Made by a program: the position numbers and the translations under genes. Source: Clostridia bacterium (GTDB lineage: Bacteria > Bacillota > Peptococcia > DRI-13 > PHAD01). Taken from it: 64,000 nt of DNA. The notes under the pieces were generated by a model. That model had not been told where the DNA came from. It saw only the letters and a list, made by a program, of their open reading frames with translations, and searched no databases. The stretch is from NCBI GenBank assembly GCA_034003745.1, contig JAVEYA010000002.1, forward strand, positions 308-64,307, written 5' to 3'. This document shows positions 1 through 64,000 of this stretch, piece after piece. Each line of letters begins with the position of its first letter. Position 1 is the first letter of the stretch.

Positions 1-246
1 AAAAAATTCCCTATCAATTTAAAATCTCCACGGGTATTGATCAATAAGGAAAATTATAAGATCCTGCAAGTATTGGATGTTATTAATGAATGGGAAAAAT
101 GGTCGGAGTATAATACTCAAGAAACATTTAAGATACTTAATAGATATATTGCTTCAAGCAATATTGATTCCCAAAAGCTGCGTGAATATCTACGTTTTTA
201 CCCCGCCAAAGTATCCAAAAAAGCAATAGAAAGCGGGTTAATTTAA
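1..246 (+). CDS. 3' fragment of a hypothetical protein gene running off the window edge
   Basis: Frame 1 is open from nt 1 to TAA 244-246 (track ORF 37..246 is its tail). Visibly AT-rich compared with the rest of the window. No motif recognised. Confidence 0.35.
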   Translation, partial: KKFPINLKSPRVLINKENYKILQVLDVINEWEKWSEYNTQETFKILNRYIASSNIDSQKLREYLRFYPAKVSKKAIESGLI

Positions 247-357
247 TGTATTTATATCAAAATCCTGAAGATTTACAGGAATACAATTAATTATTAACTC
301 TAATGTTTTTAGTTAAATAGGGAAAAACACCATAGGCCTCAGATACTGCTTAAAAAC

Positions 358-392
358 AATATCCCCATGAATAATCACGGGGATATTTTTAT
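358..392. terminator. bidirectional rho-independent terminator between convergent genes
   Basis: Hairpin AATATCCCC-ATGAATAATCAC-GGGGATATT flanked by A-run upstream and T-run downstream. Sits between the + strand fragment and the - strand cls. Confidence 0.6.
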
Positions 393-426
393 TTATGATG
401 AAATAATAGGCATTTGTTCAACGTTA

Positions 427-1977
427 TTATAATAAAGGCGAAAACAGCCGGACCACGGACTCCAGAATGCGCCGGGGCAGGGGGCGTTCTTTGAAACTCT
501 CCAGCAAGAGCTGTTCCGAGTGCAGCAGGTCGTTCTTAAAATCTTCTTCCAGCCGCCGGGTGGTCTCTTTATCATAGACCAGCGCGTTGACCTCAAAATT
601 TAGTTTAAAACTGCGCTGGTCCATATTGGCGGAGCCCACCGAGGAAACGAGGCCGTCTACGGTCAGCACTTTGGCGTGGATAAAGCCGTTCTGATAGAGG
701 TAGATTTCCGCCCCCGCTTCCAGGAGTTCCTCCAGGTAAGACATCGCCGCCCAGAGCAGAAACTTGTGGTCGGGATTGGCCGGGAGCAGCATTTTCACTT
801 CCACCCCGCTTAAGGCCGCCGTTTTCAGCGCTGTCAGAATACTTTCATTGGGGATAAAATAGGGGGAAGTCAGATAAATGGACTTCTCCGCGGTGGCAAT
901 AGCATAGTAGAAAACCTGCATAATAGCCTCCCAGGGCGTATCAGGCCCGCTGGAAGTTATCTGCACCGGTTTGCCGCCGGTTTGGCGGGGCGGGGCGCAG
1001 GGCATATCCTTGACAGGTTCCTTGCTGATAAAGTGCCAGTCCTGCAAAAAAATCCTATGGAGATAACAAACGGCGTCGCCGTTGATTTGCAGGTGCGTAT
1101 CCCGCCAGTTGCCGAACTGCGGATCGCGTCCGAGGTATTCATCTCCGATATTGATGCCCCCCAGGAAGCCGGTTGTATCGTCCACCACCAGGATTTTGCG
1201 GTGATTGCGATAATTGATGGTGTTATGGAAATAGGGCACCCTCACCGGGAAAAAAGGCTTGATCTGCACGCCATGCTCCCGCAGGTTCTGCAGGTAGGCG
1301 GGGCTCAGTTCCCGGGAGCCCAGGCCGTCGTAAATGACCCGCACATCCACCCCTTGGGCCGCCTTGGCCAGCAGGATTTCGGTGAATTTCATCCCGATAC
1401 TGTCGCTCCTCAAGATATAGGTTTCCAGGTGAATCAGCCTTTCGGCCTTTTCTATAGCTGCAAGCATGGCGGGGAAGATTTCGTCCCCGTCGGTCAGCAC
1501 CTGGATTTCATTGTTTAAGGTAACCGGGAAAGAGGCGTTATTCAAAATCAGCTGCATCAGCCGTGCTTTGGAAGCCGGTATATCCTTTAATATAGCGGAA
1601 TGCTCGAGCGTTAGGTCCGGTGGGTCGAAGCATTCGTTTAATTTTCTTTTTTTGGCGGTCAGATGACGCTTGCGAAATTGCCGGCCAATGGTCAGATACA
1701 GGATAAAGCCGATGACAGGCAAGAAGATCAACACCAAGAGCCAGGCCAGCGTGCGGGCCGGGTCGCGCCTTTCCAGCACGATGACGATCCCTGTAAAAAT
1801 GACCAGCGCCGCCATCAGCACAGAAAGAATATCTGTGGTCGCCTGGAAGAACGGCGAGGGCGTCAAATTGCGGAAAAAAGTGAAAATAGCTTTATAGGCG
1901 GTGTTTAGGATGATGCCGTTTACCGCCAGCAGGATCAGAATAAAGACGATGATAAGGGGAGTTCCGGCCTTTTTCAT
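427..1977 (-). CDS. cls: cardiolipin synthase (PLD family)
   Basis: Track ORF 427..1983. Two HKD motifs (NHRKILVVDD, IHAKVLTVDG) and N-terminal TM helices. Start moved to ATG 1977, 5 nt after AGGAGG. Confidence 0.9.
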   Translation of the reverse strand: MKKAGTPLIIVFILILLAVNGIILNTAYKAIFTFFRNLTPSPFFQATTDILSVLMAALVIFTGIVIVLERRDPARTLAWLLVLIFLPVIGFILYLTIGRQFRKRHLTAKKRKLNECFDPPDLTLEHSAILKDIPASKARLMQLILNNASFPVTLNNEIQVLTDGDEIFPAMLAAIEKAERLIHLETYILRSDSIGMKFTEILLAKAAQGVDVRVIYDGLGSRELSPAYLQNLREHGVQIKPFFPVRVPYFHNTINYRNHRKILVVDDTTGFLGGINIGDEYLGRDPQFGNWRDTHLQINGDAVCYLHRIFLQDWHFISKEPVKDMPCAPPRQTGGKPVQITSSGPDTPWEAIMQVFYYAIATAEKSIYLTSPYFIPNESILTALKTAALSGVEVKMLLPANPDHKFLLWAAMSYLEELLEAGAEIYLYQNGFIHAKVLTVDGLVSSVGSANMDQRSFKLNFEVNALVYDKETTRRLEEDFKNDLLHSEQLLLESFKERPLPRRILESVVRLFSPLL

Positions 1978-2103
1978 AGGCACCTCCTAAATCAAGCGCT
2001 TATACATATTTTACTATTGTTTGGATAATTATTATAGAGTATGCTTGCTTGTTAAAATCCTTTTAAACGAGATTAAAATAAGATTAAATGAGCTTAAATT
2101 CCC

Positions 2104-2132
2104 TTGACAACCAGAATTCAGCGAAATAGAAT
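2104..2132 (+). promoter_or_regulatory. sigma-A-type promoter of RND operon
   Basis: TTGACA (2104-2109), 17-nt spacer, TAGAAT (2127-2132). Confidence 0.55.
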
Positions 2133-2145
2133 TGGTATGTATACT

Positions 2146-2161
2146 GACCGACTGTTCGGTC
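2146..2161. promoter_or_regulatory. palindromic operator candidate (TetR site)
   Basis: Perfect inverted repeat GACCGA-CTGT-TCGGTC just downstream of the -10 box. A TetR gene closes the same operon. Confidence 0.45.
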
Positions 2162-2184
2162 GGAATGAGCCGGGAGGGAAAGAA

Positions 2185-3188
2185 ATGCGAAAAAGAAGAA
2201 TTGTACTAATCATCATGCTCTTGTTTACAATAGCGCTGGCAGCGGGATGCGGCGGCCAACAGCCGGCGTCCGCGCCGGAAGAGGAAGCGAAAATACCGGT
2301 CAGGACAACCGCTGTTCTGAAGAGTTCGCTGCAAAAGTCCATTAACCTCGGCGGTCTTTTAGCACCCCAGGATGAAATCTATTTAAGCGCCAAAAGCCCC
2401 GCTTTCAAAGTTTTACATAACCTGGCCGCCGTCGGCGACGAAGTTTCCGCGGGCCAGACTTTGATTACCTTTGACGGTCGGGAAATTGACCTGCAGCTGG
2501 AGCAGGCCAGGCTCAGCTACCAGCGCAATCTGGCTTTATTCGAGGCGGGCGCCGTTTCCCAGGCGCAGCTGGAACAGCTGAAACTGGCCCTCGATAATCT
2601 GGAACTGCAAAAAGAAAGCCTTCTTCTCACCAGCCCGATCAACGGCGTCATCGCCAGCTTCACGGCCGTGGAAGGGCAGTTGGCCGGCGCTCAGCCCCTC
2701 GCTTCGGTGGTGAATATCGATAAACTGAAACTAAAGGTACAGGTGGGGGAAGCCAATATCGGCAAGCTCCGCCTGGGGGAGGAAATGGAAGTCGTCATCC
2801 CGGCCGCGGACCGGACGTTTACCGGTCTGATTACAGCCATCGCCCCGCAGATTGACAATATGACCAAAGCCTATCCCGTCACTTTGGAAATGGATAACCC
2901 GGACAGAGCCGTGAAGGGCGGTATGTACGCCGAAATCAAGCTGGTGGTGGAAAGTAAAGACGACGTCATCGTCATTCCCCAGAGCGCCATTTTGGAGCAG
3001 GACCGGCAGCAGATCGTCTTTGTGGTGGAAAATGATATCGCGAAAATGAAGACAGTGCAGGTTGGACTGACCCTGGGCAACGCTGCGGAAATCACCGAGG
3101 GGCTCTCCGCCGGCGAGCAGATCATCGTGGAAGGGCAATACGCGGTGAAAGACGGGAGCCCGGTAGAGATCACGCGAGGTGAAAAATA

Positions 3189-3189
<1 letters not shown>
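2185..3189 (+). CDS. RND efflux periplasmic adaptor (HlyD/MFP family) lipoprotein
   Basis: Track ORF 2104..3189. ATG 2185 follows GGGAGGG. Lipobox-like LAAGC, coiled-coil segment, TSPINGVI barrel motif. Stop overlaps the next start (TAATG). Confidence 0.85.
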
Positions 3190-6345
<3,156 letters not shown>

Positions 6346-6353
<8 letters not shown>

Positions 6354-6945
6354 GCCTGGCGTCACCGGCAAGCGTAAGCTGATTCTGAAGGCCGCCACGG
6401 AAGTATTCTCCGACAAAGGATTTTACGGGGCCAAGATCGAAGATATCGCCCAAGCCGCGGCCATCGGCAAGGGAACCGTTTACGAATATTTTCGCAGCAA
6501 GGAGCAGCTGTTTACCGAACTGATCAAAGAAGGGGTACAAGGCTTTGAGAATATGCTGGCCGCGGAGATCCAGAAGGCGCAGACGGCGCGGGAAAAACTG
6601 CGCTGCCTGATACGCGTGCAGATCAAATTCGGCCAGCGCTACCGGCTGTTGGCCAAGTCTATTATGAATGACTATATCCCTTTGGATGACGCTTTCCGCA
6701 GCTGGCTGCGGCAGTTGCACACACATCATCTGGACATGATTGAAGAAATCATCCGGGGCGGGATGGCCGCCCGGGAAATCCGCCCCATTGACCCCGGGAT
6801 CTTTGCCTTGCTGTTTTACGGCGGCATGGGGATGATTTGCAGCCCCTTGCAGGAAAAGGAGTTCACCGAAGAAGAATTGGAAAAGACCGCCGGGCAGATT
6901 CTGGACTATTATTTTACGGGTCTGGCCGCGGCAGGAGGCTGTTGA
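6346..6945 (+). CDS. TetR/AcrR family transcriptional regulator
   Basis: HTH IEDIAQAAAIGKGTVYEYFRSKE. ATG 6346 overlaps the permease stop (ATGTTTGA). Confidence 0.85.
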
Positions 6946-6950
6946 TCAAG

Positions 6951-7505
6951 ATGAGTCAGAAAACTTTTGTCGCCCTGGGCGCCTCGATTACCGCAGGCTA
7001 CCCCTATAAGCACAAGGATTCCTGGGTGGAGCAGGTGGGCCGGGCCACAGGCTGGCGGACAATCAACGCCGGCGTTCCGGGGGATACCTTCGCCGATTTA
7101 TACGAGCGCCTGGAGGATGATGTGTTCTATCATTACCCCCATATTGTCAGCGTGATGGCCGGAACGAATGATTGCTTTCAGGGCTTTTCCCAGTCCGAGA
7201 TGCAGCAGAATTTTTTGCGGATCCTGGAGAAATTGACCGCGCAGAAGATTCAGGTTATCGTGGGCCTGCCTTTACCGGTGGATACGCCGCAAGAAGCCCA
7301 GCTGAAAGTATTGCGGTCTTGGCTCAGAGCGTATGCCGCTGAAAACGGCTTCGTTATAATTGATTTTGCTCAGGATTTTTTTAATGAAAAAGGTGAAATA
7401 CAAGAAGAACTGCTTTTGGACGGTTGTCATCCGACCCGGGAGGGCTATGCTTTAATGGGCGAGCGGGCCATTTCGTCCTTGCGCGCACAGGGGTTATTTG
7501 CTTAA
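6951..7505 (+). CDS. SGNH/GDSL hydrolase
   Basis: Track ORF 6837..7505 trimmed to ATG 6951. Blocks ALGASITAGY, AGTND, DGCHPTREGY. Confidence 0.8.
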   Translation: MSQKTFVALGASITAGYPYKHKDSWVEQVGRATGWRTINAGVPGDTFADLYERLEDDVFYHYPHIVSVMAGTNDCFQGFSQSEMQQNFLRILEKLTAQKIQVIVGLPLPVDTPQEAQLKVLRSWLRAYAAENGFVIIDFAQDFFNEKGEIQEELLLDGCHPTREGYALMGERAISSLRAQGLFA

Positions 7506-7547
7506 ATAAGGGCGCATCCGGGCTTTATGTATACTTGCAAAATATAC

Positions 7548-7576
7548 TTGCCAAAGTGAGAAGGACTTGGGATAAT
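7548..7576 (+). promoter_or_regulatory. candidate promoter
   Basis: TTGCCA, 17 nt, GATAAT, about 50 nt upstream of ATG 7626. Confidence 0.4.
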
Positions 7577-7625
7577 ATTCTTAAACCGTTTTTGGCAAGG
7601 ATAAATACTGGAAGGAGTGATCCGT

Positions 7626-7985
7626 ATGACTTCTGACGGGAAAGAGAAAATCAAAGCCAAATTCCAGGAATTAATTAATTTGATTAAAGACGAAGCCACC
7701 ACCGAAAGCCAGGACTTCAAGCAGGACGTCATCAAGGCTGTTACGGAGATTAAGGATAATCTCGAGGAAAATTGGGATAAAACCATTGATATCAAGGACA
7801 AAACCCAGGAGAACCTGAACGAACTGATGAAGGACCTGGAAGCCAAAGCCCTGAAGGTCCAGTATACCGTACAGGAAAAATATTCCCAAGGCGTGGATAA
7901 GAAGGACGAATACGTGGTGAAAACCGCCGACGCGCTGGTAGAGGCCATCACCAAAACAAAGCAGGCGCTGGTTAAAGGCAAATAA
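7626..7985 (+). CDS. hypothetical K/E-rich helical protein (about 119 aa)
   Basis: Track ORF 7617..7985. ATG 7626 lies 8 nt after GAAGGAG. Charged, repetitive helical sequence with no motif recognised. Confidence 0.55.
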   Translation: MTSDGKEKIKAKFQELINLIKDEATTESQDFKQDVIKAVTEIKDNLEENWDKTIDIKDKTQENLNELMKDLEAKALKVQYTVQEKYSQGVDKKDEYVVKTADALVEAITKTKQALVKGK

Positions 7986-8024
7986 TCCGGACCAAATATT
8001 GTTCGCAAATTTTAGGTAGCTGCG

Positions 8025-8055
8025 AACATGGGATACGCTTGCCGTATCCCATGTT
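8025..8055 (+). promoter_or_regulatory. 13-bp stem hairpin in aconitase leader
   Basis: AACATGGGATACG-CTTGC-CGTATCCCATGTT. The 3' arm 8-mer ATCCCATG recurs at 8078-8085, covering the aconitase ATG. Confidence 0.4.
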
Positions 8056-8082
8056 GCATTGTAGGAAAGGAGAGACGATCCC

Positions 8083-10020
8083 ATGGCGCTTAATCTGATA
8101 CAGAAAATTATTCAGGCTCATCTGATCTCAGGAACCTTGGAGCCCGGCCGGGAAATCGGACTCAAAATCGACCAGACCCTCACCCAGGACGCCACCGGTA
8201 CGATGGCTTATCTGGAATTTGAAGCCATTGGCCTGCCCCGGGTGAAGACGGAGCTTTCGGTGAGCTATGTAGACCATAATACCCTGCAGACAGGCTTTGA
8301 AAACGCCGATGACCACCGTTTTCTGCAGACGGCGGCGGCGAAGTACGGCGTCTATTTTTCCCGTCCCGGCAACGGGATCTGTCATCAGGTGCATCTGGAA
8401 CGCTTCGGCAAGCCGGGGAAGACTTTGCTCGGCTCGGACAGCCATACCCCCACCGGCGGGGGCCTGGGGATGCTGGCTATTGGCGCCGGCGGCCTGGATG
8501 TCGCGTTGGCCATGGCGGGGGAGCCCTTTTACCTGACCATGCCCAGGGTAGTCAATGTCTATTTGACCGGGGAGCTGAGCCCTTGGGTGTCCGCCAAGGA
8601 AATCATCCTGGAACTCCTGCGTCTTTTGACTGTCAAGGGCGGCGTAGGAAAAGTCTTTGAATACTCCGGACCGGGCGTGAAAGGCTTAAGCATTCCCGAA
8701 CGGGCCACCATCACCAATATGGGCGCCGAACTGGGCGCTACCTCCTCCGTTTTCCCCAGCGACGAGACCACCCGGAAGTTTCTGGCCGCCCAGGAGCGGG
8801 AAGAGGATTTCATAAAAATTTCCGCTGATGAGGGCGCAACTTATGATGAAACGATAAAAATAGATCTCTCCACCCTGGTTCCTTTGGTGGCCAAACCGCA
8901 CAGCCCCGATAACGTCGTGCCGGTCACAGAAGTGGAGAAAGTAAAGGTCGATCAGGTTTTCATCGGCAGCTGCACCAACTCTTCGCTGACCGATATGCTG
9001 AAAGTAGCCGCTATCCTGCGCGGCAAGGTCGTCCATCCGGACGTCAGCCTATGTATTGCGCCCGGTTCCAAACAGGTGCTGCAGATGCTGGCTGCCAACG
9101 GCGCGCTGGCCGATCTGGTGGCCGCCGGGGCGCGCATCCTTGAATCGGCCTGCGGACCTTGCGTCGGCGTAGGCCAGGCGCCCGCCTCCCAGGCAGTATC
9201 TTTACGGACTTCCAATCGTAATTTCGAAGCCCGCAGCGGTACCGCCGACGCGGAAATATATCTCGCCAGCGCCGAGACCTGCGCGGCCTCGGCTTTGACC
9301 GGACATATCACCGATGCCCGCACCTTGGGAGCTGCTGTTCAACTGAACCTGCCCGACAAATTTACCGTGGACGACCGCATGATTATCCCGCCGCCCCAGG
9401 ATGGCAGCGCAGTGGAGATTGTCCGCGGGCCCAATATCCGGCCGCTGCCCCAGTTTAACGAGCTGCCGGCCTCCCTTTCCGGCGAAGCGGTCATCAAAGT
9501 GGGCGATAATATTACCACCGACCATATCATGCCGGCCGGCGCGAAGATCCTGCCGTTCCGCTCCAATATCCCCGAAATCTCCAAGCATGTCTTTGCCCCG
9601 GTGGATAAGGAATTTTACAGCCGCGCCACCGCTAAAGGCGGCGGTTTCATCATCGGCGGGCATAACTACGGGCAGGGTTCCAGCCGCGAGCACGCCGCGC
9701 TGGCCCCCAAGCACCTGGGCATCAAGGCGGTCATTGTCAAGTCCTTTGCCCGCATTCATCTGCAGAATCTGATCAACTTCGGCATTTTGCCCCTGACCTT
9801 TGCCGAGGAGAAAGACTACGACGGTATTGCCTCCGGCGATACGCTGGAGATACAGAATTTGCTGCAGGATATCGAGACCAACAGTATCCAAGTTTATAAC
9901 CGGACGAAAAATCAACAGTATGCGGTAAAACACTCCCTCAGCGTCCGGCAGCTGGAGATGCTCAAGGCCGGAGGTCTCTTGAATTTCGTGGGAATAAATA
10001 AATCTACTTTGGCAAGATAA
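8083..10020 (+). CDS. acn: aconitate hydratase (645-aa type)
   Basis: Motifs IDQTLTQDATG, GSDSHT, IGSCTNSS, SNRNFEARSG of the aconitase Fe-S dehydratase family. Confidence 0.9.
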   Translation: MALNLIQKIIQAHLISGTLEPGREIGLKIDQTLTQDATGTMAYLEFEAIGLPRVKTELSVSYVDHNTLQTGFENADDHRFLQTAAAKYGVYFSRPGNGICHQVHLERFGKPGKTLLGSDSHTPTGGGLGMLAIGAGGLDVALAMAGEPFYLTMPRVVNVYLTGELSPWVSAKEIILELLRLLTVKGGVGKVFEYSGPGVKGLSIPERATITNMGAELGATSSVFPSDETTRKFLAAQEREEDFIKISADEGATYDETIKIDLSTLVPLVAKPHSPDNVVPVTEVEKVKVDQVFIGSCTNSSLTDMLKVAAILRGKVVHPDVSLCIAPGSKQVLQMLAANGALADLVAAGARILESACGPCVGVGQAPASQAVSLRTSNRNFEARSGTADAEIYLASAETCAASALTGHITDARTLGAAVQLNLPDKFTVDDRMIIPPPQDGSAVEIVRGPNIRPLPQFNELPASLSGEAVIKVGDNITTDHIMPAGAKILPFRSNIPEISKHVFAPVDKEFYSRATAKGGGFIIGGHNYGQGSSREHAALAPKHLGIKAVIVKSFARIHLQNLINFGILPLTFAEEKDYDGIASGDTLEIQNLLQDIETNSIQVYNRTKNQQYAVKHSLSVRQLEMLKAGGLLNFVGINKSTLAR

Positions 10021-10035
10021 AGGAGCTGTGAGACA

Positions 10036-11244
10036 ATGGCGGAAAAAATAACCGTGCAAGACGGCAGGCTGGCTGTGCCGGATCATCCCATTATCCCCTA
10101 TATCGAAGGCGACGGCACCGGTCCGGATATCTGGCGCGCCTCCCAGGCAGTCATCGAAGCCGCGGTGGAAAAAGCCTATGGCGGTAAAAGAAAGATAGAA
10201 TGGCTGGAAATCCTGGCCGGAGAGAAATCCTTTAACCTGAACGGTTCCTGGCTGCCCGCAGAAACGGTGGAAGCTATCCGGGAATACATTGTAGCCATCA
10301 AGGGCCCGCTGACCACCCCGGTGGGCGGCGGTATCCGCAGCATCAATGTGACCCTGCGCCAGCTCCTGGACTTATATGCCTGCGTACGCCCGGTCAAGTG
10401 GATTCAGGGAGTGCCCAGTCCGCTGGTCAATCCCCAGTGGGTCGACGTTATTATTTTCCGTGAAAATAACGAAGATATTTATGTAGGCATTGAATGGGAA
10501 AGAGGCAGTAACGAGGCCCGAAAAGTGGCGGATTTCCTGCGGACACAGATGTCCTGTGAGATTCCCGACGACGCCGGCATCGGCATCAAATATATGGGAC
10601 AGCGCGCCTCCGAGCGTATCATGCGCAAGGCCATGCGCTACGCCGTAGAGAATCACAAGCAGAAAGTTACGATTGTCCATAAGGGCAACATTATGAAATA
10701 TACTGAAGGCGCTTATAAGAAGTGGTGCTATGATCTGGCAAAGAAAGAGTTTGCCGACGTCATCATCCTGGAAGACGAACTGGCTCAGCATGGCGGCGGG
10801 ATTCCGGCCGGGAAAATTCTGGTCAATGACCGCATCGCCGACAACATGTTCCAGCAGCTGATTATCCGCAGCAACGAATATGAGGTGCTGGTCTGCCCCA
10901 ATTTGAACGGGGACTATATTTCCGACGCTGCCGCCGCTTTGGTGGGCGGGCTGGGGATGGCCCCGGGGGCGAACATTTCCGATCATCTGGCCCTCTTTGA
11001 GGCCACCCACGGGACAGCGCCCAAATATGCGGGAATGGACAAGGTCAACCCCGGCTCGTTTTTGCTTTCGGCCGTGATGATGCTCGAATATATCGGCTGG
11101 AAGGAAGCGGCCGCGCTGATTGAAAAAGGACTGGGGCAGGCTGTGCTGGATAAGCAGGTCACCTACGACCTGGCCCGGCAGCTCGAAGGCGCCCGGGAGC
11201 TGAAAAGCTCCGAATTTGCCCAGGCACTCATCGCGAGAATGTAA
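10036..11244 (+). CDS. icd: isocitrate dehydrogenase (NADP-type homodimeric)
   Basis: [47 protein letters not shown]. Confidence 0.92.
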
Positions 11245-11327
11245 GGTAAGAATATCATGTATACTGTATACTTTCTGAAATCGTTTAGAATGATGGTATA
11301 ATTGCTTCAATAAAGGAGGGAATAACA

Positions 11328-12740
11328 ATGATAGAAAAAAGAAAAATCGGCATTACCGATACCAGTTTTCGGGATGCACACCAGTCTCTTCTGGCCACCA
11401 GAATGAAGACGGAAGATATGATTCCCATCGCTGCGAAAATGGATGAGGTCGGCTTTCACTCCATGGAGGTTTGGGGCGGCGCTACTTTTGATACATGCAT
11501 GCGCTTCTTGAACGAAGACCCCTGGGAGCGTCTGGACAAACTGAGGAAGGTCATCAAGAAAACCAAGCTGCAAATGCTCCTGCGCGGCCAGAACCTCGTA
11601 GGTTACAAGCATTATGCCGACGACGTGGTGGAGGACTTTGTCAAGAAGACCGTGGCCCATGGTATGGATATCTTTCGTATTTTTGACGCCATGAACGACG
11701 TCCGGAACCTGCAGAAGGCCGTGGAAGTCGCCAAAAAAGAAGGCGCCCATGTCCAGGCCACCTTCAGCTACACCATCAGTCCCGTTCATGATCTGAACTA
11801 CTATTTGAACATGGCCCGGCAGCTGGCTGATATCGGCGCGGACTCCTTCTGTATCAAGGACATGGCCGGTATTCTGAAGCCTTATGTTGCTGCCGAACTG
11901 GTCAGCGAGCTGAAGAAGAAATTTAAAAATATCCCGGTCCAGCTGCATACCCATTATACCAGCGGGATGGCCTCCATGATGTATATGAAAGGTATTGAAG
12001 CCGGCGCCGACGTGGTGGATACGGCCATTTCTTCCATGGCGCTGGGCACTTCCCAGCCGCCCACAGAATCCATTGTGGCCTCTTTGGCGGATTCTCCCTA
12101 TGATACCGGACTGGACCTCCCCAAGCTGTCCGAGATTGCCGAATACTTCAAGGATGTCCGCAAGAAATACCAGGCTTTCGACGTCTACAAATCCGGCGTC
12201 GATACCAATGTGCTGCTTTACCAGATTCCTGGCGGCATGCTTTCCAACTTTATCACCCAGTTGCAGGAGCAGAACGCTGTGGATAAATTGCAGGATGTGC
12301 TGGATGAAGTACCGCGGGTCCGGGAAGACCTGGGCTACCCGCCGCTGGTCACCCCCACTTCCCAGATCGTCGGCACCCAGGCCGTGATGAACGTGCTTCT
12401 GGGACGTTACAAAATGGTCACCAATGAAGTCAGAAGCTACATGAAAGGCATGTACGGCGCGACGCCCGCCCCGGTCAATGAAGATATCCGCAAAATGATT
12501 ATCAAAGACGAGCAGCCCATTACAGGCCGTCCGGCCGATTTTATCGAGCCGGAAATGGAGAAAGCCCGCCGGGAGATCGGCATCTATCTGCAGAAGGAAG
12601 AAGATGTCCTTTCCTACGTTATCTTCCCGCAGGTAGCCAGGCAGTTCCTGGAAGAGCGGTACGCGGCCAAGACCCATGTCGACTACAAAATCGCCAACGA
12701 GAACGAAGACACCATGGGTGCGAAAGTCTATCCCCTATAA
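11328..12740 (+). CDS. carboxyltransferase of the OadA / PycB / transcarboxylase-5S type, without biotinyl domain
   Basis: GITDTSFRDAHQSL and LHTHYTSGMA metal-site motifs. 470 aa with no C-terminal AMKM biotin-attachment motif. Confidence 0.85.
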   Translation: MIEKRKIGITDTSFRDAHQSLLATRMKTEDMIPIAAKMDEVGFHSMEVWGGATFDTCMRFLNEDPWERLDKLRKVIKKTKLQMLLRGQNLVGYKHYADDVVEDFVKKTVAHGMDIFRIFDAMNDVRNLQKAVEVAKKEGAHVQATFSYTISPVHDLNYYLNMARQLADIGADSFCIKDMAGILKPYVAAELVSELKKKFKNIPVQLHTHYTSGMASMMYMKGIEAGADVVDTAISSMALGTSQPPTESIVASLADSPYDTGLDLPKLSEIAEYFKDVRKKYQAFDVYKSGVDTNVLLYQIPGGMLSNFITQLQEQNAVDKLQDVLDEVPRVREDLGYPPLVTPTSQIVGTQAVMNVLLGRYKMVTNEVRSYMKGMYGATPAPVNEDIRKMIIKDEQPITGRPADFIEPEMEKARREIGIYLQKEEDVLSYVIFPQVARQFLEERYAAKTHVDYKIANENEDTMGAKVYPL

Positions 12741-12757
12741 GTAAATACTAACAAAAT

Positions 12758-12788
12758 AAGACGGGTACCGTAATGTACCCGTCTTTTT
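12758..12788. terminator. rho-independent terminator (usable in both directions)
   Basis: AAGACGGGTAC-CGTAAT-GTACCCGTCTT followed by TTTT. An A-run on the other side serves the convergent small ORF. Confidence 0.7.
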
Positions 12789-12879
12789 GACGCCTTTTCA
12801 GTATCATGACCCCTATAAAATCGCCTCTTTCGACGAAATATCTATGGTTAGAGAAATATTTTACTCCTTATAATACCCT

Positions 12880-13026
12880 TTACAAATTCTGCTGTTCGAG
12901 CATGTCCAGATAACAGCGCGGGCATAATTCGCCTTTTTCGGATACGCTCACGCTCTTGTCTTCAGCCCAGATTTCGTCGATTAAAGCCAGCGGCTGCCCG
13001 CAGCGCGCACAACAACCAGACTCCAT
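12880..13026 (-). CDS. 48-aa zinc-ribbon protein (not in ORF track)
   Basis: Hand translation: MESGCCARCGQPLALIDEIWAEDKSVSVSEKGELCPRCYLDMLEQQNL. AAGGAGG lies 7 nt upstream of the ATG. CxxC...CxxC. GC-rich codon usage like its neighbours. Confidence 0.5.
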   Translation of the reverse strand: MESGCCARCGQPLALIDEIWAEDKSVSVSEKGELCPRCYLDMLEQQNL

Positions 13027-13057
13027 CAGAAATACCTCCTTATATTCAGATAATATT

Positions 13058-13083
13058 ATTCTTTCCGTATTTGCGGAAAGAAT
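13058..13083. promoter_or_regulatory. perfect 10-bp inverted repeat in divergent promoter region
   Basis: ATTCTTTCCG-TATTTG-CGGAAAGAAT, between the Zn-ribbon ORF (-) and degS-like (+). Confidence 0.4.
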
Positions 13084-13168
13084 GCAGGAGTTATGAGGGG
13101 AGAAAAAGAATAATAAGGTACGGTAATTTTAAAAGTATGCTTAATTTAAGAAATATGGTGAGCTGAAG

Positions 13169-14299
13169 ATGCGCATGCCGAGCTTAGAAAAGGTAATCTC
13201 CGATACCCTTTCGGTCATTGAAAAAAGCAAGGGCCAGATTTATGACATCGCCGAGAATGCGCGAGGCGAATGCGACCGGGTCAAGAATGAGCTGCAGGAG
13301 ATTCAGCGGCAGATCATCTGCACCATTGATAAGGTGGATAATCTGGAGCGGTTGGAGCGTTCCGCGCGTGTGCGGCTGATGGAAGTAAGCCGCAGTTTCG
13401 ATAAATATACGGAAGACGATATTCGTATATCCTATGATAAGGCCCGGGAACTGCAGGTCGAACTGGGCTCGCTGAAAGAGCGGGAAAGACAGCTTCGTCT
13501 CCGGCGGGACGGTCTGGAACGCAGCTTGCGCAGACTGGGCAGTACCGTAGAAAAGGCTGAGGGGCTGATGACCCAGATTAATGTCGTTTTCGACTATTTA
13601 GGCGGCAATTTAACCCTGATCAATAACGAGCTGGAGCTCGTTAACCAAAGAAGGCTCCTGGCGCCGCGGATCATTCACGCGCAGGAAGAGGAAAGAAAGC
13701 GGGTAGCCCGGGAGATTCACGACGGCCCGGCCCAATCCATGGCCAATGTGGTGCTGCGGACGGAATTTTGTGAAAAGCTGATGGAGTCCGATCAGGTGGC
13801 GGCCAAGAAGGAACTGCAGGAACTGCGCAATACGGTCAAGAGCAGCCTGCAGGATGTGCGGCGGATTATCTTTGATTTGCGCCCGATGGCCTTGGATGAC
13901 CTGGGGTTGGTCCCCGCGCTGACGCGTTATCTGGAGACGCTGAAAGACAGATATAAGATTGACTTTGAAATTCATTGCAATGATAAGCAAAAAAGATTGA
14001 ATTCCATTCTGGAAGTAGCTATTTACCGGGTCATCCAGGAAGCGGTGGCCAATACCATCAAACATGCGCGGGCGGCTCATATTATGGTGCAACTGGAGTT
14101 TGGAGACAAGAGCGTCATGGTGATGATCAAAGACGACGGCGTGGGCTTTGAGCCCGGTGAGATCATGGACACGCCCCGGGCCGACAGTTACGGTTTGCTG
14201 GGTATGCAGGAGAGACTGGATATCTTAGGGGGGAAATTATCGGTTAAATCCAATCCCGGAGCGGGTACGGAGATAATGGCGATTCTCCCGCTAGATTGA
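13169..14299 (+). CDS. degS: DegS-like cytoplasmic sensor histidine kinase
   Basis: N-terminal coiled-coil DegS-type region, H-box EEERKRVAREIHDGPAQ, ATPase boxes DDGVGF and GLLGMQERL. Confidence 0.85.
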   Translation: MRMPSLEKVISDTLSVIEKSKGQIYDIAENARGECDRVKNELQEIQRQIICTIDKVDNLERLERSARVRLMEVSRSFDKYTEDDIRISYDKARELQVELGSLKERERQLRLRRDGLERSLRRLGSTVEKAEGLMTQINVVFDYLGGNLTLINNELELVNQRRLLAPRIIHAQEEERKRVAREIHDGPAQSMANVVLRTEFCEKLMESDQVAAKKELQELRNTVKSSLQDVRRIIFDLRPMALDDLGLVPALTRYLETLKDRYKIDFEIHCNDKQKRLNSILEVAIYRVIQEAVANTIKHARAAHIMVQLEFGDKSVMVMIKDDGVGFEPGEIMDTPRADSYGLLGMQERLDILGGKLSVKSNPGAGTEIMAILPLD

Positions 14300-14313
14300 T
14301 GGAGGAAAAGAAG

Positions 14314-14976
14314 ATGTCTGAAAAGAAAATAAGATTAGTTCTTGTTGACGACCACCATCTGGTCAGGGAAGGACTCCGCAAGATTCTGGAGCTGGAAAAA
14401 GAATTCGAAATTATTGATGAAGCCGGCGACGGGCAAGGGGCCATCAATATCGTCCGGGTACATAGACCCGACGTGGTCCTCATGGACATCAATATGCCCG
14501 GAACCAACGGTATTGAGGCCACCCGGGTCATCAAAAGGGAACTGCCGCAGGTAGGCGTCATTGCCCTGACTATCCACGAAGAAGAGGAGTATGTCCTGGA
14601 ACTGGTAAGGGCGGGGGTGTCGGGCTATGTTTTAAAGGATATCGCGCCGGCCAAGCTGGTGGAAACCATCAAAACCGTCGCCAACGGTCACTCCATTATC
14701 GATCCCAGTATCACCAATAAGCTCTTTGGGGAAATCAGCCGCCTGGGTAATCGCAACCGGCGCATCAAAGAGGATTGGGAAACGCTGACCGACCGGGAAA
14801 TGGACGTCTTAAACCTCATCTCCCGGGGCCAAAGCAACAAGGAAATTGCCCGTAGCCTGACTATCAGCGAAAAAACGGTCAAGAACCATATCACCAATAT
14901 CTTCAGAAAGCTGCAGGTCGATGACCGCACCCAGGCGGTGCTTTTTGCCATTAAACACCGTCTGGTGGAAGTCTAA
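14314..14976 (+). CDS. degU: DegU-like response regulator (REC + LuxR HTH)
   Basis: Track ORF 14296..14976. ATG 14314 lies 8 nt after GGAGG. LVDDH, DVVLMDINMPG, LTDREMDVLNLISRGQSNKEIA. Confidence 0.85.
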   Translation: MSEKKIRLVLVDDHHLVREGLRKILELEKEFEIIDEAGDGQGAINIVRVHRPDVVLMDINMPGTNGIEATRVIKRELPQVGVIALTIHEEEEYVLELVRAGVSGYVLKDIAPAKLVETIKTVANGHSIIDPSITNKLFGEISRLGNRNRRIKEDWETLTDREMDVLNLISRGQSNKEIARSLTISEKTVKNHITNIFRKLQVDDRTQAVLFAIKHRLVEV

Positions 14977-14982
14977 TATATT

Positions 14983-15013
14983 TGTCATTCTGAACGCAGT
15001 GAAGAATGACAGG
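14983..15013 (+). repeat. TGTCATTCTGAG/GAAGAATC palindromic repeat, copy 1 (single arm closed as hairpin)
   Basis: TGTCATTCTGAACGCAGTGAAGAATGACAGG, with 7-bp stem GTCATTC/GAATGAC. Starts 7 nt after the degU-like stop. Confidence 0.8.
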
Positions 15014-15090
15014 AGTCGCCGAACCGCCCCCTTGTCCCGCTTTATCCTCTGTGCTCACTGCCCCCGCTCGCGCATATAGTATAGTATGAT

Positions 15091-15519
15091 ATGCGAAGCG
15101 GGGGATTTATTTTGGCATTGCTCATGCTGGCAGCGATAAATCTGGGCCTGATCATCTATGGGATACGGCGGATTTTGGAAGAACGCCGGGGTTCCGGCCT
15201 GCCCGCTTTCTTTATTCTTCTCGCCGAAGAAGACGATTATCTGGAAGGGATGCTGCGTTTTCTGGTAGGACAAATGAAACAGGAAGAAATCGCCAATCCG
15301 CTGATCGTCACCTATGAACTTTCCGGGTATCAGAGCAAGGCAATTGCCGATCGATGCGCCCGGGATTTGTCATTTATTGCCTGGGAAATACAAAAAGGGG
15401 AGAATGCGGAGCCATCCGGGCCCAATCTGTTGGATTTACGGGAACGGGGGACCCGGCAAGAGAAGCTATGCTTGATCAAGCTGTTCCTGCGCCGCCAAAA
15501 ATACCTTACCGCAACATAA
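15091..15519 (+). CDS. hypothetical single-TM protein (142 aa)
   Basis: Track ORF. N-terminal hydrophobic helix and GC-rich codon usage. No motif recognised. The start codon sits inside the hairpin at 15059-15104. Confidence 0.45.
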   Translation: MRSGGFILALLMLAAINLGLIIYGIRRILEERRGSGLPAFFILLAEEDDYLEGMLRFLVGQMKQEEIANPLIVTYELSGYQSKAIADRCARDLSFIAWEIQKGENAEPSGPNLLDLRERGTRQEKLCLIKLFLRRQKYLTAT

Positions 15520-15520
15520 C

Positions 15521-15602
15521 TGTCATTCTGAGATAGCGCAGCTATCGAAGAATCTGGCTTTTACAGCAATAGAAAGATCCTTCATTACATTCTTAAATGA
15601 CA
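15521..15602 (+). repeat. palindromic repeat, copy 2 (full, right arm degenerate)
   Basis: TGTCATTCTGAGATAGCGCAGCTATCGAAGAATC...GATCCTTC...AAATGACA. Starts 2 nt after the stop of ORF 15091..15519. Confidence 0.7.
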
Positions 15603-15754
15603 TGTTCCGAGACTGTGGTCTTAGGACGAATGACTGCCAAAAACAGGCGTGCAGCCCGATGGTGAGCCCGGGGCGGCATGCTTTACAATTTAAGCACAAT
15701 GGACGAGCTATCTATTATTGACGAGTACCCAGACCGGCTAAGGAGAGATGGGAA

Positions 15755-15931
15755 ATGGATAAATTCATAAAACAATTGTTGATTGAAGAAAAAGGGCAGG
15801 GCATGGTTGAATACGGGCTCATTATTACCCTGATCTCCTTGGCGGCAGTTTCTGTCATGGGGACAGTGGGAGAAAGATTACTCGAAATGTTTACCGATAT
15901 AGGCACTGAACTGCAAACCCACCTGCCTTAA
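15755..15931 (+). CDS. flp: Flp/Fap family pilin 1 (58 aa, not in ORF track)
   Basis: Hand translation: MDKFIKQLLIEEKGQGMVEYGLIITLISLAAVSVMG... Flp processing motif G/xxxxEY plus a hydrophobic helix. AAGGAGAG lies 7 nt upstream. Confidence 0.8.
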   Translation: MDKFIKQLLIEEKGQGMVEYGLIITLISLAAVSVMGTVGERLLEMFTDIGTELQTHLP

Positions 15932-16230
15932 AAAGCAAGAAAACATGGGACAGGGGGACAGGTCCCTTGTCCCCCCCACGCTATGAAGAAACAAGGAAAT
16001 GGTTTTTGTTGAACACAACAGAAGTCATTTCCTTTTTCTATTCCAGAGTATCTAAGACCAGGGTCTCTTATTTATTGGGATTTATCTCCACGGTTAAAGT
16101 TAGGACGATTTTCTGGAAAAAACAGGATTGCAGACGGATGTTCGAAGATTGCAACAGGCCTTACAATATGAACTACAACGGCTAGCTGTCAATTATCCAG
16201 CATATACAAATTTGTAAAGGAGAGATGAAA

Positions 16231-16413
16231 ATGTTAAAACTCATGAAAAACTTGTTAACCGAAGAAAAAGGACAAGGTCTGGCTGAATACGGTCTCATCC
16301 TGGCGCTGATTTCCTTGGCGGCGATAGCGACGATGGGCCCGCTGGGAACACAAATAAAAACCATTTTTGACAACGTCCGAGTCGAGTTGGGCGGCACTCC
16401 TACCCCCCCGTAA
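16231..16413 (+). CDS. flp: Flp/Fap family pilin 2
   Basis: Track ORF 16225..16413. EEKGQGLAEYGLILALISLAAIA. The second ATG (16231) has proper spacing to AAGGAGAG. Confidence 0.85.
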   Translation: MLKLMKNLLTEEKGQGLAEYGLILALISLAAIATMGPLGTQIKTIFDNVRVELGGTPTPP

Positions 16414-16441
16414 AAAGAAACAGGAATAAAAGGGTAATCAA

Positions 16442-16479
16442 CGGCCCTGCTTAAGGATACTTACGCAGGGCCGCTTTTT
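16442..16479 (+). terminator. rho-independent terminator/attenuator after pilin genes
   Basis: CGGCCCTGC-loop-GCAGGGCCG followed by CTTTTT. Confidence 0.65.
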
Positions 16480-16512
16480 ACCAAGAACCTTAATAATAAA
16501 CAAGAAAAGGGA

Positions 16513-17034
16513 GTGATTTTCTTGTTGCTGATAGATTATCTCCTGCTGCTGGTACTGGCAGTTTCCATCTATACCGATATCCGAGAGCAGAAAATCTATA
16601 ACATCGTGCTTTTCCCGGCTTTCCTTCTGGCCTGGGCTTTTCATTTCCGGACGGGCGGAGGGACGGGCCTCCTCACCTCTCTTCACGGCGCAGGCTTAGG
16701 GTTGGGTTTGTTCTTAATTCCCTATGTCGCCGGCGGATTGGGAGCGGGTGATGTGAAGCTTTTGGCCCTGGTGGGGGCCTGCAAAGGGAGCGCGTTCGTT
16801 TTTACGGCCTTTTTCCTGACCGCTTTGCTGGGCGGAATAATCGCCCTGGCGCTCCTCATTTATCGCGGAGAATTATTGAAAGTATGGGTCCGCCTGAAAG
16901 ACGCCCTGATCGTTTGTATTTTTTCAAGCTTTAAGGTTTGGAATCTAGGCAGTCTGAAGGATGCGGGCAGCGTTAGTTTCCCCTATGGCGTGGCCATTGC
17001 CCTAGGCTCCATGATAACTTACGTGGTGATGTGA
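16513..17034 (+). CDS. cpaA: A24 prepilin peptidase (CpaA/TadV)
   Basis: Polytopic membrane protein with GAGDVKLLALVG motif. The true start may be in-frame TTG 16522, 8 nt after AAGGGAG. Confidence 0.8.
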   Translation: MIFLLLIDYLLLLVLAVSIYTDIREQKIYNIVLFPAFLLAWAFHFRTGGGTGLLTSLHGAGLGLGLFLIPYVAGGLGAGDVKLLALVGACKGSAFVFTAFFLTALLGGIIALALLIYRGELLKVWVRLKDALIVCIFSSFKVWNLGSLKDAGSVSFPYGVAIALGSMITYVVM

Positions 17035-17035
17035 A

Positions 17036-17431
17036 ATGCTGCGGAAATTTTGTCGGGAGAAAAAAGGACAGGGCCTGGTGGAAATGGCTTTGGTTATTCC
17101 TATCCTCCTGATGCTGGTCTTCGGCATTATCGAATTCGGCCGGATTTTCGGCGCCGACCTGGTGGTTAAATATAGCGCGCGGGAAGGGGCCCGGATTGGA
17201 GCCGTCGGCGGTACGGACGCCAATATCCGTTCCCAGATTCGCGACTCGGCTGTCAGCCTGGACCCGGACAAGCTGACTATTACGATTTCTCCGGGGGAAG
17301 CGGCGAGGACGCGGGGCCGGCAAGTCAGCGTGCAGGTTGCCTATCCTCTGGAGATCATGATGCCCCTTTTACCCATGGTGACCGGAGACACGCTTACCGT
17401 GCGCACCACCTGTGTGATGCGGGTAGAATAG
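17036..17431 (+). CDS. tadE: TadE-like pseudopilin/assembly protein
   Basis: N-terminus EKKGQGLVEMALVIPILLMLVFGIIEFGR, typical of the TadE family. The start abuts the cpaA stop. Confidence 0.75.
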   Translation: MLRKFCREKKGQGLVEMALVIPILLMLVFGIIEFGRIFGADLVVKYSAREGARIGAVGGTDANIRSQIRDSAVSLDPDKLTITISPGEAARTRGRQVSVQVAYPLEIMMPLLPMVTGDTLTVRTTCVMRVE

Positions 17432-17446
17432 AATTTTACAGCATGG

Positions 17447-18196
17447 ATGGAGGAGAAATCCTTGAGGAGCAAACTAATATTCTTAATTTCCTTAATATTG
17501 GGATTAGTTACAGCTTACCTGATTTATGATTTTCTTAATAAAACCGAACAATCTGCCGTCAATATCCAATACGGCGAGGTTGTGGTAGCTGCCGTGGATA
17601 TCCTGGAAAAGACCCAGATTAATAATGACATGATTCAGGTCAATAAGCTCCCTGTTGAATATATTCATCCCCAGGCGATCCGGAATAAGAATGAAATTGC
17701 CGGCCGCATTACCACTTCAGCTATCGCGGCGGGAGAACAGCTCTTAAATCAGAAACTGGCGGCGCCGGGAGAAACCGCTTACGGATTGGCTTACGCCATC
17801 CCGCAAGGCAAGCGCGCTCTGACGATCGCGGTGGATACTATCAGCGGAATTGCCGGCTTAATCAAGCCCGGCGATGAAGTGGACGTCGTGGCGGTAATCG
17901 ATCTGCCCGACCCGGGTTCTTCCCGGGATCTCCCTTTCTCCCTGATTGCCCTGCAGGATATCCGGGTTCTGGCCGTTGGATCGCAGATGAAGGATACTCA
18001 TAAAAGCAGCGCCCCGCTGGAATACAGTAATATTACCTTGGCGGTTACGGCGGAGGAAGCCAGGCCGTTGACTTTGGCCGCTGAAAGAGGCTCCATCCGC
18101 CTGATGCTGCGCTCGCCGGTTGATGACAGTAAGGTCAATACCGTTCCCTTTAAAGCGGAGCATTTCCGGCAGCAGCATCAAGATGCCAATTATTAA
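17447..18196 (+). CDS. cpaB: Flp pilus assembly protein CpaB/RcpC
   Basis: N-terminal TM followed by a SAF/RcpC-like beta region. Position in the Tad locus. Alternative start at TTG 17462. Confidence 0.78.
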   Translation: MEEKSLRSKLIFLISLILGLVTAYLIYDFLNKTEQSAVNIQYGEVVVAAVDILEKTQINNDMIQVNKLPVEYIHPQAIRNKNEIAGRITTSAIAAGEQLLNQKLAAPGETAYGLAYAIPQGKRALTIAVDTISGIAGLIKPGDEVDVVAVIDLPDPGSSRDLPFSLIALQDIRVLAVGSQMKDTHKSSAPLEYSNITLAVTAEEARPLTLAAERGSIRLMLRSPVDDSKVNTVPFKAEHFRQQHQDANY

Positions 18197-18215
18197 ATAG
18201 AAGGTGGTGGCCAAC

Positions 18216-19463
18216 ATGCAAGCTATCCGTGTCCTGGTGGTCGATGATGTGGAAGAAACCAGAAATAATATCCGCCGTATCCTCTCTTTTGATAAGGATA
18301 TCGCCGTGATCGGCGAAGGGGGGGACGGCCTGGAAGCATTGCAGAAAGTCAAGGCGCTGGAACCCGATATTGTCCTGATGGACGTCAATATGCCTAAGCT
18401 GAATGGGATTGCCGCCACGGAGAAAATCAGCGCGGAACATCCCGGCGCCGCCGTGATCTTCTTAAGCGTGCAGGGGGAGCCTGAATATATGCGCAAGGCG
18501 ATGATGGCCGGGGCGCGTGATTTTATGGTCAAACCTTTCAGCGGAGACGAACTGGTGGAGACGATCAAGCGGGTTTATCAAATGGAAAGCATCCGGGCAG
18601 TTCCCGGCGGTAAGAAGCCGGTAAAGGCCCACAAGCCGCAGGTCGTAACTATTTTTGGCACCAAGGGCGGGGTGGGCAAGACGACGATCGCCGTCAACAC
18701 GGCTATCCAATTGGCCCAGGCTAAGAAGAAAGTGGCTATGGTCGACCTGGACCTGCAGTTCGGCGATATTTCGATCTTTCTGAATCTTGCGCCGAAACGG
18801 ACTATTGCCGAGTTGGCCCAGGAAGGGAGCCGGCCGGATATTGACCTGATCGAGTCCTACATGATCCCCCATTTATCCGGCATCAGGATCCTGCCGGCGC
18901 CGGGCCGTCCGGAGTATGCCGAATTGATCACCGCCGGACAGATTGAAAATATCCTGACGGTCTTAAAAAGCCATTATGATTATGTGGTGATCGATACGCC
19001 GCCCACGTTCAATGAAACGAACCTGACGGCGCTGGACTTGTCTTCGCAGATCTTTCTGGTTCTTTCCCTGGATCTGGCCACCATTAAAAATGTCAAACTC
19101 AGCCTGGAACTGATGCAGACACTCCACCATATCGGCCGGACCAAGCTCATTCTGAACCGGGCTTCGGAAGATATGGGCATCAAAGTGAACAATGCCGAGG
19201 AAACCCTGGATTTTCTCATTGCGGCGCAATTGCCCAGCGACGGCAAGACCTGCGTTTCCGCGCTGAATAAAGGGATTCCTTTTGTACTTTCGGAACCGAA
19301 CGCCCGGATCAGCCAGGCCATTCGCACAGTCAGCGATTTGATTATAGAGGACAAGGGCTATCAGACGGAACTGAAGGAAAAAAGAATGGGCAGCTTCTTA
19401 GGCCGGCTGTTTAAAGGCGGCTCTTTGCAGCCGGCCAGGAAAGTATCCGGCGGTGGGGAGTGA
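18216..19463 (+). CDS. cpaE: response-regulator receiver fused to CpaE/TadZ (ParA/MinD-like) ATPase
   Basis: REC domain IRVLVVDD...DIVLMDVNMP, then deviant Walker A FGTKGGVGKTT. ATG 18216 lies 8 nt after AAGGTGG. Confidence 0.8.
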   Translation: MQAIRVLVVDDVEETRNNIRRILSFDKDIAVIGEGGDGLEALQKVKALEPDIVLMDVNMPKLNGIAATEKISAEHPGAAVIFLSVQGEPEYMRKAMMAGARDFMVKPFSGDELVETIKRVYQMESIRAVPGGKKPVKAHKPQVVTIFGTKGGVGKTTIAVNTAIQLAQAKKKVAMVDLDLQFGDISIFLNLAPKRTIAELAQEGSRPDIDLIESYMIPHLSGIRILPAPGRPEYAELITAGQIENILTVLKSHYDYVVIDTPPTFNETNLTALDLSSQIFLVLSLDLATIKNVKLSLELMQTLHHIGRTKLILNRASEDMGIKVNNAEETLDFLIAAQLPSDGKTCVSALNKGIPFVLSEPNARISQAIRTVSDLIIEDKGYQTELKEKRMGSFLGRLFKGGSLQPARKVSGGGE

Positions 19464-19469
19464 TGAAGG

Positions 19470-20801
19470 ATGTCTTTGCTGCAGCGTCTGGAGAAGGAGA
19501 AGGGCAATAAGATCATCATCGGCGCCGGTGAGACCAAGGCGCAGATTTCCAAAGACCAGGACCCTTATGAGCAGTTTAAGGCCAAAGTCCATGAAGAAAT
19601 CATCGAAAAAATCGACAACATCATGCCGCTGGAAGAAATGAGCGCGCAGATTGAGGAATTGGTCGACGCCGTCATTGAACGGGAAGGCGCCCATTTTACC
19701 CGCCTGGAGAGGCAGAAAATCACCTCCGAGCTGCTGGATGAAGTGGTCGGCTTGGGACCTATCGAGCAGCTCTTAAAGGACCCGGAAGTTTCCGAAATCA
19801 TGGTCAACGGGCCCAAGCAGATTTACGTGGAAAAGAGCGGCAGGCTGGAACGGGTCAATTTTACTTTCCGTGATACCGATCATGTGCTGCACATTATTGA
19901 TAAGATCGTTTCGCCCATCGGCCGGCGTATCGACGAATCCATGCCCATGGTGGACGCCCGCCTGCCGGACGGTTCCCGCGTCAATGCGATCATTCCGCCC
20001 CTTTCTCTGGTGGGACCGGCGATTACCATCCGCAAGTTCTCCCGGGACCCGCTGACGATACAGGATTTAGTGCGCTTCGGCACACTGACCCCGAAGATGT
20101 CCGCCTTTTTAGAAGCCTGTGTCAAAGCCCGCCTGAATATCTTCATTTCCGGCGGTACCGGCAGCGGTAAGACCAGTACCCTGAATGTGCTGTCCTCGTT
20201 CATTCCCAATAATGAGCGGATCATTACCATTGAGGACGCGGCGGAATTGCAGCTCAGGCAAGACCATGTCATTACTCTGGAAAGCCGCCCGCCCAATATT
20301 GAGGGGAAGGGCGCCATCACGATCCGCGACCTGGTGCGCAACTCGCTCAGGATGCGGCCGGAGCGGATTGTCGTCGGCGAGGTGCGCTCGGGGGAAGCGC
20401 TGGATATGCTGCAGGCTATGAACACCGGCCATGACGGTTCCCTGACCACGGGCCACGCCAACTCCCCCCGGGATATTCTCTCCCGGGTAGAGACAATGGT
20501 CCTGATGGCGGGGGTAGACCTGCCGGTGCGGGCCATCCGCGAGCAAATGACTTCGGCTATAGACTTGATTGTGCAGCAGGCCCGTCTGCGCGACGGCAGC
20601 CGCAAAATCATCAACATTACCGAAGTCCTGGGGATGGAAGGCGACGTGATCACCTTGCAGGATATTTTCAGTTTTGAAGCGGAAGGCATCGATGAGCGCG
20701 GCAGGCTGCGCGGCCGCTTCAAGGCCTCCGGCGTCCGGCCCAAGTGCATGGAAAAGCTCCTGCTGGCGGGGATATCCTTGCCTGATGATGTATTTATTTA
20801 G
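19470..20801 (+). CDS. cpaF: Tad secretion ATPase CpaF/TadA
   Basis: Walker A GGTGSGKTS, Asp/His boxes of T2SS-E-like ATPases, 443 aa. Confidence 0.9.
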   Translation: MSLLQRLEKEKGNKIIIGAGETKAQISKDQDPYEQFKAKVHEEIIEKIDNIMPLEEMSAQIEELVDAVIEREGAHFTRLERQKITSELLDEVVGLGPIEQLLKDPEVSEIMVNGPKQIYVEKSGRLERVNFTFRDTDHVLHIIDKIVSPIGRRIDESMPMVDARLPDGSRVNAIIPPLSLVGPAITIRKFSRDPLTIQDLVRFGTLTPKMSAFLEACVKARLNIFISGGTGSGKTSTLNVLSSFIPNNERIITIEDAAELQLRQDHVITLESRPPNIEGKGAITIRDLVRNSLRMRPERIVVGEVRSGEALDMLQAMNTGHDGSLTTGHANSPRDILSRVETMVLMAGVDLPVRAIREQMTSAIDLIVQQARLRDGSRKIINITEVLGMEGDVITLQDIFSFEAEGIDERGRLRGRFKASGVRPKCMEKLLLAGISLPDDVFI

Positions 20802-20939
20802 ACTTCTGATAAGACTCAATGGAATACCCGTAAGCATTTAGATCGACCCCAGATTAATGTAGTCTCATACTGTACTACATTAGGTCATATCCAAGGTTTA
20901 CACGGATAGAGATTACACAGGGTAATGAGGTAAACTTGC

Positions 20940-21905
20940 ATGAGTACTTCAATCGTTATTAGCTTAACCGCCTGCCTGACGATTGTTCTGGCGCTGAGCA
21001 GCCTTAATGCTATGGCCACTGCCGGAAAAAGGAATTTGAACAAGCGTCTGGAGGATGTCGCCGGCGGTCTGAAAATCAAGCCGGAGATAGAAAGCCCGCT
21101 GGAGCTGAAGCAGAAAAAAAGTATTTTTCATAAAATTGGCGCGGTCTTATTTAAGAAAAGCATGACCAAACAAATCGAGGAACAGCTCTCCCGCGCCGAC
21201 CTGCCGCTTAGGGCGGAAGAATTTCTGGCAATCTGGATGTTTGCAGGCATCTTGCCGGTTGTCTTTGTGACTATGGCCACGGAGAATATCGGTTTGACGA
21301 TTCTCGTTTATGTACTGGGCATCGGCCTGACCCCTTTTTTGGTTCTGCGGGCCCAGAAAAAGAGGCTGCATACCATCAACTGGCAGTTGGGCGACGCCCT
21401 TTCCATCATGTCCAATTCCCTGCGCGCCGGGTTTAGTTTTCAGCAGGCTATGGAAATGGTCGGGCGGGAAATGCCTGCCCCCATTGGCAAAGAATTCTCC
21501 CGCGCTTTCCGGGAAATCAATTTGGGCGTGCCCACCGAAGAAGCGCTGCAAAAGATGGTCAAACGGGTCAACAGCGATGATCTGGATTTATTGGTTACAG
21601 CAGTCTTGATCCAGCGGCAGGTCGGAGGCAACCTGGCGGAGATTCTGGACAATATCTCTCATACCATTCGTGAACGCATCCGCATCCAGGGAGAGATCAA
21701 GACCCTGACCGCTCAGGGCCGTATTTCCGGGATTATTATCGGTATTCTCCCGCCTGCGATTGCCCTGATTATGATGGTAATTAATCCCGGCTACATTCTG
21801 CCCTTTTTTAAAAACACCCTCGGTCAGGCCCTTTTGGCGGCAGGCGTTTTTATTGAAATCATCGGTATCCTGCTGATCAGGAAGATCGTTAACATTGACT
21901 ATTGA
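20940..21905 (+). CDS. tadB: Tad inner-membrane platform protein TadB
   Basis: T2SS-F-like domain with flanking TM helices. Stop overlaps the tadC start. Confidence 0.8.
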   Translation: MSTSIVISLTACLTIVLALSSLNAMATAGKRNLNKRLEDVAGGLKIKPEIESPLELKQKKSIFHKIGAVLFKKSMTKQIEEQLSRADLPLRAEEFLAIWMFAGILPVVFVTMATENIGLTILVYVLGIGLTPFLVLRAQKKRLHTINWQLGDALSIMSNSLRAGFSFQQAMEMVGREMPAPIGKEFSRAFREINLGVPTEEALQKMVKRVNSDDLDLLVTAVLIQRQVGGNLAEILDNISHTIRERIRIQGEIKTLTAQGRISGIIIGILPPAIALIMMVINPGYILPFFKNTLGQALLAAGVFIEIIGILLIRKIVNIDY

Positions 21906-22846
21906 GTGGGAGTGAGCACATGCTGCAGATCGCCGCGCTTGGTTTTCTCTTTGTCTTCAGCTGCTCCATGCTGATGATTCGTTTTATTTTTCGTAAAAGA
22001 ATCCAGCTGGAAAAGCGTTTGCGGGATGTTAAAAACAATCTGACTACGAAAAAAAGACATGAGGAAGAAATCTTAAACAAACCTTTCGCCGAGCGTGTGC
22101 TCAGCCCCCTGCTGGCCTTTACCGCCAAGGCGCTGGCGCGTTTTACGCCTGCGCGGAGCCGTCAGAAACTGCAGCATACCCTGCAGCTGGCCGGTAATCC
22201 GGGCAGCCTGAAGCCCCATGAATACCAATCTGTCTATGTATTCGTCGCTCTTATCAGCGGTATGGCAGTCCTGTTATTGGGCCGGCTGACCCGTAAGAGC
22301 ATCGTGGAACAGTTTCCTTTCGCCGCGGTTGCCGTCTTGGCAGTAATATTGCTTAATAAACTCTTTCTGCAAAGCCGCATGCGGATTAGAAGAGCAAACT
22401 TTTTAAGAGAACTGCCCGATGTGCTGGATCTTCTGACAGTCAGTGTGGAAGCCGGTCTGGGTTTCGACGGCGCGCTGCTGCATGTTATTGATAAATCCAA
22501 AGGCACTTTGGCGGAAGAATTTAAGATTACGCTAAGAGAGCTGCAGATGGGTAAAAGCCGCCGGGAGGCCCTGCGGGATTTGGGAGAACGCACCAATGTC
22601 GACGATATCCTAACCTTTGTCGGCGCGATGATTCAGGCCGACCAGCTGGGTGTGCCGGTCAGCAAAATTCTGCGCACCCAGGCGGAACAGGTGCGCATTA
22701 AAAGACGCCAGCGGGTGGAAGAGAAAGCGATGAAGGCTCCGGTAAAGATGCTCCTGCCGCTGGTGTTCTTTATCTTCCCCACGGTCTTCATTGTTTTATT
22801 AGGGCCGGCAGCGATCAGAGTTTATGATACGCTCGTTGCGCGATGA
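21902..22846 (+). CDS. tadC: Tad inner-membrane platform protein TadC
   Basis: Paralogous T2SS-F-like domain (LPDVLDLLTVSVEAGLGF). Alternative start at ATG 21920. Confidence 0.8.
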   Translation: MSGSEHMLQIAALGFLFVFSCSMLMIRFIFRKRIQLEKRLRDVKNNLTTKKRHEEEILNKPFAERVLSPLLAFTAKALARFTPARSRQKLQHTLQLAGNPGSLKPHEYQSVYVFVALISGMAVLLLGRLTRKSIVEQFPFAAVAVLAVILLNKLFLQSRMRIRRANFLRELPDVLDLLTVSVEAGLGFDGALLHVIDKSKGTLAEEFKITLRELQMGKSRREALRDLGERTNVDDILTFVGAMIQADQLGVPVSKILRTQAEQVRIKRRQRVEEKAMKAPVKMLLPLVFFIFPTVFIVLLGPAAIRVYDTLVAR

Positions 22847-22872
22847 TTTTTGGAACAGGAGAAGGAGAGAAT

Positions 22873-23256
22873 ATGCACAGAGAATTTGCGCTGATCAAAG
22901 ACCATATCATCATGGTCCCGCGCGTGCGGCTGGCCGATACCTTTCTCCAGCGCTTCCTTGGCCTGATGGGGAAAAAGAGCCTGTCCCGGGAGGAGGGCCT
23001 CCTCTTAAAGGGCTGCCGCCAGATTCATACCTTTTTCATGCGTATGACCATCGACGTGTTGTTCCTGGATAAAGACGGGCAAATTATTGCCGTACTGCCG
23101 GAGCTGGCTCCGGGGAAGATCAGTCCCCTGGTCAAAGGGGCCGGTTATGTGCTGGAACTGCCGGCGGGCAGTATCCGGGAATATGATTTCAGGGAAGGGC
23201 AGCAGTTAAAATTAATCCCGCAAACGACAAAAAGCTCGAATGTACCACAAAATTAA
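22873..23256 (+). CDS. DUF192 (COG1430) protein
   Basis: Track ORF 22843..23256. ATG 22873 follows GGAGAAGGAGAG. FLGLMG...LLKGCRQIHTFFMRMTIDVLFLDKDG pattern typical of DUF192. Confidence 0.7.
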   Translation: MHREFALIKDHIIMVPRVRLADTFLQRFLGLMGKKSLSREEGLLLKGCRQIHTFFMRMTIDVLFLDKDGQIIAVLPELAPGKISPLVKGAGYVLELPAGSIREYDFREGQQLKLIPQTTKSSNVPQN

Positions 23257-23331
23257 CAATATATGAATATAATACTAAATGATGGGAATACTACTAACAA
23301 CAACCTAAATAATAAGGAGGAATTAAATCAA

Positions 23332-24075
23332 GTGGAAATGCAGTTGTTGTTAGAAAAAACCAGAATCCTGCATCAATTGCTGCAGAAATCAGCCAGTCAG
23401 GTTCTGGACTTCAGCGGTATTGCCGAGGAGCTTTCCGGAATGCTGGACTGCAACGTTTACATCGTCGGGAAAAAAGGCAAGCTTCTGGGCCGTGGGGAGA
23501 CAGACAGTATTTATGGCGGCTTGTTCCATACCGATGAACTGAAAGACGGCCAGTTCAGCGACACCACCCAGCAGTGGCTTCTGGGCTTTACACACACGGA
23601 GGTTAACGTGACGCCGCAGGATACCGGTTTTATCTGCATCATGGCGCCGGTCTTCGGCAGCGGTGAGCGCCTGGGCACAGTGGTCTATGCCCGTGAAGGC
23701 AAAGCCTATAGCCCGGCGGAAACTATCCTGGCCGAGTACGGCGCCAGCGTAGCCGGGATGCAAATTCTCAGGAACGCCAGCGACCGCCAGGAAAACGAAG
23801 CCCGCAAGAAGACGGTTGTGCAGCTGGCTCTGGAAGTGCTGTCCTATTCCGAGCTCGAGGCTGTCAAGTACATCTTCAGCGAAATTGAAGGCAGCGAAGG
23901 CTTCCTGGTCGCCAGCAAGCTGGCCGAGGAGTATAAGCTGACCCGCTCGGTCATCGTCAATGCGCTCAGGAAACTGGAAAGCGCCGGCGTCATCGACGCG
24001 CGGTCGTTAGGCATGAAAGGTACCTACATCAAAATTTTAAACGATTACTTATACGAGCAACTGGCGCACATCTAA
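23332..24075 (+). CDS. codY: GTP/BCAA-sensing global regulator CodY
   Basis: LLEKTRILHQLLQ N-terminus and C-terminal wHTH RSVIVNALRKLESAGVIDARSLGMKGTYIKILN. GTG 23332 lies 11 nt after AAGGAGG (track start 23263 is unlikely). Confidence 0.9.
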   Translation: MEMQLLLEKTRILHQLLQKSASQVLDFSGIAEELSGMLDCNVYIVGKKGKLLGRGETDSIYGGLFHTDELKDGQFSDTTQQWLLGFTHTEVNVTPQDTGFICIMAPVFGSGERLGTVVYAREGKAYSPAETILAEYGASVAGMQILRNASDRQENEARKKTVVQLALEVLSYSELEAVKYIFSEIEGSEGFLVASKLAEEYKLTRSVIVNALRKLESAGVIDARSLGMKGTYIKILNDYLYEQLAHI

Positions 24076-24155
24076 ATTACTCAGGGGAATCCAGGAGACG
24101 GGTCAGATTCCTGTACTCGACCCTTCTGAATCCCCCTGCGGATTGTCATCCGCTT

Positions 24156-24186
24156 CCCCCCTTTAACAAGGGGGGCTTTTATTTTG
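24156..24186 (+). terminator. codY terminator
   Basis: CCCCCCTT-TAAC-AAGGGGGG followed by CTTTTATTTT. Confidence 0.7.
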
Positions 24187-24301
24187 TGCCTCCCTTGTTA
24201 AAGGGAGGGGGACCACGTCAGTGGTGGAGGGATTCTGTGTCGAAAAAGAGGAAAATCCTGTCTCATAGCTAATATAACATACCAGATCGTTTCTACAGCA
24301 A

Positions 24302-25057
24302 ATGAGGTATTTGCAGGTGCTCCAGAAACTGTTTAGAATTGTACTGGACTTACTTTTTCCTATAGCAAGGCATTGTATTTTTTGTTGGCGCAAAACAGAG
24401 GGGACGAGGGGCAGCCTTTGCGCCGACTGCGCCGCACAAATATTGCAATACGGAGATGAAAATGAGGCTTGTCCCCGCTGCGGACGCTTTATTGCCGCCG
24501 GGTGCTGTCCGAACTGTTTTGACTGGCCGCCTGAAATGTTGGCCCGGGTCGTCAGCGTGGTCCCCTATGACGGAATTTATAAAGACAAAATTTTTGACTT
24601 GAAATATAACGGACAAGAAGGACTCGCTTCCCGGTTGGGGTATTTGATGGCGCGCAAAGCCAAAGCCCTCCTGCCCCTGGATAAGGATATGCTGACGGTA
24701 CCCGTCCCTCTGCATGGGTTGCGGGAGGACGAGCGGGGCTATAACCAGAGCGCCTTGCTGGCCAAAGCGGTGGCCGGTGAATTGTCCCTTGTTTATGAAG
24801 ATAAAGCGCTGGAACGGATCCGGTATGACTGCAGCCAGACGGCGCTGGGCCGTTGCGAAAGAAGGGCGAACATGGACGGCGTTTTTACCGTTAAAAATAC
24901 CGCCCTCCTGGCCGGTAAAAAGGTGTTGCTGGTGGATGATATTATCACCACCGGAGCCACTATGCTGGCTGCAGCCGCGGCCTTAAAGGCAGCCGGCGTG
25001 CAGGAAATATATGGATTGACTTGGGCGGCGGGATTTGATAAAGTGAAAAAGAATTAG
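24302..25057 (+). CDS. comFC: ComF family protein (ComFC, PRTase-like)
   Basis: N-terminal Cys-rich zinc finger. C-terminal VLLVDDIITTGAT phosphoribosyltransferase motif. Confidence 0.8.
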   Translation: MRYLQVLQKLFRIVLDLLFPIARHCIFCWRKTEGTRGSLCADCAAQILQYGDENEACPRCGRFIAAGCCPNCFDWPPEMLARVVSVVPYDGIYKDKIFDLKYNGQEGLASRLGYLMARKAKALLPLDKDMLTVPVPLHGLREDERGYNQSALLAKAVAGELSLVYEDKALERIRYDCSQTALGRCERRANMDGVFTVKNTALLAGKKVLLVDDIITTGATMLAAAAALKAAGVQEIYGLTWAAGFDKVKKN

Positions 25058-25104
25058 CTAATCTTTCGAATATTTAGATATGCTTACACAAGGGAGGCAG
25101 GATT

Positions 25105-25566
25105 ATGGAACTGCGCAATTGCCCGGAATGCGGCGGCGTCTTCACTTATTACAGTGTGAATCTGTGCCCTGCCTGCATGAATAAAGATGAAGAGGAATTC
25201 AAAAAGGTGCGCGGCTTTATTATTAGAAACCGTCATTTGGGTATTCCGAAAATAGCCGAAGGGACCGGCGTCAGCGAAGAAAAAATTCTCCGCTACATCC
25301 GGGAGGGCCGCATTAATATTACCTCCGCCAATGCAGAAATGGTGCTGAAATGCGAGGTCTGCGGCAAGGGCATCACCAGCGGCCGTCTGTGCGAGATTTG
25401 CAGTACGAAACTTTCTGCCGGACTCAAAAAACAAATTGCCGAAGAGAACAAAAAAATTCTGGCAGAGGATAGCAACCCCATGAAGAGTACGTCTCCGCAG
25501 CCCCAGACCAAAGGGCAGTCCGCTCCCCGCATGCACGTCGTCGATTACCTGAAAAAATTACGCTGA
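25105..25566 (+). CDS. flagellar-region zinc-ribbon protein (YvyF-like)
   Basis: CPECG...CPAC and CEVCG...CEIC pairs. Sits between comFC and flgM, as yvyF does in B. subtilis. Confidence 0.7.
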   Translation: MELRNCPECGGVFTYYSVNLCPACMNKDEEEFKKVRGFIIRNRHLGIPKIAEGTGVSEEKILRYIREGRINITSANAEMVLKCEVCGKGITSGRLCEICSTKLSAGLKKQIAEENKKILAEDSNPMKSTSPQPQTKGQSAPRMHVVDYLKKLR

Positions 25567-25587
25567 ACAGTCCTGAAAAGTATTGCC

Positions 25588-25616
25588 AAAGAACGTTTAA
25601 AAAACGTTCTTTTTTA
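25588..25616 (+). terminator. rho-independent terminator
   Basis: AAAGAACGTT-TAAA-AACGTTCTTT followed by a T-run. Confidence 0.7.
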
Positions 25617-25626
25617 TGCAAAAGAC

Positions 25627-25654
25627 TAAAAAATTTACTTTTTTTTTCGATTAA
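25627..25654 (+). promoter_or_regulatory. sigma-D/sigma-28-type promoter of flgM operon
   Basis: TAAA, 16 nt, TCGATTAA. Compare the consensus TAAA-N15/16-GCCGATAA. Confidence 0.5.
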
Positions 25655-25694
25655 TTAAGTGATAGTCTTATTTATATTTATTGGAGGATTGACC

Positions 25695-25970
25695 ATGAGA
25701 ATCGAAAATCAGCAAATATCTGCGATTCAAAAGCTCTTCAACCAAAAAAGCCAGAGTGAAAAGCTGGGAGGGCCTAAAAGCGGCCGGGAAGACGGCGTGA
25801 ACATCTCCCCCGAAGCGCGCCTGTTTTCCGTCGCCCTGAAGGCGGCTCAGGCGCTGCCGCCCCGGGATATCAAGGAACTGGAAGCTTTGAAGGGGCAGAT
25901 TAAAGCGGATTCTTATGAAGTAAATAATGAAGATATTGCGGCCAAACTTTTCGATGAGACGCTATTTTAA
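25695..25970 (+). CDS. flgM: anti-sigma-28 factor FlgM
   Basis: Track ORF 25659..25970 trimmed to ATG 25695 after GGAGG. C-terminal IKADSYEVNNEDIAAKL region. Gene order. Confidence 0.8.
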   Translation: MRIENQQISAIQKLFNQKSQSEKLGGPKSGREDGVNISPEARLFSVALKAAQALPPRDIKELEALKGQIKADSYEVNNEDIAAKLFDETLF

Positions 25971-25988
25971 GAATAAAGAGGTGCCGGC

Positions 25989-26477
25989 ATGGAACTCACT
26001 TTTAACGCTTTGGCTTCCGTATTGAAGAAGCAGGAAGAGATTTACCGGGAATTGCTCAGCCTCGGCAAGATGAAGCAGGCCGAGCTGGTCCAAGGAACCC
26101 TGGAAGCCATTGAAAGCCTGAACCGGCAGGAAGAACTGCTGATAGTGCAGGCAGGACGCCTGGAAGAAGAGCGCTTCAATCACGCTGCCGCGCTGATTAA
26201 GCATTACAGTATGGGTGAAGACGCCTCGCTGGAGGAAATCATCAGTGTGGCCCCGGAGGTGATGCAAGGCGCATTGACGTCTTTGAAGAATTCCCTGACC
26301 GCATTGTTGAAGGATATGCAGAAAATCAACAGTGAGAATACCTTGCTGATTCAGCAGACCTTGCAGTTTATTCAGTTCACCCTGGGAGCGATGACCCAGG
26401 AAACACAGACCACGTATACGTCCGACCGGGCGATGAAAGTGGAGAATCTGACCAGGATCTTAGATAAGAAAGTGTGA
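25989..26477 (+). CDS. flgN: flagellar chaperone FlgN (YvyG-like)
   Basis: Helical 162-aa protein between flgM and flgK. FlgN-like N-terminal region. Confidence 0.7.
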   Translation: MELTFNALASVLKKQEEIYRELLSLGKMKQAELVQGTLEAIESLNRQEELLIVQAGRLEEERFNHAAALIKHYSMGEDASLEEIISVAPEVMQGALTSLKNSLTALLKDMQKINSENTLLIQQTLQFIQFTLGAMTQETQTTYTSDRAMKVENLTRILDKKV

Positions 26478-26481
26478 TCAT

Positions 26482-28251
26482 ATGCGTTCGACCTTTTCCG
26501 GATTAAATATAGGGGCAAGCGCCCTGGCCGCGCAACAGCGGGCGCTGGACGTCACAGGCCACAATATCGCCAATGCCAATACCCAGGGCTATTCGCGCCA
26601 GAGTGTGTCTATGGTAACGACCAGGCCTATCAGAACATATTCAGGCTTTGTCGGCACGGGGGTGCAAATCAACAACATTACGCGTATCCGCGACCAGTTC
26701 GTGGATGCCCAGATCCGAAACGAGATTAATCTCACCGGGGAATGGGAAACCAAATACGATATTTTGTCCAAGCTGGAATTGATTATCAACGAACCTTCCG
26801 ATAATAGCCTGCGCTCCGTGCTGGATGAATACTGGGCCGCCTGGCAGCAGCTTTCCAAGAATCCGGAGAGTTCAGCGGTGCGGGCCGCCGTCATGCAGAG
26901 CGGCATCACGCTGTCCGATACTTTAAACCATATGTCCCGGCAATTTACCGACCTGCAGGACGATCTCAACAACGAAATCACCGTGAAAGTCACCGAGATC
27001 AATTCTTATGGCCGCCAGATCCGTGACCTGAACGTGCAGATCGTTAAGGCCGAGACGGAAGGCTTCCCGGCCAATGACCTCCGCGACAGGCGGGACTATC
27101 TGGTGGACCAGCTTGCGCGCATTGCCGATATCGGGGTCAATGAAGACTCAGTGGGAGCGCTGCAGATCACCATTGGCGGCCGGGCCCTGGTAGCCAGGGA
27201 AGAATTAACCGAGATGAAGTGTATCCAGAATCAATTTGACCCCTCCCGGACGGCCATCGTCTGGCTGGACCGCTCCACCGGGAATCCGCTGGGCGAAGTC
27301 TCTATAAAGGGCGGGGAACTCAAGGGTTATCTGGATATGCTAAAAACCACGGTGCCCCAGTTAAAAGAAGAAATTGACGAACTGACCCGGCGTATCGCCA
27401 CCGAAGTGAACGAATTGCACCGCCAGGGTTATGGCGCGGATAAAAGCACCGGACTTGATTTTTTCACCAGGCTGGATGATAATGTGCCGTTCAGCGCCGC
27501 CAATATCCGGGTGAATCAGGATATTATCGACGATATCACCAAAATTGCCGCCGCTATCACCGACGATCCGGACGCCTTGGCCGGCGACGGGGCCAACGCC
27601 TTATTGCTGGCCCAGTTGAAGAGCAAGAAGGCCATTAATCCGGGCGTTTTTTCCCCACCGCTGTCGGTCACAGGGACAACCCTTCCCGCCACTGTGGAAA
27701 TCAGCGCAGCCTCGGGCAATAACCGCTTGTATGTTACCATTGACGGGACTACCCGGACTTTGACCTTGGCGGACGGGATCTATGACACTACGGATACGAC
27801 GCAAATGGACGCGCTGGCCGCGGATATCCAGGCCCAGCTCGATGCAGAATTCGGACCTCTTGCGGCGGCGGCTTCATTTAGCGGCGGCAGGTTGCAAATC
27901 AGCAGTCTCGGCGGCGAAAGCCACAGCGGCATTTACGAGATTTCCGGCTCCGCCGCCTCCGTTCTTGGCTTGAAGACCGGTTATAACACGACGTTCGACG
28001 ACTTTTTCCGCTCCTCCGTGGCCCAGCTGGGGGTGATTACCATGGAGGCGGAGCGGATGACCGATAACCAGAACCTGCTCCTGAATCAGCTGCAGAATAA
28101 GCGGGAGACCATTTCCGGGGTGTCCCTCGATGAAGAAATGACCAATATGATCCGATACCAGCATGCCTATACCGCCGCGGCGCGGCTGATCACCACCATG
28201 GACGAAATGCTGGATTTAATCGTTAACCGGCTGGGGCTGGTAGGAAGGTAG
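26482..28251 (+). CDS. flgK: flagellar hook-associated protein 1 FlgK
   Basis: N-terminus SGLNIGASALAAQQRALDVTGHNIANANTQGYSRQ. C-terminus GVSLDEEMTNMIRYQHAYTAAARL. Confidence 0.92.
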   Translation: MRSTFSGLNIGASALAAQQRALDVTGHNIANANTQGYSRQSVSMVTTRPIRTYSGFVGTGVQINNITRIRDQFVDAQIRNEINLTGEWETKYDILSKLELIINEPSDNSLRSVLDEYWAAWQQLSKNPESSAVRAAVMQSGITLSDTLNHMSRQFTDLQDDLNNEITVKVTEINSYGRQIRDLNVQIVKAETEGFPANDLRDRRDYLVDQLARIADIGVNEDSVGALQITIGGRALVAREELTEMKCIQNQFDPSRTAIVWLDRSTGNPLGEVSIKGGELKGYLDMLKTTVPQLKEEIDELTRRIATEVNELHRQGYGADKSTGLDFFTRLDDNVPFSAANIRVNQDIIDDITKIAAAITDDPDALAGDGANALLLAQLKSKKAINPGVFSPPLSVTGTTLPATVEISAASGNNRLYVTIDGTTRTLTLADGIYDTTDTTQMDALAADIQAQLDAEFGPLAAAASFSGGRLQISSLGGESHSGIYEISGSAASVLGLKTGYNTTFDDFFRSSVAQLGVITMEAERMTDNQNLLLNQLQNKRETISGVSLDEEMTNMIRYQHAYTAAARLITTMDEMLDLIVNRLGLVGR

Positions 28252-28262
28252 AGTGAGCGCTT

Positions 28263-29186
28263 ATGCGTATGACCAACAATATTATGATTAACAACCTCAA
28301 GCATAATATCAGCCGGAACATGTATAGGCTAAGCACCCTGGATACGATGCTGTCCACGGGCAAGCGCATCAATAAACCCTCCGACGATCCCACCGGCATT
28401 GTCAACAGCCTGCGTCTCTCCTCCCGTCTCAAAGAGACAACTCAATACCAGGGAAATGTGGCTGACGCCAAGAGCTGGCTGGAGAGTACGGACAGCGCCC
28501 TGGGCAGCCTGAACGCCGTCCTGAACCGCGTCTATGAACTGACGGTAAAGGCCGCCAACGGGCCGTTGAGTGTGGAGGACCGGGGCACTATCATGGAAGA
28601 GCTTAGCCAGCTGAAGAATGAAGTCATTACCATTGCCAATACCAGTCATGGAGACAGATATGTCTTCGGCGGGCGCAATACCACCGAGCCGCCTTACCAG
28701 GGGACGGACTGGATTACTCCGCTGAATACGGCGCAGATAAATTATGAGATTGGCGTGGGGATCACCGTTCCGGTGAATGTCACCGCCGACCAGGTCTTTT
28801 CAGCCGGTCAGCCCGGTGACCCGGATGATCCCGCTGCTCCCCAGGACTTGCTGACCACGCTGCAGCAGATTATCGACCACATGAGCTCGGGTGTCACGGA
28901 AGATATTAACAAACTCGGGAATGAAGACCTGGAAAGATTAAAGCTGAACATTGATACGGTACTGTCGGCCCGCGCCCAGATCGGCGCCCGGGTCAACCGT
29001 CTGGAGATGGCCAGTGACCGTCTCTATGAACTGGAGATTAACTTAACCTCCCTGAAGGAAGACGTGGAAGGCGTCGATCCCGCCAAAGTTATCCTGGATA
29101 TGAAGAACCAGGAGAACGTCTATACCGCGGCTTTGGCTGTGGGGGCGCGCATCATCCAGCCCACCTTGATGAACTTCCTGAATTAA
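28263..29186 (+). CDS. flgL: flagellar hook-associated protein 3 FlgL
   Basis: Flagellin-like N and C termini (MRMTNNIMINN...; AALAVGARIIQPTLMNFL). Confidence 0.9.
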   Translation: MRMTNNIMINNLKHNISRNMYRLSTLDTMLSTGKRINKPSDDPTGIVNSLRLSSRLKETTQYQGNVADAKSWLESTDSALGSLNAVLNRVYELTVKAANGPLSVEDRGTIMEELSQLKNEVITIANTSHGDRYVFGGRNTTEPPYQGTDWITPLNTAQINYEIGVGITVPVNVTADQVFSAGQPGDPDDPAAPQDLLTTLQQIIDHMSSGVTEDINKLGNEDLERLKLNIDTVLSARAQIGARVNRLEMASDRLYELEINLTSLKEDVEGVDPAKVILDMKNQENVYTAALAVGARIIQPTLMNFLN

Positions 29187-29207
29187 AGCCCTGCCGGAGG
29201 GATTGAA

Positions 29208-29717
29208 ATGGACCTGAAAATCAGGCAAACCTGGCCGCAGATCAGGCTGAGGACTACCTCCCCCGAACTCCGGCTGCAAGTTACAGAATCTCAGTTAAAT
29301 ATCCGGCAGCGCAACGCCCAGGTCAGATGCGACGCCACGCAGTGCCGGGAAGAAATCGGCCTGCGCTCGCCGGTGTCTTTTGCCCGGGATAATGCCCACA
29401 AGGGCTATGAAACCGTCATGCAACATATCGGTCAAGTAGCGCGGAACGGGGACATGATGGCGCAGATTGACCGGTATGATATGTCCGCCGTAGTGACCGC
29501 GTTAAGCGCCCAGACGCTGGAATTGCCGCGTTTTATTCTTGCCCGTGTGCCCAATTCTCCGGTGGATATGGATGTCCTCCCCGCTGAATTAAAGATCGAT
29601 TACCGCGTGGGAGAAGTTATTTCCCAGCCTATCCGGGGCGAGATCAGCCTTTACATGCAGCCACAGGGAAGTGTGGAAACGGAGTATGTGGGGAGGAACG
29701 TAGATATCCGGGGCTAG
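29208..29717 (+). CDS. conserved flagellar-cluster protein (YviE-like by position)
   Basis: 169 aa between flgL and fliW, the position of yviE in B. subtilis. No catalytic motif recognised. Confidence 0.5.
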   Translation: MDLKIRQTWPQIRLRTTSPELRLQVTESQLNIRQRNAQVRCDATQCREEIGLRSPVSFARDNAHKGYETVMQHIGQVARNGDMMAQIDRYDMSAVVTALSAQTLELPRFILARVPNSPVDMDVLPAELKIDYRVGEVISQPIRGEISLYMQPQGSVETEYVGRNVDIRG

Positions 29718-29772
29718 CAACCGAAGCTTCCCGGATAGCCGGCAGACAGAAAATAGATAGGAGGCTTTTGCC

Positions 29773-30246
29773 ATGATTTTGAAAACCCTGCGTTTCGGTG
29801 AAATAGAGATTGCCGAAGAGCAAATTATACACTTTGCCTGGGGCTTGCCCGGATTCCCCGAGCAGCGGAGATTTGTACCCATTCATTCCGGCTCCGGCGA
29901 CAGCTTATTTTTCCTGCAGGCAGTGGATTTGCCTGATTTGACCTTTATCCTGGCCGATCCTTTTCACCTGAACGGCAATTATGTGGCCGATATTCCCGAA
30001 GAAGACCTGGAGGCGCTGCAAATCAAGATGCCGGAGGAAGCGGCCGTCTATGTGATTCTGACTGTCCGTCAGGGCGGCCAAGAAATCACCGCCAATCTGG
30101 TCGCGCCGCTTGTGATCAATACGGCCAAAAAAATGGGACGGCAGGTCATTCTCTTCAACAGTCCCTATAGCGCCCGCTTCCCCTTAATGGCCCGGCAAGA
30201 GAATGCGGCTAAGGGAGGGAAGGCGCATGCTGGCCTTAACCCGTAA
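29773..30246 (+). CDS. fliW: flagellar assembly factor FliW (CsrA antagonist)
   Basis: N-terminus TLRFGEIEIAEEQIIHFAWGLPGFPE. Overlaps csrA by 20 nt. Confidence 0.88.
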   Translation: MILKTLRFGEIEIAEEQIIHFAWGLPGFPEQRRFVPIHSGSGDSLFFLQAVDLPDLTFILADPFHLNGNYVADIPEEDLEALQIKMPEEAAVYVILTVRQGGQEITANLVAPLVINTAKKMGRQVILFNSPYSARFPLMARQENAAKGGKAHAGLNP

Positions 30247-30460
30247 AGCCGGACAAAGCATTATCATCGGTGAAATTATCGAGGTCACCGTGGTGGAAGT
30301 CAGCGGAGAGCATGTTAAGCTCGCTGTGAAGGCGCCCCGGGAAGTACCCATCCACCGGAAAGAAATCTATGAGCAGATCCAGGCAGAGAACCGCGCGGCG
30401 GCCAGCCTGCCTGTGGAAATGAACGTGCAGGAGCTGCTGGATTTAGATAAGAAAAAATAA
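30227..30460 (+). CDS. csrA: carbon storage regulator CsrA
   Basis: MLALTRKAGQSIIIGE...VKLAVKAPREVPIHRKEIYEQIQAEN. ATG 30227 follows GGGAGGGAAGG. Confidence 0.9.
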   Translation: MLALTRKAGQSIIIGEIIEVTVVEVSGEHVKLAVKAPREVPIHRKEIYEQIQAENRAAASLPVEMNVQELLDLDKKK

Positions 30461-30472
30461 TTGGGAAAAGTA

Positions 30473-30500
30473 TAAAAAATATCCTAAATAATTCGATAAT
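30473..30500 (+). promoter_or_regulatory. sigma-D/sigma-28-type promoter of flagellin gene
   Basis: TAAA, 16 nt, TCGATAAT. Same architecture as the promoter at 25627-25654. Confidence 0.5.
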
Positions 30501-30577
30501 TATAGTAGGTAGCAATGCTTGCCGTCCCTTTTAGGCGCGGCCGAGCTAAAAGAGAGGACAAGCGTTCTATATAAAAA

Positions 30578-30609
30578 GCACATGGATGTGCGATGAAAAT
30601 TCAAGGAGG
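30578..30609 (+). promoter_or_regulatory. CsrA binding sites in flagellin leader (hairpin GGA + SD)
   Basis: GCACAT-GGA-TGTGC hairpin (30578-30591) presents GGA in its loop. AAGGAGG SD at 30603-30609. Confidence 0.6.
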
Positions 30610-30617
30610 AATAAAAA

Positions 30618-31982
30618 ATGAGAATTAATAACAACATCGCCGCGCTGAATGCGTGGAGAGGGCTGACCCAGACCGACGGCGCCCTGAGCAAATCCCTGGA
30701 GAAACTGAGTTCCGGCTTGAGAATCAACCGCGCTGGCGACGACGCTGCCGGCCTGGCCATCTCAGAAAAAATGCGCGCTCAGATCAAAGGCCTGAATATG
30801 GCTTCCAAGAACGCTCAGGACGGCATCTCCTTAATCCAGACCGCTGAAGGCGCTCTGAACGAAACCCACAGCATTCTCCAGAGAATGCGGGAACTGGCTG
30901 TCCAGTCCGCCAACGGCACCAATAGTGATGCCGACCGCGGCGAGTTGCAAAAGGAAGTTGCCCAGTTAATCAGTGAGATCGACAGAGTTTCCACCGACAC
31001 CGAATTCAACACCAAGAAACTCTTAAACGGCGATCTCGGAAAAACTTATACCATCACCGGCGGCGTCGGCGCACTCAGCGTTCCTTCCTATACCATTACA
31101 GGTTCGGATGTAACGACGGGAACTTACACTATGACTTTAGAGGCAGCCGGTACCGATACTTTCAACCTTACCACTAACACAGCCGCTACAGGTTTCGCCG
31201 CTGCCAACATTACTGCCGCTGCAAACAGTTATTATGGAGAGTATACTTTAAATGTAACTAATTTAAGCAGCGGCACAGCAGACTTTGAGCTTACTGGCCC
31301 CGACGGCACGGTTACTGTTATGAGCGGACAGGCTGCTGATGCCTCGTTAACTATCGGCGGAATTACCTTTGATTTTGGCGCGGCCACCCGCGACGTCGAC
31401 AACAATGGTACGATAGTTTTCAATTTAACCAGCAACGGCCTTAATTTCAGCTTGACCGGACCGACAAATGCGAATCCCGCAGCAATCGCTAGCTATGCTG
31501 GCGAAAAACTGAATGTAGGCGGATTTGAATTTATTGTCAGAACAGGTCATGGCGCTACTAACGATACCGATGTTATCGCCGTAACCGACAGAGCCATTCA
31601 GTTCCAAATTGGCGCTAACGCCAGACAGGCGACCAGTTTGTCCATCAATAAAATGAGTTCAGTAGAGCTGGGAATAAGCGCCATCAACATTAGTACGGAA
31701 ACCGGCGCGACGGCGGCCATCACTACGATCAACGATGCTGTGGAAAAGGTCTCCAGTGAACGCGCCAAGCTGGGCGCCATGCAGAACCGTCTCGAGCACA
31801 CCATCAACAACCTGGGTACTGCCGCTGAGAACCTGACCGCAGCCGAATCCCGGATCCGTGACGTGGATATGGCTTCCGAGATGATGGAATTCACCAAGAA
31901 GAACATCCTGGCCCAGGCGGGCACCGCCATGATGGCCCAGGCCAACATGCGTCCGCAATCGGTTCTCCAGCTTCTCCAGTAA
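30618..31982 (+). CDS. fliC: flagellin
   Basis: Conserved N ([16 protein letters not shown]...[23 protein letters not shown]) and C ([15 protein letters not shown]...[14 protein letters not shown]) domains around a T/G/A-rich variable core. Confidence 0.93.
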
Positions 31983-32003
31983 TCTTCTCCAACTTCTGTC
32001 TGA

Positions 32004-32037
32004 GAGGGCCGGTCGGCCGGCCGGCCCTTCTTCTTAT
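32004..32037 (+). terminator. flagellin terminator
   Basis: GAGGGCCGG-loop-CCGGCCCTT followed by CTTCTT. Confidence 0.65.
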
Positions 32038-32141
32038 ACTATCCGGCCATTGGCGTGTGTTGATGCTTCAGCGTCAGCAGACGCCGCTAGCCTATAGTCT
32101 TGAGGGATTCGGATTAAATATTTTTAAGAAGGTGATATGAA

Positions 32142-33692
32142 ATGGTCTCCAATATAAGACTGAGCGGCCTGGCTACGGGGATGGACACGGAGTCGCTGGT
32201 GCGCGATATGATGAAGATTGCCCGCATGCCCCTGGACAAGAAGCTGAAGACCAAGCAGACGCTGCAGTGGAAGCAGGAAGACTACCGCACGATGAATTTG
32301 AGTCTTTTGGCTTTGAAGAACAAGGCTTTCGATATGCGTCTGGAGTCTTCCTTTACTGCCAGGAAGATTACCTCGGGGAACCAGGATATTGTCACAGCTA
32401 CGGCCACAGGAGAAGCCATCAACGGGACATTTAACCTTAAAGTCGCCCAATTGGCGGAAGCGGCTTCCAATAAGACGGCCGGCGCCGTTTCCGCTAACGC
32501 CGGAAATAAGATCGATACCTCCGCCTCATTGCTCTCCCAAGCGTCCAAGTTTGCTGAGGCAGGCAGCTTCTTTGAGGGCAAAACCGTTGACGATACGTTT
32601 ACCGTATCGGTGCGTATTTCCGACACGGAAGTCAAGGACTTTACCTTCAGCTACGGGAACAGCCTGAAAACAATAATTCAGACGATCAATAATGATAAGA
32701 AAGCCGGCGTCACGCTCTTTTATGACGAAGGGGCCGCTCAGGATAAAGTGGTTGCCGCTTCCAAGGCCACCGGCAAAGACGCGGTTCTTGAACTGAATGG
32801 GGATTTCTTCAGCGTCCTGGGCCTGAATAATGCCAATAAGCAGGACGGGAAGAACGCCGTCTTCGAGCTGAACGGTCTGCAGACCGAGCGCGCCTCTAAT
32901 AACTTTACCATCAATGGCGTGAATTTCAGCCTCAAAGGCGTGACCGCCGGGGGCTTCGGCGGCGCTGCCACGGCCCTGACCGTGGAGACCGATGTGGATA
33001 CGATCTACAATAATATCAAGGGTTTTGTGGATCAATATAACGAAATAATCGACTTGCTGAATAAAGAGCTGAAGGAAGAAAAATTCCGTACTTACCAACC
33101 CCTTACGGACGAGGAAAAAGCAGCTTTAAGCGAGTCGGAAATCGAAAAATGGGAAGCTAAAGCCAGAAGCGGTCTGCTGCGCAGTGACGCTCTCCTCAGC
33201 CGGGCGGCCAGCGAGATCAGGATGACCATGGCCCAGACGGTTAAAGGACTGAGCGGGGTTAACTCTCTCCCGGCAATAGGCATTACCACTGCGAACTATT
33301 GGGAGGACCCCAACGGCAAACTGAAAATCAATGAGGATGACCTCAAGAAGGCCATTGCCGCCGATCCTGAGGGAGTGATGAAGCTTTTCAACAATGACAG
33401 CGAGGTCGCCAATGAGCAGGGATTGATGCGCCGTCTTTACAGCACCGTGGATAGCGCTATTAAGAATATTACGTCGGAAGCCGGTTCGGCGACGGCTCTG
33501 TATGACCAGTCTAATTTAAGCGAATCGGTGCGCCGCATTGATAAAGATATCGCTCGTTTGGAAGATAGATTGACCCAAATCGAAGAACGCTACTGGCGGC
33601 AATTCACCGCCATGGAAAGAGCCATTTCTACCATGAATCAGCAATCCAGCTGGTTGACGGCTCAATTAAGTGGCCTGACAGGTCAGCAGTAA
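32142..33692 (+). CDS. fliD: flagellar filament cap FliD
   Basis: N-terminus RLSGLATGMDTESLV. C-terminal cap domain with coiled-coil end. Confidence 0.9.
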   Translation: MVSNIRLSGLATGMDTESLVRDMMKIARMPLDKKLKTKQTLQWKQEDYRTMNLSLLALKNKAFDMRLESSFTARKITSGNQDIVTATATGEAINGTFNLKVAQLAEAASNKTAGAVSANAGNKIDTSASLLSQASKFAEAGSFFEGKTVDDTFTVSVRISDTEVKDFTFSYGNSLKTIIQTINNDKKAGVTLFYDEGAAQDKVVAASKATGKDAVLELNGDFFSVLGLNNANKQDGKNAVFELNGLQTERASNNFTINGVNFSLKGVTAGGFGGAATALTVETDVDTIYNNIKGFVDQYNEIIDLLNKELKEEKFRTYQPLTDEEKAALSESEIEKWEAKARSGLLRSDALLSRAASEIRMTMAQTVKGLSGVNSLPAIGITTANYWEDPNGKLKINEDDLKKAIAADPEGVMKLFNNDSEVANEQGLMRRLYSTVDSAIKNITSEAGSATALYDQSNLSESVRRIDKDIARLEDRLTQIEERYWRQFTAMERAISTMNQQSSWLTAQLSGLTGQQ

Positions 33693-33708
33693 AGGAGGTG
33701 TATCCGTT

Positions 33709-34113
33709 ATGAGTGATGTTAAATCCATCAGCCCGGCTGCTCCAACCCCAACGCTGAAACCGGCGGTGGAAGCCGGGAAGTCCCCTATGGCCGCCCCCAA
33801 GGAAGCTGTCTCCCAGGGTTATATACCGATACAGGGACAGGCTTCCGCGCAAACGCCTGCGCCCAAAGAGGCTGAGAGCAATAAAATAACGCGGGAAGAC
33901 GCCAACCAAATCGCCGAGGTGATGAACCAGGCCTCCCAGCTTCTGAATAATCAACTTAATTTTGAAGTATTTGAAGATACCAAACAGCTATACGTCCAGA
34001 TCGTGGATAAAAAGACACGGGAAGTCATCAAGCAGATTCCCCCTCAGGAAATGCTGGAGCTGTCGGCCAAGATACGGGAAATGGTCGGTATTATCTTAGA
34101 CAAATATGTTTGA
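33709..34113 (+). CDS. flaG: FlaG family protein
   Basis: C-terminal NFEVFEDTKQLYVQIVDKKTREVIKQIPPQEML. AAAGGAGG upstream. Confidence 0.8.
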   Translation: MSDVKSISPAAPTPTLKPAVEAGKSPMAAPKEAVSQGYIPIQGQASAQTPAPKEAESNKITREDANQIAEVMNQASQLLNNQLNFEVFEDTKQLYVQIVDKKTREVIKQIPPQEMLELSAKIREMVGIILDKYV

Positions 34114-34529
34114 CCAATATGTATAGTTCGGAAAGGATGACAAATATGGCACTGCCCCACCCCTATCAGCAATATCGCCAGCAGCAGGTCAACACCGCCT
34201 CGCCGGAAAAGTTGCTGTTAATGCTCTTTGACGGCGCCCTCCGTTTCGGCCGCATTGCCGTGAAATGCCTGCAGGAAAAACAGCAGGAGACAGCGCATTT
34301 AAATCTGCTGAAAACGCAGAATATCGTGGAAGAACTGATGGGTTCGCTGAATCATGATTATGAGATTGCGCAAAACCTCTATACCTTGTATGATTATATG
34401 CATAGACGCTTAATCGAGGCCAATATCAAAAAGGACCCCGCTATTGTCGAGGAAGTTCTGGGCTTGCTGGCCGAATTGCGGGAAACCTGGGCCGAGACGG
34501 CGCTGAAGTTGCATGAAGGAGCCGTGTAA
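34110..34529 (+). CDS. fliS: flagellin-specific chaperone FliS
   Basis: PYQQYRQQQVNTASPEKLLLMLFDGALRF. The exact start is uncertain (several in-frame ATGs up to 34146). Confidence 0.88.
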   Translation: MTNMYSSERMTNMALPHPYQQYRQQQVNTASPEKLLLMLFDGALRFGRIAVKCLQEKQQETAHLNLLKTQNIVEELMGSLNHDYEIAQNLYTLYDYMHRRLIEANIKKDPAIVEEVLGLLAELRETWAETALKLHEGAV

Positions 34530-34532
34530 GAT

Positions 34533-35036
34533 TTGCAGGACAGTATTATCCGGGCGAAGCTGACGCAGATCGCGGAAGGGTATCAGGAACAGCTGCCGCT
34601 CTATGAGGAAATGCTCCGGCTGTCTCAGGAGCAGGAAAGGTGCCTCCAGGCCGCCGAGGTGGATACGGACCATCTGGTGGCCTTAATTGGCGAGCGCCAG
34701 AAGCTGATCGAGCGGTTGGAAGGACTGCAGGGCCCTTTGCGAAAAACCAGGAGCGAAGTAACCGCTGCCCTGGGGTTGGAGGAATTCGCCGTAAGCGCGC
34801 TGACGCGGAAATTCCCGGATCCCGCTGCCAACCGGTTGGCGGAGATTATGGGGCAGTTTTTGGCGCTTTTAGGCCGCATTAAGGACCTGGATAAGACCAA
34901 CGAAGAGACCTTGCGCGCCCAAATCAAGGAAACCGCGACGCAACTGGAGCAGGTTCGCCAGGAAAAAAAGGCCAAAGAGGCGTACGAACCTAAAAACCCC
35001 CATAAGGACGGAATTTTTATCGATTTCTCCAAATAA
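34533..35036 (+). CDS. helical flagellar-cluster protein (FliT/FlgN-like by position)
   Basis: TTG start. All-helical 167 aa directly after fliS, where fliT lies in B. subtilis. Confidence 0.45.
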   Translation: MQDSIIRAKLTQIAEGYQEQLPLYEEMLRLSQEQERCLQAAEVDTDHLVALIGERQKLIERLEGLQGPLRKTRSEVTAALGLEEFAVSALTRKFPDPAANRLAEIMGQFLALLGRIKDLDKTNEETLRAQIKETATQLEQVRQEKKAKEAYEPKNPHKDGIFIDFSK

Positions 35037-35053
35037 AAAATTGCAGTAATAAA

Positions 35054-35082
35054 GGCCGGATGATCGCTTCATCCGGTCTTTT
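35054..35082 (+). terminator. terminator of fliD operon
   Basis: GGCCGGATGA-TCGC-TTCATCCGGTC followed by TTTT. Confidence 0.7.
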
Positions 35083-35384
35083 GATATATTTATGCAAATA
35101 TAAAATATAATTTTATTTTTGCATAAAATGACATGATAAAAAGCTTGTCGATTTTTCCAAACAACACGGATGCCTTTTATGCATAAAACACTAAGTCCTG
35201 CCTGATTTGCAGGGCTTTTTGCTTTTTTGGCGAGTCTTCCGTCAATATGTATAAATGAATACTATATTGTCATATTTTAATGTTTAAAGTGTCTAAAAAT
35301 GATGTGTTTCGACAGCGAATACCTGTCCAATCGAAAGTATAATTAATGACAATAATAGAAAATAATGGAGAACAGGAAAATGAA

Positions 35385-35446
35385 TCTATCCACATTTGTA
35401 CCCCTGATTAAATAACTTATCAACAGATATATCCACATTATCCACA
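35385..35446 (+). promoter_or_regulatory. cluster of four co-oriented DnaA-box-like 9-mers
   Basis: CTATCCACA (35386-35394), TTATCAACA (35417-35425), ATATCCACA (35429-35437), TTATCCACA (35438-35446, perfect consensus). Confidence 0.5.
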
Positions 35447-35583
35447 GAAAAAAGAGGGTTTGAAAATGTGTCAAACGGTGAAAAAACAGAAAATTATCAG
35501 AGAATTATGTGCGTGATACATGGACAAGCCGGATAAATGTGAACGAAATTGCGGTTATAGAAATGCCGTGATTATAGAAAAAT

Positions 35584-35612
35584 TTGACTAAATAAAGGCG
35601 TGGTGCTATAAT
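35584..35612 (+). promoter_or_regulatory. strong sigma-A promoter of csp
   Basis: TTGACT, 17 nt, TATAAT. Confidence 0.65.
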
Positions 35613-35661
35613 CAACAAGGTGGATTTTCCACTGTATTTATTTTTAGGAGGAATGTTTTTC

Positions 35662-35859
35662 ATGCAAGGTAAAGTAAAATGGTTCAACAAAGAAAAAGGG
35701 TACGGTTTTATTGAAAGAGAAGGCGGCGCGGATGTCTTTGTTCATTTTTCCGCTATTCAGCAAGACGGCTTCAAAACACTGCAGGAAGGAGAAACTGTTG
35801 AGTTTGAGATTGTAGAGGGCCCCAAAGGTTTTCAGGCCGCTAACGTAAGCAAACCCTAA
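35662..35859 (+). CDS. csp: cold-shock protein (CspA family)
   Basis: [12 protein letters not shown] (RNP1) and VFVHFS (RNP2). ATG 35662 follows AGGAGG (track start 35620 is unlikely). Confidence 0.93.
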
Positions 35860-35890
35860 GGGTACTTTAAAAAATATAATTGCGCAAAAG

Positions 35891-35915
35891 AAAGCCCTGA
35901 TCTGATCAGGGCTTT
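35891..35915 (+). terminator. csp terminator
   Basis: AAAGCCCTGATC-T-GATCAGGGCTTT perfect 12-bp stem. Confidence 0.6.
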
Positions 35916-36005
35916 AAATATACCCGGATTGCCCGAGAAGGGCAGGATTTTTTCCCGCCGAAGGGAATATTATATATAACATATTCTCGAGAAGGAGTGG
36001 ATGGC

Positions 36006-36539
36006 ATGAAATTCCAAATAAGAGGCAAGAACATTCAACTTAGTGAGGCTTTAAAGGAATATGTAGCCAAACGACTGGGCAAACTCGACAAATTTTTTGA
36101 AGGTGACCCTGAAGCCGTCGTCACGCTCAGCGTGGAGAGAGACCGCCATCGTGTGGAAGTAACCATGCCCATCAATGGATTCATCCTCCGGGGAGAAGAA
36201 GAAAACAGCGATATGTACGTCGCTATCGATTTGGTGGAGGAGAAGCTGGAAAAACAGGTGAGCAAGTACCGGACGCGCCTGTTCAACAAAAGGAATAAGG
36301 GACAAAGTCTACGCGGCCCCGTTGCCGGGGCGGATCCTTGCTATTATGAAGAAGAGCGTGAACCGGAAATCGTGCGGACCAAGCGTTTTGCCATCAAGCC
36401 GATGCCTGTGGAAGAAGCAATTATGCAGATGAATCTGTTGGGGCATAATTTCTATGTCTTCTCCAACGCGGAAACGGAAGAAGTGAATGTAATCTATAAG
36501 AGAAAAGACGGAAATTATGGTTTGATCGAGCCGGAATAA
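36006..36539 (+). CDS. hpf: ribosome hibernation promoting factor (long HPF / RaiA family)
   Basis: N-terminal S30AE-type domain (MKFQIRGKNIQLSEALKEYV) plus a C-terminal dimerisation domain. ATG 36006 lies 9 nt after GAAGGAG. Confidence 0.9.
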   Translation: MKFQIRGKNIQLSEALKEYVAKRLGKLDKFFEGDPEAVVTLSVERDRHRVEVTMPINGFILRGEEENSDMYVAIDLVEEKLEKQVSKYRTRLFNKRNKGQSLRGPVAGADPCYYEEEREPEIVRTKRFAIKPMPVEEAIMQMNLLGHNFYVFSNAETEEVNVIYKRKDGNYGLIEPE

Positions 36540-36540
36540 T

Positions 36541-36614
36541 TGTCATCCTGAGCCAAGCGAAGGATCTTTCTGCTGTAGGAAAGCTAAGATTCTTCGCTTG
36601 CGCTCAGAATGACA
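36541..36614 (+). repeat. palindromic repeat, copy 3 (full)
   Basis: TGTCATCCTGAGCCAAGCGAAGGATCTTT...AAGATTCTTCGCTTGCGCTCAGAATGACA. Starts 2 nt after the hpf stop. Confidence 0.85.
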
Positions 36615-36663
36615 GGGGAACGGTTCTTATAGTTTAAAATACAGGGAGAAGGTAAGTACAAAA

Positions 36664-39336
36664 ATGGTGTTGGGTTTTTTAAAGAGTATTCTGGATGAGA
36701 ATGTAAAGGAAGTAAAGCGCCTTTCGAAGAAAGTCGAAAAGATCAACGCTTTGGAATCTGAGATGCAGGCTTTGAGCGATGCGGAGCTGCAGGGAAAGAC
36801 GAATGCATTTAGAGAGCGACTGGACGCTGGGGAGAAGCTGGACGAAATCTTGCCGGAAGCTTTTGCGGTGGTGCGGGAAGCTTCCCGCCGGGTGCTGGGC
36901 ATGCGGCACTTCGATGTGCAGCTGATCGGCGGCATGGCCTTGCATGAAGGCAAGATTGCCGAGATGAAGACCGGCGAGGGCAAGACGCTGGTGGCTACGC
37001 TGCCGGCTTATTTGAACGCCCTTACCGGCCAGGGCGTGCATATCGTCACGGTTAACGATTACCTGGCCCGGCGCGACAGCGAGTGGATGGGCCAGATCTA
37101 CAAGTTCCTGGGTCTATCGGTAGGCCTGATCGTGCATGGGCTGGATTTTGACCAGCGCAAGAACGCCTATAATTCGGACATCACGTACGGCACCAACAAC
37201 GAATTCGGTTTCGACTATCTGCGCGATAATATGGTCATCCGCCCTGAGCACATGGTGCAGCGGGGGCTGCATTACGCCATCGTGGACGAAGTGGACAGTA
37301 TCCTCATCGACGAGGCGCGCACCCCTTTGATTATTTCGGGGGCAGGCAACAAGCCCAAGGATTTGTACCAGAAGGTGGCCAAGATTATCCCCCGGTTGAA
37401 GAATGAAGAGGATTATAAAGTCGATGAGAAGGCCCGTACCGTCGTGCTGACTGAGGAAGGCGTAGAAAAGGCGGAGAAGCTGCTGGGCGTGGAAAACCTC
37501 TATGACGATATCAATATCGAGCTTTCCCATCATGTCAACCAGGCCCTGCACGCCCACACGCTGATGAAGCGCGACGTCGATTACGTGGTCAAGGACGGCG
37601 AGATCATCATCGTAGACGAATTCACGGGCCGCCTGATGTTTGGCCGCCGCTACAGCGAAGGCCTGCACCAGGCCATTGAGGCCAAGGAAGGCGTCAAGAT
37701 CGAGAAGGAATCTCAGACGTTGGCTACGATCACTTTCCAGAACTATTTCCGTATGTTCGGGAAGCTGGCCGGCATGACCGGTACAGCTGTGACGGAAGAG
37801 GAAGAATTCCGGAAGATTTATAAGCTGGACGTCATCGTCATCCCTACTAATATGCCCATGGTCCGGGATGATTTGCCGGATGCCGTCTACCGCACGGAAC
37901 AGGGCAAATTTCAGGCGGCGGTGGAAGAGATTGCCGAGCGCCACGCCGAAGGGCAGCCGGTTCTGGTCGGCACCATTTCCATTGAGAAATCGGAGCTCTT
38001 ATCCAAGCTCCTCACGCTAAAAGGCGTCAAGCATCAGGTCTTAAACGCCAAGTTCCACGACCTGGAAGCGCAGATTGTGGCACAGGCCGGGAGAAAAGGC
38101 GCAATCACGGTTTCCACCAACATGGCCGGCCGCGGCACCGACATCATTTTAGGCGGCAACCCCGGTTATATGGCCCGGCAGGAAATGCTCGCCCAGGGCT
38201 TCCCTTCCGAATTGATCGAAGAGGCTGCCGGAAACAATGTGACGGAAGACCCGGATGTTTTGAGATTACGGGAGCATTACCGCAAGATTTATGAGGAAAA
38301 GAAAAAAGAAACCGACGCCGAACACGAAGAGGTCGTAGCTGTGGGCGGCTTGCATATTATCGGAACGGAGCGCCATGAAAGCCGGCGCATCGATAACCAG
38401 CTGCGCGGCCGGGCAGGCCGCCAGGGCGATCCCGGGGCCTCCCGCTTCTTCATCTCGCTGGAAGATGACCTCATGCGCCTGTTCGGCTCGGAAAATATTA
38501 TGGGCCTGATGGACAAACTGGGGATGGACGATACCATACCCATCGAGAACGGGATGATTTCCCGGGCGATTGAGACAGCCCAGCGCCGCGTGGAAAGCCG
38601 CAACTTCGATATAAGAAAGCATGTGCTGGAATACGACGATGTGATGAACCAGCAGCGTGAAATCATTTATGCCCAGCGTCGCAAAGTACTCATGGGCGAA
38701 AATATGCAGGATTCTGTGCTGGAGATGATTGAGAAGACGGTCGCCCGTACGATCAATACCTTTGCCGGCGGCAGCAAATACCCCGAGGAATGGGATAATG
38801 CGAGCCTTTTGGAACAGGCCCACAAGCTCTTTTTGCCCCAACTGGAGATTACGGCGGAACAGCTGGCCAATATGGAAGCTGACGAGGTGCGGGAGCTCTT
38901 GTTAGAGGAGGCTATGCAGCAATACCGGCAAAAAGAAGCCGAGATGGGGACGGAGCATTTACGGGAATTGGAGCGTATCGTCACCCTGCGTGTGGTGGAC
39001 GGCAAGTGGATGGGGCATCTGGACGCCATGGACCAGCTGCGCCACGGTATCGGCCTCAGGGCATACGGGCAGCGGGATCCGCTGATTGAATACAAGCATG
39101 AAGCCTATGAAATGTTTAATATGATGATTGAAGAGATTCAGGAAGATATCGTCCGCTATGTTTACCATGTGACTTTTGTGGAGAAGCCCAAGGAAGAAAG
39201 AAAAGATATGGTGGAAAACCGCGGTGCGGAAGAAGTCAAAAAGACCCCGGCTACCAGCAGCAAGGTAGTCGGCCGCAATGACCCTTGCCCCTGCGGCAGC
39301 GGCAAGAAATACAAGAAATGCTGCGGGAAAGAATAG
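36664..39336 (+). CDS. secA: preprotein translocase ATPase SecA
   Basis: 890 aa. [20 protein letters not shown] Walker A. C-terminal zinc finger [14 protein letters not shown]. Confidence 0.96.
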
Positions 39337-39347
39337 GAGGAAGCATT

Positions 39348-40455
39348 TTGTCGGCAGAATTGAAGCGTGAACTGGAAAAAGCCAAAAAGAGAATTGAAGA
39401 ATTAAGGGGGTCCCTTTGACTTACCGGCCAAGGAACGGGAACTGGGGGAATTAGAAGAGCTGATGTCGCAACCCGGTTTCTGGGATGAGCTGGAGAAGGC
39501 CCAGGCCATGGGACAGAAGAGCAGCGCCCTTCGAAACAGCCTGGAGGAATTCGCCGGACTGCAGCAGAAGTATGAAGACGGCGAGGTTCTTTGTGAACTG
39601 GCCGAGGAAGGGGAGGAATACCGGCAGGAACTCGCGGATACGGTGGCCCAATTGACCGCCGATCTGGACAAGATGGAACTGCGGCTTCTTTTCAGCGATA
39701 AATACGACGCGTCCAACGCCATTATCTCCCTGCATCCGGGGGCCGGCGGCACCGAGTCCCAGGACTGGACGGAAATGCTCCTTAGAATGTATAGCCGCTG
39801 GGCTGAAAATAAAGGCTTTGCGGTGGAAACCCTGGATTATTTGCCCGGTGACGAAGCGGGCGTAAAAAGCGTTACTTTACTGATTAAAGGAGAAAATGCC
39901 TACGGCTGCCTGAAAGCGGAAAAAGGGGTGCACCGCTTGGTGCGCATTTCACCCTTCGATGCATCCGGACGGCGCCATACTTCTTTTTCCGCCGTGGATG
40001 TGCTGCCGGAAGTCAGCGATGAGGACGCCGGGGAGATAGAACTGGATTATGAGGAAATCCGGGTGGATACTTTCCGCGCCGGGGGCGCCGGGGGTCAGCA
40101 TATCAACAAGACGGAATCGGCGGTGCGAATGACCCATTTGCCCACCGGCATTGTGGTCTCTTGCCAGAATGAGCGCTCGCAGATCCAGAACCGGGCGGCC
40201 TGCGAAAAAATTCTCAAAGCCAGGCTCCTGGAGCGTCGGCGGGCCGAACAGGACGCGGAGATCAACAATATCCGGGGCGAGCAGCAGGATATCGCCTGGG
40301 GCAGTCAGATCCGCTCCTATGTCTTTCACCCGTACAATATGGTCAAGGACCACCGCACCAATACGGAGACAGGCAATGTCTACGGGGTGATGGACGGCGA
40401 TCTGGACCCTTTTATTGACGCGTATCTGCGTCATCTGGCCGGCCAGGATAAATAA
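39348..40455 (+). CDS. prfB: peptide chain release factor 2 (programmed +1 frameshift at 39414-39420)
   Basis: Frame 0 runs from TTG 39348 (after AGGAGG) to CTT TGA (39414-39419), with AGGGGG upstream. The +1 frame continues to 40455 and carries SPF and GGQ motifs. Confidence 0.9.
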
Positions 40456-40477
40456 AGCGGGCAGGCAGAACATGCGC

Positions 40478-40546
40478 GTCATTCTGAGCGCAGTGAAGAA
40501 TCTTATGGTTCTAACAAAAGGATTCTTCGTTTTACTCAGAATGACA
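40478..40546 (+). repeat. palindromic repeat, copy 4 (full)
   Basis: GTCATTCTGAGCGCAGTGAAGAATCTT...AGGATTCTTCGTTTTACTCAGAATGACA. Starts 23 nt after the prfB stop. Confidence 0.85.
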
Positions 40547-40567
40547 AAAACCGAGGAGGCACACAAG

Positions 40568-41383
40568 ATGAGTATCAATGAAGCATATTTGCAGGAAACA
40601 GCCCGGCAGATCCGGCGCAATATTATCACCATGCTGCAGGAAGCGGCTTCGGGGCATCCCGGCGGCTCGCTCTCGGCAGCCGAAATTGTCACTTACCTCT
40701 ATTTTCACGCTATGAATGTGGACCCGCAGAATCCCCAGTGGGAAGACCGCGACCGGTTCGTGCTGAGCAAGGGGCATGCCGCTCCGGTACTGTTTTCTGC
40801 ACTGGCTGAGAAAGGCTTCTTCCCCCGGGAAGAGCTGTTGACCTTCCGCAAAATCAACAGCCGCCTGCAGGGCCACCCCGATATGAAGAAGGCGCCGGGC
40901 GTAGATATGTCCACCGGTTCGCTGGGGCAAGGCTTTTCCGCCTCCATCGGCATCGCCCTGGCCGGTAAGCTGGACAAAAAAGACTATCGCGTCTATGCGC
41001 TTCTGGGCGACGGGGAAGCGGAAGAAGGCCAGGTCTGGGAGGCGGCCATGGCAGCCGCCCATTACAAGCTGGACAACCTTACCGCCTTTTTAGACTATAA
41101 CCGTATGCAGATTGACGGGACGCTGGATGAGGTCATTTCCCCGGAACCGCTGGATGAGAAATTTAAGGCTTTCGGCTGGCATGTTTTGAGTATTGACGGG
41201 CATTCCCTGGCTGAGATTGATGCGGCGGTCGCGGAAGCGAAGCAAACCGCAGGAAAGCCGACGATGATTATCGCCCGCACCGTGAAGGGCAAGGGCGTTT
41301 CTTTCATGGAAAACCAAGTAAACTGGCACGGTACGCCGCCCAGCAAGGAACAGGCGGACAAGGCCCTGTCCGAACTGGTATAA
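40568..41383 (+). CDS. tkt: transketolase, N-terminal (TPP-binding) subunit
   Basis: Track ORF 40415..41383 trimmed to ATG 40568, 8 nt after GAGGAGG. GHPGGSLS and LGDGEAEEGQVWEA motifs. Confidence 0.9.
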   Translation: MSINEAYLQETARQIRRNIITMLQEAASGHPGGSLSAAEIVTYLYFHAMNVDPQNPQWEDRDRFVLSKGHAAPVLFSALAEKGFFPREELLTFRKINSRLQGHPDMKKAPGVDMSTGSLGQGFSASIGIALAGKLDKKDYRVYALLGDGEAEEGQVWEAAMAAAHYKLDNLTAFLDYNRMQIDGTLDEVISPEPLDEKFKAFGWHVLSIDGHSLAEIDAAVAEAKQTAGKPTMIIARTVKGKGVSFMENQVNWHGTPPSKEQADKALSELV

Positions 41384-41390
41384 GGGGGAA

Positions 41391-42335
41391 ATGGAAACAA
41401 TGGAAAAGATAGCAACGCGCGACGCCTATGGCAAAGCCTTGGTTAAACTGGGCGCGGAAAATCCCCGCATCGTGGCGCTGGACGCGGATTTATCCAAATC
41501 CACTAAAACTGTGGATTTTAAGAAAGCCTATCCGGAGCGCTTTTTCAATATGGGCATTGCCGAGCAGAATTTAATGGGGACTGCGGCGGGACTGGCTGCT
41601 GCCGGCAAGATTCCTTTTGCCAGCACCTTTGCCGTTTTTGCCACCGGCAGAGCTTTTGAGCAGATTCGTAACTCTATCGCCTATACTAAGCTGAATGTGA
41701 AGATTGCCGCCACCCACGCCGGTCTGACCGTAGGTGAGGACGGGGCTTCCCATCAGGCCATCGCCGATATCGCCGTCATGCGCGCCCTGCCCAATATGAC
41801 CGTCATCGTACCGGCGGACGGTATCGAGACGGAGCAGGCCGTCCGGGCGGCCGCCCAATATGAGGGACCGGTCTACATCCGCTTGGGCCGTTCCGGCGTG
41901 CCGGTATTATATGGTAGTGATTATGATTTTAAGATCGGCAAGGCTTCCGTGCTTAAGGAAGGCCGGGACGCGGCCGTTCTGGCCACCGGGATGATGGTGG
42001 CGGAAGCTCTGAAGGCGGCGGAAGAACTGGCGGCAGAGGGGACCAGCATCCGCGTCGTCAATATCTCCACCATCAAACCGCTGGATGTGGATGCCGTCGT
42101 GGCAGCCGCCCGGGAAACCGGCGCGCTGGTCACCGCGGAAGAGCATAACATCATCGGCGGCCTGGGCAGCGCCGTGGCCGAAGCCCTGGCGGAGCATTCC
42201 CCCGCCCCGTTGGAACGCGTCGGCGTCCAAGACACCTTCGGCGAGTCCGGCAAGCCTCAGGAACTTCTGGAGAAATACGGCCTCACATCGACTGATATTG
42301 TGAAGGCTGTACGTAAAGTTATAAGCCGCAAGTAG
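41391..42335 (+). CDS. tkt: transketolase, C-terminal (pyrimidine-binding) subunit
   Basis: FFNMGIAEQNLMGTAAGLA and THAGLTVGEDGASHQ motifs. Confidence 0.9.
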   Translation: METMEKIATRDAYGKALVKLGAENPRIVALDADLSKSTKTVDFKKAYPERFFNMGIAEQNLMGTAAGLAAAGKIPFASTFAVFATGRAFEQIRNSIAYTKLNVKIAATHAGLTVGEDGASHQAIADIAVMRALPNMTVIVPADGIETEQAVRAAAQYEGPVYIRLGRSGVPVLYGSDYDFKIGKASVLKEGRDAAVLATGMMVAEALKAAEELAAEGTSIRVVNISTIKPLDVDAVVAAARETGALVTAEEHNIIGGLGSAVAEALAEHSPAPLERVGVQDTFGESGKPQELLEKYGLTSTDIVKAVRKVISRK

Positions 42336-42360
42336 AGGGTACGAAAGAATAAGGAATAAA

Positions 42361-42401
42361 AGTAAGAAGGACAAGGGGACGGGCTCCTTGTCCTTCTTAC
42401 T
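42361..42401 (+). terminator. 16-bp perfect-stem hairpin after tkt
   Basis: AGTAAGAAGGACAAGG-GGACGGGCT-CCTTGTCCTTCTTACT. Only a weak T tract follows. Confidence 0.5.
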
Positions 42402-42503
42402 TGTGTGTCCCGATAAGAGGGCTAGTATTTTTTTCAATCAATGCTATAATGATAGTAAGGAAAAGTAAGGAATCATGAATGTGCAAGGAGGAATTTGCAT
42501 ATA

Positions 42504-42902
42504 ATGTCTATAGCGGAAAAAGACTTGAAGGTGACCAAAATGAAAAAAGAGATTAGAACGGGAACGATAACTTCCAAACGCCAGCTTACTATACCGAAAG
42601 ACTTTTGCGATAAGCTGGGGCTTGAGAAGGACGTCGAGCTCATCCTGGAAGAAGACGGGATTGTAATAAAAAAGCTTCCTTTAGATGAAAATTTAAACGA
42701 TGATTTTTCCGATCTCATTCTACAATCCATACTGGAAGAAGGTTATACCGGCAAAGAGAATATTTTAAGGGAGTTTAGAATGCGCAAGCGCGTTCTGCCT
42801 ATGGCTGTCAGAAAACTGATTAACGAGGCGAGAGAATACGCCGGGAAAGATACCCGTACATCTGAAGAACTTGATAAAGAGCTTTTTGGCGGGGAGGATT
42901 AA
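42504..42902 (+). CDS. AbrB/SpoVT-domain antitoxin candidate
   Basis: SKRQLTIPKDFCDKLGL swapped-hairpin motif. AAGGAGG upstream. Start ambiguous (ATG 42504 or 42540). AT-rich. Confidence 0.6.
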   Translation: MSIAEKDLKVTKMKKEIRTGTITSKRQLTIPKDFCDKLGLEKDVELILEEDGIVIKKLPLDENLNDDFSDLILQSILEEGYTGKENILREFRMRKRVLPMAVRKLINEAREYAGKDTRTSEELDKELFGGED

Positions 42903-42905
42903 CCC

Positions 42906-43229
42906 TTGCTCGATTATAAAGTAGCGCCAAAAGTTGAAAAATACTTTAAAAAGATTAAGACCAAAGATCGTATATTAAGCCGAAAATATAGTGAAGCTAT
43001 TCTGGAAATTCGTAAAAATCCCGAGATAGGGCAGCCAAAAAAAGGGAACCTTAAGGGGATAATAGGCTATGATATCTACCATAATGGAGTAAACTATGAA
43101 TTAGCTTATGAAGTTGCTGAAATCAATGGAAAGGTTGTTCTGATTATCTTAGCAGGGACCAGAGAAAATTTTTATGATCAATTGGAAAAATACATCAAGG
43201 ATTGCCGTAAGTATTTTGAATTAAATTAA
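42906..43229 (+). CDS. RelE/ParE-superfamily toxin candidate
   Basis: 107 aa. LKGIIGYDIYHNGVNYELAYEV...VVLIILAGTRENFY pattern. TTG start 7 nt after GGGGAGGA, 4 nt after the antitoxin stop. Confidence 0.6.
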   Translation: MLDYKVAPKVEKYFKKIKTKDRILSRKYSEAILEIRKNPEIGQPKKGNLKGIIGYDIYHNGVNYELAYEVAEINGKVVLIILAGTRENFYDQLEKYIKDCRKYFELN

Positions 43230-43368
43230 CATTTATTTTCCAGCAGGAATTGCCTATACATTGTCGAACAAAGAAAAGTGGCCAAGCAAAATGGAACTAT
43301 TTTTACTTTTTTTCGTCAGAATATATTAACTCCTTTACGGTAAAGCTTGTGGGAAACGGGGTGAGCGG

Positions 43369-44055
43369 ATGATTCAGATGTTCAACGTCTCCAAGATATA
43401 TGAGGGCGAGGTCAAGGTGGAAGCCCTTTCCGATATAAACCTACATATTAGAAAAGGTGAATTTGTCTTTGTAGTGGGGCCTTCCGGCGCCGGCAAATCA
43501 ACCCTGACCAAGCTGATGATCAGAGAAGAGCTGCCGACCAAAGGGCAGATTATGGTGGATAACAGAAGCCTGATCCGGATAAAAAACCGGGAAATTCCCC
43601 ATTTGCGGCGGAAAATCGGCTTCATCTTCCAGGATTTTCGTCTGCTGATGGAGCGGACCATATACGAAAACGTGGCTTTTGCCATGGAAGCGATCGAGAT
43701 ACCCCGCGGAGAAGTGCGCGAACGCGTGCCGGCTGTGCTGGAGATGGTCGGCCTGGCCGATAAACTGAAATCCTATCCCCATCAGCTCTCCGGCGGGCAG
43801 CAGCAGCGGGTCTGCATCGCACGGGCTGTGGTCAATGACCCGCGGATCATTATTGCGGACGAGCCTACCGGAAACCTCGACCCCGATACTTCCTGGGAAA
43901 TTATGAATATCCTGCTGGCCATCAATAAGCGCGGCACTACCATTATCACCGCCACGCACGACCGTGAGATGGTCGACAGTATGAGACGCCGGGTCATTGC
44001 GCTGCGCGGCGGTTTTATCGTGCGCGATGAAGAGCGGGGAGGGTATGACAAATGA
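43369..44055 (+). CDS. ftsE: cell-division ABC ATPase FtsE
   Basis: GPSGAGKST, LSGGQQQRV, IIADEPTGNLD. Confidence 0.93.
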   Translation: MIQMFNVSKIYEGEVKVEALSDINLHIRKGEFVFVVGPSGAGKSTLTKLMIREELPTKGQIMVDNRSLIRIKNREIPHLRRKIGFIFQDFRLLMERTIYENVAFAMEAIEIPRGEVRERVPAVLEMVGLADKLKSYPHQLSGGQQQRVCIARAVVNDPRIIIADEPTGNLDPDTSWEIMNILLAINKRGTTIITATHDREMVDSMRRRVIALRGGFIVRDEERGGYDK

Positions 44056-44939
44056 GACTGAGCAGTTTCAGTTATGCCCTGCGTGACGCGCTGCGCTCCT
44101 TATGGCGCAATAAATTTATGACCGTAGCTTCGGTGGCGACGGTAGCCATTTCCCTTTTGATTCTAGGGGCGGCCTGGCTTCTGGTGCTGAACTCCAATTA
44201 TTTGGCCTCCGCGATGGAATCGGAATTGGAGATAAACGTCTACTTAAAGGATGACGTGCCCCGGGAAGAAGCGGTACTGATGGAAGAGGTCTTCGCCGAT
44301 ATTGCCGGCGTGGCGGAAGTGGTTTTCGTGCCGCGGGAGAAAGGCCTTCAAGAACTCGAGGACAGGTTCAGCGAAGATACCGGTCTTTTGGAAGCGCTGG
44401 GAGACAGGAATCCGCTGCCTGATATCTACCGTCTTAAAGCCAATGATGCGGTAAATGTCCCGGCGATAGCCGAGATGGCCTCATCTTTGGATAGAGTGGA
44501 AAATGTCCGCTACGGACAAGGTCTGGTAGAGCGCCTGCTGGCCCTGACCGATTGGCTGCATACCGCCGGTGTGGTGATGATTGTTGCCATTGCGGTAGCC
44601 TCCGTCTTTCTGATTGCTACCACCATTCGCCTGACCGTGTTTGCCCGGCGCCGTGAAATCGGCATCATGAAGCTGGTCGGCGCGACCAACTGGTATATCC
44701 GCTGGCCCTTTTTCCTGGAAGGCATGCTGATTGGTTTCATGGGCGCGGCTATTGCGGTGGGCGTAATCCATTTGTTCTATGCGGAACTGACCAAAAATAT
44801 TGCTTCTACGGTAAGTTTTGTGCCGATTATGACGGACCGGACCATGCTGAATGAGATTTTCCGGAATCTTTTGCTGCTGGGGACGGGACTGGGCGCGCTG
44901 GGCAGCGCCGTCAGCCTGCGCCGGTTCCTGAAAGTTTAA
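44052..44939 (+). CDS. ftsX: cell-division ABC permease-like FtsX
   Basis: Four-TM topology with a large first extracellular loop. Overlaps the ftsE stop. Confidence 0.9.
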   Translation: MRLSSFSYALRDALRSLWRNKFMTVASVATVAISLLILGAAWLLVLNSNYLASAMESELEINVYLKDDVPREEAVLMEEVFADIAGVAEVVFVPREKGLQELEDRFSEDTGLLEALGDRNPLPDIYRLKANDAVNVPAIAEMASSLDRVENVRYGQGLVERLLALTDWLHTAGVVMIVAIAVASVFLIATTIRLTVFARRREIGIMKLVGATNWYIRWPFFLEGMLIGFMGAAIAVGVIHLFYAELTKNIASTVSFVPIMTDRTMLNEIFRNLLLLGTGLGALGSAVSLRRFLKV

Positions 44940-44958
44940 GTGAGAGAATCGCCATTCG

Positions 44959-45033
44959 TGTCATTCTGAGCGTTAGCGAAGAATCTTTCTATTGCAAGAA
45001 CCAACAAGATTCTTCGCTGCGCTCAGAATGACA
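44959..45033 (+). repeat. palindromic repeat, copy 5 (full, best preserved)
   Basis: TGTCATTCTGAGCGTTAGCGAAGAATCTT-loop-AAGATTCTTCGCTGCGCTCAGAATGACA. Starts 20 nt after the ftsX stop. Confidence 0.9.
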
Positions 45034-45156
45034 TTTTCAGTAAGCGGTTCTTTGAATCCACCTTTTCTATTTTTGATTAATATAGTAAGATTTACTTACA
45101 TATAATTAGTTTAAGGCGTCTTTAGAACGCCGTATGGGAAAGCCGGGGGTGGAACA

Positions 45157-46299
45157 ATGCGGGAAAAATCTTTGGGACAAAAAATAATTTCTGTGGTTAC
45201 GGTCTTTTGTTATGTCTTTACTATAGGCGCAGGCCTTTTTTATTTTACCTTTAAAACCGAAATCGACAGGATCTACGACGTCGGTGCGGTCATTAAAGCG
45301 CAGTATTTGCACGATGTCCCTTTGAATCAGCTCCTCAAGGGCGCTGTCCGGGGCATGGTAGAATCCCTGGGGGACCCTTACTCCGCTTTCATGGACGCAC
45401 GGGAATATGAAGCTTTGCAGGAGTATATCCAAGGCGCTTTCGGCGGCATCGGCATCTATGTGGAAATCAACAAGGACAACCTGCTGACCGTCTCCTCGCC
45501 CATCGAAGGAACGCCGGCTTACCGGGAAGGCATTAAATCCGGCGATGTGATTATTAAGATCGATGACGTTTTTACCAGTGACCTGGCCTATGATGAAGCC
45601 GTAGCCAGGATGCGCGGCGAACCGGGTACGGCGGTAACGCTGGGCATCATGCGCCCGGGCGTAACCGGCTTAATGGAGTTCAAGATTATCCGTGAAATTA
45701 TCGATATCCCCACTGTGGAGCATCAGATCCTGGAAGATGAGATCGGCTATATGCGCCTGAAAATCTTCTCCAGCAATTCCGATGAGGCTGTTCTGGAGCA
45801 TCTGCGGGCCTTAAACGAGGCGGGAGCCAAAGCCCTGGTGCTGGATTTGCGGGATAATCCGGGGGGAGACCTGGACTCAGCTGTGAACATTGCTGATTTC
45901 TTCATCTCCGAAGGCCCCATCGTCTATATTGTCAACCGTTCCGGGGATACCAGGGCATATGCTGCGGCTGAGCCGGAGAAGTTCGGCTTGCCGTTGGCCG
46001 TTCTGATTAACGGCGGCAGCGCCAGCGCTTCCGAAGTCTTGTCCGGGGCGATCAAAGACACTGGGGCAGGCGTCTTAATCGGTGAAAAAACTTTCGGCAA
46101 GGGCATCGTGCAGGGCGTGTTTAATTTAGGCCGGGGAGAAGGTTTAAAGCTGACCACTTCCAAGTACCTGACGCCCAATAAGATTGATATCCATCAGAAG
46201 GGTATTGAACCCGATATCGTGGTTACGGTTTCGGAAAATGACCGGGAGGATGTGCAGCTGGAAAGCGCCCTGGAGTACCTGAGAAAGCAGCTGGAATAA
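45157..46299 (+). CDS. ctp: S41 carboxy-terminal processing peptidase (CtpA/CtpB-like)
   Basis: N-terminal anchor, PDZ (GIKSGDVIIKID), DLRDNPGG, GGSASASE. Confidence 0.88.
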   Translation: MREKSLGQKIISVVTVFCYVFTIGAGLFYFTFKTEIDRIYDVGAVIKAQYLHDVPLNQLLKGAVRGMVESLGDPYSAFMDAREYEALQEYIQGAFGGIGIYVEINKDNLLTVSSPIEGTPAYREGIKSGDVIIKIDDVFTSDLAYDEAVARMRGEPGTAVTLGIMRPGVTGLMEFKIIREIIDIPTVEHQILEDEIGYMRLKIFSSNSDEAVLEHLRALNEAGAKALVLDLRDNPGGDLDSAVNIADFFISEGPIVYIVNRSGDTRAYAAAEPEKFGLPLAVLINGGSASASEVLSGAIKDTGAGVLIGEKTFGKGIVQGVFNLGRGEGLKLTTSKYLTPNKIDIHQKGIEPDIVVTVSENDREDVQLESALEYLRKQLE

Positions 46300-46361
46300 G
46301 CCGGGGACGGGCTGCATATAAATCAAAAAACTGACAATAGAGGTATTATGGTGGTGATTGA

Positions 46362-47621
46362 GTGCTCTCCTTTATGCAACTGGCGCCGCTTTTAATTGAG
46401 ACGTTTCTGGGCCTTTTGACCGACTGGGTCTTCTGGCTGGTGGTAGTGCTGGTGGTGATGCAGTACGGCAGAATAGCCCGCTCGTCCCGCTATCTTTTTG
46501 ATATGCCTGAATTCTCCAGCTGGCAGCCTGCGCTGCTGGCTGTCTTGTTCGGGATTGCCGGAGGAATGCTGGGCAGCGTCTTGCTGATTATTACCGGTAT
46601 TTCCATCCTGGAGGTGGGCATTGTTTATCTGTGGGCAGCCGCCTTGATCCTGCTGCTGTTCCGGCAGCGCTTCCTCTGCTTCGCCTATGCAGGCGGCGCC
46701 ATTTCGCTCTGCCGCCTGCTCTTTGGTTTCCCGGAAGTTACGGTCTCACAGGTGATGGGCCTGGTGGCTGTGCTGCATATGGTGGAAGCGGTCCTGATCC
46801 TTACGAGCGGTCATCTGGCCGCATATCCCATCTATGTTCGCACCAAACAGGGACAGGTTGTAGGCGGCTTTAACCTGCAGAAGTTCTGGCCGCTGCCGCT
46901 GATTGCCCTAATGGCCTTAATGATCCCGGAGCAGGAAATGTTAAAAGGCGCGGTAGCCATGCCGGACTGGTGGCCGCTGATCAAGCCGGAGCTCCTGGAA
47001 GGCAGCGGAGAACCGTTGTATGTGCTGATGCCGGTGGTGGCGGCGCTGGGTTACGGCGATGTGGCGCTGACCTCCTCGCCGGGTAAAAAAGCCCGTCTGG
47101 CTGCCCTGGAGTTGGCTGCTTTCAGTGTGATTCTGCTGGGTTTATCCGTCTGCGCAAGTTATTATCCCTGGATGGCCCTTGCGCCGGCGCTCTTTGGCCC
47201 CCTGGGGCACGAGTTCATTATCTGGCTGGACCAGCGCCGGGAAAGCCGGGGTCAGCCGCTTTACGTGCAGGCGGAACGCGGCGTGCGGATTTTGTATCTT
47301 CATCCGGGTGCGCCACTGGCGAAGGCAGGTTTAAAAAGCGGGGATATTCTCTTATCGCTGCAGGACTATGCGGTGAATAACCGTTATCAGATCCGCGCCA
47401 TCCTGCTGGAAGCGCATGGTTCGCTGAAAGCGGAATATCTGCCGGCCAAAAGCCGGGAAGTCCGGCATACCGTCATTCAGCGCCGGGGAGACGAGGCGCT
47501 GGGTTTTGTTGCGGCCCCGGACCGTTACGAAACCTCCTTTTTGGAGATGTCCGGTTCGGCGAGCCTCCTGAAGAGAGGATTGGAGAAAATCAAAGGAAAA
47601 ATGAGACAGAAAAACATTTGA
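46362..47621 (+). CDS. polytopic membrane protein with C-terminal PDZ domain
   Basis: About 8 predicted TM helices, then GAPLAKAGLKSGDILLSL PDZ-like carboxylate-binding region. Confidence 0.65.
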   Translation: MLSFMQLAPLLIETFLGLLTDWVFWLVVVLVVMQYGRIARSSRYLFDMPEFSSWQPALLAVLFGIAGGMLGSVLLIITGISILEVGIVYLWAAALILLLFRQRFLCFAYAGGAISLCRLLFGFPEVTVSQVMGLVAVLHMVEAVLILTSGHLAAYPIYVRTKQGQVVGGFNLQKFWPLPLIALMALMIPEQEMLKGAVAMPDWWPLIKPELLEGSGEPLYVLMPVVAALGYGDVALTSSPGKKARLAALELAAFSVILLGLSVCASYYPWMALAPALFGPLGHEFIIWLDQRRESRGQPLYVQAERGVRILYLHPGAPLAKAGLKSGDILLSLQDYAVNNRYQIRAILLEAHGSLKAEYLPAKSREVRHTVIQRRGDEALGFVAAPDRYETSFLEMSGSASLLKRGLEKIKGKMRQKNI

Positions 47622-47687
47622 TGCAGGAAAATATTGAATATTAAAACAGCCGTTGCGCTTGTTCAGGCAAGGGCTGCGTTATTTTAC

Positions 47688-47701
47688 CAAACATATGTTC
47701 C
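47688..47701. promoter_or_regulatory. LexA (Cheo/SOS) box upstream of uvrB
   Basis: CAAACATATGTTCC versus the Gram-positive consensus CGAACATATGTTCG (core AAAC-N4-GTTC, one core mismatch). Confidence 0.55.
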
Positions 47702-47817
47702 CTAAAATAGACTTTTCGTGTATAATATATTTTATAATACTTTAGCGGGCAGTGTGTGATATAATATCTTCTCAAATAGTTCCCGAAAATAACCCAAAGA
47801 TAGACGTGGTGAAGAAA

Positions 47818-49791
47818 ATGGAAAATAAATTCGTATTGAAATCCGAATACAAACCGCAGGGCGACCAGCCCCAGGCTATTGCGGCCCTGGTGCAAAGACT
47901 GCGGAAAAATGATAAAATGCTGACGCTGCTGGGGGCTACCGGGACGGGCAAGACGTATACAATGGCGCATGTCATCGAGCAGATTCAGAAACCCACGCTG
48001 GTGATTGCCCACAATAAGACGCTGGCGGCCCAGCTTTGCAGCGAGTTCAAGGAGTTTTTCCCCGACAATGCCGTGGAGTATTTCGTCAGCTATTATGACT
48101 ATTACCAGCCGGAAGCCTATGTACCGCAGACGGATACCTATATCGAAAAGGATTCTTCCATCAACGACGAAATCGAAAAGCTGCGCCACTCCGCCACAGC
48201 GGCCCTGCTGGAGCGCCGCGACGTCATTGTGGTGGCCAGTGTTTCCTGCATCTACGGCCTGGGCTCTCCGGAGGAATATAAGACCCAGACGCTGTCGCTC
48301 CGGGCCGGGCAGGTCATCGAGCGGGAAGCCATCTTGCGCCGTCTCATTGATATTCAGTATGACAGAAACGATATCAACCTGATCCGCGGGACCTTCCGCG
48401 CCCGTGGGGACGTTATCGATATTGTCCCGGTCTCTTACGGGGAGAATGCCATCCGCGTGGAATTATTCGGCGATGAGGTGGAACGTATTCTGGAAGTGGA
48501 TACCCTGACGGGGGAGATCACCGGACGGCGCCATCACATCAGCATCTTTCCGGCCAGCCACTATGTCACCGGCAAAGAGAAAATGGAAATCGCCCTGGTC
48601 AATATTGAGGCGGAACTGGCGGAGCGGCTGGCCTACCTGCGGGAGCGCGGCCGTCTCCTGGAGGCCCAGCGGCTGGAGATGCGCGCCAACTATGATATGG
48701 AAATGATGCGCGAAGTGGGTTTCTGTTCCGGTATTGAAAACTATTCCCGTCACCTGACCGGGCGCGCCCCGGGGGACTCCCCTTACACGCTCCTGGATTA
48801 TTTCCCGGGAGATTTTCTGACAGTTATCGACGAATCCCACCAGTCTGTGCCCCAGATCGGCGGCATGTACGAAGGGGACAAGTCCCGCAAGACGACTTTG
48901 ATTGAATTCGGCTTCCGCCTGCCTTCGGCCCTGGACAACAGGCCGCTCCGATTCGCGGAATTCGAGCAGCGAATCGGCCAGACCGTCTTTGTCTCGGCCA
49001 CGCCGGGCCCTTATGAAGTTCAGCACAGCAACGCGATTATCGAGCAGATTATCCGGCCCACCGGCCTGGTTGATCCGGAAATTTCGGTGCGGCCGATCCA
49101 GGGCCAGATTGACGACCTGCTGGCGGAAATCCAGGTCCGGGTCAACCGCAGTGAGCGGGTGCTCGTCACCACCTTGACCAAGAAAATGGCCGAAGATCTG
49201 ACCGATTACCTGGCGGAGATGGGTGTGAAGGTCCGTTACCTGCATTCCGAAATCAAAACTTTAGAACGGATGACGATCATCCGGGATTTGCGTCTGGGAG
49301 AATTTGACGTCCTGGTGGGTATTAACCTCCTGCGCGAGGGCCTGGACTTGCCGGAAGTCTCGTTGGTGGCGATCCTGGACGCCGATAAGGAAGGATTTCT
49401 GCGCTCGGAACGCTCCCTGATCCAGACGATTGGCCGGGCGGCGCGCAATGTCAACGGCCAGGTCATCATGTACGCCGATACCCGGACCGATTCCATGAAC
49501 AGGGCCATCGGCGAGACGGACCGCCGCCGCAAGCTGCAGCAGGAATTTAACCTGAAGCACCATATCCAGCCGCAGACGGTCAAGAAGGCTGTGCGCAACG
49601 TACTGGAGGCCACGGTCATCGCGGAAATGAAACCGGAATACCGCGTGGACGGTAAGAAGATACCCAAGAAGGAACTAAAAGAAATGATCACCCGCCTGGA
49701 GAAGGAAATGCGCGCCGCCTCCAAGGAATTGGCCTTCGAGCGGGCCGCGGAACTCCGGGACCTCATCATTGAAATGAAAGCAGAGCTGTAA
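47818..49791 (+). CDS. uvrB: excinuclease ABC subunit B
   Basis: Track ORF 47752..49791 trimmed to ATG 47818. [20 protein letters not shown]-terminal UVR domain FERAAELRD. Confidence 0.95.
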
Positions 49792-49830
49792 CACAGCAGA
49801 CATACAGTTTAAGCGGAAAGGGAAAGAAAC

Positions 49831-52650
49831 ATGGCCAAGGATAAAATTATCGTCAAGGGAGCACGCTCCCATAACTTAAAAAATATCGATGTGGAGATCC
49901 CACGGGACCAGTTGGTGGTGATTACCGGGCTTTCCGGTTCAGGGAAGTCCTCCCTGGCCTTCGATACGATCTATGCCGAGGGACAGCGGCGCTATGTGGA
50001 GTCGCTTTCTTCCTATGCCCGCCAATTCCTGGGGCAGATGGACAAACCTGATGTCGACTATATTGAGGGCCTCTCCCCGGCTATTTCCATCGACCAGAAG
50101 ACGACGAGCCGTAACCCTCGTTCCACCGTAGGCACCGTAACGGAGATTTACGATTATCTGCGTCTTCTCTTTGCCCGTATCGGGAAGGTCCACTGCCATA
50201 AATGCGGCCAACCCATTACCCAGCAGACCGTCGAGCAGATTGTCGACCGCCTGCTCCTCTTGCCGGAAGGGACGAAAATTCAGGTTTTATCTCCGCTGGT
50301 CAGGGGCCGCAAAGGGGAACATCAGAAGGTTTTCGAAGAGATCCGTAAAAACGGCTTTGTGCGTGTGCGGGTTAACGGGGAACTGCGGGAGGCCGCTGAA
50401 GAAATCAAGCTGGAAAAGAATAAAAAGCATACCATTGAGGCGGTGGTGGACAGGCTGATCATCCGTCCGGGAGTGGAAAAACGTTTGGCGGATTCGCTGG
50501 AAACAGCGCTGCAACTCTCCGATGGCCTGGTCAGCGTGGACGCGGCGGAGCAGGGGGAGTTCCTCTTTTCCGAGAAATTTGCCTGCCCGAAGTGCGGTAT
50601 CAGTTTTGAAGAACTGACCCCGCGCATGTTTTCCTTCAATAACCCTTACGGAGCTTGCCCCACTTGCGGCGGTCTGGGCTTTAAGCTGGAAATCGACCCG
50701 GACCTGGTCGTGCCCGATCCGGGCAAAAGCCTGGCCGGGGGCGCTATCGACCCTTGGAACAGGGGGCTTTCCCCCTGGTATATGGGCATGCTGGAGTCGC
50801 TGGCCAAAGAATACAGCTTCTCCATGGATACGCCTTTCCGGGACCTGACTCCGGAACAGCAGGATGTGGTGCTGTACGGTACGGACGGAAGAAAAATCCG
50901 TTTCCGTTATCATAATGCCCAGGGAGAACTGCGGGTTTTCGATACCTCTTTTGAAGGCGTGGTCAACAACCTGGAGCGGCGTTTCCGGGAAACCCAGTCC
51001 GACTACTCCCGGCAGGACATCGAGGCCTATATGAGCAGCCATGAGTGCCCGGCCTGCCTGGGCGCCCGTTTGAAGCCGGAAGTGCTGGCCGTCACCGTCG
51101 GCGGTAAAAATATCTGGGAAGTGACCCGCCTGTCCGTGGGCGAAGCGATGGCCTTCTTTAACGCCCTCGAACTGACGCCCCGGGAGGAGCAGATTGCCCG
51201 GCAGATCATGAAGGAAATCAGGGCCCGCTTAGGCTTCCTCCTGAATGTCGGCCTGGATTACCTGACTCTGCACCGGGCGGCGGGAACGCTCTCGGGCGGC
51301 GAGGCTCAGCGTATCCGCCTGGCCACGCAGATCGGCTCCCATCTGGTGGGTGTGCTCTATATTTTGGATGAACCCTCCATCGGATTGCACCAGCGGGACA
51401 ACAACCGGCTGATTGAGACGCTGAAATCCCTGCGTGACCTGGGCAACACGGTGCTGGTGGTGGAACACGACACCGATACCATCTATGCGGCGGACCATAT
51501 TATTGATATCGGACCGGGCGCGGGGGTACACGGCGGCTTTATTGTGGCCCAGGGCGCCGCCGAAGATATTAAGGCTGAACCGGACTCCATCACGGGGGCC
51601 TATCTGAGCGAACGGCTGCAGATACCGCTTCCTGCTCTTCGGCGGCCGCCCAATGGTAAGTGGCTGCAGGTCAAAGGGGCCCGGACCAATAACTTAAAGA
51701 GCATTGACGTGGCTTTTCCGCTGAACCTCTTTGTCTGCGTGACCGGGGTCTCCGGTTCGGGCAAAAGCAGCCTGGTCAATGAGATTCTCTACCGTCATCT
51801 GGCCCATGAATTGAACCGGGCCCGCACCAGGCCGGGCGGTTATGACAGCATTGAAGGATTGGCCTATCTGGATAAAGTCATCAATATCGATCAGTCCCCT
51901 ATCGGGCGGACGCCCCGTTCCAATCCGGCCACCTATACCGGCGTCTTCGACGCTATCCGGGAAGTCTATGCTCAGACGCCGGAAGCCCGTATGCGCGGGT
52001 ACAAAGCCGGACGCTTCAGCTTCAACGTCAAGGGCGGGCGCTGCGAAGCCTGTACCGGGGACGGCATCATCAAGATAGAAATGCATTTTCTGCCCGACGT
52101 CTACGTGCCTTGCGAGGTCTGTAAAGGCAAGCGCTATAACCGGGAGACGCTGGAAGTGAAATACAAAGGCAAGTCCATCTCGGATGTTTTGGAGATGACC
52201 GTGGATGAGGCGGCTGATTTCTTCCAAAACCATCCTAAAATCTACCGCAAGCTGAAGACCATCCAGGAAGTCGGCCTGGGCTACATCCGGCTGGGCCAGC
52301 CGGCCACCACCCTGTCCGGCGGCGAAGCCCAGCGGGTCAAGCTGGCTACGGAGCTCTCCCGCCGTTCCAACGGCAAAACCTTCTATATCCTGGATGAACC
52401 GACTACGGGATTGCATATCGCCGATATCCATAAGTTGCTGGAAGTGCTGAACCGGCTGGTTGACGCCGGCGATACCGTGCTGGTCATCGAGCATAACCTG
52501 GACGTGATCAAGACGGCGGACTACATCATCGACCTGGGGCCGGAAGGCGGCGACCGGGGCGGGCAGGTGATCGCCACCGGCACGCCGGAGGAAATCTGCA
52601 AGAACAAAAAGAGCTATACCGGGCAATTTCTCAAGCCGGTGCTGAAGTAA
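49831..52650 (+). CDS. uvrA: excinuclease ABC subunit A
   Basis: 939 aa. [14 protein letters not shown] and [10 protein letters not shown] Walker A motifs, zinc-finger Cys clusters. Confidence 0.96.
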
Positions 52651-52675
52651 ATAGGCTATCGCAGAATAACCGATG

Positions 52676-52771
52676 TGTCATTCTGAGACCCTGTAATGGT
52701 CGAAGAATCTTAGAGATCGAAGTAATTTATCCTGATAATAATTAAGATCCTTCGCCCTGCTCAGGATGACA
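52676..52771 (+). repeat. palindromic repeat, copy 6 (full, long loop)
   Basis: TGTCATTCTGAGACCCTGTAATGGTCGAAGAATCTTA...TTAAGATCCTTCGCCCTGCTCAGGATGACA. Starts 26 nt after the uvrA stop. Confidence 0.85.
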
Positions 52772-52824
52772 GTCTGTTTTAAGACAGCCTCAAATCGGGA
52801 GGCAAAAAGCAGGAGATGGTATTT

Positions 52825-54675
52825 ATGCTGGAAGAAAAACTGAAGAGCCTGCCGGATAAGCCTGGCGTCTATCTGATGAAGGACGCGGAGGGGAAGATTA
52901 TCTATGTCGGCAAAGCCATCAGCTTAAAGAGCCGTGTCCGCTCTTATTTTTCTTCACAGCACGCCGGGATGCCCCGCACTCAGGCGCTGGTCAGGAGAAT
53001 CAGCGACCTGGAGTACATCCTCACGGATGGGGAGATAGAAGCGCTCATTTTAGAAAGTAATCTGATTAAAGAATACAAACCGAAGTATAATGTGCGCCTG
53101 ACCGACGATAAGAACTATCCCTTTCTGCGGGTGAGTACCCAGGAGGATTTCCCCCGCCTGGAAATCGTGCGCTCCCGCAAAAGGGACGGCGCCCGCTATT
53201 TCGGTCCCTATACCAATACCGGCGCAGTCAATGAAACCCTGCGCCTCCTGAAAAAGATTTTTCCCATCCGTTCCTGTAAGCAGCCCAATTTCGCGCGCCG
53301 GGACCGACCCTGCCTGAATTCCCATATTGCCCGGTGCGCCGCGCCCTGCTGCGGCCAGATCAGCAAAGAAGATTACCGCAAGATGATTGAGGAAATCCTC
53401 CTCTTCCTGGACGGCAGACAGGAGGATCTCTTCAAGAAGCTGCAGTCCCGCATGGAAGAGGCGGCGGAGAACCTGCGCTTCGAAAAGGCCGCGGAGCTGC
53501 GGGATCAGCTGCAGGCTATCCAAAGCGTGGTAGCGCGCCAGAAAATCGTCTCGGGCAAGTTCGTGGATATCGACGCGCTTCATTACGCCCGCAGCACCAA
53601 AATGACCTGTGTACAGATTTTCTTTATCCGGGAGGGCAAAGTGCTGGGACGGGACCGTTTCTTTCTGGAAGGGACGGAAGATACGACCGGGGAGGAAATC
53701 CTGGCTTCCTTCCTGAAGCAGTATTACAGCCAGGTGGACTATACGCCGGCGGAAATATTGCTGCCGGAAAAACTGGAAGAAGAAACGGTGCTGGAAAACT
53801 GGCTTTCGGAGAAAAGGGGCGCCAAGGTGCACTTGAAAGTCCCTAAAGCCGGGGAGAAACGAGCGCTGCTGGAGCTGGTGGGGCGTAACGCCGCTGAAAG
53901 CCTGCAAATGGAAGCGGGCGCCTTGGCGGCGCGTGAGCATAAAGGAAACGAAGCCCTGGAGCAGGTTGCCGCGGCCCTGAATCTGGACGCCAAACCCCAG
54001 CGTATCGAATGTTATGATATCTCCCATATCCAAGGGGCGGAAACCGTAGCCTCCATGGTGGTCTTCGAGCAGGGCCGGGCCGCTCCCGCCAAATACCGGC
54101 GCTTTAAAATCAGGACGGTCCAGGGGCCGGACGATTTCGCCAGTATGGCTGAAGTAATTGAGCGCCGTTTTACGAATGCCTTGGCCGGTGAGGAGAAATT
54201 CAAAGAGTTGCCGGATTTGGTCTTAATCGACGGCGGCAAGGGGCAGCTTTCCGCCGCTTGCGAAGCCATGGGGAAATTGGGTTTTGGACATATTCCCGCG
54301 GCTGGATTGGCCAAGGAGAATGAATGGCTGTTTATTCCCGCAAGTTCTATGCCGGTTATTTTGCCGCGCAATTCCCAGGGGCTGAATCTCCTGCAGCGCA
54401 TCCGGGACGAGGCGCACCGTTTCGCAGTGACCTACCATCGCCTGCTGCGGGGCCGGCGGAATCTGGCCTCTGTTCTGGACGAAATTCCCGGCGTTGGCCC
54501 GAAGCGGAAGAAGGACTTGCTCAAAGCTTTCGGCATGTCCTTAAAGAAGATGATGAACGCTTCTCCTGCGGAAATTGCAGAGATTGAGGGGATTAACGCG
54601 GAGTTGGCGAAGAAGATTTGGGAATATTTTCACCCCATGGAGACAGACAATAACGGAGAAGGAAAGGAGCCTTAG
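52825..54675 (+). CDS. uvrC: excinuclease ABC subunit C
   Basis: GIY-YIG N-terminus (PGVYLMKDAEGKIIYVGKA), UVR domain FEKAAELRDQ, C-terminal HhH. ATG 52825 lies 9 nt after AGGAG. Confidence 0.94.
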   Translation: MLEEKLKSLPDKPGVYLMKDAEGKIIYVGKAISLKSRVRSYFSSQHAGMPRTQALVRRISDLEYILTDGEIEALILESNLIKEYKPKYNVRLTDDKNYPFLRVSTQEDFPRLEIVRSRKRDGARYFGPYTNTGAVNETLRLLKKIFPIRSCKQPNFARRDRPCLNSHIARCAAPCCGQISKEDYRKMIEEILLFLDGRQEDLFKKLQSRMEEAAENLRFEKAAELRDQLQAIQSVVARQKIVSGKFVDIDALHYARSTKMTCVQIFFIREGKVLGRDRFFLEGTEDTTGEEILASFLKQYYSQVDYTPAEILLPEKLEEETVLENWLSEKRGAKVHLKVPKAGEKRALLELVGRNAAESLQMEAGALAAREHKGNEALEQVAAALNLDAKPQRIECYDISHIQGAETVASMVVFEQGRAAPAKYRRFKIRTVQGPDDFASMAEVIERRFTNALAGEEKFKELPDLVLIDGGKGQLSAACEAMGKLGFGHIPAAGLAKENEWLFIPASSMPVILPRNSQGLNLLQRIRDEAHRFAVTYHRLLRGRRNLASVLDEIPGVGPKRKKDLLKAFGMSLKKMMNASPAEIAEIEGINAELAKKIWEYFHPMETDNNGEGKEP

Positions 54676-54676
54676 T

Positions 54677-55492
54677 GTGCCTGATATCAAGCTTGTAGCA
54701 CTGGATCTGGATGATACGCTGCTGAGGACGGATTTGACCATTTCCCCCCGGGCCCAAGCCGCCATTAAGAAGGCGGTAGCGTTAGGGACAGCCGTCACTT
54801 TTGCCACCGGGAGGATGTATAAGTCGGCCCGCCCGTTCGCGGTGGAGCTGGGACTGGATTTGCCCCTGATTACCTATGTGGGCGCTCTGGTGAAATATGT
54901 GGACGGCCGCGAGGTTTATCACCGGCCGCTATCCCTGGAGACGGCCGGGAAGATAATTGATTTTCTGCTGCCCTATAAGTATCACATCAATATCTACATC
55001 AATGATGAATTATATATGGAGAAAGAATCGCCGGAAGGGGCGCGCTACGCCAATATTTCCAAGGTGCCGGTCCATTTTGTCAATGATTTGCGGGAGACCT
55101 TGCAGGCCTCGCCGGCGCCGACGAAGATTCTGGCTCTGTCCGGCGCGCCGGAGATCGCGGCTTTGCTGGCGGATATTCAGCAGGCCTTTGGCGGGCAGGT
55201 CCATATTACCCGTTCCAAACCCTACTTTTTGGAAATCTCCGATCTGGGGGCCACCAAAGGACAGGCTTTGGCGGGGCTGGCCCGGAGCCTGAATCTGACG
55301 GCCGGTCAGGTTATGGCTATCGGCGACAGCTGGAACGACCTGGATATGATTGAATACGCCGGAATAGGCGTGGCGATGGGCAATGCCGAGGCGGAAGTAA
55401 AGGCGGCGGCCCAATATATTACGTTGAATAATGACGACGACGGCGTGGCCGAGGCCATCGAGAAATTTGTTATAAACAGGAATATTAAATAG
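54677..55492 (+). CDS. Cof-type HAD-IIB phosphatase
   Basis: GTG 54677 lies 7 nt after GGAAAGGAG. LVALDLDDTLL motif I, GDSWNDLDM motif III. Confidence 0.8.
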   Translation: MPDIKLVALDLDDTLLRTDLTISPRAQAAIKKAVALGTAVTFATGRMYKSARPFAVELGLDLPLITYVGALVKYVDGREVYHRPLSLETAGKIIDFLLPYKYHINIYINDELYMEKESPEGARYANISKVPVHFVNDLRETLQASPAPTKILALSGAPEIAALLADIQQAFGGQVHITRSKPYFLEISDLGATKGQALAGLARSLNLTAGQVMAIGDSWNDLDMIEYAGIGVAMGNAEAEVKAAAQYITLNNDDDGVAEAIEKFVINRNIK

Positions 55493-55507
55493 ATGAATCA
55501 GTAAAGA

Positions 55508-55540
55508 TTAACAAAAAATAACAAAATTATTTTTTGTTAA
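55508..55540 (+). terminator. AT-rich hairpin terminator
   Basis: TTAACAAAAAAT-loop-ATTTTTTGTTAA, 12-bp stem. Confidence 0.5.
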
Positions 55541-55598
55541 GCAGGAAATAACTGTTATTCGTCGAAATATAGCAACATCAAGAAAAATGGAGGTAAAC

Positions 55599-55787
55599 AT
55601 GGGAGGGAAAGCTTTCGAGAAGAAGAACCTCGAACAGATTGAATTTCTCCGTTATGACTTGTACAAGCAGGTAAACAATAAAAGAGAAATGCTTTGTTCC
55701 AAGGAAGTGTATGAAGTCAGTAAGCGTCTGGACCAGCTGATTATCAAGCACATGTCTTCTCAGTCCGGGAAAGATCCGCAGCAATAG
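55599..55787 (+). CDS. Spo0E-like aspartyl-phosphate phosphatase
   Basis: IEFLRYDLYKQV...EVYEVSKRLDQLI pattern of the Spo0E family. ATG 55599 follows GGAGGT (track start 55587 overlaps the SD). Confidence 0.65.
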   Translation: MGGKAFEKKNLEQIEFLRYDLYKQVNNKREMLCSKEVYEVSKRLDQLIIKHMSSQSGKDPQQ

Positions 55788-55887
55788 ACATAGACGCGGA
55801 AATTAAGATTTAAACACGAATAAAAGAGGATATATCCCGAAAATGTCTAATTTACTATAATATTAGACACGGAAGGGATATTTTTTT

Positions 55888-56751
55888 ATGCGTAAATACA
55901 TAACAGGCATCATAATTATAGTGTGTGTATTCTTTCTGGCACTGGCGGCCGGACAGGCCACAGGCCTTTCTGTGACGCAGCTGTTTGCCGGAGAACAGGA
56001 AGGCTCTGCGGATGCCGTTGAGAATATGGATAATGTTGCTGAGCCTGCTGAGCCGGATTTACCCGAACCCCCGACGGAGCCGGAAGTGGAAATGCCGCCC
56101 GAATACCCGCAGGGGCTTGCCTATGAGGATGTATTGGCCCTGATTAAGGAGCCCAATAAGAAAATGACGGAGAACCCCGACGCCATCCTGGCGCTGGTCA
56201 ATAAAAACAATAACCTGGCGGCTGATTACGTTCCGGTCGGGATGGTTGAGCCCGCGGTGCCCTTTTCTTTCCAGAACGCCGATGAGAAACGCCTGATGCG
56301 GCCGGAGGCGGCGCAGGCCCTGGAGGAATTGTTTGCCGCCGCGACGGAAGCGGGGCATCAATTGGCCGCGGTTTCCGGTTTCCGCTCCTATGGGCGGCAG
56401 AAGTCCATTTTCTTGAATAATGTGCAGAAAAGCGGTTTCGAGCGGGCCAATTTCTTTTCCGCCCTGCCCGGACAAAGCGAGCACCAGACCGGCCTGGCCA
56501 TGGACGTCAGTTCCGCGGCGGTGGGCTATAAGCTGGTGACGAATTTCGGAGAGACGCCGGAGGGAAGCTGGCTGAACGATAATGCTCATATTTTCGGCTT
56601 TATTATCCGGTACCCGCAGGATAAGACCGACCTCACCGGCTACCAGTATGAACCCTGGCATCTCCGCTTCGTGGGTGTGGACGCGGCCGCGGAAATAAAT
56701 GCCCGGGGCTGGGTGCTGGAAGAATATCTGGCGGATTTGAACCAGACCTGA
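55888..56751 (+). CDS. VanY/M15B D-alanyl-D-alanine carboxypeptidase-like
   Basis: Signal/anchor N-terminus. SGFRSYGRQ, SEHQTGLAMD, EPWHLRFVG zinc-peptidase motifs. Confidence 0.85.
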   Translation: MRKYITGIIIIVCVFFLALAAGQATGLSVTQLFAGEQEGSADAVENMDNVAEPAEPDLPEPPTEPEVEMPPEYPQGLAYEDVLALIKEPNKKMTENPDAILALVNKNNNLAADYVPVGMVEPAVPFSFQNADEKRLMRPEAAQALEELFAAATEAGHQLAAVSGFRSYGRQKSIFLNNVQKSGFERANFFSALPGQSEHQTGLAMDVSSAAVGYKLVTNFGETPEGSWLNDNAHIFGFIIRYPQDKTDLTGYQYEPWHLRFVGVDAAAEINARGWVLEEYLADLNQT

Positions 56752-56793
56752 TTTTTTGGGACACGGGAAGCAAGGGGACGGTTCCTCTGCTTC

Positions 56794-56819
56794 TGTCATT
56801 CTGAGCTTGCGAAGAATCC
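56794..56819 (+). repeat. palindromic repeat, copy 7 (left arm only)
   Basis: TGTCATTCTGAGCTTGCGAAGAATCC. 43 nt after the VanY-like stop. Followed by the unrelated hairpin GGCCTTAAGAC-TGCGCG-GTCTTAAGGCC (56831-56858). Confidence 0.75.
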
Positions 56820-56857
56820 TGATAGATTTGGCCTTAAGACTGCGCGGTCTTAAGGCC

Positions 56858-56886
56858 TTGACTTTTCTAAAGGGAAGTAATATTAT
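56858..56886 (+). promoter_or_regulatory. sigma-A promoter of TIM-barrel gene
   Basis: TTGACT, 17 nt, TATTAT. Confidence 0.55.
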
Positions 56887-56914
56887 AATGGTAGTACCAA
56901 AGAAAGAGGAAAAA

Positions 56915-57730
56915 ATGAATAGGGAATTCAAACTGGGGATGTTCTCCTGGTTCGGCTATATCCTACCGCTGCCGGAACGTCTCCGTTTAATTCAGCAAGC
57001 AGGCTTTGCGTCCATTTCTCTGTGGTGGGAAGATGAGTATACGCCGGCGCTGATAAAAAAAGAGCATTTTGCCGCTCTGGTCCGGGAGGCCGGGCTTTTC
57101 TTCGAGAATATCCACGCGCCTTTTATAAATACCAATGATTTGTGGAGCGCCGATAAGGCAGCGCGGGAGAAGGCGGTGCAGCAGTATTTGACCTGGCTGG
57201 AGGACTGCGCCCAATATGCTATACCGCTCCTGGTCATGCACCTGACCGAAGGAGACGAACCGCCGGAGGCCAATAAATACGGACTGGAGAGCATGATGGC
57301 GTTGGTTCGTGGAGCGGAAGAACGCAGCGTAAAAATCGCCGTTGAAAATACCCGGCGCACCAACCATGTTTCTTTTGTGCTGAACGAGATTCCCTCGGAT
57401 TATTTAGGCTTATGCTATGACAGCTCTCACGCCCGGTTATGCCCGGATAGGGGGGAGACCCTGCTGAACCGGTTCGGCCAACGGTTGTTGGCGACGCATT
57501 TGTCGGATAATGACGGCAAAGAGGACAGACATTGGGTTCCAGGAAATGGAATAATTAACTGGAATTCTTTGATGAATAAGTTTATAATGAATAATTACAC
57601 AGGGTACTTAACTTTGGAAGTTGCGGCGGACCCGGAAGAACGCAAAGGACCGCCGGAAGTCTTCGTCCAGAAAGCGTTTCAAAGATTGACCGGAATCCGG
57701 CAGGCTAACCCGGCCGATCGGTCAAAGTAA
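56915..57730 (+). CDS. sugar phosphate isomerase/epimerase (xylose-isomerase-like TIM barrel)
   Basis: Track ORF 56756..57730 trimmed to ATG 56915, because the upstream part reads through the repeat and the promoter. AVENT and CYDSSHA metal-site-like motifs. Confidence 0.78.
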   Translation: MNREFKLGMFSWFGYILPLPERLRLIQQAGFASISLWWEDEYTPALIKKEHFAALVREAGLFFENIHAPFINTNDLWSADKAAREKAVQQYLTWLEDCAQYAIPLLVMHLTEGDEPPEANKYGLESMMALVRGAEERSVKIAVENTRRTNHVSFVLNEIPSDYLGLCYDSSHARLCPDRGETLLNRFGQRLLATHLSDNDGKEDRHWVPGNGIINWNSLMNKFIMNNYTGYLTLEVAADPEERKGPPEVFVQKAFQRLTGIRQANPADRSK

Positions 57731-57803
57731 AAAATACAATTGAATAGCAGTAGGAATTGTCAGAAGCGTAACACAGCAATTCGACGCTTATCACAATTCC
57801 GTA

Positions 57804-57957
57804 AGGCAACAGGTGCTCGTCAGAGATAATAGGGAACCGGGTGAGAGTCCCGGACGGACGCGCCGCTGTAAATGGGGAGGGCTTTTCCAAGGACCACTGG
57901 AGCAATCCGGGAAGGGGAAAAGACCGCTGATCCTAAGTCAGAAAACCTGCCTGTCGC
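57804..57957 (+). promoter_or_regulatory. cobalamin (B12) riboswitch aptamer
   Basis: AATAGGGAACCGGGTGAGAGTCCCGG, GCCGCTGTAA, CCACTGG...GGGAAGG and the B12 box AAGTCAGAAAACCTGCC. P1 pairs GGCAACAGG (57804-57812) with CCTGTCGCC (57949-57957). Confidence 0.85.
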
Positions 57958-58021
57958 CGGAGTGTATTTAACCTTCGCGAGAGAGGGGGAACGCTGATGT
58001 CCTACATTTGGGTAAAAGCAT

Positions 58022-58058
58022 GGCCTTAGTTTCTCGTCACGAGGAACTAAGGCTTTTT
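58022..58058 (+). terminator. riboswitch expression-platform terminator
   Basis: GGCCTTAGTTTCTCG-TCA-CGAGGAACTAAGGC followed by TTTTTT, about 50 nt before the ATG. Confidence 0.75.
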
Positions 58059-58108
58059 TACTGACGGACACTAAGAGAAAACAATTGAAAACAGGGGGTA
58101 AAAGTAAG

Positions 58109-61100
58109 ATGAATTTGTTTACCTTGAGAAAAAGCCGTGGGCTGTTGGCAGGATTGTTGCTGATGACCCTGTTGGCGACAATGATATTTCCCGGCGCAGT
58201 CTTGGCGGCCGAACCTTACGATACGTATAACAATTTAGCTCTGCAGGCGGTACGCAACAATTACGGATTGTACCAGGGCGGAACTCCTGTTACTTCCAGT
58301 CATTATACAAACTTTGGCGCTTATGGCGCTTATGTGCTGGACAAAGCCGGTATCAACCTGACGGAATGGGCTCATGAAGGGACGAGCTTTGCCGATAGTA
58401 TATCTGCCCTGATAGATGAAACGATAGCTGGTCCATCTTCCGCTAACCGTGTGGCTTATGAATATTTAGCGGCTAAGGAAATGGGAGACAGTAGAGCAGA
58501 CTCCTTACTGGTTATTCTGACTAACAGACAGACTACCCGCGGAGATGGCTCTTTTGACGATAATATTTATAGCAATATGCCCGCATTTGACGCCTTAGCC
58601 CGGACCGGGGATATCGCCGAACTTGATACGGCGGCAGCTATAATATATCTCTTGGGAACTCAGGATGATGCCAGTGGAGCGTGGGGTTCACCCGGATATC
58701 CGGATATTGCCGTAACAGCCCAGGCGGTGCGGGCCTTGCTGGCTTTAGAACCTCTGGCCGGGGGGGACGCCCTTAGCGTTCAGACAGCTATCGGTAATGG
58801 TGTGAGTTGGTTGCAAAGTTGTCAGCAGGATGACGGCAGCTTTTCTGCCCCGAGTTGGGACCCGCTGATTGATACTGTGGAAGCCCTGCTGACGATGAAG
58901 GCTTTGGGTTTGTCGCTGGATACCTGGAAAGAAGGTGGCAAGAGCGCCGTTGATTACATGCGGGACGATGCGTTAAATGATGATGGTACGTTTGGCGGCA
59001 GCGGCAACCTATATGATAACACTATGGCCCTGGAAGCATACCTGCTTTTGGACGCTGCCATACCGGAAGATAAGACCTTGGCTTTAACCATTTCACCCAA
59101 GACAGTGGATTTGGCGATCGATGAAGAGCAGGCTTTTACTGCTGAAGCCTTTTTAGCCAATGGTTCAAAAAAGGATGTGACCAGTGACGCTGATTGGGCT
59201 GTAAGTGATCCGGCTATTGCAGAATTGACGGAGGATGGGGACAGCGTTACAGTTGGCCGTATGATTGCCGGTGATTTCCAGGTTACGGCTGCTTATCAGG
59301 GGCTCAGCGCCGCGGTTTCTGTAGGGCTTGCTGCAGACCCTAGTCTGGCTGGGGTAACGGTTAGAATTGAGGGACCGAATTATACTATTCTGCCTGATAC
59401 AGTTATTTATGCTCCGCCTGGCTCCAGTTATACTCAGGTACTGGTGGCCGGCGCAGATGATAATGACTATACTGTGGATGAGACCGGAGGGTTCGTAAAT
59501 GCCATTAACGGAATAGGGGCTCCCGTTTATTGGCTGGTAGCTCCTTGGCAAAGCAGCGGCTATAATAATGGTGATTGGTTTACGATGTCGGCTAACGGGT
59601 CCTCCAATACCGGCGTAGCGGTATTATCTGCTTCTGCAAGGCAACCTGGTGAATCCATCACCGTGACCGTAACCTATAAAGACAATGAAGATATGAGCGG
59701 CGACCCGGTTGCGGGGGATACAGCAGATGGTATGCCGGTGGAGGGAGCTAAGGTAATCTATTATACGGCGGCAAATTACCAAACTCCTACGGAAGCAGGG
59801 ATTACGGATGCCAATGGGCAGTTAACCTTTTCTATCGGAACCGCCGGAACCTATTATGTGGCCGCGGATAAGACAAACACGGGTGTTTGGCCGGATCCAG
59901 ACGATGGTCTAGTCAGAACGGCAGCCCAGACAGTTGTGGTCAGCAGCGGAGGCGGACATACGTCCGGGACTCCCGTCCGTATTGAGGTCGTTGGAAAAAA
60001 TGGGAAGACCTTGTATGCCCGACGTACCGTTTATTTGGAAGGTGAGGATTACAGAAATGCCAGGGGAGATAAAATTGGCTTAAGTCCGGTGGAGGCGCTG
60101 GATAAAACGGGTCTGAGCTACGACTACGATTCCATCAGCTATATTCATACGATTGCCGGACTGGCGCCGGAGGGTCTGAACGGCTGGATGGTCAAAGTCA
60201 ATGGGACTTCATTGAAAGATGCGGCATATAAAGAAAAATTATCCTCCAATGACCTGGTCGTCTGGTTCTACAGCACCGATTCGGGCAATCTCGCCGGTAT
60301 GAGTGGTCCGAATCCCCAGCAGAATAAGACCGGCGATCAGTTGATCACGGATGCGCTGAAAGATAATAAAGAAGTCGTCATTGATCTGGCAAAACAGGCC
60401 AACGGTTTGTTGCAACTAAAGCCGGAAACGGTACAAAAACTGGCGGAGGCGCAAAAGCCCCTGAATATAAGCGGTAAGGGACTGGAAATAGCCATGACGC
60501 CGCAAGCCCTGGGTACTGAACAAGTCCAGGCCGCTTTAGAGGGGGGCGCTGCTGCTTTGCAGCTTGGCATCAAAGAAGTCACTTCCGCGGAAAAACAGGA
60601 AATCCTGACCGGCGCTAAGCTGGGCCAGTCCACCGGCATTTTCGAGATTGGCGGCAAGATTTTCGACCTCTCTGCTGAACTGATCAGCACAGACAGCGAG
60701 GGCAATCAGATAACAGAAAGAATCAGCAGTTTCGGCGAACCGGTTCCGGTGACCTTAGACCTGTCCGGGCTGAATCTGACGGGGGAAGATAGTGCTCAGC
60801 TGACGGCGGTACGCTATGAAAAAGACGCCGCGGGGAAGATCATTCCGGTAAAATTAGGCGGAAGTTATGATCCTGAAACAAAGGTATTCACCTTCTATAC
60901 GGAGAAGTTCAGCTATTACGGTATTGCCAAAGCAGAGAAATTGGTGACGGTGAGCATGGGTATCGACAAGCTGACTGTCACGATTAACGGTAAGCGGGGC
61001 TATACCGATGCCCCCCCTGTCTTACTGAATAACCGCACCATGGCGCCCCTGCGCTTTATCGCCGAGACCCTGGGCGCCCAGGTACAATGGCTGGCGGAGA

Positions 61101-61291
61101 GCCGGACGGCGGAAATCAGGTTGGATGGACAGACCCTGCGGCTGGTGGCGGAGGAACTTGTACCGGGAATGGATACGCCTGCCACCATCAAAAGCGCGCG
61201 CCTACTCGTACCGTTACGCTATATCTCCGAAGCCCTGGGAGCCAGGGTAACCTGGTTCGCGGCTGAACAACGCATCGAGCTGGTGTACTGA
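58109..61291 (+). CDS. secreted multidomain protein: prenyltransferase-like alpha/alpha repeats + Big_2 + 2x DUF4430 + CarboxypepD_reg-like + Cu-amine-oxidase-N-like C-terminus
   Basis: ATG 58109 lies 9 nt after AGGGGGT. Signal peptide ends ...AVLA/AEPY. Repeats of the QDDxGxW/F type occur four times. Ig-like segment at ~59080-59340. DUF4430 signatures (VRIE..G...GWMVKVNG...DLVVWFY) at ~59355-59600 and ~59970-60275. C-terminal LNNRTMAPLRFIAETLGAQVQW / LLVPLRYISEALGARVTW repeats. Confidence 0.85.
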   Translation: MNLFTLRKSRGLLAGLLLMTLLATMIFPGAVLAAEPYDTYNNLALQAVRNNYGLYQGGTPVTSSHYTNFGAYGAYVLDKAGINLTEWAHEGTSFADSISALIDETIAGPSSANRVAYEYLAAKEMGDSRADSLLVILTNRQTTRGDGSFDDNIYSNMPAFDALARTGDIAELDTAAAIIYLLGTQDDASGAWGSPGYPDIAVTAQAVRALLALEPLAGGDALSVQTAIGNGVSWLQSCQQDDGSFSAPSWDPLIDTVEALLTMKALGLSLDTWKEGGKSAVDYMRDDALNDDGTFGGSGNLYDNTMALEAYLLLDAAIPEDKTLALTISPKTVDLAIDEEQAFTAEAFLANGSKKDVTSDADWAVSDPAIAELTEDGDSVTVGRMIAGDFQVTAAYQGLSAAVSVGLAADPSLAGVTVRIEGPNYTILPDTVIYAPPGSSYTQVLVAGADDNDYTVDETGGFVNAINGIGAPVYWLVAPWQSSGYNNGDWFTMSANGSSNTGVAVLSASARQPGESITVTVTYKDNEDMSGDPVAGDTADGMPVEGAKVIYYTAANYQTPTEAGITDANGQLTFSIGTAGTYYVAADKTNTGVWPDPDDGLVRTAAQTVVVSSGGGHTSGTPVRIEVVGKNGKTLYARRTVYLEGEDYRNARGDKIGLSPVEALDKTGLSYDYDSISYIHTIAGLAPEGLNGWMVKVNGTSLKDAAYKEKLSSNDLVVWFYSTDSGNLAGMSGPNPQQNKTGDQLITDALKDNKEVVIDLAKQANGLLQLKPETVQKLAEAQKPLNISGKGLEIAMTPQALGTEQVQAALEGGAAALQLGIKEVTSAEKQEILTGAKLGQSTGIFEIGGKIFDLSAELISTDSEGNQITERISSFGEPVPVTLDLSGLNLTGEDSAQLTAVRYEKDAAGKIIPVKLGGSYDPETKVFTFYTEKFSYYGIAKAEKLVTVSMGIDKLTVTINGKRGYTDAPPVLLNNRTMAPLRFIAETLGAQVQWLAESRTAEIRLDGQTLRLVAEELVPGMDTPATIKSARLLVPLRYISEALGARVTWFAAEQRIELVY

Positions 61292-61325
61292 AATCAATAA
61301 CTTAGAATAACAATAAGAGGTTGTT

Positions 61326-62294
61326 ATGAGAAAATTTATTTTTCCATTATTACTAAGTATTTTGCTGCTTGTTCCTGCCTGCGGAGGGGAGGGGGGAAGC
61401 AACCCCGCCTCCCCCGCGGTTGGAAACATTACCTATCTGATTACGCAAAATTACGGCGCTGAGACGGTGCTGGAAGAGGCGGTATCCTATCAGCCTGACC
61501 GAAGCGTAATGGAGGGCCTCTTTGCCACAAAAGCTGAAGTGGAGACTGCTTACGGCGGTGACTTCGTCAGCGTCATCAACGGACTCAGCACGCAGAACAG
61601 CGGTCTCACCGGGGAGAGATACGACTGGTTCTATTATGTCAATGGGATTTTTGCCGACGTCGGCGCGCTGGATTATCTGCTCCTGCCCGGGGATCAGATC
61701 TGGTGGGATTATCATCCCTGGAAAGTTTCCCAGGGGACGCCCGCTGTCGTCGGCTGTTGGCCGGAGCCTTTTTTGCATGGTTTCCGGGGCAAGGTGAAGG
61801 AGACGGTTGTTTTGCCTGTACCCTCCATGGCGGAGCAGGGCAAGAAACTGCAAGCTGCTCTGCAGGAACTGGGCGTCCAATCTACGGCTGTACGGGAGCT
61901 GGATGGAACGTCGGCGGAAGAATTGGGAGCAAGGAAGGGTCCCATTATCGCGGTGGGGGCCTGGCCCGAACTGGCCCGGTATAAGTGGCTGGCGGAATTC
62001 AATGAAGCCTGGCGGCGCAACGGCACATTCCTGCATTTCAGCGCGGACGGCCTGGAATTACTGGACCACAGCGGGCAAGTGGTTAGGACTGTTCAAGGTT
62101 CGGCCGGCGTAATCATGGCCACTGCCGAGGGGAACGGGGACGACAGTCCTTTGTGGATAGTTACGGGCAGCGACGCGCAGGGGACGGCAGCTGCCCTGGA
62201 TATATTAATCGAGCAGCCGGAGAAAATAAAGGCGGCCTACAGTATCGTCATCCTGCCGGATGAGGTTATGAAGCTGCCGGCAATGAGGGAATAG
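61326..62294 (+). CDS. DUF4430 (transcobalamin-beta-like) lipoprotein
   Basis: Lipobox LLVPAC. YDWFYYVNGIFADVGALDYLLLPGDQIWWDYHPW signature. Confidence 0.8.
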   Translation: MRKFIFPLLLSILLLVPACGGEGGSNPASPAVGNITYLITQNYGAETVLEEAVSYQPDRSVMEGLFATKAEVETAYGGDFVSVINGLSTQNSGLTGERYDWFYYVNGIFADVGALDYLLLPGDQIWWDYHPWKVSQGTPAVVGCWPEPFLHGFRGKVKETVVLPVPSMAEQGKKLQAALQELGVQSTAVRELDGTSAEELGARKGPIIAVGAWPELARYKWLAEFNEAWRRNGTFLHFSADGLELLDHSGQVVRTVQGSAGVIMATAEGNGDDSPLWIVTGSDAQGTAAALDILIEQPEKIKAAYSIVILPDEVMKLPAMRE

Positions 62295-62301
62295 CAAAGG
62301 C

Positions 62302-63216
62302 ATGTACGCTTACCAAGAAAAAAATACGCTCTTTCAAAGCCTGCGTACGGAAGTGGCCTTGCTTTACGTAGCCATTCTGGTCTTCCTTGCGCTCTTTTTC
62401 TCGCATCCTTTGTTTTTACTGGCTTTATTGCTTGCGCTGAATGTAGTAATCTTTTCGGCGGGAATTATGCGGGAATGGCTGGTTTACCTGAAATTCACCC
62501 TGCTTTTGACGGCGTTGATTATTCTGGTTAATACGCTGTTCGTACAGGAAGGGGCGACGGTGCTCTTGCGCAGCCCGCGGCTTCCGCTTATCGGCACGGT
62601 CCGCATTACCTGGGAAGCGTTGTGCTTTGGCGTAGGGATGGGCCTGCGGCTCGTCGTGATGACCGGTGCGTTTTGCCTGTTGACGTATGCCGTACATCCC
62701 GACCGCATCCTGCAGACATTGGGCGGAGGCAACAGCAAAATCCTGCTGACATTGAGTATTTCCATACGCCTGCTGCCGCTGGCGGCCGCCGACTTTACGC
62801 GGATTACGGAAGCACAGCGCTGCCGGGGCGTCAATTTTCAGGTCCGGGGCCTGGACGCCAAAATTAGAAAATATATTCCGGTTTTCAATACCGTTTTGCT
62901 GTCCAGTTTGGAACGTTCTTTTCAGTTGGCGGAGTCGCTGCAGTCCAGGGGCTACGGGGCCGGACGCAGAACTTTCCTGCGCGAATCCTTGTGGCGTATC
63001 CGGGATTACCTGGTGCTGGCGGCGCTGCTTTTAGCCGTAGTCTATGCGGTACTGTTGTTCTTCACAGGCTGGGGTGTCTACAGCTACTATCCCCGGCTGC
63101 AGCCGGTTACCGGGGAGGAAATGATTCTGGCTGCCGGGCTGGCGCTGTTTTTCCTGTTTCCGGCAATCTTGAATTGGGGGTGGGTCCGTTGGCGCTTCTT
63201 GAGATTGAAAATCTGA
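62302..63216 (+). CDS. ecfT: ECF transporter transmembrane (T) component, CbiQ family
   Basis: Polytopic. Two coupling-helix motifs of the AxxxRG type (EAQRCRG, ESLQSRGY). Confidence 0.85.
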   Translation: MYAYQEKNTLFQSLRTEVALLYVAILVFLALFFSHPLFLLALLLALNVVIFSAGIMREWLVYLKFTLLLTALIILVNTLFVQEGATVLLRSPRLPLIGTVRITWEALCFGVGMGLRLVVMTGAFCLLTYAVHPDRILQTLGGGNSKILLTLSISIRLLPLAAADFTRITEAQRCRGVNFQVRGLDAKIRKYIPVFNTVLLSSLERSFQLAESLQSRGYGAGRRTFLRESLWRIRDYLVLAALLLAVVYAVLLFFTGWGVYSYYPRLQPVTGEEMILAAGLALFFLFPAILNWGWVRWRFLRLKI

Positions 63217-64000
63217 CGTATCATTACCCGGATGAAAACCGGTCCGCCCTTGACCGAATCAATCTGACGGTCCAAGAAGGAGAATTTATACTGCTGGCCG
63301 GCGGTTCCGGCAGCGGCAAATCCTCGCTGGTACGGGCCATGGCCGGACTTATCCCGGACTTCTACGGCGGAAAAATCGCCGGAGCCGTCAGGTTGGACGG
63401 CATGGATATCAAAGCCCTGGCGCGTTCTGAGGTGGTGCGGAAAGTCGGCATGGTCTTTCAGGACCCGGAAAGTCAGCTGGTAATGACCACCGTGGAGCAG
63501 GAGCTGGCTTTCGGCATGGAGAATCTGGGCCTTGCTCCGGAACTGATGAAACGGCGCATCATGGAAGTTTCCGGGGCGCTTTCCCTGCACGGGTATTTAC
63601 AGGAAAACATTCCCCGGCTTTCCGGGGGACTGAAGCAGAAAACGCTGCTGGCTTCCATCCTGGCCATGCAGCCGGAGATTTTAATTCTGGATGAGCCCAC
63701 TTCACAGCTGGACCCGGTAGCCGGGGAAGAAATTCTCACAGTGGTACGCCGGCTAAATGAGGATAACGGGATTACGGTAATCCTGATTGAACAGCGGTTG
63801 GAGCGCTGCTTCCACCTGGCGGACCGTATCGTCGTCATGTCGGAGGGCCGTATTATTCATGACAGCCCGGACCGCGCCGCCGCAGCCGCCTGGGCTGTGG
63901 CTAAGGACAGTCCTTTTTTGCCGCCGCTGGCCCGGCTGTTTGCGGCCACCGGCATACAACCCCTCCCGCTGACGGTGAAAGAAGGCCGTAAAGCGCTGAA
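63189..64000 (+). CDS. ecfA: ECF/ABC ATPase (A) component, 5' partial (runs off window)
   Basis: Hand translation LEIENLTYHYP...GGSGSGKSS (Walker A)...LSGGLKQK...ILILDEPTSQLD. Start is TTG 63189 (8 nt after GGGGG) or GTG 63180. Not in the track because no stop occurs before the window end. Confidence 0.85.
   Translation, partial: MALLEIENLTYHYPDENRSALDRINLTVQEGEFILLAGGSGSGKSSLVRAMAGLIPDFYGGKIAGAVRLDGMDIKALARSEVVRKVGMVFQDPESQLVMTTVEQELAFGMENLGLAPELMKRRIMEVSGALSLHGYLQENIPRLSGGLKQKTLLASILAMQPEILILDEPTSQLDPVAGEEILTVVRRLNEDNGITVILIEQRLERCFHLADRIVVMSEGRIIHDSPDRAAAAAWAVAKDSPFLPPLARLFAATGIQPLPLTVKEGRKAL

Follow-up and report, generated by a model that had tools for sequence, protein, structure and literature searches.

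Ssn, described in 2025, is a tiny nuclease that cuts single-stranded DNA only (PMC11893778). SsnA, a GIY-YIG nuclease of 94 aa, binds the oriented hairpin of its Ssn-related motif (SRM) as single-stranded DNA and cuts just upstream of it (Chenal et al. 2025, PMC11893778). It does not bind RNA, and cross-specificity between Ssn clades is limited (PMC11893778). The prototype SRM, NTS/dRS3 of Neisseria, is an extragenic, multi-copy hairpin of ~28 nt that often occurs in +/- pairs and brackets a single-domain GIY-YIG gene of ~94 aa in an insertion sequence (IS)-like layout; published examples come mainly from Pseudomonadati (PMC11893778). REP/BIME/REPIN families are lineage-specific short extragenic palindromes with a conserved unpaired 5' tetranucleotide (GTAG or CGTC), and they are served by RAYT, a covalent HUH/Y1 transposase. 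The NIMEs, a named class associated with dRS3, are inverted hairpin repeat pairs around a short variable segment between genes and are, to our knowledge, confined to Neisseria.

In this study, we analyzed palindromic repeats in a 64 kb stretch of DNA (the window) from a Clostridia MAG. The seven sites listed in the first-pass annotation are all present, and all are intergenic and non-coding. Non-coding DNA makes up ~11% of the window, which by our own arithmetic from the window gene calls gives a chance of ~2e-7 for seven non-coding sites. The sequence TGTCATTCTGAG with <=2 mismatches matched the window 16 times against 3.6 expected, a count reached in 0 of 100 shuffles, and GAAGAATC matched 9 times against 2.9 expected. 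Run without filters, a covariance model (CM) of the unit recovered a total of 11 strong half-units (31-46 bits, E 1e-8 to 3e-5), and no other match in the window rose above noise. One further half-unit, the right arm of copy 2 (15573-15604), has decayed. The unit is 25-35 nt long and reads T-GTCA-TYCT-GA-[G-C + small stem-loop]-GA-AGRA-TC. The sites comprise four inverted doublets with TGTCA outermost (at 36541, 40478, 44959, and 52676), a doublet whose right half has decayed (15521-15604), and two singlets (14983-15013, self-closing through TGTCATTCT/AGAATGACA, and 56794-56818). This anatomy of half-units, doublets, and singlets is finer than that first described. The half-units are as follows.

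14983-15013, + strand: copy 1, singlet, TGTCATTCT-GAACGCAGTGA-AGAATGACA; CM match 14981-15011, 39.6 bits; DNA fold -6.8 kcal/mol, z -3.9.
15521-15554, + strand: copy 2, left half-unit, with a larger apical stem GAG-ATAGC-GCA-GCTAT-CGA; CM match 15519-15557, 32.3 bits.
15576-15602, - strand: copy 2, decayed right half-unit, TGTCATTTAAGAATGTAATGAAGGATC on the - strand; CM match 15573-15604, 8 bits, E 9.8, which is noise level.
36541-36566, + strand: copy 3, left half-unit, stem ATCCT/AGGAT, compensatory relative to the right half; CM 44.4 bits.
36588-36614, - strand: copy 3, right half-unit, stem ATTCT/AGAAT, GCAA loop; CM 38.9 bits.
40477-40502, + strand: copy 4, left half-unit, tag CGTCA, apical stem with a basal G-T pair; CM 41.1 bits.
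40521-40546, - strand: copy 4, right half-unit, loop AAA, with T-A replacing C-G as the apical pair; CM 39.7 bits.
44959-44985, + strand: copy 5, left half-unit, GTTA loop; CM 36.8 bits.
45008-45033, - strand: copy 5, right half-unit, nearest to the consensus of all copies; CM 45.8 bits.
52676-52709, + strand: copy 6, left half-unit, with a larger apical stem-loop GAG-ACC-CTGTAAT-GGT-CGA; CM 31.5 bits.
52746-52771, - strand: copy 6, right half-unit, ATCCT/AGGAT variant; CM 42.1 bits.
56794-56818, + strand: copy 7, singlet, CTTG loop; CM 33.8 bits.

The 3' side of copy 1 continues into TGACA, so that this unit self-closes as a 9-bp hairpin, and it has G in place of the usual C after the palindrome. 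The decayed half of copy 2 was identified by its position and ends only. As DNA, the entire doublets of copies 3, 4, and 5 fold at -23.4 (z -6.7), -15.8 (z -5.9), and -28.4 kcal/mol (z -10.6), respectively.

Each unit is built from four elements: the tag (T)GTCA, which is unpaired and lies at the 5' end; a stem of 5 bp, ATYCT/AGRAT; a pair of tandem G·A mismatches; and an apical mini-hairpin that is closed by G-C, varies in size, and precedes a conserved 3' C. In most copies, two units are inverted around a spacer of 15-40 nt, which places one correctly oriented unit on each DNA strand. The 11 aligned half-units include compensated stem variants (ATCCT/AGGAT at 36541+ and 52771-; GAA..TGA in copy 1), a T-A apical pair (copy 4, right), and enlarged apical stems (copies 2 and 6, left). 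Among 96 independent unit matches near ssn genes, both sides change in five of the seven Watson-Crick pairs, and 99.7% of cells are paired, compared with 18-54% when the partners are slid; the observed covariation score was reached in 0 of 500 shuffles. The same matches show little or no variation in TGTCA, the two GA dinucleotides, and the 3' C, and their loop is G-N-A. For an isolated half-unit, nearest-neighbor folding yields just -1 to -3 kcal/mol, a stability that shuffles also reach. The half-unit hairpin rests on the covariation together with tandem sheared G·A mismatches and GNA loops, both of which are known to be stable.

Compared with NTS, the window unit shares the oriented hairpin, the unpaired tag (C/T)GTCAT, a stem starting from ATT.../...AAT, and a conserved C directly after the palindrome (PMC11893778), and NTS aligns to the covariance model from end to end, at 13-16 bits. 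The two differ in mid-stem, where NTS has a continuous CCCGC/GCGGG stem and the window unit has the tandem G·A mismatches and the variable mini-hairpin. In other organisms, the recurrent and tightly linked neighbor of the unit is a single-domain GIY-YIG nuclease of 93-100 aa belonging to the Ssn family; in three loci (L009, L046, and L022), its ORF (PF01541, E 5e-17) is bracketed by + and - units. Among 80 metagenome loci picked by protein similarity to this ORF alone, 78 contained the unit, and the covariance model found 307 units in their 278 kb. A unit lies <=150 nt upstream of 60 of 77 GIY-YIG genes and <=150 nt downstream of 63 of 72, and the density is highest next to the gene: 7.7 per kb at distances up to 150 nt, 2.2 per kb between 150 and 500 nt, and ~0.1 per kb (0.05-0.2) beyond 500 nt. 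The loci behind these statistics were selected by pattern or by one protein clade, with crude gene calls. In other organisms, the unit is tightly linked to Ssn-type genes in an IS-like unit-ssn-unit arrangement. Searched against the N. gonorrhoeae chromosome, the GIY-YIG protein gave one match (46% identity, E 4e-16), a gene located among seven exact NTS copies that are arrayed in +/- doublets. By this sequence similarity, the Ssn-type genes beside the unit are homologous to the NTS-flanked Neisseria gene. The NTS pairs there (1766+/1847-, 2018+/2099-, and 2280+/2360-) have the same layout as the window doublets, which also resemble NIMEs in being inverted pairs between genes. Unlike dRS3/NIMEs, the window-type unit has another stem sequence and is nearly identical across phyla; a pattern search placed it in genomes of more than 20 phyla among the matches listed, and also in viral contigs.

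The first-pass annotation proposed a REP/MITE-like family and looked to a Y1 (RAYT) transposase as the partner. Its description as a dispersed, extragenic, REP/REPIN-like palindromic family holds, with oriented hairpin units mostly in inverted doublets, and the Y1 partner does not: no Y1 gene recurs beside the unit in 120 loci. In the 659 ORFs beside the unit at these loci, neither a Y1 nor a DDE enzyme recurs, and the only recurring small family is GIY-YIG. That a Y1 HUH transposase moves these units as a classical REP/REPIN family, or that they are DDE-type MITEs, is highly improbable. They do share with REPs the imperfect extragenic palindrome, the unpaired tetranucleotide, the inverted doublet as likely spreading unit, BIME-like alternating arrays in some genomes (e.g., L075), repeats flanking an enzyme gene, recognition as a single-stranded hairpin, and the lack of target-site duplication, as in IS200/IS605 relatives. 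Nevertheless, the tag is GTCA rather than GTAG or CGTC, the partner is a hydrolytic GIY-YIG nuclease rather than a covalent transposase, and the unit is common to many phyla (among the matches listed) instead of lineage-specific. The terminal repeats of DDE-type MITEs are transposase binding sites, which does not fit the within-arm covariation and the missing target-site duplication. Elements of IS200/IS605 and their miniature derivatives similarly have subterminal hairpins read as single-stranded DNA, and their activity is tied to the lagging-strand template; the three singlets in the window lie on the positive-GC-skew strand, which would be the lagging-strand template. IS200/IS605 elements have distinct left and right ends, whereas the window elements are inverted copies of one hairpin and carry neither TnpA nor TnpB.

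We consider it likely that the window repeats are an oriented DNA hairpin, a "GA-type" variant of the SRM, with an Ssn nuclease as its reader. Neither the window units nor any of 144 aligned units match the degenerate sequence published for SRM searches; that pattern misses the tandem-G·A type. The host is a Clostridia MAG, whereas the published examples are mainly from Pseudomonadati. No ssn gene lies within the 64 kb, where the first-pass annotation had seen no cognate transposase. This absence would suit a second, unlikely reading, in which the units are inert relics of an old SRM-type invasion, the nuclease has been lost from the genome, and nothing now acts on them. Decay of the copy 2 arm, loss of the 3' C from copy 1, and the divergence of all loops and spacers point the same way, as does the report that SsnA homologues are missing from 19% of the genomes carrying >200 SRMs (PMC11893778). 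However, the GTCA tag and both GA dinucleotides are retained in all 11 units and the 3' C in 10 of 11, while the loop and spacer positions, which are free of constraint, have diverged; this pattern indicates continued constraint or recent origin; the two compensated stem variants also argue against inert relics. Since loops and spacers differ among the window copies, these copies do not derive recently from a single master.

In five related genomes (SecA 80-85% identical), the hpf-secA-prfB-tkt-ftsX block contains no unit, and none was found in 67 kb and 75 kb of syntenic DNA of relatives. The copies are missing from the matching spacers and are therefore insertions. In the relative L001, the prfB-tkt spacer is an empty site: its alignment to the window spans an insertion of ~90 nt, within which the copy 4 doublet lies. 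The element lies between the stop codon and an intact RBS, where the relatives' spacer is 6-21 nt. No target-site duplication was found at the window copies. The window copies were thus inserted into intergenic spacers after the lineage split from the sampled relatives.

The repeats begin 7, 2, 2, 23, 20, 26, and 43 nt after stop codons, distances that agree with the ORF ends, and the gene names first assigned are right (domains Response_reg+GerE, S30AE/HPF, PCRF+RF-1, FtsX, UvrA, and VanY). Likewise, ORFs 40415.. and 56756.. are over-extended, as had been noted: the former starts at ATG 40568, with RBS GAGGAGG and in alignment with the relatives' start, and the latter probably at ATG 56915. 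Because ~50 of the 55 called window genes are on the + strand, a position downstream of a + strand stop holds for almost any spacer here. The proposed preference for gene 3' ends finds weak support across phyla: convergent spacers are enriched (31 observed against 20 expected) and divergent ones depleted (16 against 28) in other genomes, the expectation being our own arithmetic by spacer length, but 13% of copies lie between divergent genes. Singlets are sense-oriented to the neighboring gene 45:19 in other genomes and 3:0 in the window.

A role at the RNA level would also produce this sense bias, and the first-pass annotation suggested that the hairpins terminate transcription or protect mRNA 3' ends. 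The convergent enrichment, the nearness to stop codons, which intrinsic (Rho-independent) terminators share, and the folding of doublets into long hairpins (-16 to -28 kcal/mol as DNA) fit such a function. As the main function of the repeats, this is quite improbable. None of the seven copies passes a stem-plus-T-tract scan and five have no T run after the hairpin; unlike terminators, the hairpins are also AT-rich and mismatched with long loops, and identical sequence across phyla (among the matches listed) is no terminator property. Terminator scans did not bear out the claim that the operons of several copies have no other terminator hairpin, and a separate GC-rich hairpin with a T tract after copy 7 (56830-56857) is likely the real terminator of the vanY-like gene. 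The prfB-tkt copy precedes an RBS, and copies between divergent genes do not fit either. Furthermore, the antisense half of a doublet has C·U where the tandem G·A would be, and conservation is nonetheless equal in the two halves. The stems contain hardly any G-U pairs (1 of 616 cells), Rfam gave only long-hairpin matches attributable to chance, and SsnA does not bind RNA.

We propose a mechanism for the GA-type SRM by homology with the characterized Neisseria and Wolbachia enzymes. When a strand becomes single-stranded, during replication or repair or in incoming transforming or conjugative DNA, the unit would fold. The small single-domain GIY-YIG nuclease (Ssn) would then bind the folded unit and cut on the 5' side of the tag, a few nucleotides away, and it would act on neither double-stranded DNA nor RNA. 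The Clostridia MAG presumably encodes its own Ssn, with whose help the doublets may have spread, now or formerly, as non-autonomous derivatives, and any effect of the repeats on transcripts would be secondary. These data would mean that an SRM variant has inserted between housekeeping genes in an uncultured Clostridia bacterium.

All seven palindromic repeats reported by the first-pass annotation were present in the window at their assigned positions, and the accompanying gene names and stop-codon distances were both correct. The 12-mer TGTCATTCTGAG, allowing up to two mismatches, matches the window 16 times against 3.6 expected, a count that no shuffle reached, and GAAGAATC matches 9 times against 2.9 expected. 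Alignment of the arms revealed that the true repeat unit is half of the element first described, with a length of 25-35 nt and the consensus T-GTCA-TYCT-GA-G-(loop or small stem-loop)-C-GA-AGRA-TC. A covariance model of this unit, run over the whole window with filters off, recovered exactly 11 units, scoring 31-46 bits, and no further match rose above noise. GTCA is present in 11/11 units, with T before it in 10/11 and T after it in 11/11. A C directly follows the palindrome (...AGRAT-C) in 10/11 units; the singlet at 14983-15013 has G there. Inverted doublets occupy four of the seven sites, and a fifth carries one that has decayed. The REP-like architecture had been well read.

Repeat sites in the window. 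A singlet is one unit; a doublet is two inverted units with TGTCA outermost and 18-36 nt between them.
14983-15013 (+), singlet, 7 nt after the stop of the degU-like gene
15521-15604, doublet with a decayed right unit and the same layout as the four intact doublets, 2 nt after the stop of ORF 15091-15519
from 36541, doublet, 2 nt after the stop of hpf
from 40477, doublet, 23 nt after the stop of prfB
from 44959, doublet, 20 nt after the stop of ftsX
from 52676, doublet, 26 nt after the stop of uvrA
56794-56818 (+), singlet, 43 nt after the stop of the vanY-like gene

All seven sites are non-coding, while the non-coding share of the window is about 11%, and six of the seven are nearer to the upstream stop than to the next start, the gene calls being crude. 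The placement of every copy after a + strand stop codon is true, but it describes almost every spacer here because about 50 of the 55 called genes lie on the + strand. We agree that the ORFs called from 40415 and 56756 are over-extended through repeats, and the true start of the latter is probably the ATG at 56915. The listed prfB ORF starts at 39463 (window 39336-39463), with a PCRF match running from profile position 12; a programmed +1 frameshift is usual near the 5' end of prfB. By extrapolation, 11 units per 64 kb, with 7/7 sites extragenic, would scale to several hundred units in a 3 Mb genome.

Variation among the window units follows the local hairpin. In two units, ATCCT...AGGAT replaces the ATTCT...AGAAT of the others; one unit has GAA...TGA in place of GAG...CGA, one has an apical T-A pair instead of C-G, and two have exchanged the loop for a longer perfect stem (ATAGC/GCTAT and ACC/GGT). 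These variants keep the local hairpin and spoil the half-to-half complementarity of the doublet, which identifies the half-unit as the constrained module. We assessed covariation in 96 units located beside nuclease genes in unrelated metagenomes. Both sides have changed at 5/7 Watson-Crick pairs, and 99.7% of cells are paired compared with 18-54% for slid partners, a fraction inflated by an alignment that was fitted to the model. The double-sided changes are real despite this fitting, and no shuffle reached the covariation score. In the same units, TGTCA is invariant (96/96), the 3' C is present in 95/96, both GA dinucleotides are invariant or nearly so, and the loop is G-N-A. Compensated stem variants (TCCC/GGGA, CCCT/AGGG, TTCC/GGAA, TGCT/AGCA, and others) also occur in loci found by pattern search. 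The isolated half-unit has no thermodynamic support, with a nearest-neighbour energy of only -1 to -3 kcal/mol in a model that assigns no bonus to tandem sheared G·A pairs (Y-GA-R context) or GNA loops. Tandem sheared G·A pairs in this context and GNA loops are stable. Whole doublets fold at -16 to -28 kcal/mol (z -6 to -10.6). These data show that selection acts on the hairpin of the unit.

Membership of the REP super-families is defined by a GTAG or CGTC tag (PMC3733652). REP/REPIN elements served by RAYT share with the window repeats the inverted doublets with a short spacer, whereas the tag of the window unit is GTCA. A Y1 transposase had been proposed as the partner. Among 659 clustered ORFs situated no more than 250 nt from a unit in 120 listed genome loci, no transposase recurs; the sole small recurrent family is a GIY-YIG protein of 93-100 aa, found at three loci (L009, L046, and L022). 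This cluster, the only one put to Pfam, was confirmed as PF01541 (E 5e-17; L009 protein, GIY-YIG domain only). A + unit and a - unit flank the gene in 3/3 loci, and bracketing by units is tight in all three and in a Planktothrix plasmid (L206). The L009 units are positioned with the end of the left one 4 nt before the ATG and the start of the right one 4 nt past the stop, forming a compact cassette like an insertion sequence. We then took 80 metagenome loci picked solely by similarity to the L009-type protein. The model found the unit in 78 of them (307 units in 278 kb), within 150 nt upstream of 60/77 genes and within 150 nt downstream of 63/72. Unit density is 7.7 per kb within 150 nt of the gene, 2.2 per kb at 150-500 nt, and 0.05-0.2 beyond. 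The partner protein has no sequence match among solved structures and no NCBIfam family, and the 64-kb window contains no ssn gene. ORF 15091-15519 (+), whose 142-aa product has a hydrophobic segment at its N terminus and matches no Pfam family, lies between the first two repeat sites; it shows the same repeat-gene-repeat layout that is discussed for Neisseria (PMC11893778).

A comparable system has been described in Neisseria (Chenal et al. 2025). The Neisseria Transformation Sequence (NTS), CGTCATTCCCGCGMAVGCGGGAATCYRG, extends the older dRS3 repeat and was generalised to the Ssn-related motif (SRM), an oriented hairpin of 20-50 nt with an unpaired 5' tag (H)GTCW(Y) that is required for cleavage (PMC11893778). 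SRMs occur in hundreds of copies per genome, mostly outside genes, and cluster around, typically bracketing, a gene for a single-domain GIY-YIG protein of about 94 aa, as SRM-ssn-SRM (PMC11893778). SsnA, a 94-aa single-domain GIY-YIG protein (CDD cd10448), binds the hairpin on one of the two strands, solely as ssDNA, with the cut falling a few nucleotides upstream, and acts on neither dsDNA nor RNA (PMC11893778). The three bases before the palindrome count for cutting, and the C after it is the most important base for SsnA binding (PMC11893778). The published data on this strand-specific binding and cutting come from the enzymes of Neisseria and Wolbachia alone (PMC11893778). In N. meningitidis, SsnA reduces the integration of repeat-bearing transforming DNA (PMC11893778). 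The authors also pointed out the IS-like NTS-ssnA-NTS layout and the analogy with REP/RAYT (PMC11893778).

The window unit has the same tag, first stem pairs, trailing C, and doublet habit as SRM and NTS. On the N. gonorrhoeae chromosome, the L009 protein has a single match (46% identity, E 4e-16), and the matched gene is embedded in an array of seven exact NTS repeats in +/- pairs. The unit model aligns NTS end to end at 13-16 bits. The Planktothrix plasmid protein, WP_083616022.1, is 68% identical to the L009 protein and has GA-type units, with the tandem G·A stem of the window repeats, on both sides. Judged by similarity, the partner protein probably belongs to the SsnA family. This Planktothrix agardhii plasmid (NZ_LR882964.1, 16347-21613) carries the Ssn-like gene with its units in a defence island, where their neighbours are a type IIL MmeI restriction-modification gene on one side and DISARM drmA on the other. 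PLSDB lists two 2.17 Mb Neisseria gonorrhoeae records, NZ_CP119142.1 and NZ_CP119140.1, as plasmids; both are evidently chromosomes. In the N. gonorrhoeae locus (L205), the ssnA-like frame seems disrupted near its 5' end, as the frame with YILASQRNGTLYIG has no ATG just upstream.

The stem of NTS is continuous (CCCGC/GCGGG), whereas that of the window unit is interrupted by two G·A mismatches and ends in a separate mini-hairpin at the apex, whose length varies. The search sequence for SRM used by the authors, HGTCWYN(0-2)YYVSBRHN(0-5)WNVSBRGN(0-2)RNCYNB (PMC11893778), matches 0/11 window units, 0/48 units of our first alignment, and 0/96 units found near ssn genes. NTS does match it, and its two matches in the window are both unrelated sites inside genes. 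The published pattern is a search tool and not a definition of the family, and the GA-type falls outside it. The window repeats are members of the SRM/Ssn system, in a widespread tandem-G·A form that this pattern does not capture. A literature search by unit sequence strings returned unrelated primers only, and Rfam E-value scans of one doublet and one array gave only chance matches to long hairpins (miRNA precursors) and snoRNA/SAH.

Other structured elements were considered and rejected. The motif recalls a hammerhead-like self-cleaving ribozyme (GUC ... CUGA-G ... CGAA-G), but neither the NGA of CUGANGA nor the GAAA is present in its core, and a stem I is missing. It has no 3-nt bulge for a kink-turn. 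Its sequence, the housekeeping gene context, and the covariation within each arm are against an integron attC site, a DNA uptake sequence, and a transcription-factor operator.

The proposal that the hairpins double as transcription terminators was not supported. A stem-plus-T-tract scan reported none of the seven elements; since its loop limit of 3-8 nt would exclude doublets anyway, the missing T tracts are the stronger argument. Five of the seven have no T run after the hairpin, and only 44959-45033 is followed by TTTT. The singlet on the vanY side is followed by a classical terminator of its own, a hairpin plus T tract at 56830-56857 (+). The prfB-tkt and uvrA-uvrC copies lie inside gene pairs that are compact in relatives. 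The elements may have a secondary effect on mRNA ends. Right after the terminator on the vanY side, a good sigma-70-like promoter (TTGACT-17-TATTAT) is located at 56858-56886 (+). The only Rfam match in the window at gathering thresholds is a cobalamin riboswitch at 57794-57968 (+; RF00174, 107 bits), downstream of which are a terminator-like hairpin (58022-58054) and then a long ORF (58085-61291).

The unit is widely distributed. A scan of species-representative genomes with GTCATYCTGAG-N(3-15)-YGAAGRATC found at least 120 stretches. The hosts among the matches listed include Chloroflexota, Acidobacteriota, Nitrospirota, Bacteroidota, Saccharibacteria, Paceibacterota, Gracilibacteria, Omnitrophota, Planctomycetes, several proteobacterial classes, Helicobacter, Melainabacteria, and several Clostridia. 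The same pattern found at least 120 stretches in viral contigs (IMG/VR, L213-L332), where the unit is common. No Ssn-like protein is encoded on the 120 viral stretches listed (1.15 Mb), and the units there may represent prophage borders, passive carriage, or targets. Doublets with TGTCA outside (+ -) number 63 in the pattern loci compared with 11 pairs in the - + arrangement, with a median spacer of 33 nt. Some genomes have arrays of two subtypes in alternating orientation. In a Lachnospiraceae MAG (L075; 5555-5627 and 7512-7726), a tandem array alternates the long subtype GAG-GAGCGAAGCGAC-GAAG with the short GAGCAACGCGAAG in opposite orientation, resembling the BIME clusters of REPs.

Most units in the pattern loci are extragenic by crude ORF calls. 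In the loci behind these statistics, which were chosen by the unit pattern or by one protein clade, co-directional, convergent, and divergent spacers hold 74, 31, and 16 units against approximately 73, 20, and 28 expected by spacer length (chi-square of about 11 by our own arithmetic). Singlets in other genomes have the same direction as the adjoining gene in 45 cases and the opposite direction in 19. The preference for gene 3' ends suggested from the window is real, with convergent spacers enriched and divergent spacers depleted, but it is only mild.

We compared the window with five relatives (SecA 80-85% identical) that have syntenic flagellar-hpf-secA-prfB-tkt-ftsX blocks. A model scan with filters off found no units in 67 kb plus 75 kb of these blocks. 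The prfB-tkt spacer is 112 nt in the window and 6-21 nt in the relatives. In one relative (L001), prfB-tkt reads GCGGTGC/GAGGAGGCACATAG-atg (the slash marking the junction), and in the window AGCGGGC-(~90 nt including the doublet)-CGAGGAGGCACACAAG-atg; the element thus lies inside an insertion that left the ribosome-binding site intact. The comparison shows that the window copies were inserted in this lineage. Inverted ends would suit a DDE-transposon MITE, but around 67 doublets the level of direct repeats equals the shuffled expectation, with no target-site duplication, and we rejected this candidate. The flanks of these doublets (L005-L124 and the window) have a weak bias for C about 6 nt before TGTCA (32/67) and G about 5 nt after TGACA (29/67), which could be part of the cleavage-site context. 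In the relatives, the same spacers hold ParE/Phd toxin-antitoxin genes, not units (hpf-secA and after ftsX; L207 9109-9712 and L004 17466-17783). The hpf-secA and post-ftsX spacers seem open to small insertions that differ from lineage to lineage.

We infer that this MAG has its own Ssn; an Ssn was found in 81% of genomes with more than 200 motifs (PMC11893778). Whenever the tagged strand became single-stranded, the folded unit would be bound by the enzyme, with a nick placed immediately 5' of GTCA. The entire window has a positive GC skew, which makes the + strand the lagging-strand template, transiently single-stranded at each fork passage, and all three singlets are on this strand. Their strand bias fits a DNA-level bias as well as it fits sense orientation. 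As a hydrolytic nuclease cannot itself transfer strands, copies would have to spread by other means, speculatively by post-cleavage repair or recombination or by a template switch at the hairpin. The IS-like architecture was raised only as a hypothesis in the 2025 paper (PMC11893778). We tentatively advance, at somewhat less than even likelihood, a joint reading in which the unit-ssn-unit cassette represents a class of its own among prokaryotic mobile elements, one where a hydrolytic single-domain GIY-YIG nuclease acting on ssDNA takes the role of "transposase". The window doublets would be its non-autonomous miniatures, and the element would move without target-site duplication, cross phyla, possibly on phage DNA, and have entered this Clostridia lineage after its split from the relatives compared here.

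The new elements of this work are the variant motif and a model to find it, its presence in a Clostridia MAG and in viral contigs, and comparative evidence of lineage-specific insertion. The unit model finds a widespread motif type that the published pattern misses. These very common repeats, a source of spurious ORFs and N-terminal extensions such as those from 40415 and 56756, can now be annotated. The tandem G·A and GNA mini-hairpin of the GA-type point to a putative separate specificity class of Ssn, which bears on the proposed use of Ssn enzymes as ssDNA tools. The empty sites in relatives are direct comparative evidence for gain of units in a lineage and bear on whether the Ssn system is a mobile or a domesticated element; unit-ssn-unit as a true mobile element would, if true, raise the value of the finding. 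The copies flank the core genes hpf, secA, prfB, ftsX, and uvrA/uvrC, and if the function known from Neisseria holds, the repeats would locally modulate how incoming DNA recombines at these genes.

Follow-up and report, generated by a model that had tools for sequence, protein, structure and literature searches.

Eukaryotic transcobalamin, intrinsic factor and haptocorrin combine an alpha6/alpha6-type toroid with a beta-grasp SLBB domain in one secreted, soluble protein of about 400 residues. Surface corrinoid binders encoded together with a transporter are known from Bacteroides, where several of them, BtuG, BtuH and BtuJ, act ahead of BtuB (PMC6143338, PMC8941943, PMC13616437). These are diderm outer-membrane lipoproteins that serve a TonB/BtuB-dependent importer; BtuG is a beta-propeller, the folds are unrelated to those described below, and the shared logic is an analogy only. 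Cobamide capture by Gram-positive wall-associated binders was described as uncharacterised in a 2026 review (PMC13616437), which fits the statement in a preliminary description of the present DNA that such a protein has not been characterised in Bacillota.

The idea that a toroid and an SLBB domain scavenge B12 together has been in print since 2007, when Burroughs, Balaji, Iyer and Aravind (Biol Direct 2:4; PMC1796856) independently reached the same prediction from domains and gene neighbourhoods. Their purely computational work described proteins of low-GC Gram-positives in which a signal peptide and an N-terminal toroid accompany an SLBB domain (Desulfotomaculum example), some with further Ig domains (Moorella example), from operons that encode another SLBB paralogue and have CbiO/CbiQ as neighbours (PMC1796856). 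The 1060-aa protein studied here fits this description point by point. New relative to 2007 are the riboswitch, a CbrT-like S component, a second toroid protein, the exchange of Cu_amine_oxidN1 for SLH modules, a conserved 220-aa module and a degenerate extra SLBB module.

Two ECF systems are also close. ECF-CbrT (CbrTUV) of Lactobacillus delbrueckii (Santos et al. 2018, PDB 6FNP) imports cobalamin and cobinamide, is not inhibited by hemin, and is active in liposomes and E. coli without accessory proteins (PMC5997447). In Lactobacillus sakei, lsa1836-1840 (Verplaetse et al.) encode ECF S, A and T components, the toroid protein Lsa1840 and the transcobalamin-beta-like protein Lsa1839 in one transcription unit linked by experiment to heme uptake, and the toroid and beta proteins were proposed to assemble and capture a tetrapyrrole outside the cell (bioRxiv 10.1101/864751).

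The gene analyzed here lies in a 64,000-nucleotide stretch of a Clostridia bacterium contig (the window). Its ORF (58109-61291, + strand, 1060 aa) is given with the same length by public gene callers, and its ATG at 58109 follows a GGGGG ribosome-binding site at a distance of 10 nt. Translation could alternatively begin at an in-frame TTG (58085). The leader and the N-terminus contain the following features:

57794..57968, + strand: cobalamin riboswitch aptamer (RF00174, Rfam cmscan)
58022..58060, + strand: intrinsic terminator, riboswitch expression platform (stem 58022-58054)
58109..58207, + strand: start codon and Sec-type signal peptide, residues 1-33 (predicted cleavage between VLA and AE)

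The aptamer covers the full model and, at 107.2 bits (E 7e-26), exceeds the gathering score of 31.5. Between it and the start codon lies the terminator, a 15-bp stem (7 G-C pairs) closed by a loop of 3 nt and followed by TTTTT, which makes the expression platform one of transcription attenuation. With both elements directly upstream of the ORF, the riboswitch control claimed in the preliminary description is well founded, and the co-occurrence with B12 riboswitches that it proposed to check extends to relatives: the riboswitch heads the operon in 7/7 metagenomic relatives, upstream and on the same strand, and is likewise found upstream on the same strand in 47 of 50 evaluable genome loci (within 700 nt in 29 of these). 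All relatives carrying riboswitch and operon are anaerobic Bacillota. The N-terminus shows, by inspection of the sequence, a basic segment that leads into a hydrophobic core and then VLA before AE, in an n-h-c pattern resembling a Sec-type signal peptide, as had been noted; the AlphaFold2 model has a helix at 7-26 followed by a disordered stretch.

The large gene is the first cistron of a tightly packed six-gene operon that extends past the window end. This operon context was missing from the preliminary description. The next three genes begin within the window:

61326..62294, + strand: second gene, 322-aa probable lipoprotein (LVPAC) with a DUF4430/SLBB domain (PF14478, E 3e-15)
62302..63216, + strand: third gene, CbiQ-like ECF T component (Pfam CbiQ, E 5e-15; TIGR02454 below cut-off)
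63189..64000, + strand: fourth gene, fused A-A' ECF ATPase, cut by the window end

The lipoprotein and the large protein have distantly paralogous SLBB domains, which share 29% identity across 92 aa. The fourth gene, with ABC_tran and ECF_ATPase_1 matches (2e-63), encodes 573 aa on the full contig (L001, 10706-12427). Beyond it lie a 446-aa toroid and Cu_amine_oxidN1 protein and then a 236-aa S component, whose sole PDB match is CbrT of ECF-CbrT (6FNP_A, E 3e-10). As in ECF-CbrT, the S component is accompanied by T and A components; here T and A are dedicated and operon-encoded, the two ATPases are fused, and there are three extracytoplasmic toroid/SLBB proteins, a type that does not figure in the ECF-CbrT system as characterised (PMC5997447). 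Among 55 genome loci, many of them truncated contigs, 39-51 contain the various components of the operon, including an SLBB-type ORF (51/55) and a CbiQ-like T component (42/55).

The cobalamin riboswitch implies the substrate class of the importer. A different possibility is import of heme or another non-corrin tetrapyrrole, with toroid and SLBB binding heme as proposed for L. sakei. The two operons are alike by description, and heme was docked at the modelled Lsa1840/Lsa1839 interface (bioRxiv 10.1101/864751), but that toroid/SLBB-heme interaction consists of docking into homology models. In L. sakei the toroid and beta proteins are separate and small, whereas here the modules are also fused in a large protein under a B12 riboswitch, a sensor without an obvious reason to control heme import in this operon or in the relatives that share it. 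The S component matches CbrT, with its hemin-insensitive transport, and relatives have CbiZ, CbiMN, BtuR and MetE as neighbours, all with riboswitches of their own. Heme import is therefore very unlikely in our assessment, and a corrinoid is the favoured ligand.

The mature protein begins with a toroid:

58208..59074, + strand: alpha/alpha toroid, residues 34-322, with four QW-like repeats (AlphaFold2, profile, Foldseek)

The toroid repeats reported earlier were recovered as four QW-like repeats (RGDGSF 145-150, QDDASGAW 186-193, QQDDGSF 239-245 and NDDGTF 290-295), and AlphaFold2 predicts a true toroid of 12 helices across residues 36-313 with pLDDT about 95. Pfam Prenyltrans and SQHop_cyclase_C gave sub-threshold matches only, while the family profile matches squalene-hopene cyclase (3e-7), RabGGTase beta and the C4 TED; 117 cluster representatives among 1.84 billion carry the toroid at E<=1e-30. 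Among the toroids matched by Foldseek, haptocorrin ranked first (4kki, E 7e-4; intrinsic factor 3kq4, E 1.8e-3), but terpene cyclases, RabGGTase beta and C3d resemble the domain about equally well, and GH88/GH105 (alpha/alpha)6 glycoside hydrolases score similarly. Pfam Cobalamin_bind (PF01122) had no match on the toroid, and its profile did not resemble that of the transcobalamin alpha domain in hhalign (probability 0.4%). The toroid is real, but its resemblance to transcobalamin does not exceed that to terpene cyclases or prenyltransferases. Of the two halves of a transcobalamin-like fold that were proposed, only the beta half has specific support, from the Foldseek matches of the SLBB domain.

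The sequence similarities to squalene-hopene cyclase, RabGGTase beta and C4 TED repeats, together with the match of the 446-aa toroid protein to drimenyl diphosphate synthase (9e-15), could point to an extracellular enzyme of terpene-cyclase-like or prenyltransferase-like type, or to a thioester (TED-like) domain. However, where cyclases have DxDDTA, the aligned position reads D-I-A-V-T-A in the 1060-aa protein and D-F-x-T-T-A across the family, without the acidic residues at the centre of the motif. The toroid alignment of the family also contains no invariant Cys or His, which leaves neither a prenyltransferase Zn site nor a CGEQ thioester. The toroid therefore has neither the catalytic residues of terpene cyclases and prenyltransferases nor a thioester, and a secreted protein is remote from isoprenoid diphosphate substrates. 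We consider an enzymatic or thioester role extremely improbable.

The transcobalamin-like beta domain lies further downstream:

59969..60298, + strand: SLBB/DUF4430 (transcobalamin-like beta) domain, residues 621-730 (Pfam, Foldseek)

It corresponds to the second, clearer DUF4430 of the preliminary description and passes the Pfam threshold (PF14478, residues 663-722, 40.2 bits against a cut-off of 23.8). The domain is modelled with pLDDT about 90 and has a G-W-M-x-x-x-N motif with invariant G692, W693, M694 and N698. The suggested comparison with transcobalamin and intrinsic factor structures was productive here: the best solved Foldseek matches are the beta domains of transcobalamin (7qbg/2bb5), haptocorrin (4kki) and intrinsic factor (2pmv). 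The isolated beta domain 5np4 aligned with target TM 0.66 and rmsd 2.8 A, and the DUF4430 structure 3u7z with target TM 0.75.

Three modules separate the toroid from this domain:

59075..59344, + strand: Big_2 Ig-like domain, residues 323-412 (phmmer, Foldseek)
59345..59623, + strand: degenerate SLBB/DUF4430-like module, residues 413-505, first part of a clade-specific insert
59624..59968, + strand: beta-sandwich, residues 506-620, second part of the insert (sub-threshold Pfam, model)

The Big_2 assignment holds by sequence and structure, with matches to LigA/LigB Ig domains (LigA 8gyr, E 4e-6, phmmer against PDB) and a Foldseek list headed by the Big_2 matches 8gyr and 2mog (target TM 0.77); Big_2 is found in most family members. 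What had been called a first DUF4430-like segment is real by hhalign, as residues 413-505 match the N-terminal two thirds of the family SLBB profile (96.3%, E 1.5e-9; each of three control modules below 1%) and the transcobalamin beta domain (72%, E 3e-5). It is also degenerate, with no match in a Pfam search of these residues and AlphaFold2 pLDDT <40, and occurs in about 7 cluster representatives. The label CarboxypepD_reg-like, given to about residues 538-591, is retained only as a generic beta-sandwich: residues 538-591 have sub-threshold Pfam matches to DUF4198, Big_1 and SdrD_B, and the AlphaFold2 model has strands at 490-587 with pLDDT 50-80.

Because Big_2 and the 200-aa insert part toroid and SLBB, which are adjacent in the transcobalamin family, a transcobalamin-type sandwich within one chain is only hypothetical; some 300 residues lie between the two, whose relative geometry the model leaves unfixed (pTM 0.45). 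The toroid:SLBB ratio also varies widely in the family, from 1 to 5 toroids per one SLBB with additional toroid-only proteins, which is at odds with a simple 1:1 sandwich. It is conceivable that only the SLBB domains bind corrinoid and that the toroid has another role, for example recognition of cell-wall or S-layer glycans or of some other hydrophobic ligand, which would make the protein a spacer or scaffold instead of a transcobalamin-type sandwich. This would accord with the spacing, with toroid numbers uncoupled from SLBB numbers (including toroid-only SLH proteins), with a toroid having no specific link to the transcobalamin alpha domain and with the glycoside hydrolase scores. On the other hand, toroid and SLBB almost always occur together in a protein or operon (51/55 loci), about 20 cluster representatives have the two side by side as transcobalamin does, only a glycine linker joins them in relative P0002, and haptocorrin heads the toroid matches. 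We regard binding by SLBB alone as unlikely and favour participation of both modules in corrinoid binding.

Two modules complete the protein:

60299..60958, + strand: conserved 220-aa module, residues 731-950 (pLDDT, family architectures)
60959..61291, + strand: Cu_amine_oxidN1 ('stalk') pair, residues 951-1060, and stop codon

The region of about 230 residues left unassigned earlier proved to be a conserved, confidently folded module (pLDDT about 87) of an alpha/beta subdomain and a beta-sandwich, which follows the SLBB domain in most family architectures. Its similarity to ZU5 is weak (ankyrin ZU5, Foldseek E 0.03-0.05), and relative P0011 has a Pfam ZU5 match (E 1e-3). The C-terminal copper-amine-oxidase-N-like pair was recovered as PF07833 (residues 958-1057, E 1.4e-33). 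Relatives have three SLH repeats at this position, and PF07833 proteins are present in the D. reducens surfaceome (PMC4137172), so we infer that the pair is a probable wall or surface attachment module. In contrast to the soluble transcobalamin family, the 1060-aa protein, with its extra Ig, sandwich, 220-aa and anchor modules, is thus probably surface-attached, and its cobalamin binding is a prediction.

Taken with the riboswitch conservation, the CbrT-like ECF operon and the SLBB structural matches, the predicted extracellular corrinoid capture under B12 control is reinforced, and we consider it probable that surface capture feeds a dedicated CbrT-type ECF importer. One relative adds to this by having CbiZ, a cobinamide salvage gene, placed between riboswitch and large gene. 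Low intracellular cobalamin would let transcription bypass the leader terminator and proceed into the operon. The 1060-aa product would be exported by Sec and held on the cell envelope by the Cu_amine_oxidN1 pair (SLH in relatives), displaying the toroid and one intact and one degenerate transcobalamin-type SLBB on Ig-like spacers. Toroid and SLBB modules could then serve as the surface binding site for cobalamin or other corrinoids, either within one chain or jointly with the separate toroid protein and the SLBB lipoprotein, and the CbrT-like S component may take over the corrinoid for ATP-driven import.

Alternatively, the protein could serve as a surface sink or store for corrinoid, in competition with neighbours or as a supply buffer, without feeding the adjacent transporter. 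ECF-CbrT functions without accessory proteins, multi-toroid arrays suggest high-capacity binding, and one subclade (L008, L015) has the riboswitch and large gene with no transporter within 8-10 kb. Most loci, however, pack the large gene and importer into one tight operon, and induction under B12 limitation fits acquisition, making storage quite improbable next to capture for import.

The gene under study encodes a secreted protein of 1060 amino acids (the large protein, window 58109-61291). The ORF proposed in the preliminary description is real, and public gene calls agree on a 1060-aa product (MDX9870910.1), for which "MAG: stalk domain-containing protein [Clostridia bacterium]" is the sole annotation. 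The ORF listing gave a TTG-started version at 58085..61291; a ribosome-binding site, GGGGG, lies 10 nt before the ATG at 58109. NCBIfam holds no model for this protein and none for the 322-aa lipoprotein encoded in the same operon. A search of the whole large protein against PDB sequences returned only Big_2 and weak prenyltransferase matches, none of them to transcobalamin. The riboswitch said to precede the gene was found, together with a terminator:

57794-57968, same strand as the ORF: cobalamin riboswitch RF00174, full-length Rfam match, 107.2 bits against a gathering score of 31.5
58022-58054, between the aptamer and the ORF: intrinsic terminator, a 15-bp hairpin and a T run

With an intrinsic terminator placed between an aptamer above the gathering score and the ORF, the leader sequence points to probable control by transcription attenuation.

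Window positions 1-57730 are occupied by housekeeping genes, among them those for aconitase, isocitrate dehydrogenase, an OadA-like carboxylase, SecA, UvrB, UvrA and UvrC, flagellar FlgK, flagellin, FliD and a Cof-type hydrolase. The others listed for this stretch are:

3189-6353: AcrB-type RND pump
55587-55787: small Spo0E-like ORF
55888-56751: VanY carboxypeptidase
56906-57730: xylose-isomerase-like TIM-barrel protein

No B12 biosynthesis genes were identified among the window ORFs scanned, which is uninformative on B12 synthesis by the organism.

The window stops within an ATPase gene, and the continuation of the same contig (L001) was recovered by the exact sequence of the large protein. 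The large gene is the first of a tightly packed operon on L001, followed by genes for a 322-aa DUF4430 lipoprotein, a CbiQ-like T component, a fused A-A' ATPase, a 446-aa toroid protein and a 236-aa S component. The part of the operon past window position 64000 is as follows:

L001 10706-14457: 573-aa fused A-A' ECF ATPase, 446-aa protein with toroid and Cu_amine_oxidN1, 236-aa CbrT-like S component
L001 13747-14457, beyond the 64-kb window: the S component, matching 6FNP_A at E 3e-10 over 166 residues

6FNP chain A was the sole match of the S component among PDB sequences. It belongs to ECF-CbrT, a characterised importer of B12 and cobinamide that is not inhibited by hemin; the complementation host in that work was E. 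coli lacking btuF, metE and btuC (PMC5997447). With a CbrT-homologous S component, a T component and an A component, the operon encodes a predicted ECF transporter of the CbrT type. Heme as the substrate, as in the L. sakei reading, is disfavoured here by the cobalamin riboswitch that controls the operon and by the CbrT-like nature of the S component. The 446-aa toroid protein matches Prenyltrans (5e-15) and, in the PDB, drimenyl diphosphate synthase (9e-15). The two toroids of the operon are distant paralogues with 25% identity, and so are its two SLBB domains (29%). Unrelated CoA-transferase genes lie downstream of the operon on L001.

The likeness of the large protein to transcobalamin is clearest in its SLBB domain. 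Residues 663-722 match DUF4430 (PF14478) at 40.2 bits against a cut-off of 23.8 (E 4.6e-10), where the clearer of two such segments had been placed. The domain, residues 621-727, is confident in the full-length AlphaFold2 model, and a second model covering residues 621-950 has a pLDDT of 83. The top 15 PDB matches of the latter in Foldseek were transcobalamin (7qbg/2bb5/4zrp), its isolated beta domain, haptocorrin and 3U7Z; intrinsic factor ranked lower. Target TM was 0.66 for the isolated beta domain 5np4/5no0 (rmsd 2.8 A, 109 columns) and 0.75 for the DUF4430 structure 3U7Z. The SLBB model has a beta-grasp fold and can be superposed on the beta domain of transcobalamin. By hhalign, the similarity to a shallow mammalian profile of this beta domain was weak (9.6%, E 3e-3).

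Custom HMMs showed that residues 413-620 are an insert common to the relative P0003 and a few other cluster representatives. Within it, residues 413-505 aligned with the family SLBB profile at 96% hhalign probability (E 1.5e-9) over the N-terminal two thirds only, with three control modules all below 1%, and with the shallow mammalian transcobalamin beta-domain profile at 72%. This segment has no copy of the invariant GWMxxVNG motif, no Pfam match and a pLDDT below 40, and the stretch 409-489 is poorly modelled in the full-length model. The partial-length profile match suggests that 413-505 is a degenerate SLBB module; an initial assignment of a first DUF4430-like segment here would thus be right in kind, for a copy without the diagnostic features.

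The toroid is less easily tied to B12 carriers. The full-length model, built with 24 family sequences, has a mean pLDDT of 79 and a pTM of 0.45, which gives no usable inter-domain geometry. Residues 36-313 form 12 helices at a pLDDT of about 95, the alpha6/alpha6 toroid fold of a transcobalamin-type alpha domain. Haptocorrin 4KKI (E 7e-4) and intrinsic factor 3KQ4 (E 1.8e-3) were among the best Foldseek matches in the PDB, with similar scores for drimenyl diphosphate synthases, MstE, squalene-hopene cyclase, RabGGTase beta, C3d and GH88/GH105 barrels (target TM 0.35-0.52). The likeness of the modelled toroid to haptocorrin and intrinsic factor is not specific, since much the same scores are obtained with terpene cyclases, RabGGTase beta and C3d. 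Cobalamin_bind (PF01122) had no match in the large protein at E<=0.1, and the toroid profile retrieved no transcobalamin, intrinsic factor or haptocorrin from PDB sequences. hhalign gave 0.4% against a transcobalamin alpha-domain profile seeded with human TCN2 (identical to 7QBF_A), which is shallow, since its 91 sequences are all mammalian and more than 70% identical. The proposal that both halves of a transcobalamin-like fold are present therefore holds for the beta fold and for a generic toroid fold; it fails on the profile link of the alpha domain and on adjacency, as Big_2 and a 208-residue insert lie between toroid and SLBB. The suggested comparison with transcobalamin and intrinsic factor structures likewise gave clean top matches for the SLBB domain and unspecific ones for the toroid. 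In P0002 and similar relatives, the toroid, a glycine linker and the SLBB domain follow directly in series.

Sub-threshold Pfam matches to Prenyltrans (18 bits against a cut-off of 26.5 on the toroid), SQHop_cyclase_C, Big_2, Big_1 and DUF4198 fall at the positions where the preliminary description had placed modules, and TED_complement matches occur on the relatives P0007 and P0010. Enzymatic readings of the toroid were rejected on the absence of catalytic motifs. For a class II terpene cyclase, the position of DxDD(TA) reads D199-I-A-V-T-A, with a family consensus of D-F-x-T-T-A. For a prenyltransferase beta subunit or TED domain, the toroid alignment has no invariant or near-invariant Cys or His, and neither the Zn-binding Asp/Cys/His triad nor a CGEQ thioester is present in it.

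Of the remaining modules, Big_2 was found as described: it matches Leptospira Lig Ig domains (E 4e-6, PDB sequence search), coincides with the sub-threshold Pfam match and is modelled as a sandwich at 323-407. A beta-sandwich at 490-587 has moderate model confidence, and an alpha/beta plus beta module at 739-950 is confidently modelled. The latter corresponds to a conserved feature:

60299-60958 (residues 731-950): conserved 220-aa module of confident fold, after SLBB, with the C-terminal end ...FTFYTEKFSYYGI

Only weak ZU5-like matches to this module were obtained with Foldseek, and one relative has a Pfam ZU5 match at 1e-3. The C-terminal Cu_amine_oxidN1 pair is firmly identified at 958-1057 (PF07833, E 1e-33, 115.6 bits against 24.2) and is also seen in the full-length model. 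In relatives, SLH triplets hold this C-terminal position, and PF07833 proteins are present in the surfaceome of D. reducens (Desulfotomaculum) (PMC4137172); these two findings suggest that Cu_amine_oxidN1 may attach the large protein to the envelope.

When the toroid profile was run exhaustively with HMMER, 117 cluster representatives out of 1.84 billion were matched at E<=1e-30, and the family size rests on this search; a word-indexed search with the toroid alignment added only 10 proteins. Several architectures recur. One is toroid, Big_2, SLBB and 220-aa module, ending in Cu_amine_oxidN1 or SLH; the others have toroid and SLBB directly joined, toroids only (including SLH proteins of about 540 aa) or arrays of toroids; P0007, P0010, P0058, P0060 and others carry 2 to 5 toroids, often each with a Big_2, and one SLBB. 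A simple 1:1 sandwich of the transcobalamin type does not fit these arrays and toroid-only proteins. A live alternative is that the SLBB domain binds the corrinoid and the toroid does something else; it is sustained by the varying ratio of the two modules, by the 300 residues that separate them here and by the missing profile link between the toroid and the transcobalamin alpha domain.

The regulatory context is conserved across the family. A cobalamin riboswitch heads the transcription unit in all seven metagenomic relatives, and six of them share the ECF operon. Among species-representative genomes, 55 loci were found, all in anaerobic Bacillota: Peptococcaceae, Syntrophomonas, Desulfofundulus, Moorella/Neomoorella, Thermincola, Geosporobacter and Thermosediminibacter. 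Cultured hosts include Geosporobacter ferrireducens and species of Desulfofundulus, Neomoorella and Thermosediminibacter. Of the 50 loci with enough upstream sequence, 47 have a riboswitch upstream on the same strand, as detected by a covariance model built from 12 riboswitches; the distance is at most 700 nt in 29. Counts across the 55 loci, many of them on incomplete contigs, were 51 for SLBB ORFs, 45 for the ATPase, 42 for the T component and 39 for a CbrT-like S component.

Given these regulatory elements and folds, the genes of the operon and their conservation, the best-supported reading is that the system captures corrinoid, the probable ligand, outside the cell for an ECF-CbrT importer and is induced at limiting B12. 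Upon B12 limitation the operon would be induced and the large protein would capture corrinoid outside the cell, perhaps through cooperation of toroid and SLBB; the corrinoid would then pass to the lipoprotein and S component for import of the ECF-CbrT type. The observations of the preliminary description are confirmed, and its interpretation as a transcobalamin-like surface corrinoid-capture protein is partly supported. A broader joint reading, which we consider rather doubtful, is that monoderm anaerobes pass corrinoid across the wall through a relay of several proteins. It would lead from a distal wall-anchored giant to ECF-CbrT by way of another wall-anchored protein with a toroid and of a lipoprotein in the membrane, and toroid and SLBB modules on different proteins would close round the corrinoid between chains. 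Arrays of 2 to 5 toroids would be multivalent traps, and the bacterial modules would be the source of animal transcobalamin, intrinsic factor and haptocorrin.

Proteins of this kind were predicted by Burroughs et al. 2007 (PMC1796856), who reported that bacterial SLBB domains occur as fusions with an N-terminal toroid in Desulfotomaculum and with Ig domains in Moorella, noted a further SLBB paralogue within the operon and neighbouring CbiO/CbiQ genes, and proposed a role in scavenging B12. The large protein is a member with the same elements. Our analysis quantifies the riboswitch control across the family and adds a CbrT-like S component, a second protein with a toroid, the exchange of anchor modules, a 220-aa module that is conserved, and a putative degenerate extra SLBB module. 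Earlier and better-placed examples exist, and the window locus adds little beyond one more case from an uncultured Clostridia MAG. No B12-binding characterisation of any family member was found in the literature searched, and the extracellular capture of cobamides in Gram-positive bacteria is described as entirely uncharacterised in a 2026 review (PMC13616437). Capture of scarce corrinoids before membrane transport is an acknowledged gap in these bacteria, for which this family offers concrete candidates that are B12-regulated and transporter-linked. Corrinoid binding, if shown, would put three matters to the test: whether animal B12 carriers arose from bacterial proteins like these, as proposed in 2007; whether toroid/SLBB-ECF operons, whose substrate is disputed, serve B12 or heme; and whether Bacillota possess a counterpart of the Bacteroides BtuG/H/J relay.

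Several relatives' loci show further features. The window has one cobalamin riboswitch; tandem copies occur in the toroid/SLBB operon leaders of L017, L028, L033, L035 and the following:

L011 9227-9437 and 9540-9718: tandem riboswitches
L016 290-469 and 515-691: tandem riboswitches
L034 8835-9116 and 9277-9554: tandem riboswitches
L007 6472-6663 and 6789-6974: tandem riboswitches

At L007 (393-7813), from a Dehalobacterium MAG, the toroid-SLBB gene is separated from its tandem riboswitches by a CbiZ gene. More riboswitches are found there upstream of a Pterin_bind gene (805) and of CbiM-CbiN, with a BtuR gene between, and this region is a dense B12 salvage regulon. At L004, a separate cobalamin riboswitch (14541-14729) precedes a gene for a MetE-type B12-independent methionine synthase (14819-17107) directly downstream of the operon. 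In Thermodesulfitimonas autotrophica (L003), a borderline Rfam TwoAYGGAY RNA (11110-11174, 44.7 bits against a gathering score of 43) is located in the 470-nt gap from the large gene to the SLBB lipoprotein gene. In one subclade (L008 7510-10628; L015), the riboswitch and the large toroid-SLBB gene stand by themselves, and no ECF transporter is encoded within 8-10 kb. At L008, a CRISPR array of about 30 repeats (RF01315, 14235-16186) lies beside an IS66-type transposase, some 4 kb downstream of this stand-alone member.

What the first reader, a model, noticed from the sequence alone, without database searches (positions are those of the whole stretch)
61326..64000. DUF4430 lipoprotein followed by ECF T and A components with no S-component in between
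Seen: a lipoprotein (lipobox LLVPAC) consists of a strong DUF4430 signature plus a ~170-aa C-terminal domain of unknown type. It is followed 7 nt later by a CbiQ-type T component (304 aa, two AxxxRG-type coupling motifs). An overlapping ABC ATPase gene runs off the window. Established: ECF importers normally use a small integral-membrane S-component (e.g. CbrT for cobalamin) rather than an extracytoplasmic binding protein. Inference: either the S-component lies downstream beyond nt 64000 or elsewhere in the genome (group II style). Alternatively, the lipoprotein and the giant surface protein form a hand-over chain feeding an ECF module. Such an architecture would be unusual for this transporter class.
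Basis: partly seen in the sequence, partly recalled or inferred. Interest (0 to 1): 0.6.

Follow-up and report, generated by a model that had tools for sequence, protein, structure and literature searches.

The report
B12 ECF importer with surface binders
This is a vitamin-B12-riboswitch-controlled operon for an ECF-type B12 importer; its membrane S-component is encoded about 2.2 kb past the window's end, and the lipoprotein is a transcobalamin-like helper protein of a type already linked to such transporters, so the locus is an ordinary member of a known but biochemically little-studied class.

Summary
Window 61326-62294 encodes a lipoprotein with a DUF4430 domain and an unannotated 185-aa C-terminal domain. 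An EcfT gene follows 7 nt later, then an overlapping ABC ATPase gene that runs off the window.

The missing S-component is an effect of where the window ends. A public contig identical over 11.5 kb continues with the rest of a fused double ATPase and a secreted alpha/alpha-toroid protein. It then encodes a 236-aa S-component whose only solved relative is CbrT, the cobalamin S-component (E 3e-10).

A cobalamin riboswitch and a terminator hairpin precede the six tightly packed genes. The order lipoprotein-T-AA'-S recurs in 56 of 65 related loci from several phyla, and 19 of 27 informative loci carry the riboswitch.

The architecture is already in the literature:
- Transcobalamin-like surface proteins in CbiQ/CbiO operons were described in 2007.
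- The gene next to the characterised L. delbrueckii cbrT ("cbrS") is a DUF4430 protein.
- A hand-over model was proposed for L. sakei in 2019.

Two details may be new. The C-terminal domain is specific to this family and resembles a BcsB domain. In Actinomycetota the S-component is fused to the toroid domain. Verdict: new member of a known kind, modest interest. Hand-over to the S-component remains plausible but untested.

The parts
57794..57968 (+). Cobalamin riboswitch aptamer (RF00174) heading the operon
   Evidence: Rfam cmscan gives 107.2 bits against a gathering score of 31.5, E 7e-26, with the full model matched. The same element precedes the operon in 18 other related loci.
58022..58054 (+). 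Terminator-like hairpin followed by a T run, between the aptamer and the first start codon; the likely expression platform of an OFF switch
   Evidence: The stem has 15 pairs (7 G-C), a 3-nt loop and a TTTTT tail, at L001 5539-5571, which equals window 58022-58054. Its role as expression platform is inferred.
58085..61291 (+). 1068-aa secreted surface protein. Its parts are a signal peptide, a weak alpha/alpha-toroid region (res ~165-304), Ig-like regions, a DUF4430/SLBB domain (res ~630-733) and two C-terminal Cu_amine_oxidN1 domains
   Evidence: Pfam scores: Cu_amine_oxidN1 E 1.4e-33; DUF4430 E 4.7e-10 (40 bits, cut-off 23.8); Prenyltrans 18 bits, below its cut-off. One N-terminal hydrophobic segment lies at residues 24-42. 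A large toroid+DUF4430 ORF sits in the same position in most related loci.
61326..61382 (+). Signal peptide and lipobox (LLVPA|C19) of the lipoprotein
   Evidence: Read directly from the sequence. Cys19 is conserved in at least 90% of the family.
61425..61721 (+). DUF4430 / SLBB beta-grasp domain of the lipoprotein (res ~34-132), resembling the transcobalamin beta-domain
   Evidence: Pfam PF14478, E 3.3e-15. The AF2 model has pLDDT 92.5. Foldseek matches 3u7z (E 1.6e-4), haptocorrin 4kki (rmsd 2.8 A over 107 columns), the TC beta-domain 5no0/5np4 (TMt 0.65-0.67) and intrinsic factor.
61737..62291 (+). Family-specific C-terminal alpha/beta domain of the lipoprotein (res 138-322), with no Pfam family
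   Evidence: No Pfam or NCBIfam hit. The AF2 model has pLDDT 94.1. The best fold matches are BcsB (E 5e-6, TMq 0.54-0.57, 13% identity), then the N-terminal domains of GH115/GH67/GH20/GH84 enzymes. The domain is found in 438 50%-identity clusters, practically always at the C-terminus of 300-440-aa proteins.
62302..63216 (+). EcfT (CbiQ-type T component, CbrU-like), 304 aa
   Evidence: Pfam CbiQ E 4.7e-15. PDB EcfT chains 4huq_T, 4hzu_T and 5d3m_D match with E 7e-8 to 2.5e-6. Motifs AQRCRG (171) and SLQSRG (212) are present.
63189..64000 (+). 5' part of a fused double ABC ATPase gene (EcfAA', 573 aa); it continues to window-equivalent 64910
   Evidence: The gene call is on the identical contig at L001 10706-12427. 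There are two ABC_tran domains, E 4.9e-58. NCBIfam ECF_ATPase_1 scores 382 bits (cut-off 315) and ECF_ATPase_2 scores 357 bits (cut-off 330). Beyond the window, a toroid protein lies at L001 12417-13757 and the CbrT-like S-component at L001 13747-14457.

Best explanation
The finding is the middle of a six-gene, cobalamin-riboswitch-controlled operon for a dedicated ECF-type corrinoid importer of the CbrT family.

Gene order:
- riboswitch plus terminator
- 1068-aa wall-associated surface protein (alpha/alpha toroid + DUF4430)
- DUF4430 lipoprotein
- EcfT
- fused EcfAA' ATPase
- 446-aa secreted alpha/alpha-toroid protein
- CbrT-like S-component

Shown: the gene identities, the riboswitch, the operon packing, the presence of the S-component, and the conservation of this arrangement.

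Inferred mechanism: when B12 is scarce the riboswitch lets the operon be transcribed. The extracytoplasmic proteins carry the two halves of a transcobalamin-like binder. The beta-half (DUF4430) is on the membrane-tethered lipoprotein and on the giant protein. The alpha-half (toroid) is on the giant and the 446-aa protein. Together they capture corrinoids in the cell envelope and raise the local concentration at the membrane, probably passing the ligand to the S-component. CbrT-T-AA' then translocates it using ATP, as shown for L. delbrueckii ECF-CbrT.

The lipoprotein is therefore an elaborated CbrS-type accessory binder, not a substitute for the S-component. Its extra C-terminal domain most likely serves docking or assembly.
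For: S-component:
- L001 matches the window with 0 mismatches over 11,517 nt and carries AA', the toroid protein and the S-component downstream.
- The S-component matches Pfam ECF-ribofla_trS at 34 bits, above its cut-off.
- Its only PDB hit at E<=10 is CbrT, 6fnp_A, at E 3.1e-10 over 166 residues.
- It has 1388 homologues, generally annotated 'ECF transporter S component'.

Regulation:
- RF00174 scores 107 bits upstream of the first gene, followed by a 15-bp terminator hairpin.
- The riboswitch is present in 19 of 27 informative related loci. These include Clostridia, Solirubrobacterales, Acidobacteriota and Ignavibacteriales.

Operon packing: gaps or overlaps are 34 nt, 7 nt, -28 nt, -11 nt and -11 nt.

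Synteny: 56 of 65 loci with enough flank show L-T-AA'-S in order, and two more have the block just upstream.

Binder identity: DUF4430 is the C-terminal domain of transcobalamins (PMC4350170). The model superposes on the haptocorrin, TC and IF beta-domains. The 446-aa protein matches Prenyltrans at 56 bits.

Physical link: in 13 of the 65 loci (plus L045) the S-component is fused, through an extra TM helix, to the toroid domain.

Precedents:
- PMC1796856 described such operons and predicted B12 scavenging.
- cbrS next to the characterised cbrT is a DUF4430 protein.
- ECF-CbrT transports Cbl and Cbi with ATP, and hemin does not compete (PMC5997447).
Against: - No binding or transport data exist for any protein of this operon type.
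- Similarity of the lipoprotein to transcobalamin is at fold and Pfam level only. The family profile finds no PDB sequence, and pairwise similarity to CbrS is weak (E 0.017).
- I did not check whether cobalamin-contacting residues are conserved.
- ECF-CbrT works without any DUF4430 protein in liposomes and in E. coli, so a direct hand-over is not required for transport.
- Seven loci, mostly Dehalococcoidales, show no riboswitch within reach.
- A paralogous branch of the same two-domain lipoprotein sits in a MoxR/DUF58 context with no transporter, so the family is not tied exclusively to ECF systems.
- The L. sakei homologous system was claimed to take up heme.
Confidence: 0.75

Rival explanations
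1. An S-component-less ECF transporter: the DUF4430 lipoprotein, fed by the giant surface protein, acts as an extracytoplasmic substrate-binding protein that replaces the integral-membrane S-component.
For: Within the 64-kb window no S-component is encoded between or after the lipoprotein, T and A genes.
Against: The identical contig encodes a CbrT-like S-component 2.2 kb beyond the window end, in the same operon. An S-component follows AA' in 56 of 65 related loci. T components are only known to work by toppling an S-component.
Confidence: 0.02
2. The transporter imports something other than corrinoids, such as heme (as claimed for the homologous L. sakei lsa1836-1840 system), another tetrapyrrole, or cobalt ions (as CbiMNQO does).
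For: The L. sakei preprint reports reduced heme uptake in a deletion mutant and docks heme into the transcobalamin-like pair. The T component is of the 'CbiQ' type, and B12 riboswitches also control cobalt transporters.
Against: The S-component is CbrT-like, with no CbiM or CbiN signal. Hemin does not compete for ECF-CbrT. The binders have the transcobalamin beta-domain fold. Cobalamin riboswitches are found in 19 of 27 loci. In lactobacilli, cbrS-cbrT sit between nrdJ (B12-dependent RNR) and pduO.
Confidence: 0.06
3. The extracytoplasmic proteins are co-regulated but do not deliver ligand to the transporter. They might sequester or store corrinoids at the surface to compete with neighbours, select or remodel particular cobamides, or act structurally through the BcsB-like domain.
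For: ECF-CbrT needs no helper in vitro. The same two-domain lipoprotein family also occurs without any transporter, in a MoxR/DUF58 context. The nearest fold relatives of the C-domain are structural domains of BcsB and glycosidases.
Against: The lipoprotein gene is placed immediately before ecfT, with a gap of a few nt or an overlap, across several phyla. The toroid and S genes overlap here and are fused into one polypeptide in Actinomycetota, which argues for physical proximity of the binder parts and the S-component.
Confidence: 0.17

Closest known systems
ECF-CbrT of Lactobacillus delbrueckii (PDB 6FNP; Santos et al. 2018, PMC5997447) with its neighbour gene cbrS
   Same: The S-component is homologous to CbrT, which is its only PDB hit (E 3e-10). 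A DUF4430 secreted protein is encoded next to the transporter genes: cbrS is PF14478. The context is cobalamin-related.
   Different: In L. delbrueckii, CbrT shares a general ECF module encoded elsewhere (group II). Here T and a fused AA' are dedicated and in the same operon (group I, the CbrTUV type predicted by Rodionov 2009 as cited). CbrS is a 136-149-aa single-domain secreted protein. Here the DUF4430 protein is a 322-aa lipoprotein with an extra domain, and two large toroid-bearing surface proteins are added. This S-component has ~55 extra N-terminal residues.
Bacterial transcobalamin-like SLBB surface-protein operons (Burroughs, Balaji, Iyer & Aravind 2007, PMC1796856)
   Same: That paper describes secreted SLBB (=DUF4430) proteins fused to alpha/alpha toroids and surface-anchoring domains. 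[quoted passage not shown] Desulfotomaculum examples are given. This is essentially the present operon type.
   Different: The paper predates the ECF concept and, in the passages read, does not mention the S-component, the riboswitch, the lipoprotein's C-terminal domain or the S-toroid fusion.
Lactobacillus sakei lsa1836-1840 (Verplaetse et al. 2019, bioRxiv 10.1101/864751)
   Same: EcfS, EcfAA' and EcfT are encoded together with separate secreted transcobalamin beta-like and alpha-like proteins. The authors explicitly propose capture by the alpha/beta pair and transfer to EcfS.
   Different: The claimed substrate is heme. The proteins are small and single-domain. No riboswitch is reported in the passages read.
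Mammalian transcobalamin / intrinsic factor / haptocorrin
   Same: They combine an alpha6/alpha6 toroid with a beta-grasp DUF4430 domain that sandwich cobalamin. The lipoprotein's N-domain superposes on their beta-domains.
   Different: In mammals both halves are in one soluble chain that is taken up by receptor-mediated endocytosis. Here the halves are spread over three envelope-anchored proteins and linked to an ABC-type importer. Sequence similarity is not detectable by profile search.
NikKMLQO nickel ECF systems (Zhang et al. 2009, PMC2667541)
   Same: This is a precedent for ECF-type transporters that carry additional, non-core components encoded in the operon.
   Different: The proteins (NikK/NikL) and the substrate are unrelated. 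The giant protein has only a sub-threshold DUF4198 hit.
BtuG-type surface lipoproteins of Bacteroides (PMC6143338, title and abstract seen)
   Same: The functional analogy is that surface-exposed lipoproteins capture B12 ahead of a membrane transporter.
   Different: The protein family differs and those proteins sit in an outer-membrane, TonB-dependent system. I did not compare them here.

Membership tests
ECF transporter, dedicated (group I) module | T component with EcfT/CbiQ fold and two coupling-helix xRG motifs | tested here: met
   Pfam CbiQ E 4.7e-15. PDB EcfT chains match at E 7e-8. AQRCRG lies at residue 171 and SLQSRG at 212.
ECF transporter, dedicated (group I) module | Two ABC ATPase domains (A and A') | tested here: met
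   The fused 573-aa protein has two ABC_tran domains. NCBIfam ECF_ATPase_1 and ECF_ATPase_2 both score above their cut-offs. Walker A motifs lie at residues 38 and 345. Only the first ~270 residues are inside the window.
ECF transporter, dedicated (group I) module | Small integral-membrane S-component encoded with the module | tested here: met
   L001 13747-14457 encodes 236 aa and matches PF07155 at 34 bits against a cut-off of 26.7. It is in the same operon on a contig identical to the window.
CbrT family (cobalamin-specific S-component) | Sequence homology to the characterised CbrT | tested here: met
   6fnp_A is the sole PDB hit, at E 3.1e-10 with residues 65-230 aligned to 10-175. No other solved S-component is matched even at E<=10.
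CbrT family (cobalamin-specific S-component) | Cobalamin-linked genomic context or regulation | tested here: met
   RF00174 lies upstream, as it does in 19 of 27 informative related loci.
CbrT family (cobalamin-specific S-component) | Binds and transports cobalamin/cobinamide | not testable with these tools
   This needs binding or uptake assays. It has been shown only for L. delbrueckii ECF-CbrT (PMC5997447).
DUF4430 / transcobalamin-like SLBB accessory protein (CbrS-like) | PF14478 match above the gathering score | tested here: met
   56.7 bits against a cut-off of 23.8, E 3.3e-15.
DUF4430 / transcobalamin-like SLBB accessory protein (CbrS-like) | Beta-grasp fold of the transcobalamin beta-domain | tested here: met
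   The AF2 model has pLDDT 92.5. Foldseek matches 3u7z, 4kki, 5no0, 5np4, 2bb6 and 2pmv with probability 1.0.
DUF4430 / transcobalamin-like SLBB accessory protein (CbrS-like) | Extracytoplasmic location | tested here: met
   The protein has a signal peptide with a lipobox, and the Cys is conserved. This is a prediction from sequence only.
DUF4430 / transcobalamin-like SLBB accessory protein (CbrS-like) | Encoded next to cbrT or ECF genes | tested here: met
   The gene is adjacent to ecfT here and in 56 of 65 loci. cbrS in L. delbrueckii and L. helveticus is PF14478 and lies directly upstream of cbrT.
DUF4430 / transcobalamin-like SLBB accessory protein (CbrS-like) | Binds a corrinoid | not testable with these tools
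   No assay was possible, and I did not check conservation of ligand-contact residues.
Full transcobalamin-type binder (toroid + beta-domain in one chain) | Alpha/alpha toroid and DUF4430 in the same polypeptide | tested here: inconclusive
   In the giant protein, DUF4430 is significant (40 bits) but the toroid is sub-threshold (Prenyltrans 18 bits against 26.5). The locus-derived toroid profile does hit it. The lipoprotein has no toroid. The 446-aa protein has a toroid (56 bits) but no DUF4430.
Binding-protein-dependent type II ABC importer (BtuCD-F type) | Periplasmic-binding-protein fold SBP and BtuC-type permease | tested here: not met
   The lipoprotein's fold matches are TC beta-domain and BcsB-like domains, with no PBP fold among the hits at E<=0.001. 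The membrane partner is EcfT.
CbiMNQO / NikMNQO metal ECF transporter | CbiM/NikM S-component with CbiN/NikN (or NikK/NikL) | tested here: not met
   No CbiM or CbiN family hit appears in any of the six proteins, and the S-component is CbrT-like.

The most novel reading that the evidence does not exclude
The lipoprotein (beta-half), together with the toroid protein (alpha-half), forms a cobalamin-dependent split-transcobalamin complex that docks on the CbrT-like S-component and hands the corrinoid over. The family-specific BcsB-like C-domain would serve as the docking or assembly module. This would be a true substrate-binding-protein stage in an ECF transporter, a class defined in textbooks by the absence of such proteins. 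The S-component/toroid fusion proteins of Solirubrobacterales would be the natural covalent version of this complex.
Probability: 0.35. Interest if true: 0.6.

Novelty: new member of a known kind. Interest (0 to 1): 0.3.

Why it matters
ECF transporters are usually described as working without extracytoplasmic binding proteins. Cobalamin ECF systems are a consistent, widespread exception at the genomic level. They occur in hundreds of genomes, in several phyla, usually under a B12 riboswitch. Yet no DUF4430 or toroid helper has been characterised biochemically.

This locus adds nothing unique to that picture. The survey it prompted gives three concrete handles:
- CbrS of the model system is a DUF4430 protein.
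- The lipoprotein class has a defined, foldable extra domain.
- Natural S-component/toroid fusions exist that could be used for structural work.

B12 capture by Gram-positive anaerobes and by Dehalococcoidia matters for corrinoid cross-feeding in microbial communities.

Tried and rejected
- A profile of the whole lipoprotein family against PDB sequences found nothing at E<=1. The link to transcobalamin is thus at Pfam and fold level, not direct sequence.
- I planned a covariance model from six riboswitches. The MAFFT alignment was poor, so I dropped it and used Rfam scans on subsets of loci. Only 27 loci were informative for the riboswitch.
- The first iterated S-component HMM became contaminated by toroid sequence because of the natural S-toroid fusions. 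I rebuilt it from unfused members.
- The automatic synteny count missed four high-GC loci because long spurious ORFs shifted the called T start. I corrected this by reading.
- Rodionov et al. 2009 (PMC2612444) is not held. Statements about CbrTUV rest on how PMC5997447 cites it and on my own recollection.
- Considered and rejected: a CbiMNQO cobalt transporter (no CbiM/CbiN), a BtuF-type SBP (wrong fold), and the C-domain as a MetH-type B12-binding domain. For the last, no such fold hit appeared and His151 in the PEPFLHG motif is not invariant.
Full report
**What is in the window**

Window 61326-62294 (+) encodes a 322-aa protein that starts MRKFIFPLLLSILLLVPAC.
- Pfam finds DUF4430 (PF14478) at residues 60-130, with E 3.3e-15 and 56.7 bits against a cut-off of 23.8. 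Nothing else matches, and NCBIfam finds nothing.
- Seven nucleotides after its stop codon, 62302-63216 encodes a 304-aa CbiQ-type protein (E 4.7e-15). This protein matches solved EcfT chains (4huq_T, E 6.9e-8) and carries AQRCRG (residue 171) and SLQSRG (residue 212).
- An ABC ATPase gene starts at 63189, overlaps the end of T by 28 nt and leaves the window. It has Walker A, LSGG and Walker B motifs.

**What lies beyond the window**

The lipoprotein sequence occurs on a 16.9-kb public contig (L001). Its 11,517 nt of overlap with the window contain no mismatch. A sequence identical to the S-component is also recorded on a contig of 69,996 bp. L001 shows three things downstream.
- The ATPase is a fused double ATPase of 573 aa. 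It has two ABC_tran domains, and ECF_ATPase_1 and ECF_ATPase_2 score 382 and 357 bits, both above their cut-offs.
- Next, overlapping by 11 nt, comes a 446-aa secreted protein. It has a prenyltransferase-type alpha/alpha toroid (56 bits) and two Cu_amine_oxidN1 domains.
- Next, again overlapping by 11 nt, comes a 236-aa membrane protein at window-equivalent 66230-66940. It matches Pfam ECF-ribofla_trS above its cut-off.

Searched against all PDB sequences at E<=10, this last protein hits a single chain. That chain is 6fnp_A, the CbrT S-component of the L. delbrueckii cobalamin ECF transporter, at E 3.1e-10 over 166 residues. Its 1388 homologues are generally annotated 'ECF transporter S component'. 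The absence of an S-component is therefore an effect of where the window ends.

**Regulation and operon structure**

An Rfam scan of the whole window gives one hit: a complete cobalamin riboswitch aptamer at 57794-57968 (+), at 107 bits. Between it and the TTG start of the 1068-aa gene at 58085 lies a 15-bp hairpin followed by a T run, at window 58022-58054. I read this as the terminator of an OFF switch; that reading is an inference.

The six genes are separated by 34 nt, 7 nt, -28 nt, -11 nt and -11 nt. After the S gene comes a promoter-like site and unrelated CoA-transferase genes.

The 1068-aa first gene product has:
- a signal peptide
- a sub-threshold toroid region
- a significant DUF4430 domain (40 bits)
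- two C-terminal Cu_amine_oxidN1 domains

**Conservation**

The lipoprotein has 322 full-length homologues in the word-indexed search. A scan of GTDB species genomes found at least 597 encoding stretches, of which 80 loci were kept. I called ORFs in these loci and classified them with HMMs iterated from the six query proteins.

Of 65 loci with at least 5.5 kb downstream of the lipoprotein gene:
- 52 were counted automatically as lipoprotein-T-AA'-S in order.
- Four more (L053, L067, L076, L081) have the same order but were missed because of ORF-calling in high-GC DNA.
- Two (L035, L073) have T-AA'-S immediately upstream of the lipoprotein gene.
- Seven have no ECF genes.

The S gene starts a median of 2.6 kb after the lipoprotein gene. 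It comes either directly after AA' or after a toroid gene. A large toroid+DUF4430 protein usually precedes the lipoprotein gene. The taxa are mainly Clostridia (Desulfotomaculia, Peptococcia, Syntrophomonadia), Dehalococcoidales and Solirubrobacterales/Thermoleophilia, with single Acidobacteriota, Ignavibacteriales, Planctomycetia and Omnitrophota.

Rfam scans of subsets found a cobalamin riboswitch ahead of the operon in 19 of 27 loci with enough upstream sequence:
- All 11 Clostridia loci tested with at least 2 kb upstream were positive.
- Four Solirubrobacterales loci were positive, as were L044, L052 and L073.
- Four Dehalococcoidia loci and L023, L045 and L057 were negative.
- L063 was ambiguous.

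**The lipoprotein's two domains**

AlphaFold2 with a 38-sequence alignment gives a confident two-domain model (pLDDT 92.5, pTM 0.87).

The N-domain (residues ~34-132) matches these structures with Foldseek probability 1.0:
- the DUF4430 crystal structure 3u7z
- haptocorrin (4kki; rmsd 2.8 A over 107 columns, 20% identity)
- the isolated beta-domain of human transcobalamin (5no0, 5np4; TMt 0.65-0.67)
- bovine TC and intrinsic factor

This agrees with DUF4430 being the C-terminal domain of transcobalamins (PMC4350170). At sequence level the link is not detectable by a family profile.

The C-domain (residues 138-322) was modelled alone (pLDDT 94.1). It is an alpha/beta domain whose best solved relatives are a domain of the cellulose-synthase subunit BcsB (E 5e-6, TMq 0.54-0.57, 13% identity). 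Next come the N-terminal domains of GH115, GH67, GH20 and GH84 enzymes. An exhaustive phmmer search of 1.84 billion representatives finds it in 438 clusters. In practically every case it forms the C-terminal half of a 300-440-aa protein. It is therefore a domain specific to this lipoprotein family. Its function is unknown, and I infer docking or assembly. His151 in the conserved PEPFLHG linker is not invariant, which argues against a role as a cobalt ligand.

**A natural fusion**

In 13 of the 65 loci, and also in L045, all from Solirubrobacterales, Thermoleophilia or Coriobacteriia, the S-component and the toroid are one ORF. The layout is:
- S-core at residues ~2-199
- an extra hydrophobic helix at ~216-242
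- the toroid at ~230-530
- a low-complexity linker
- a C-terminal hydrophobic helix

Pfam on L055 confirms both ECF_trnsprt and squalene-cyclase-type signals in the one protein. Together with the 11-nt toroid/S gene overlap in the present locus, this suggests the toroid works physically next to the S-component. I did not find this fusion mentioned in the papers I read.

**What was already known**

- Burroughs et al. 2007 (PMC1796856) defined the transcobalamin-like SLBB clade. [quoted passage not shown] They also noted linkage to CbiO-like and CbiQ-like genes, and predicted B12 scavenging. Desulfotomaculum was one of their examples.
- Santos et al. 2018 (PMC5997447) showed that ECF-CbrT alone imports cobalamin and cobinamide with ATP, and that hemin does not compete. 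They also noted that cbrT sits in an nrdJ-cbrS-cbrT-pduO cluster.
- I retrieved that cluster for a 99%-identical CbrT and for L. helveticus. The gene directly upstream of cbrT is a 136-149-aa secreted DUF4430 protein. The accessory protein of the model system therefore belongs to the same Pfam family as the lipoprotein here, although pairwise similarity is weak (E 0.017).
- Verplaetse et al. 2019 (10.1101/864751) described EcfS-AA'-T plus separate transcobalamin beta-like and alpha-like secreted proteins in L. sakei. They proposed capture and transfer to EcfS, but claimed heme as the substrate.
- NikKMLQO systems (PMC2667541) are another precedent for extra components in ECF-type transporters.

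**Interpretation**

The locus is a complete, dedicated, riboswitch-controlled CbrT-type corrinoid ECF importer. It is decorated with three envelope proteins that between them carry the alpha and beta halves of a transcobalamin-like binder.

Shown:
- the gene identities
- the riboswitch
- the operon packing
- the presence of the S-component
- wide conservation of the arrangement
- the fold of the lipoprotein
- the fusion

Inferred:
- The helpers bind corrinoids.
- They pass corrinoids to the S-component.
- The C-domain mediates docking.

Because ECF-CbrT works without helpers in vitro, the helpers are accessory. They are likely to matter at very low corrinoid concentrations or within a thick cell envelope.

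The reading that the lipoprotein replaces the S-component is refuted. A non-corrinoid substrate is unlikely. A surface-sequestration role without delivery remains a real alternative. It is supported by a paralogous lipoprotein branch that sits in a MoxR/DUF58 context with no transporter.

**Verdict**

This is a new member of a known kind, predicted from genomics but biochemically uncharacterised. Interest is about 0.3. The most novel reading still open is a true binding-protein hand-over stage in an ECF transporter (probability about 0.35, interest if true about 0.6).

Noticed in passing
L045 5535-7106; L053 13328-15229; L055 13384-15327; L059 13433-15277; L066 13384-15243; L077 13210-15204 and others: In Solirubrobacterales, Thermoleophilia and Coriobacteriia genomes the CbrT-like S-component is fused in one ORF to an extra TM helix, an alpha/alpha-toroid domain and a C-terminal TM helix. 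This amounts to a covalent S-component/'half-transcobalamin' protein.
   Followed up: partly
L025 9680-16234; L031 9551-16272; L040 8887-16289; L043 9524-16236 (also L033, L046): A paralogous branch of the two-domain DUF4430 lipoprotein (395-481 aa) is not next to ECF genes. It lies in a conserved cluster with a ~680-aa secreted protein, two membrane proteins, a MoxR-type AAA_3 ATPase and a DUF58 protein. The function is unknown.
   Followed up: partly
L082 96-545; L083 4589-4999; L084 4589-4999: The 'cbrS' gene of the nrdJ-cbrS-cbrT-pduO cluster of L. delbrueckii and L. helveticus encodes a small secreted, Lys-rich DUF4430 protein. The characterised ECF-CbrT system therefore has an untested transcobalamin-beta-like partner.
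   Followed up: yes
L001 13747-14457 (window-equivalent 66230-66940) and window 62302-63216: Compared with solved homologues, the S-component has ~55 extra N-terminal residues with one or two additional hydrophobic helices. The EcfT has ~48 extra C-terminal residues with an additional hydrophobic helix (residues 274-292). Either could be a contact site for the extracytoplasmic partners, which is speculation.
   Followed up: no
L024 5631-5822 and 5986-6169; L010 369-546 and 1999-2262: L024 has two cobalamin riboswitch aptamers in tandem upstream of the operon. L010 has two riboswitches 1.5 kb apart, the second carrying a large insertion.
   Followed up: no
L028, L036, L039, L042 (Dehalococcoidales/Dehalococcoidaceae): These corrinoid-dependent organisms have the same lipoprotein-T-AA'-S operon but no detectable cobalamin riboswitch within up to 10 kb upstream. 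L028 has a Moco riboswitch at 15436-15561 downstream.
   Followed up: no
window 59351-59593 (giant protein residues ~423-503): A possible second, degenerate SLBB/DUF4430-like segment (GGFVNAINGI...W) lies upstream of the significant DUF4430 domain. There is only a weak local HMM signal (domain E 0.09).
   Followed up: partly
window 47752-57730: Upstream of the riboswitch lies ordinary housekeeping context. It includes uvrA (49831-52650), uvrC (52816-54675), a HAD hydrolase, a Spo0E-like ORF, a VanY-type peptidase and an AP-endonuclease-2 family gene. All are on the + strand and unrelated to the operon.
   Followed up: no
L001 14444-14472 and 14523-16311 (window-equivalent ~66927-68794): A near-consensus promoter-like site (TTGACA-17-TAATAT) overlaps the end of the S-component gene and precedes two CoA-transferase genes. 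This suggests the B12 operon ends at the S gene, although no clear terminator was found.
   Followed up: no
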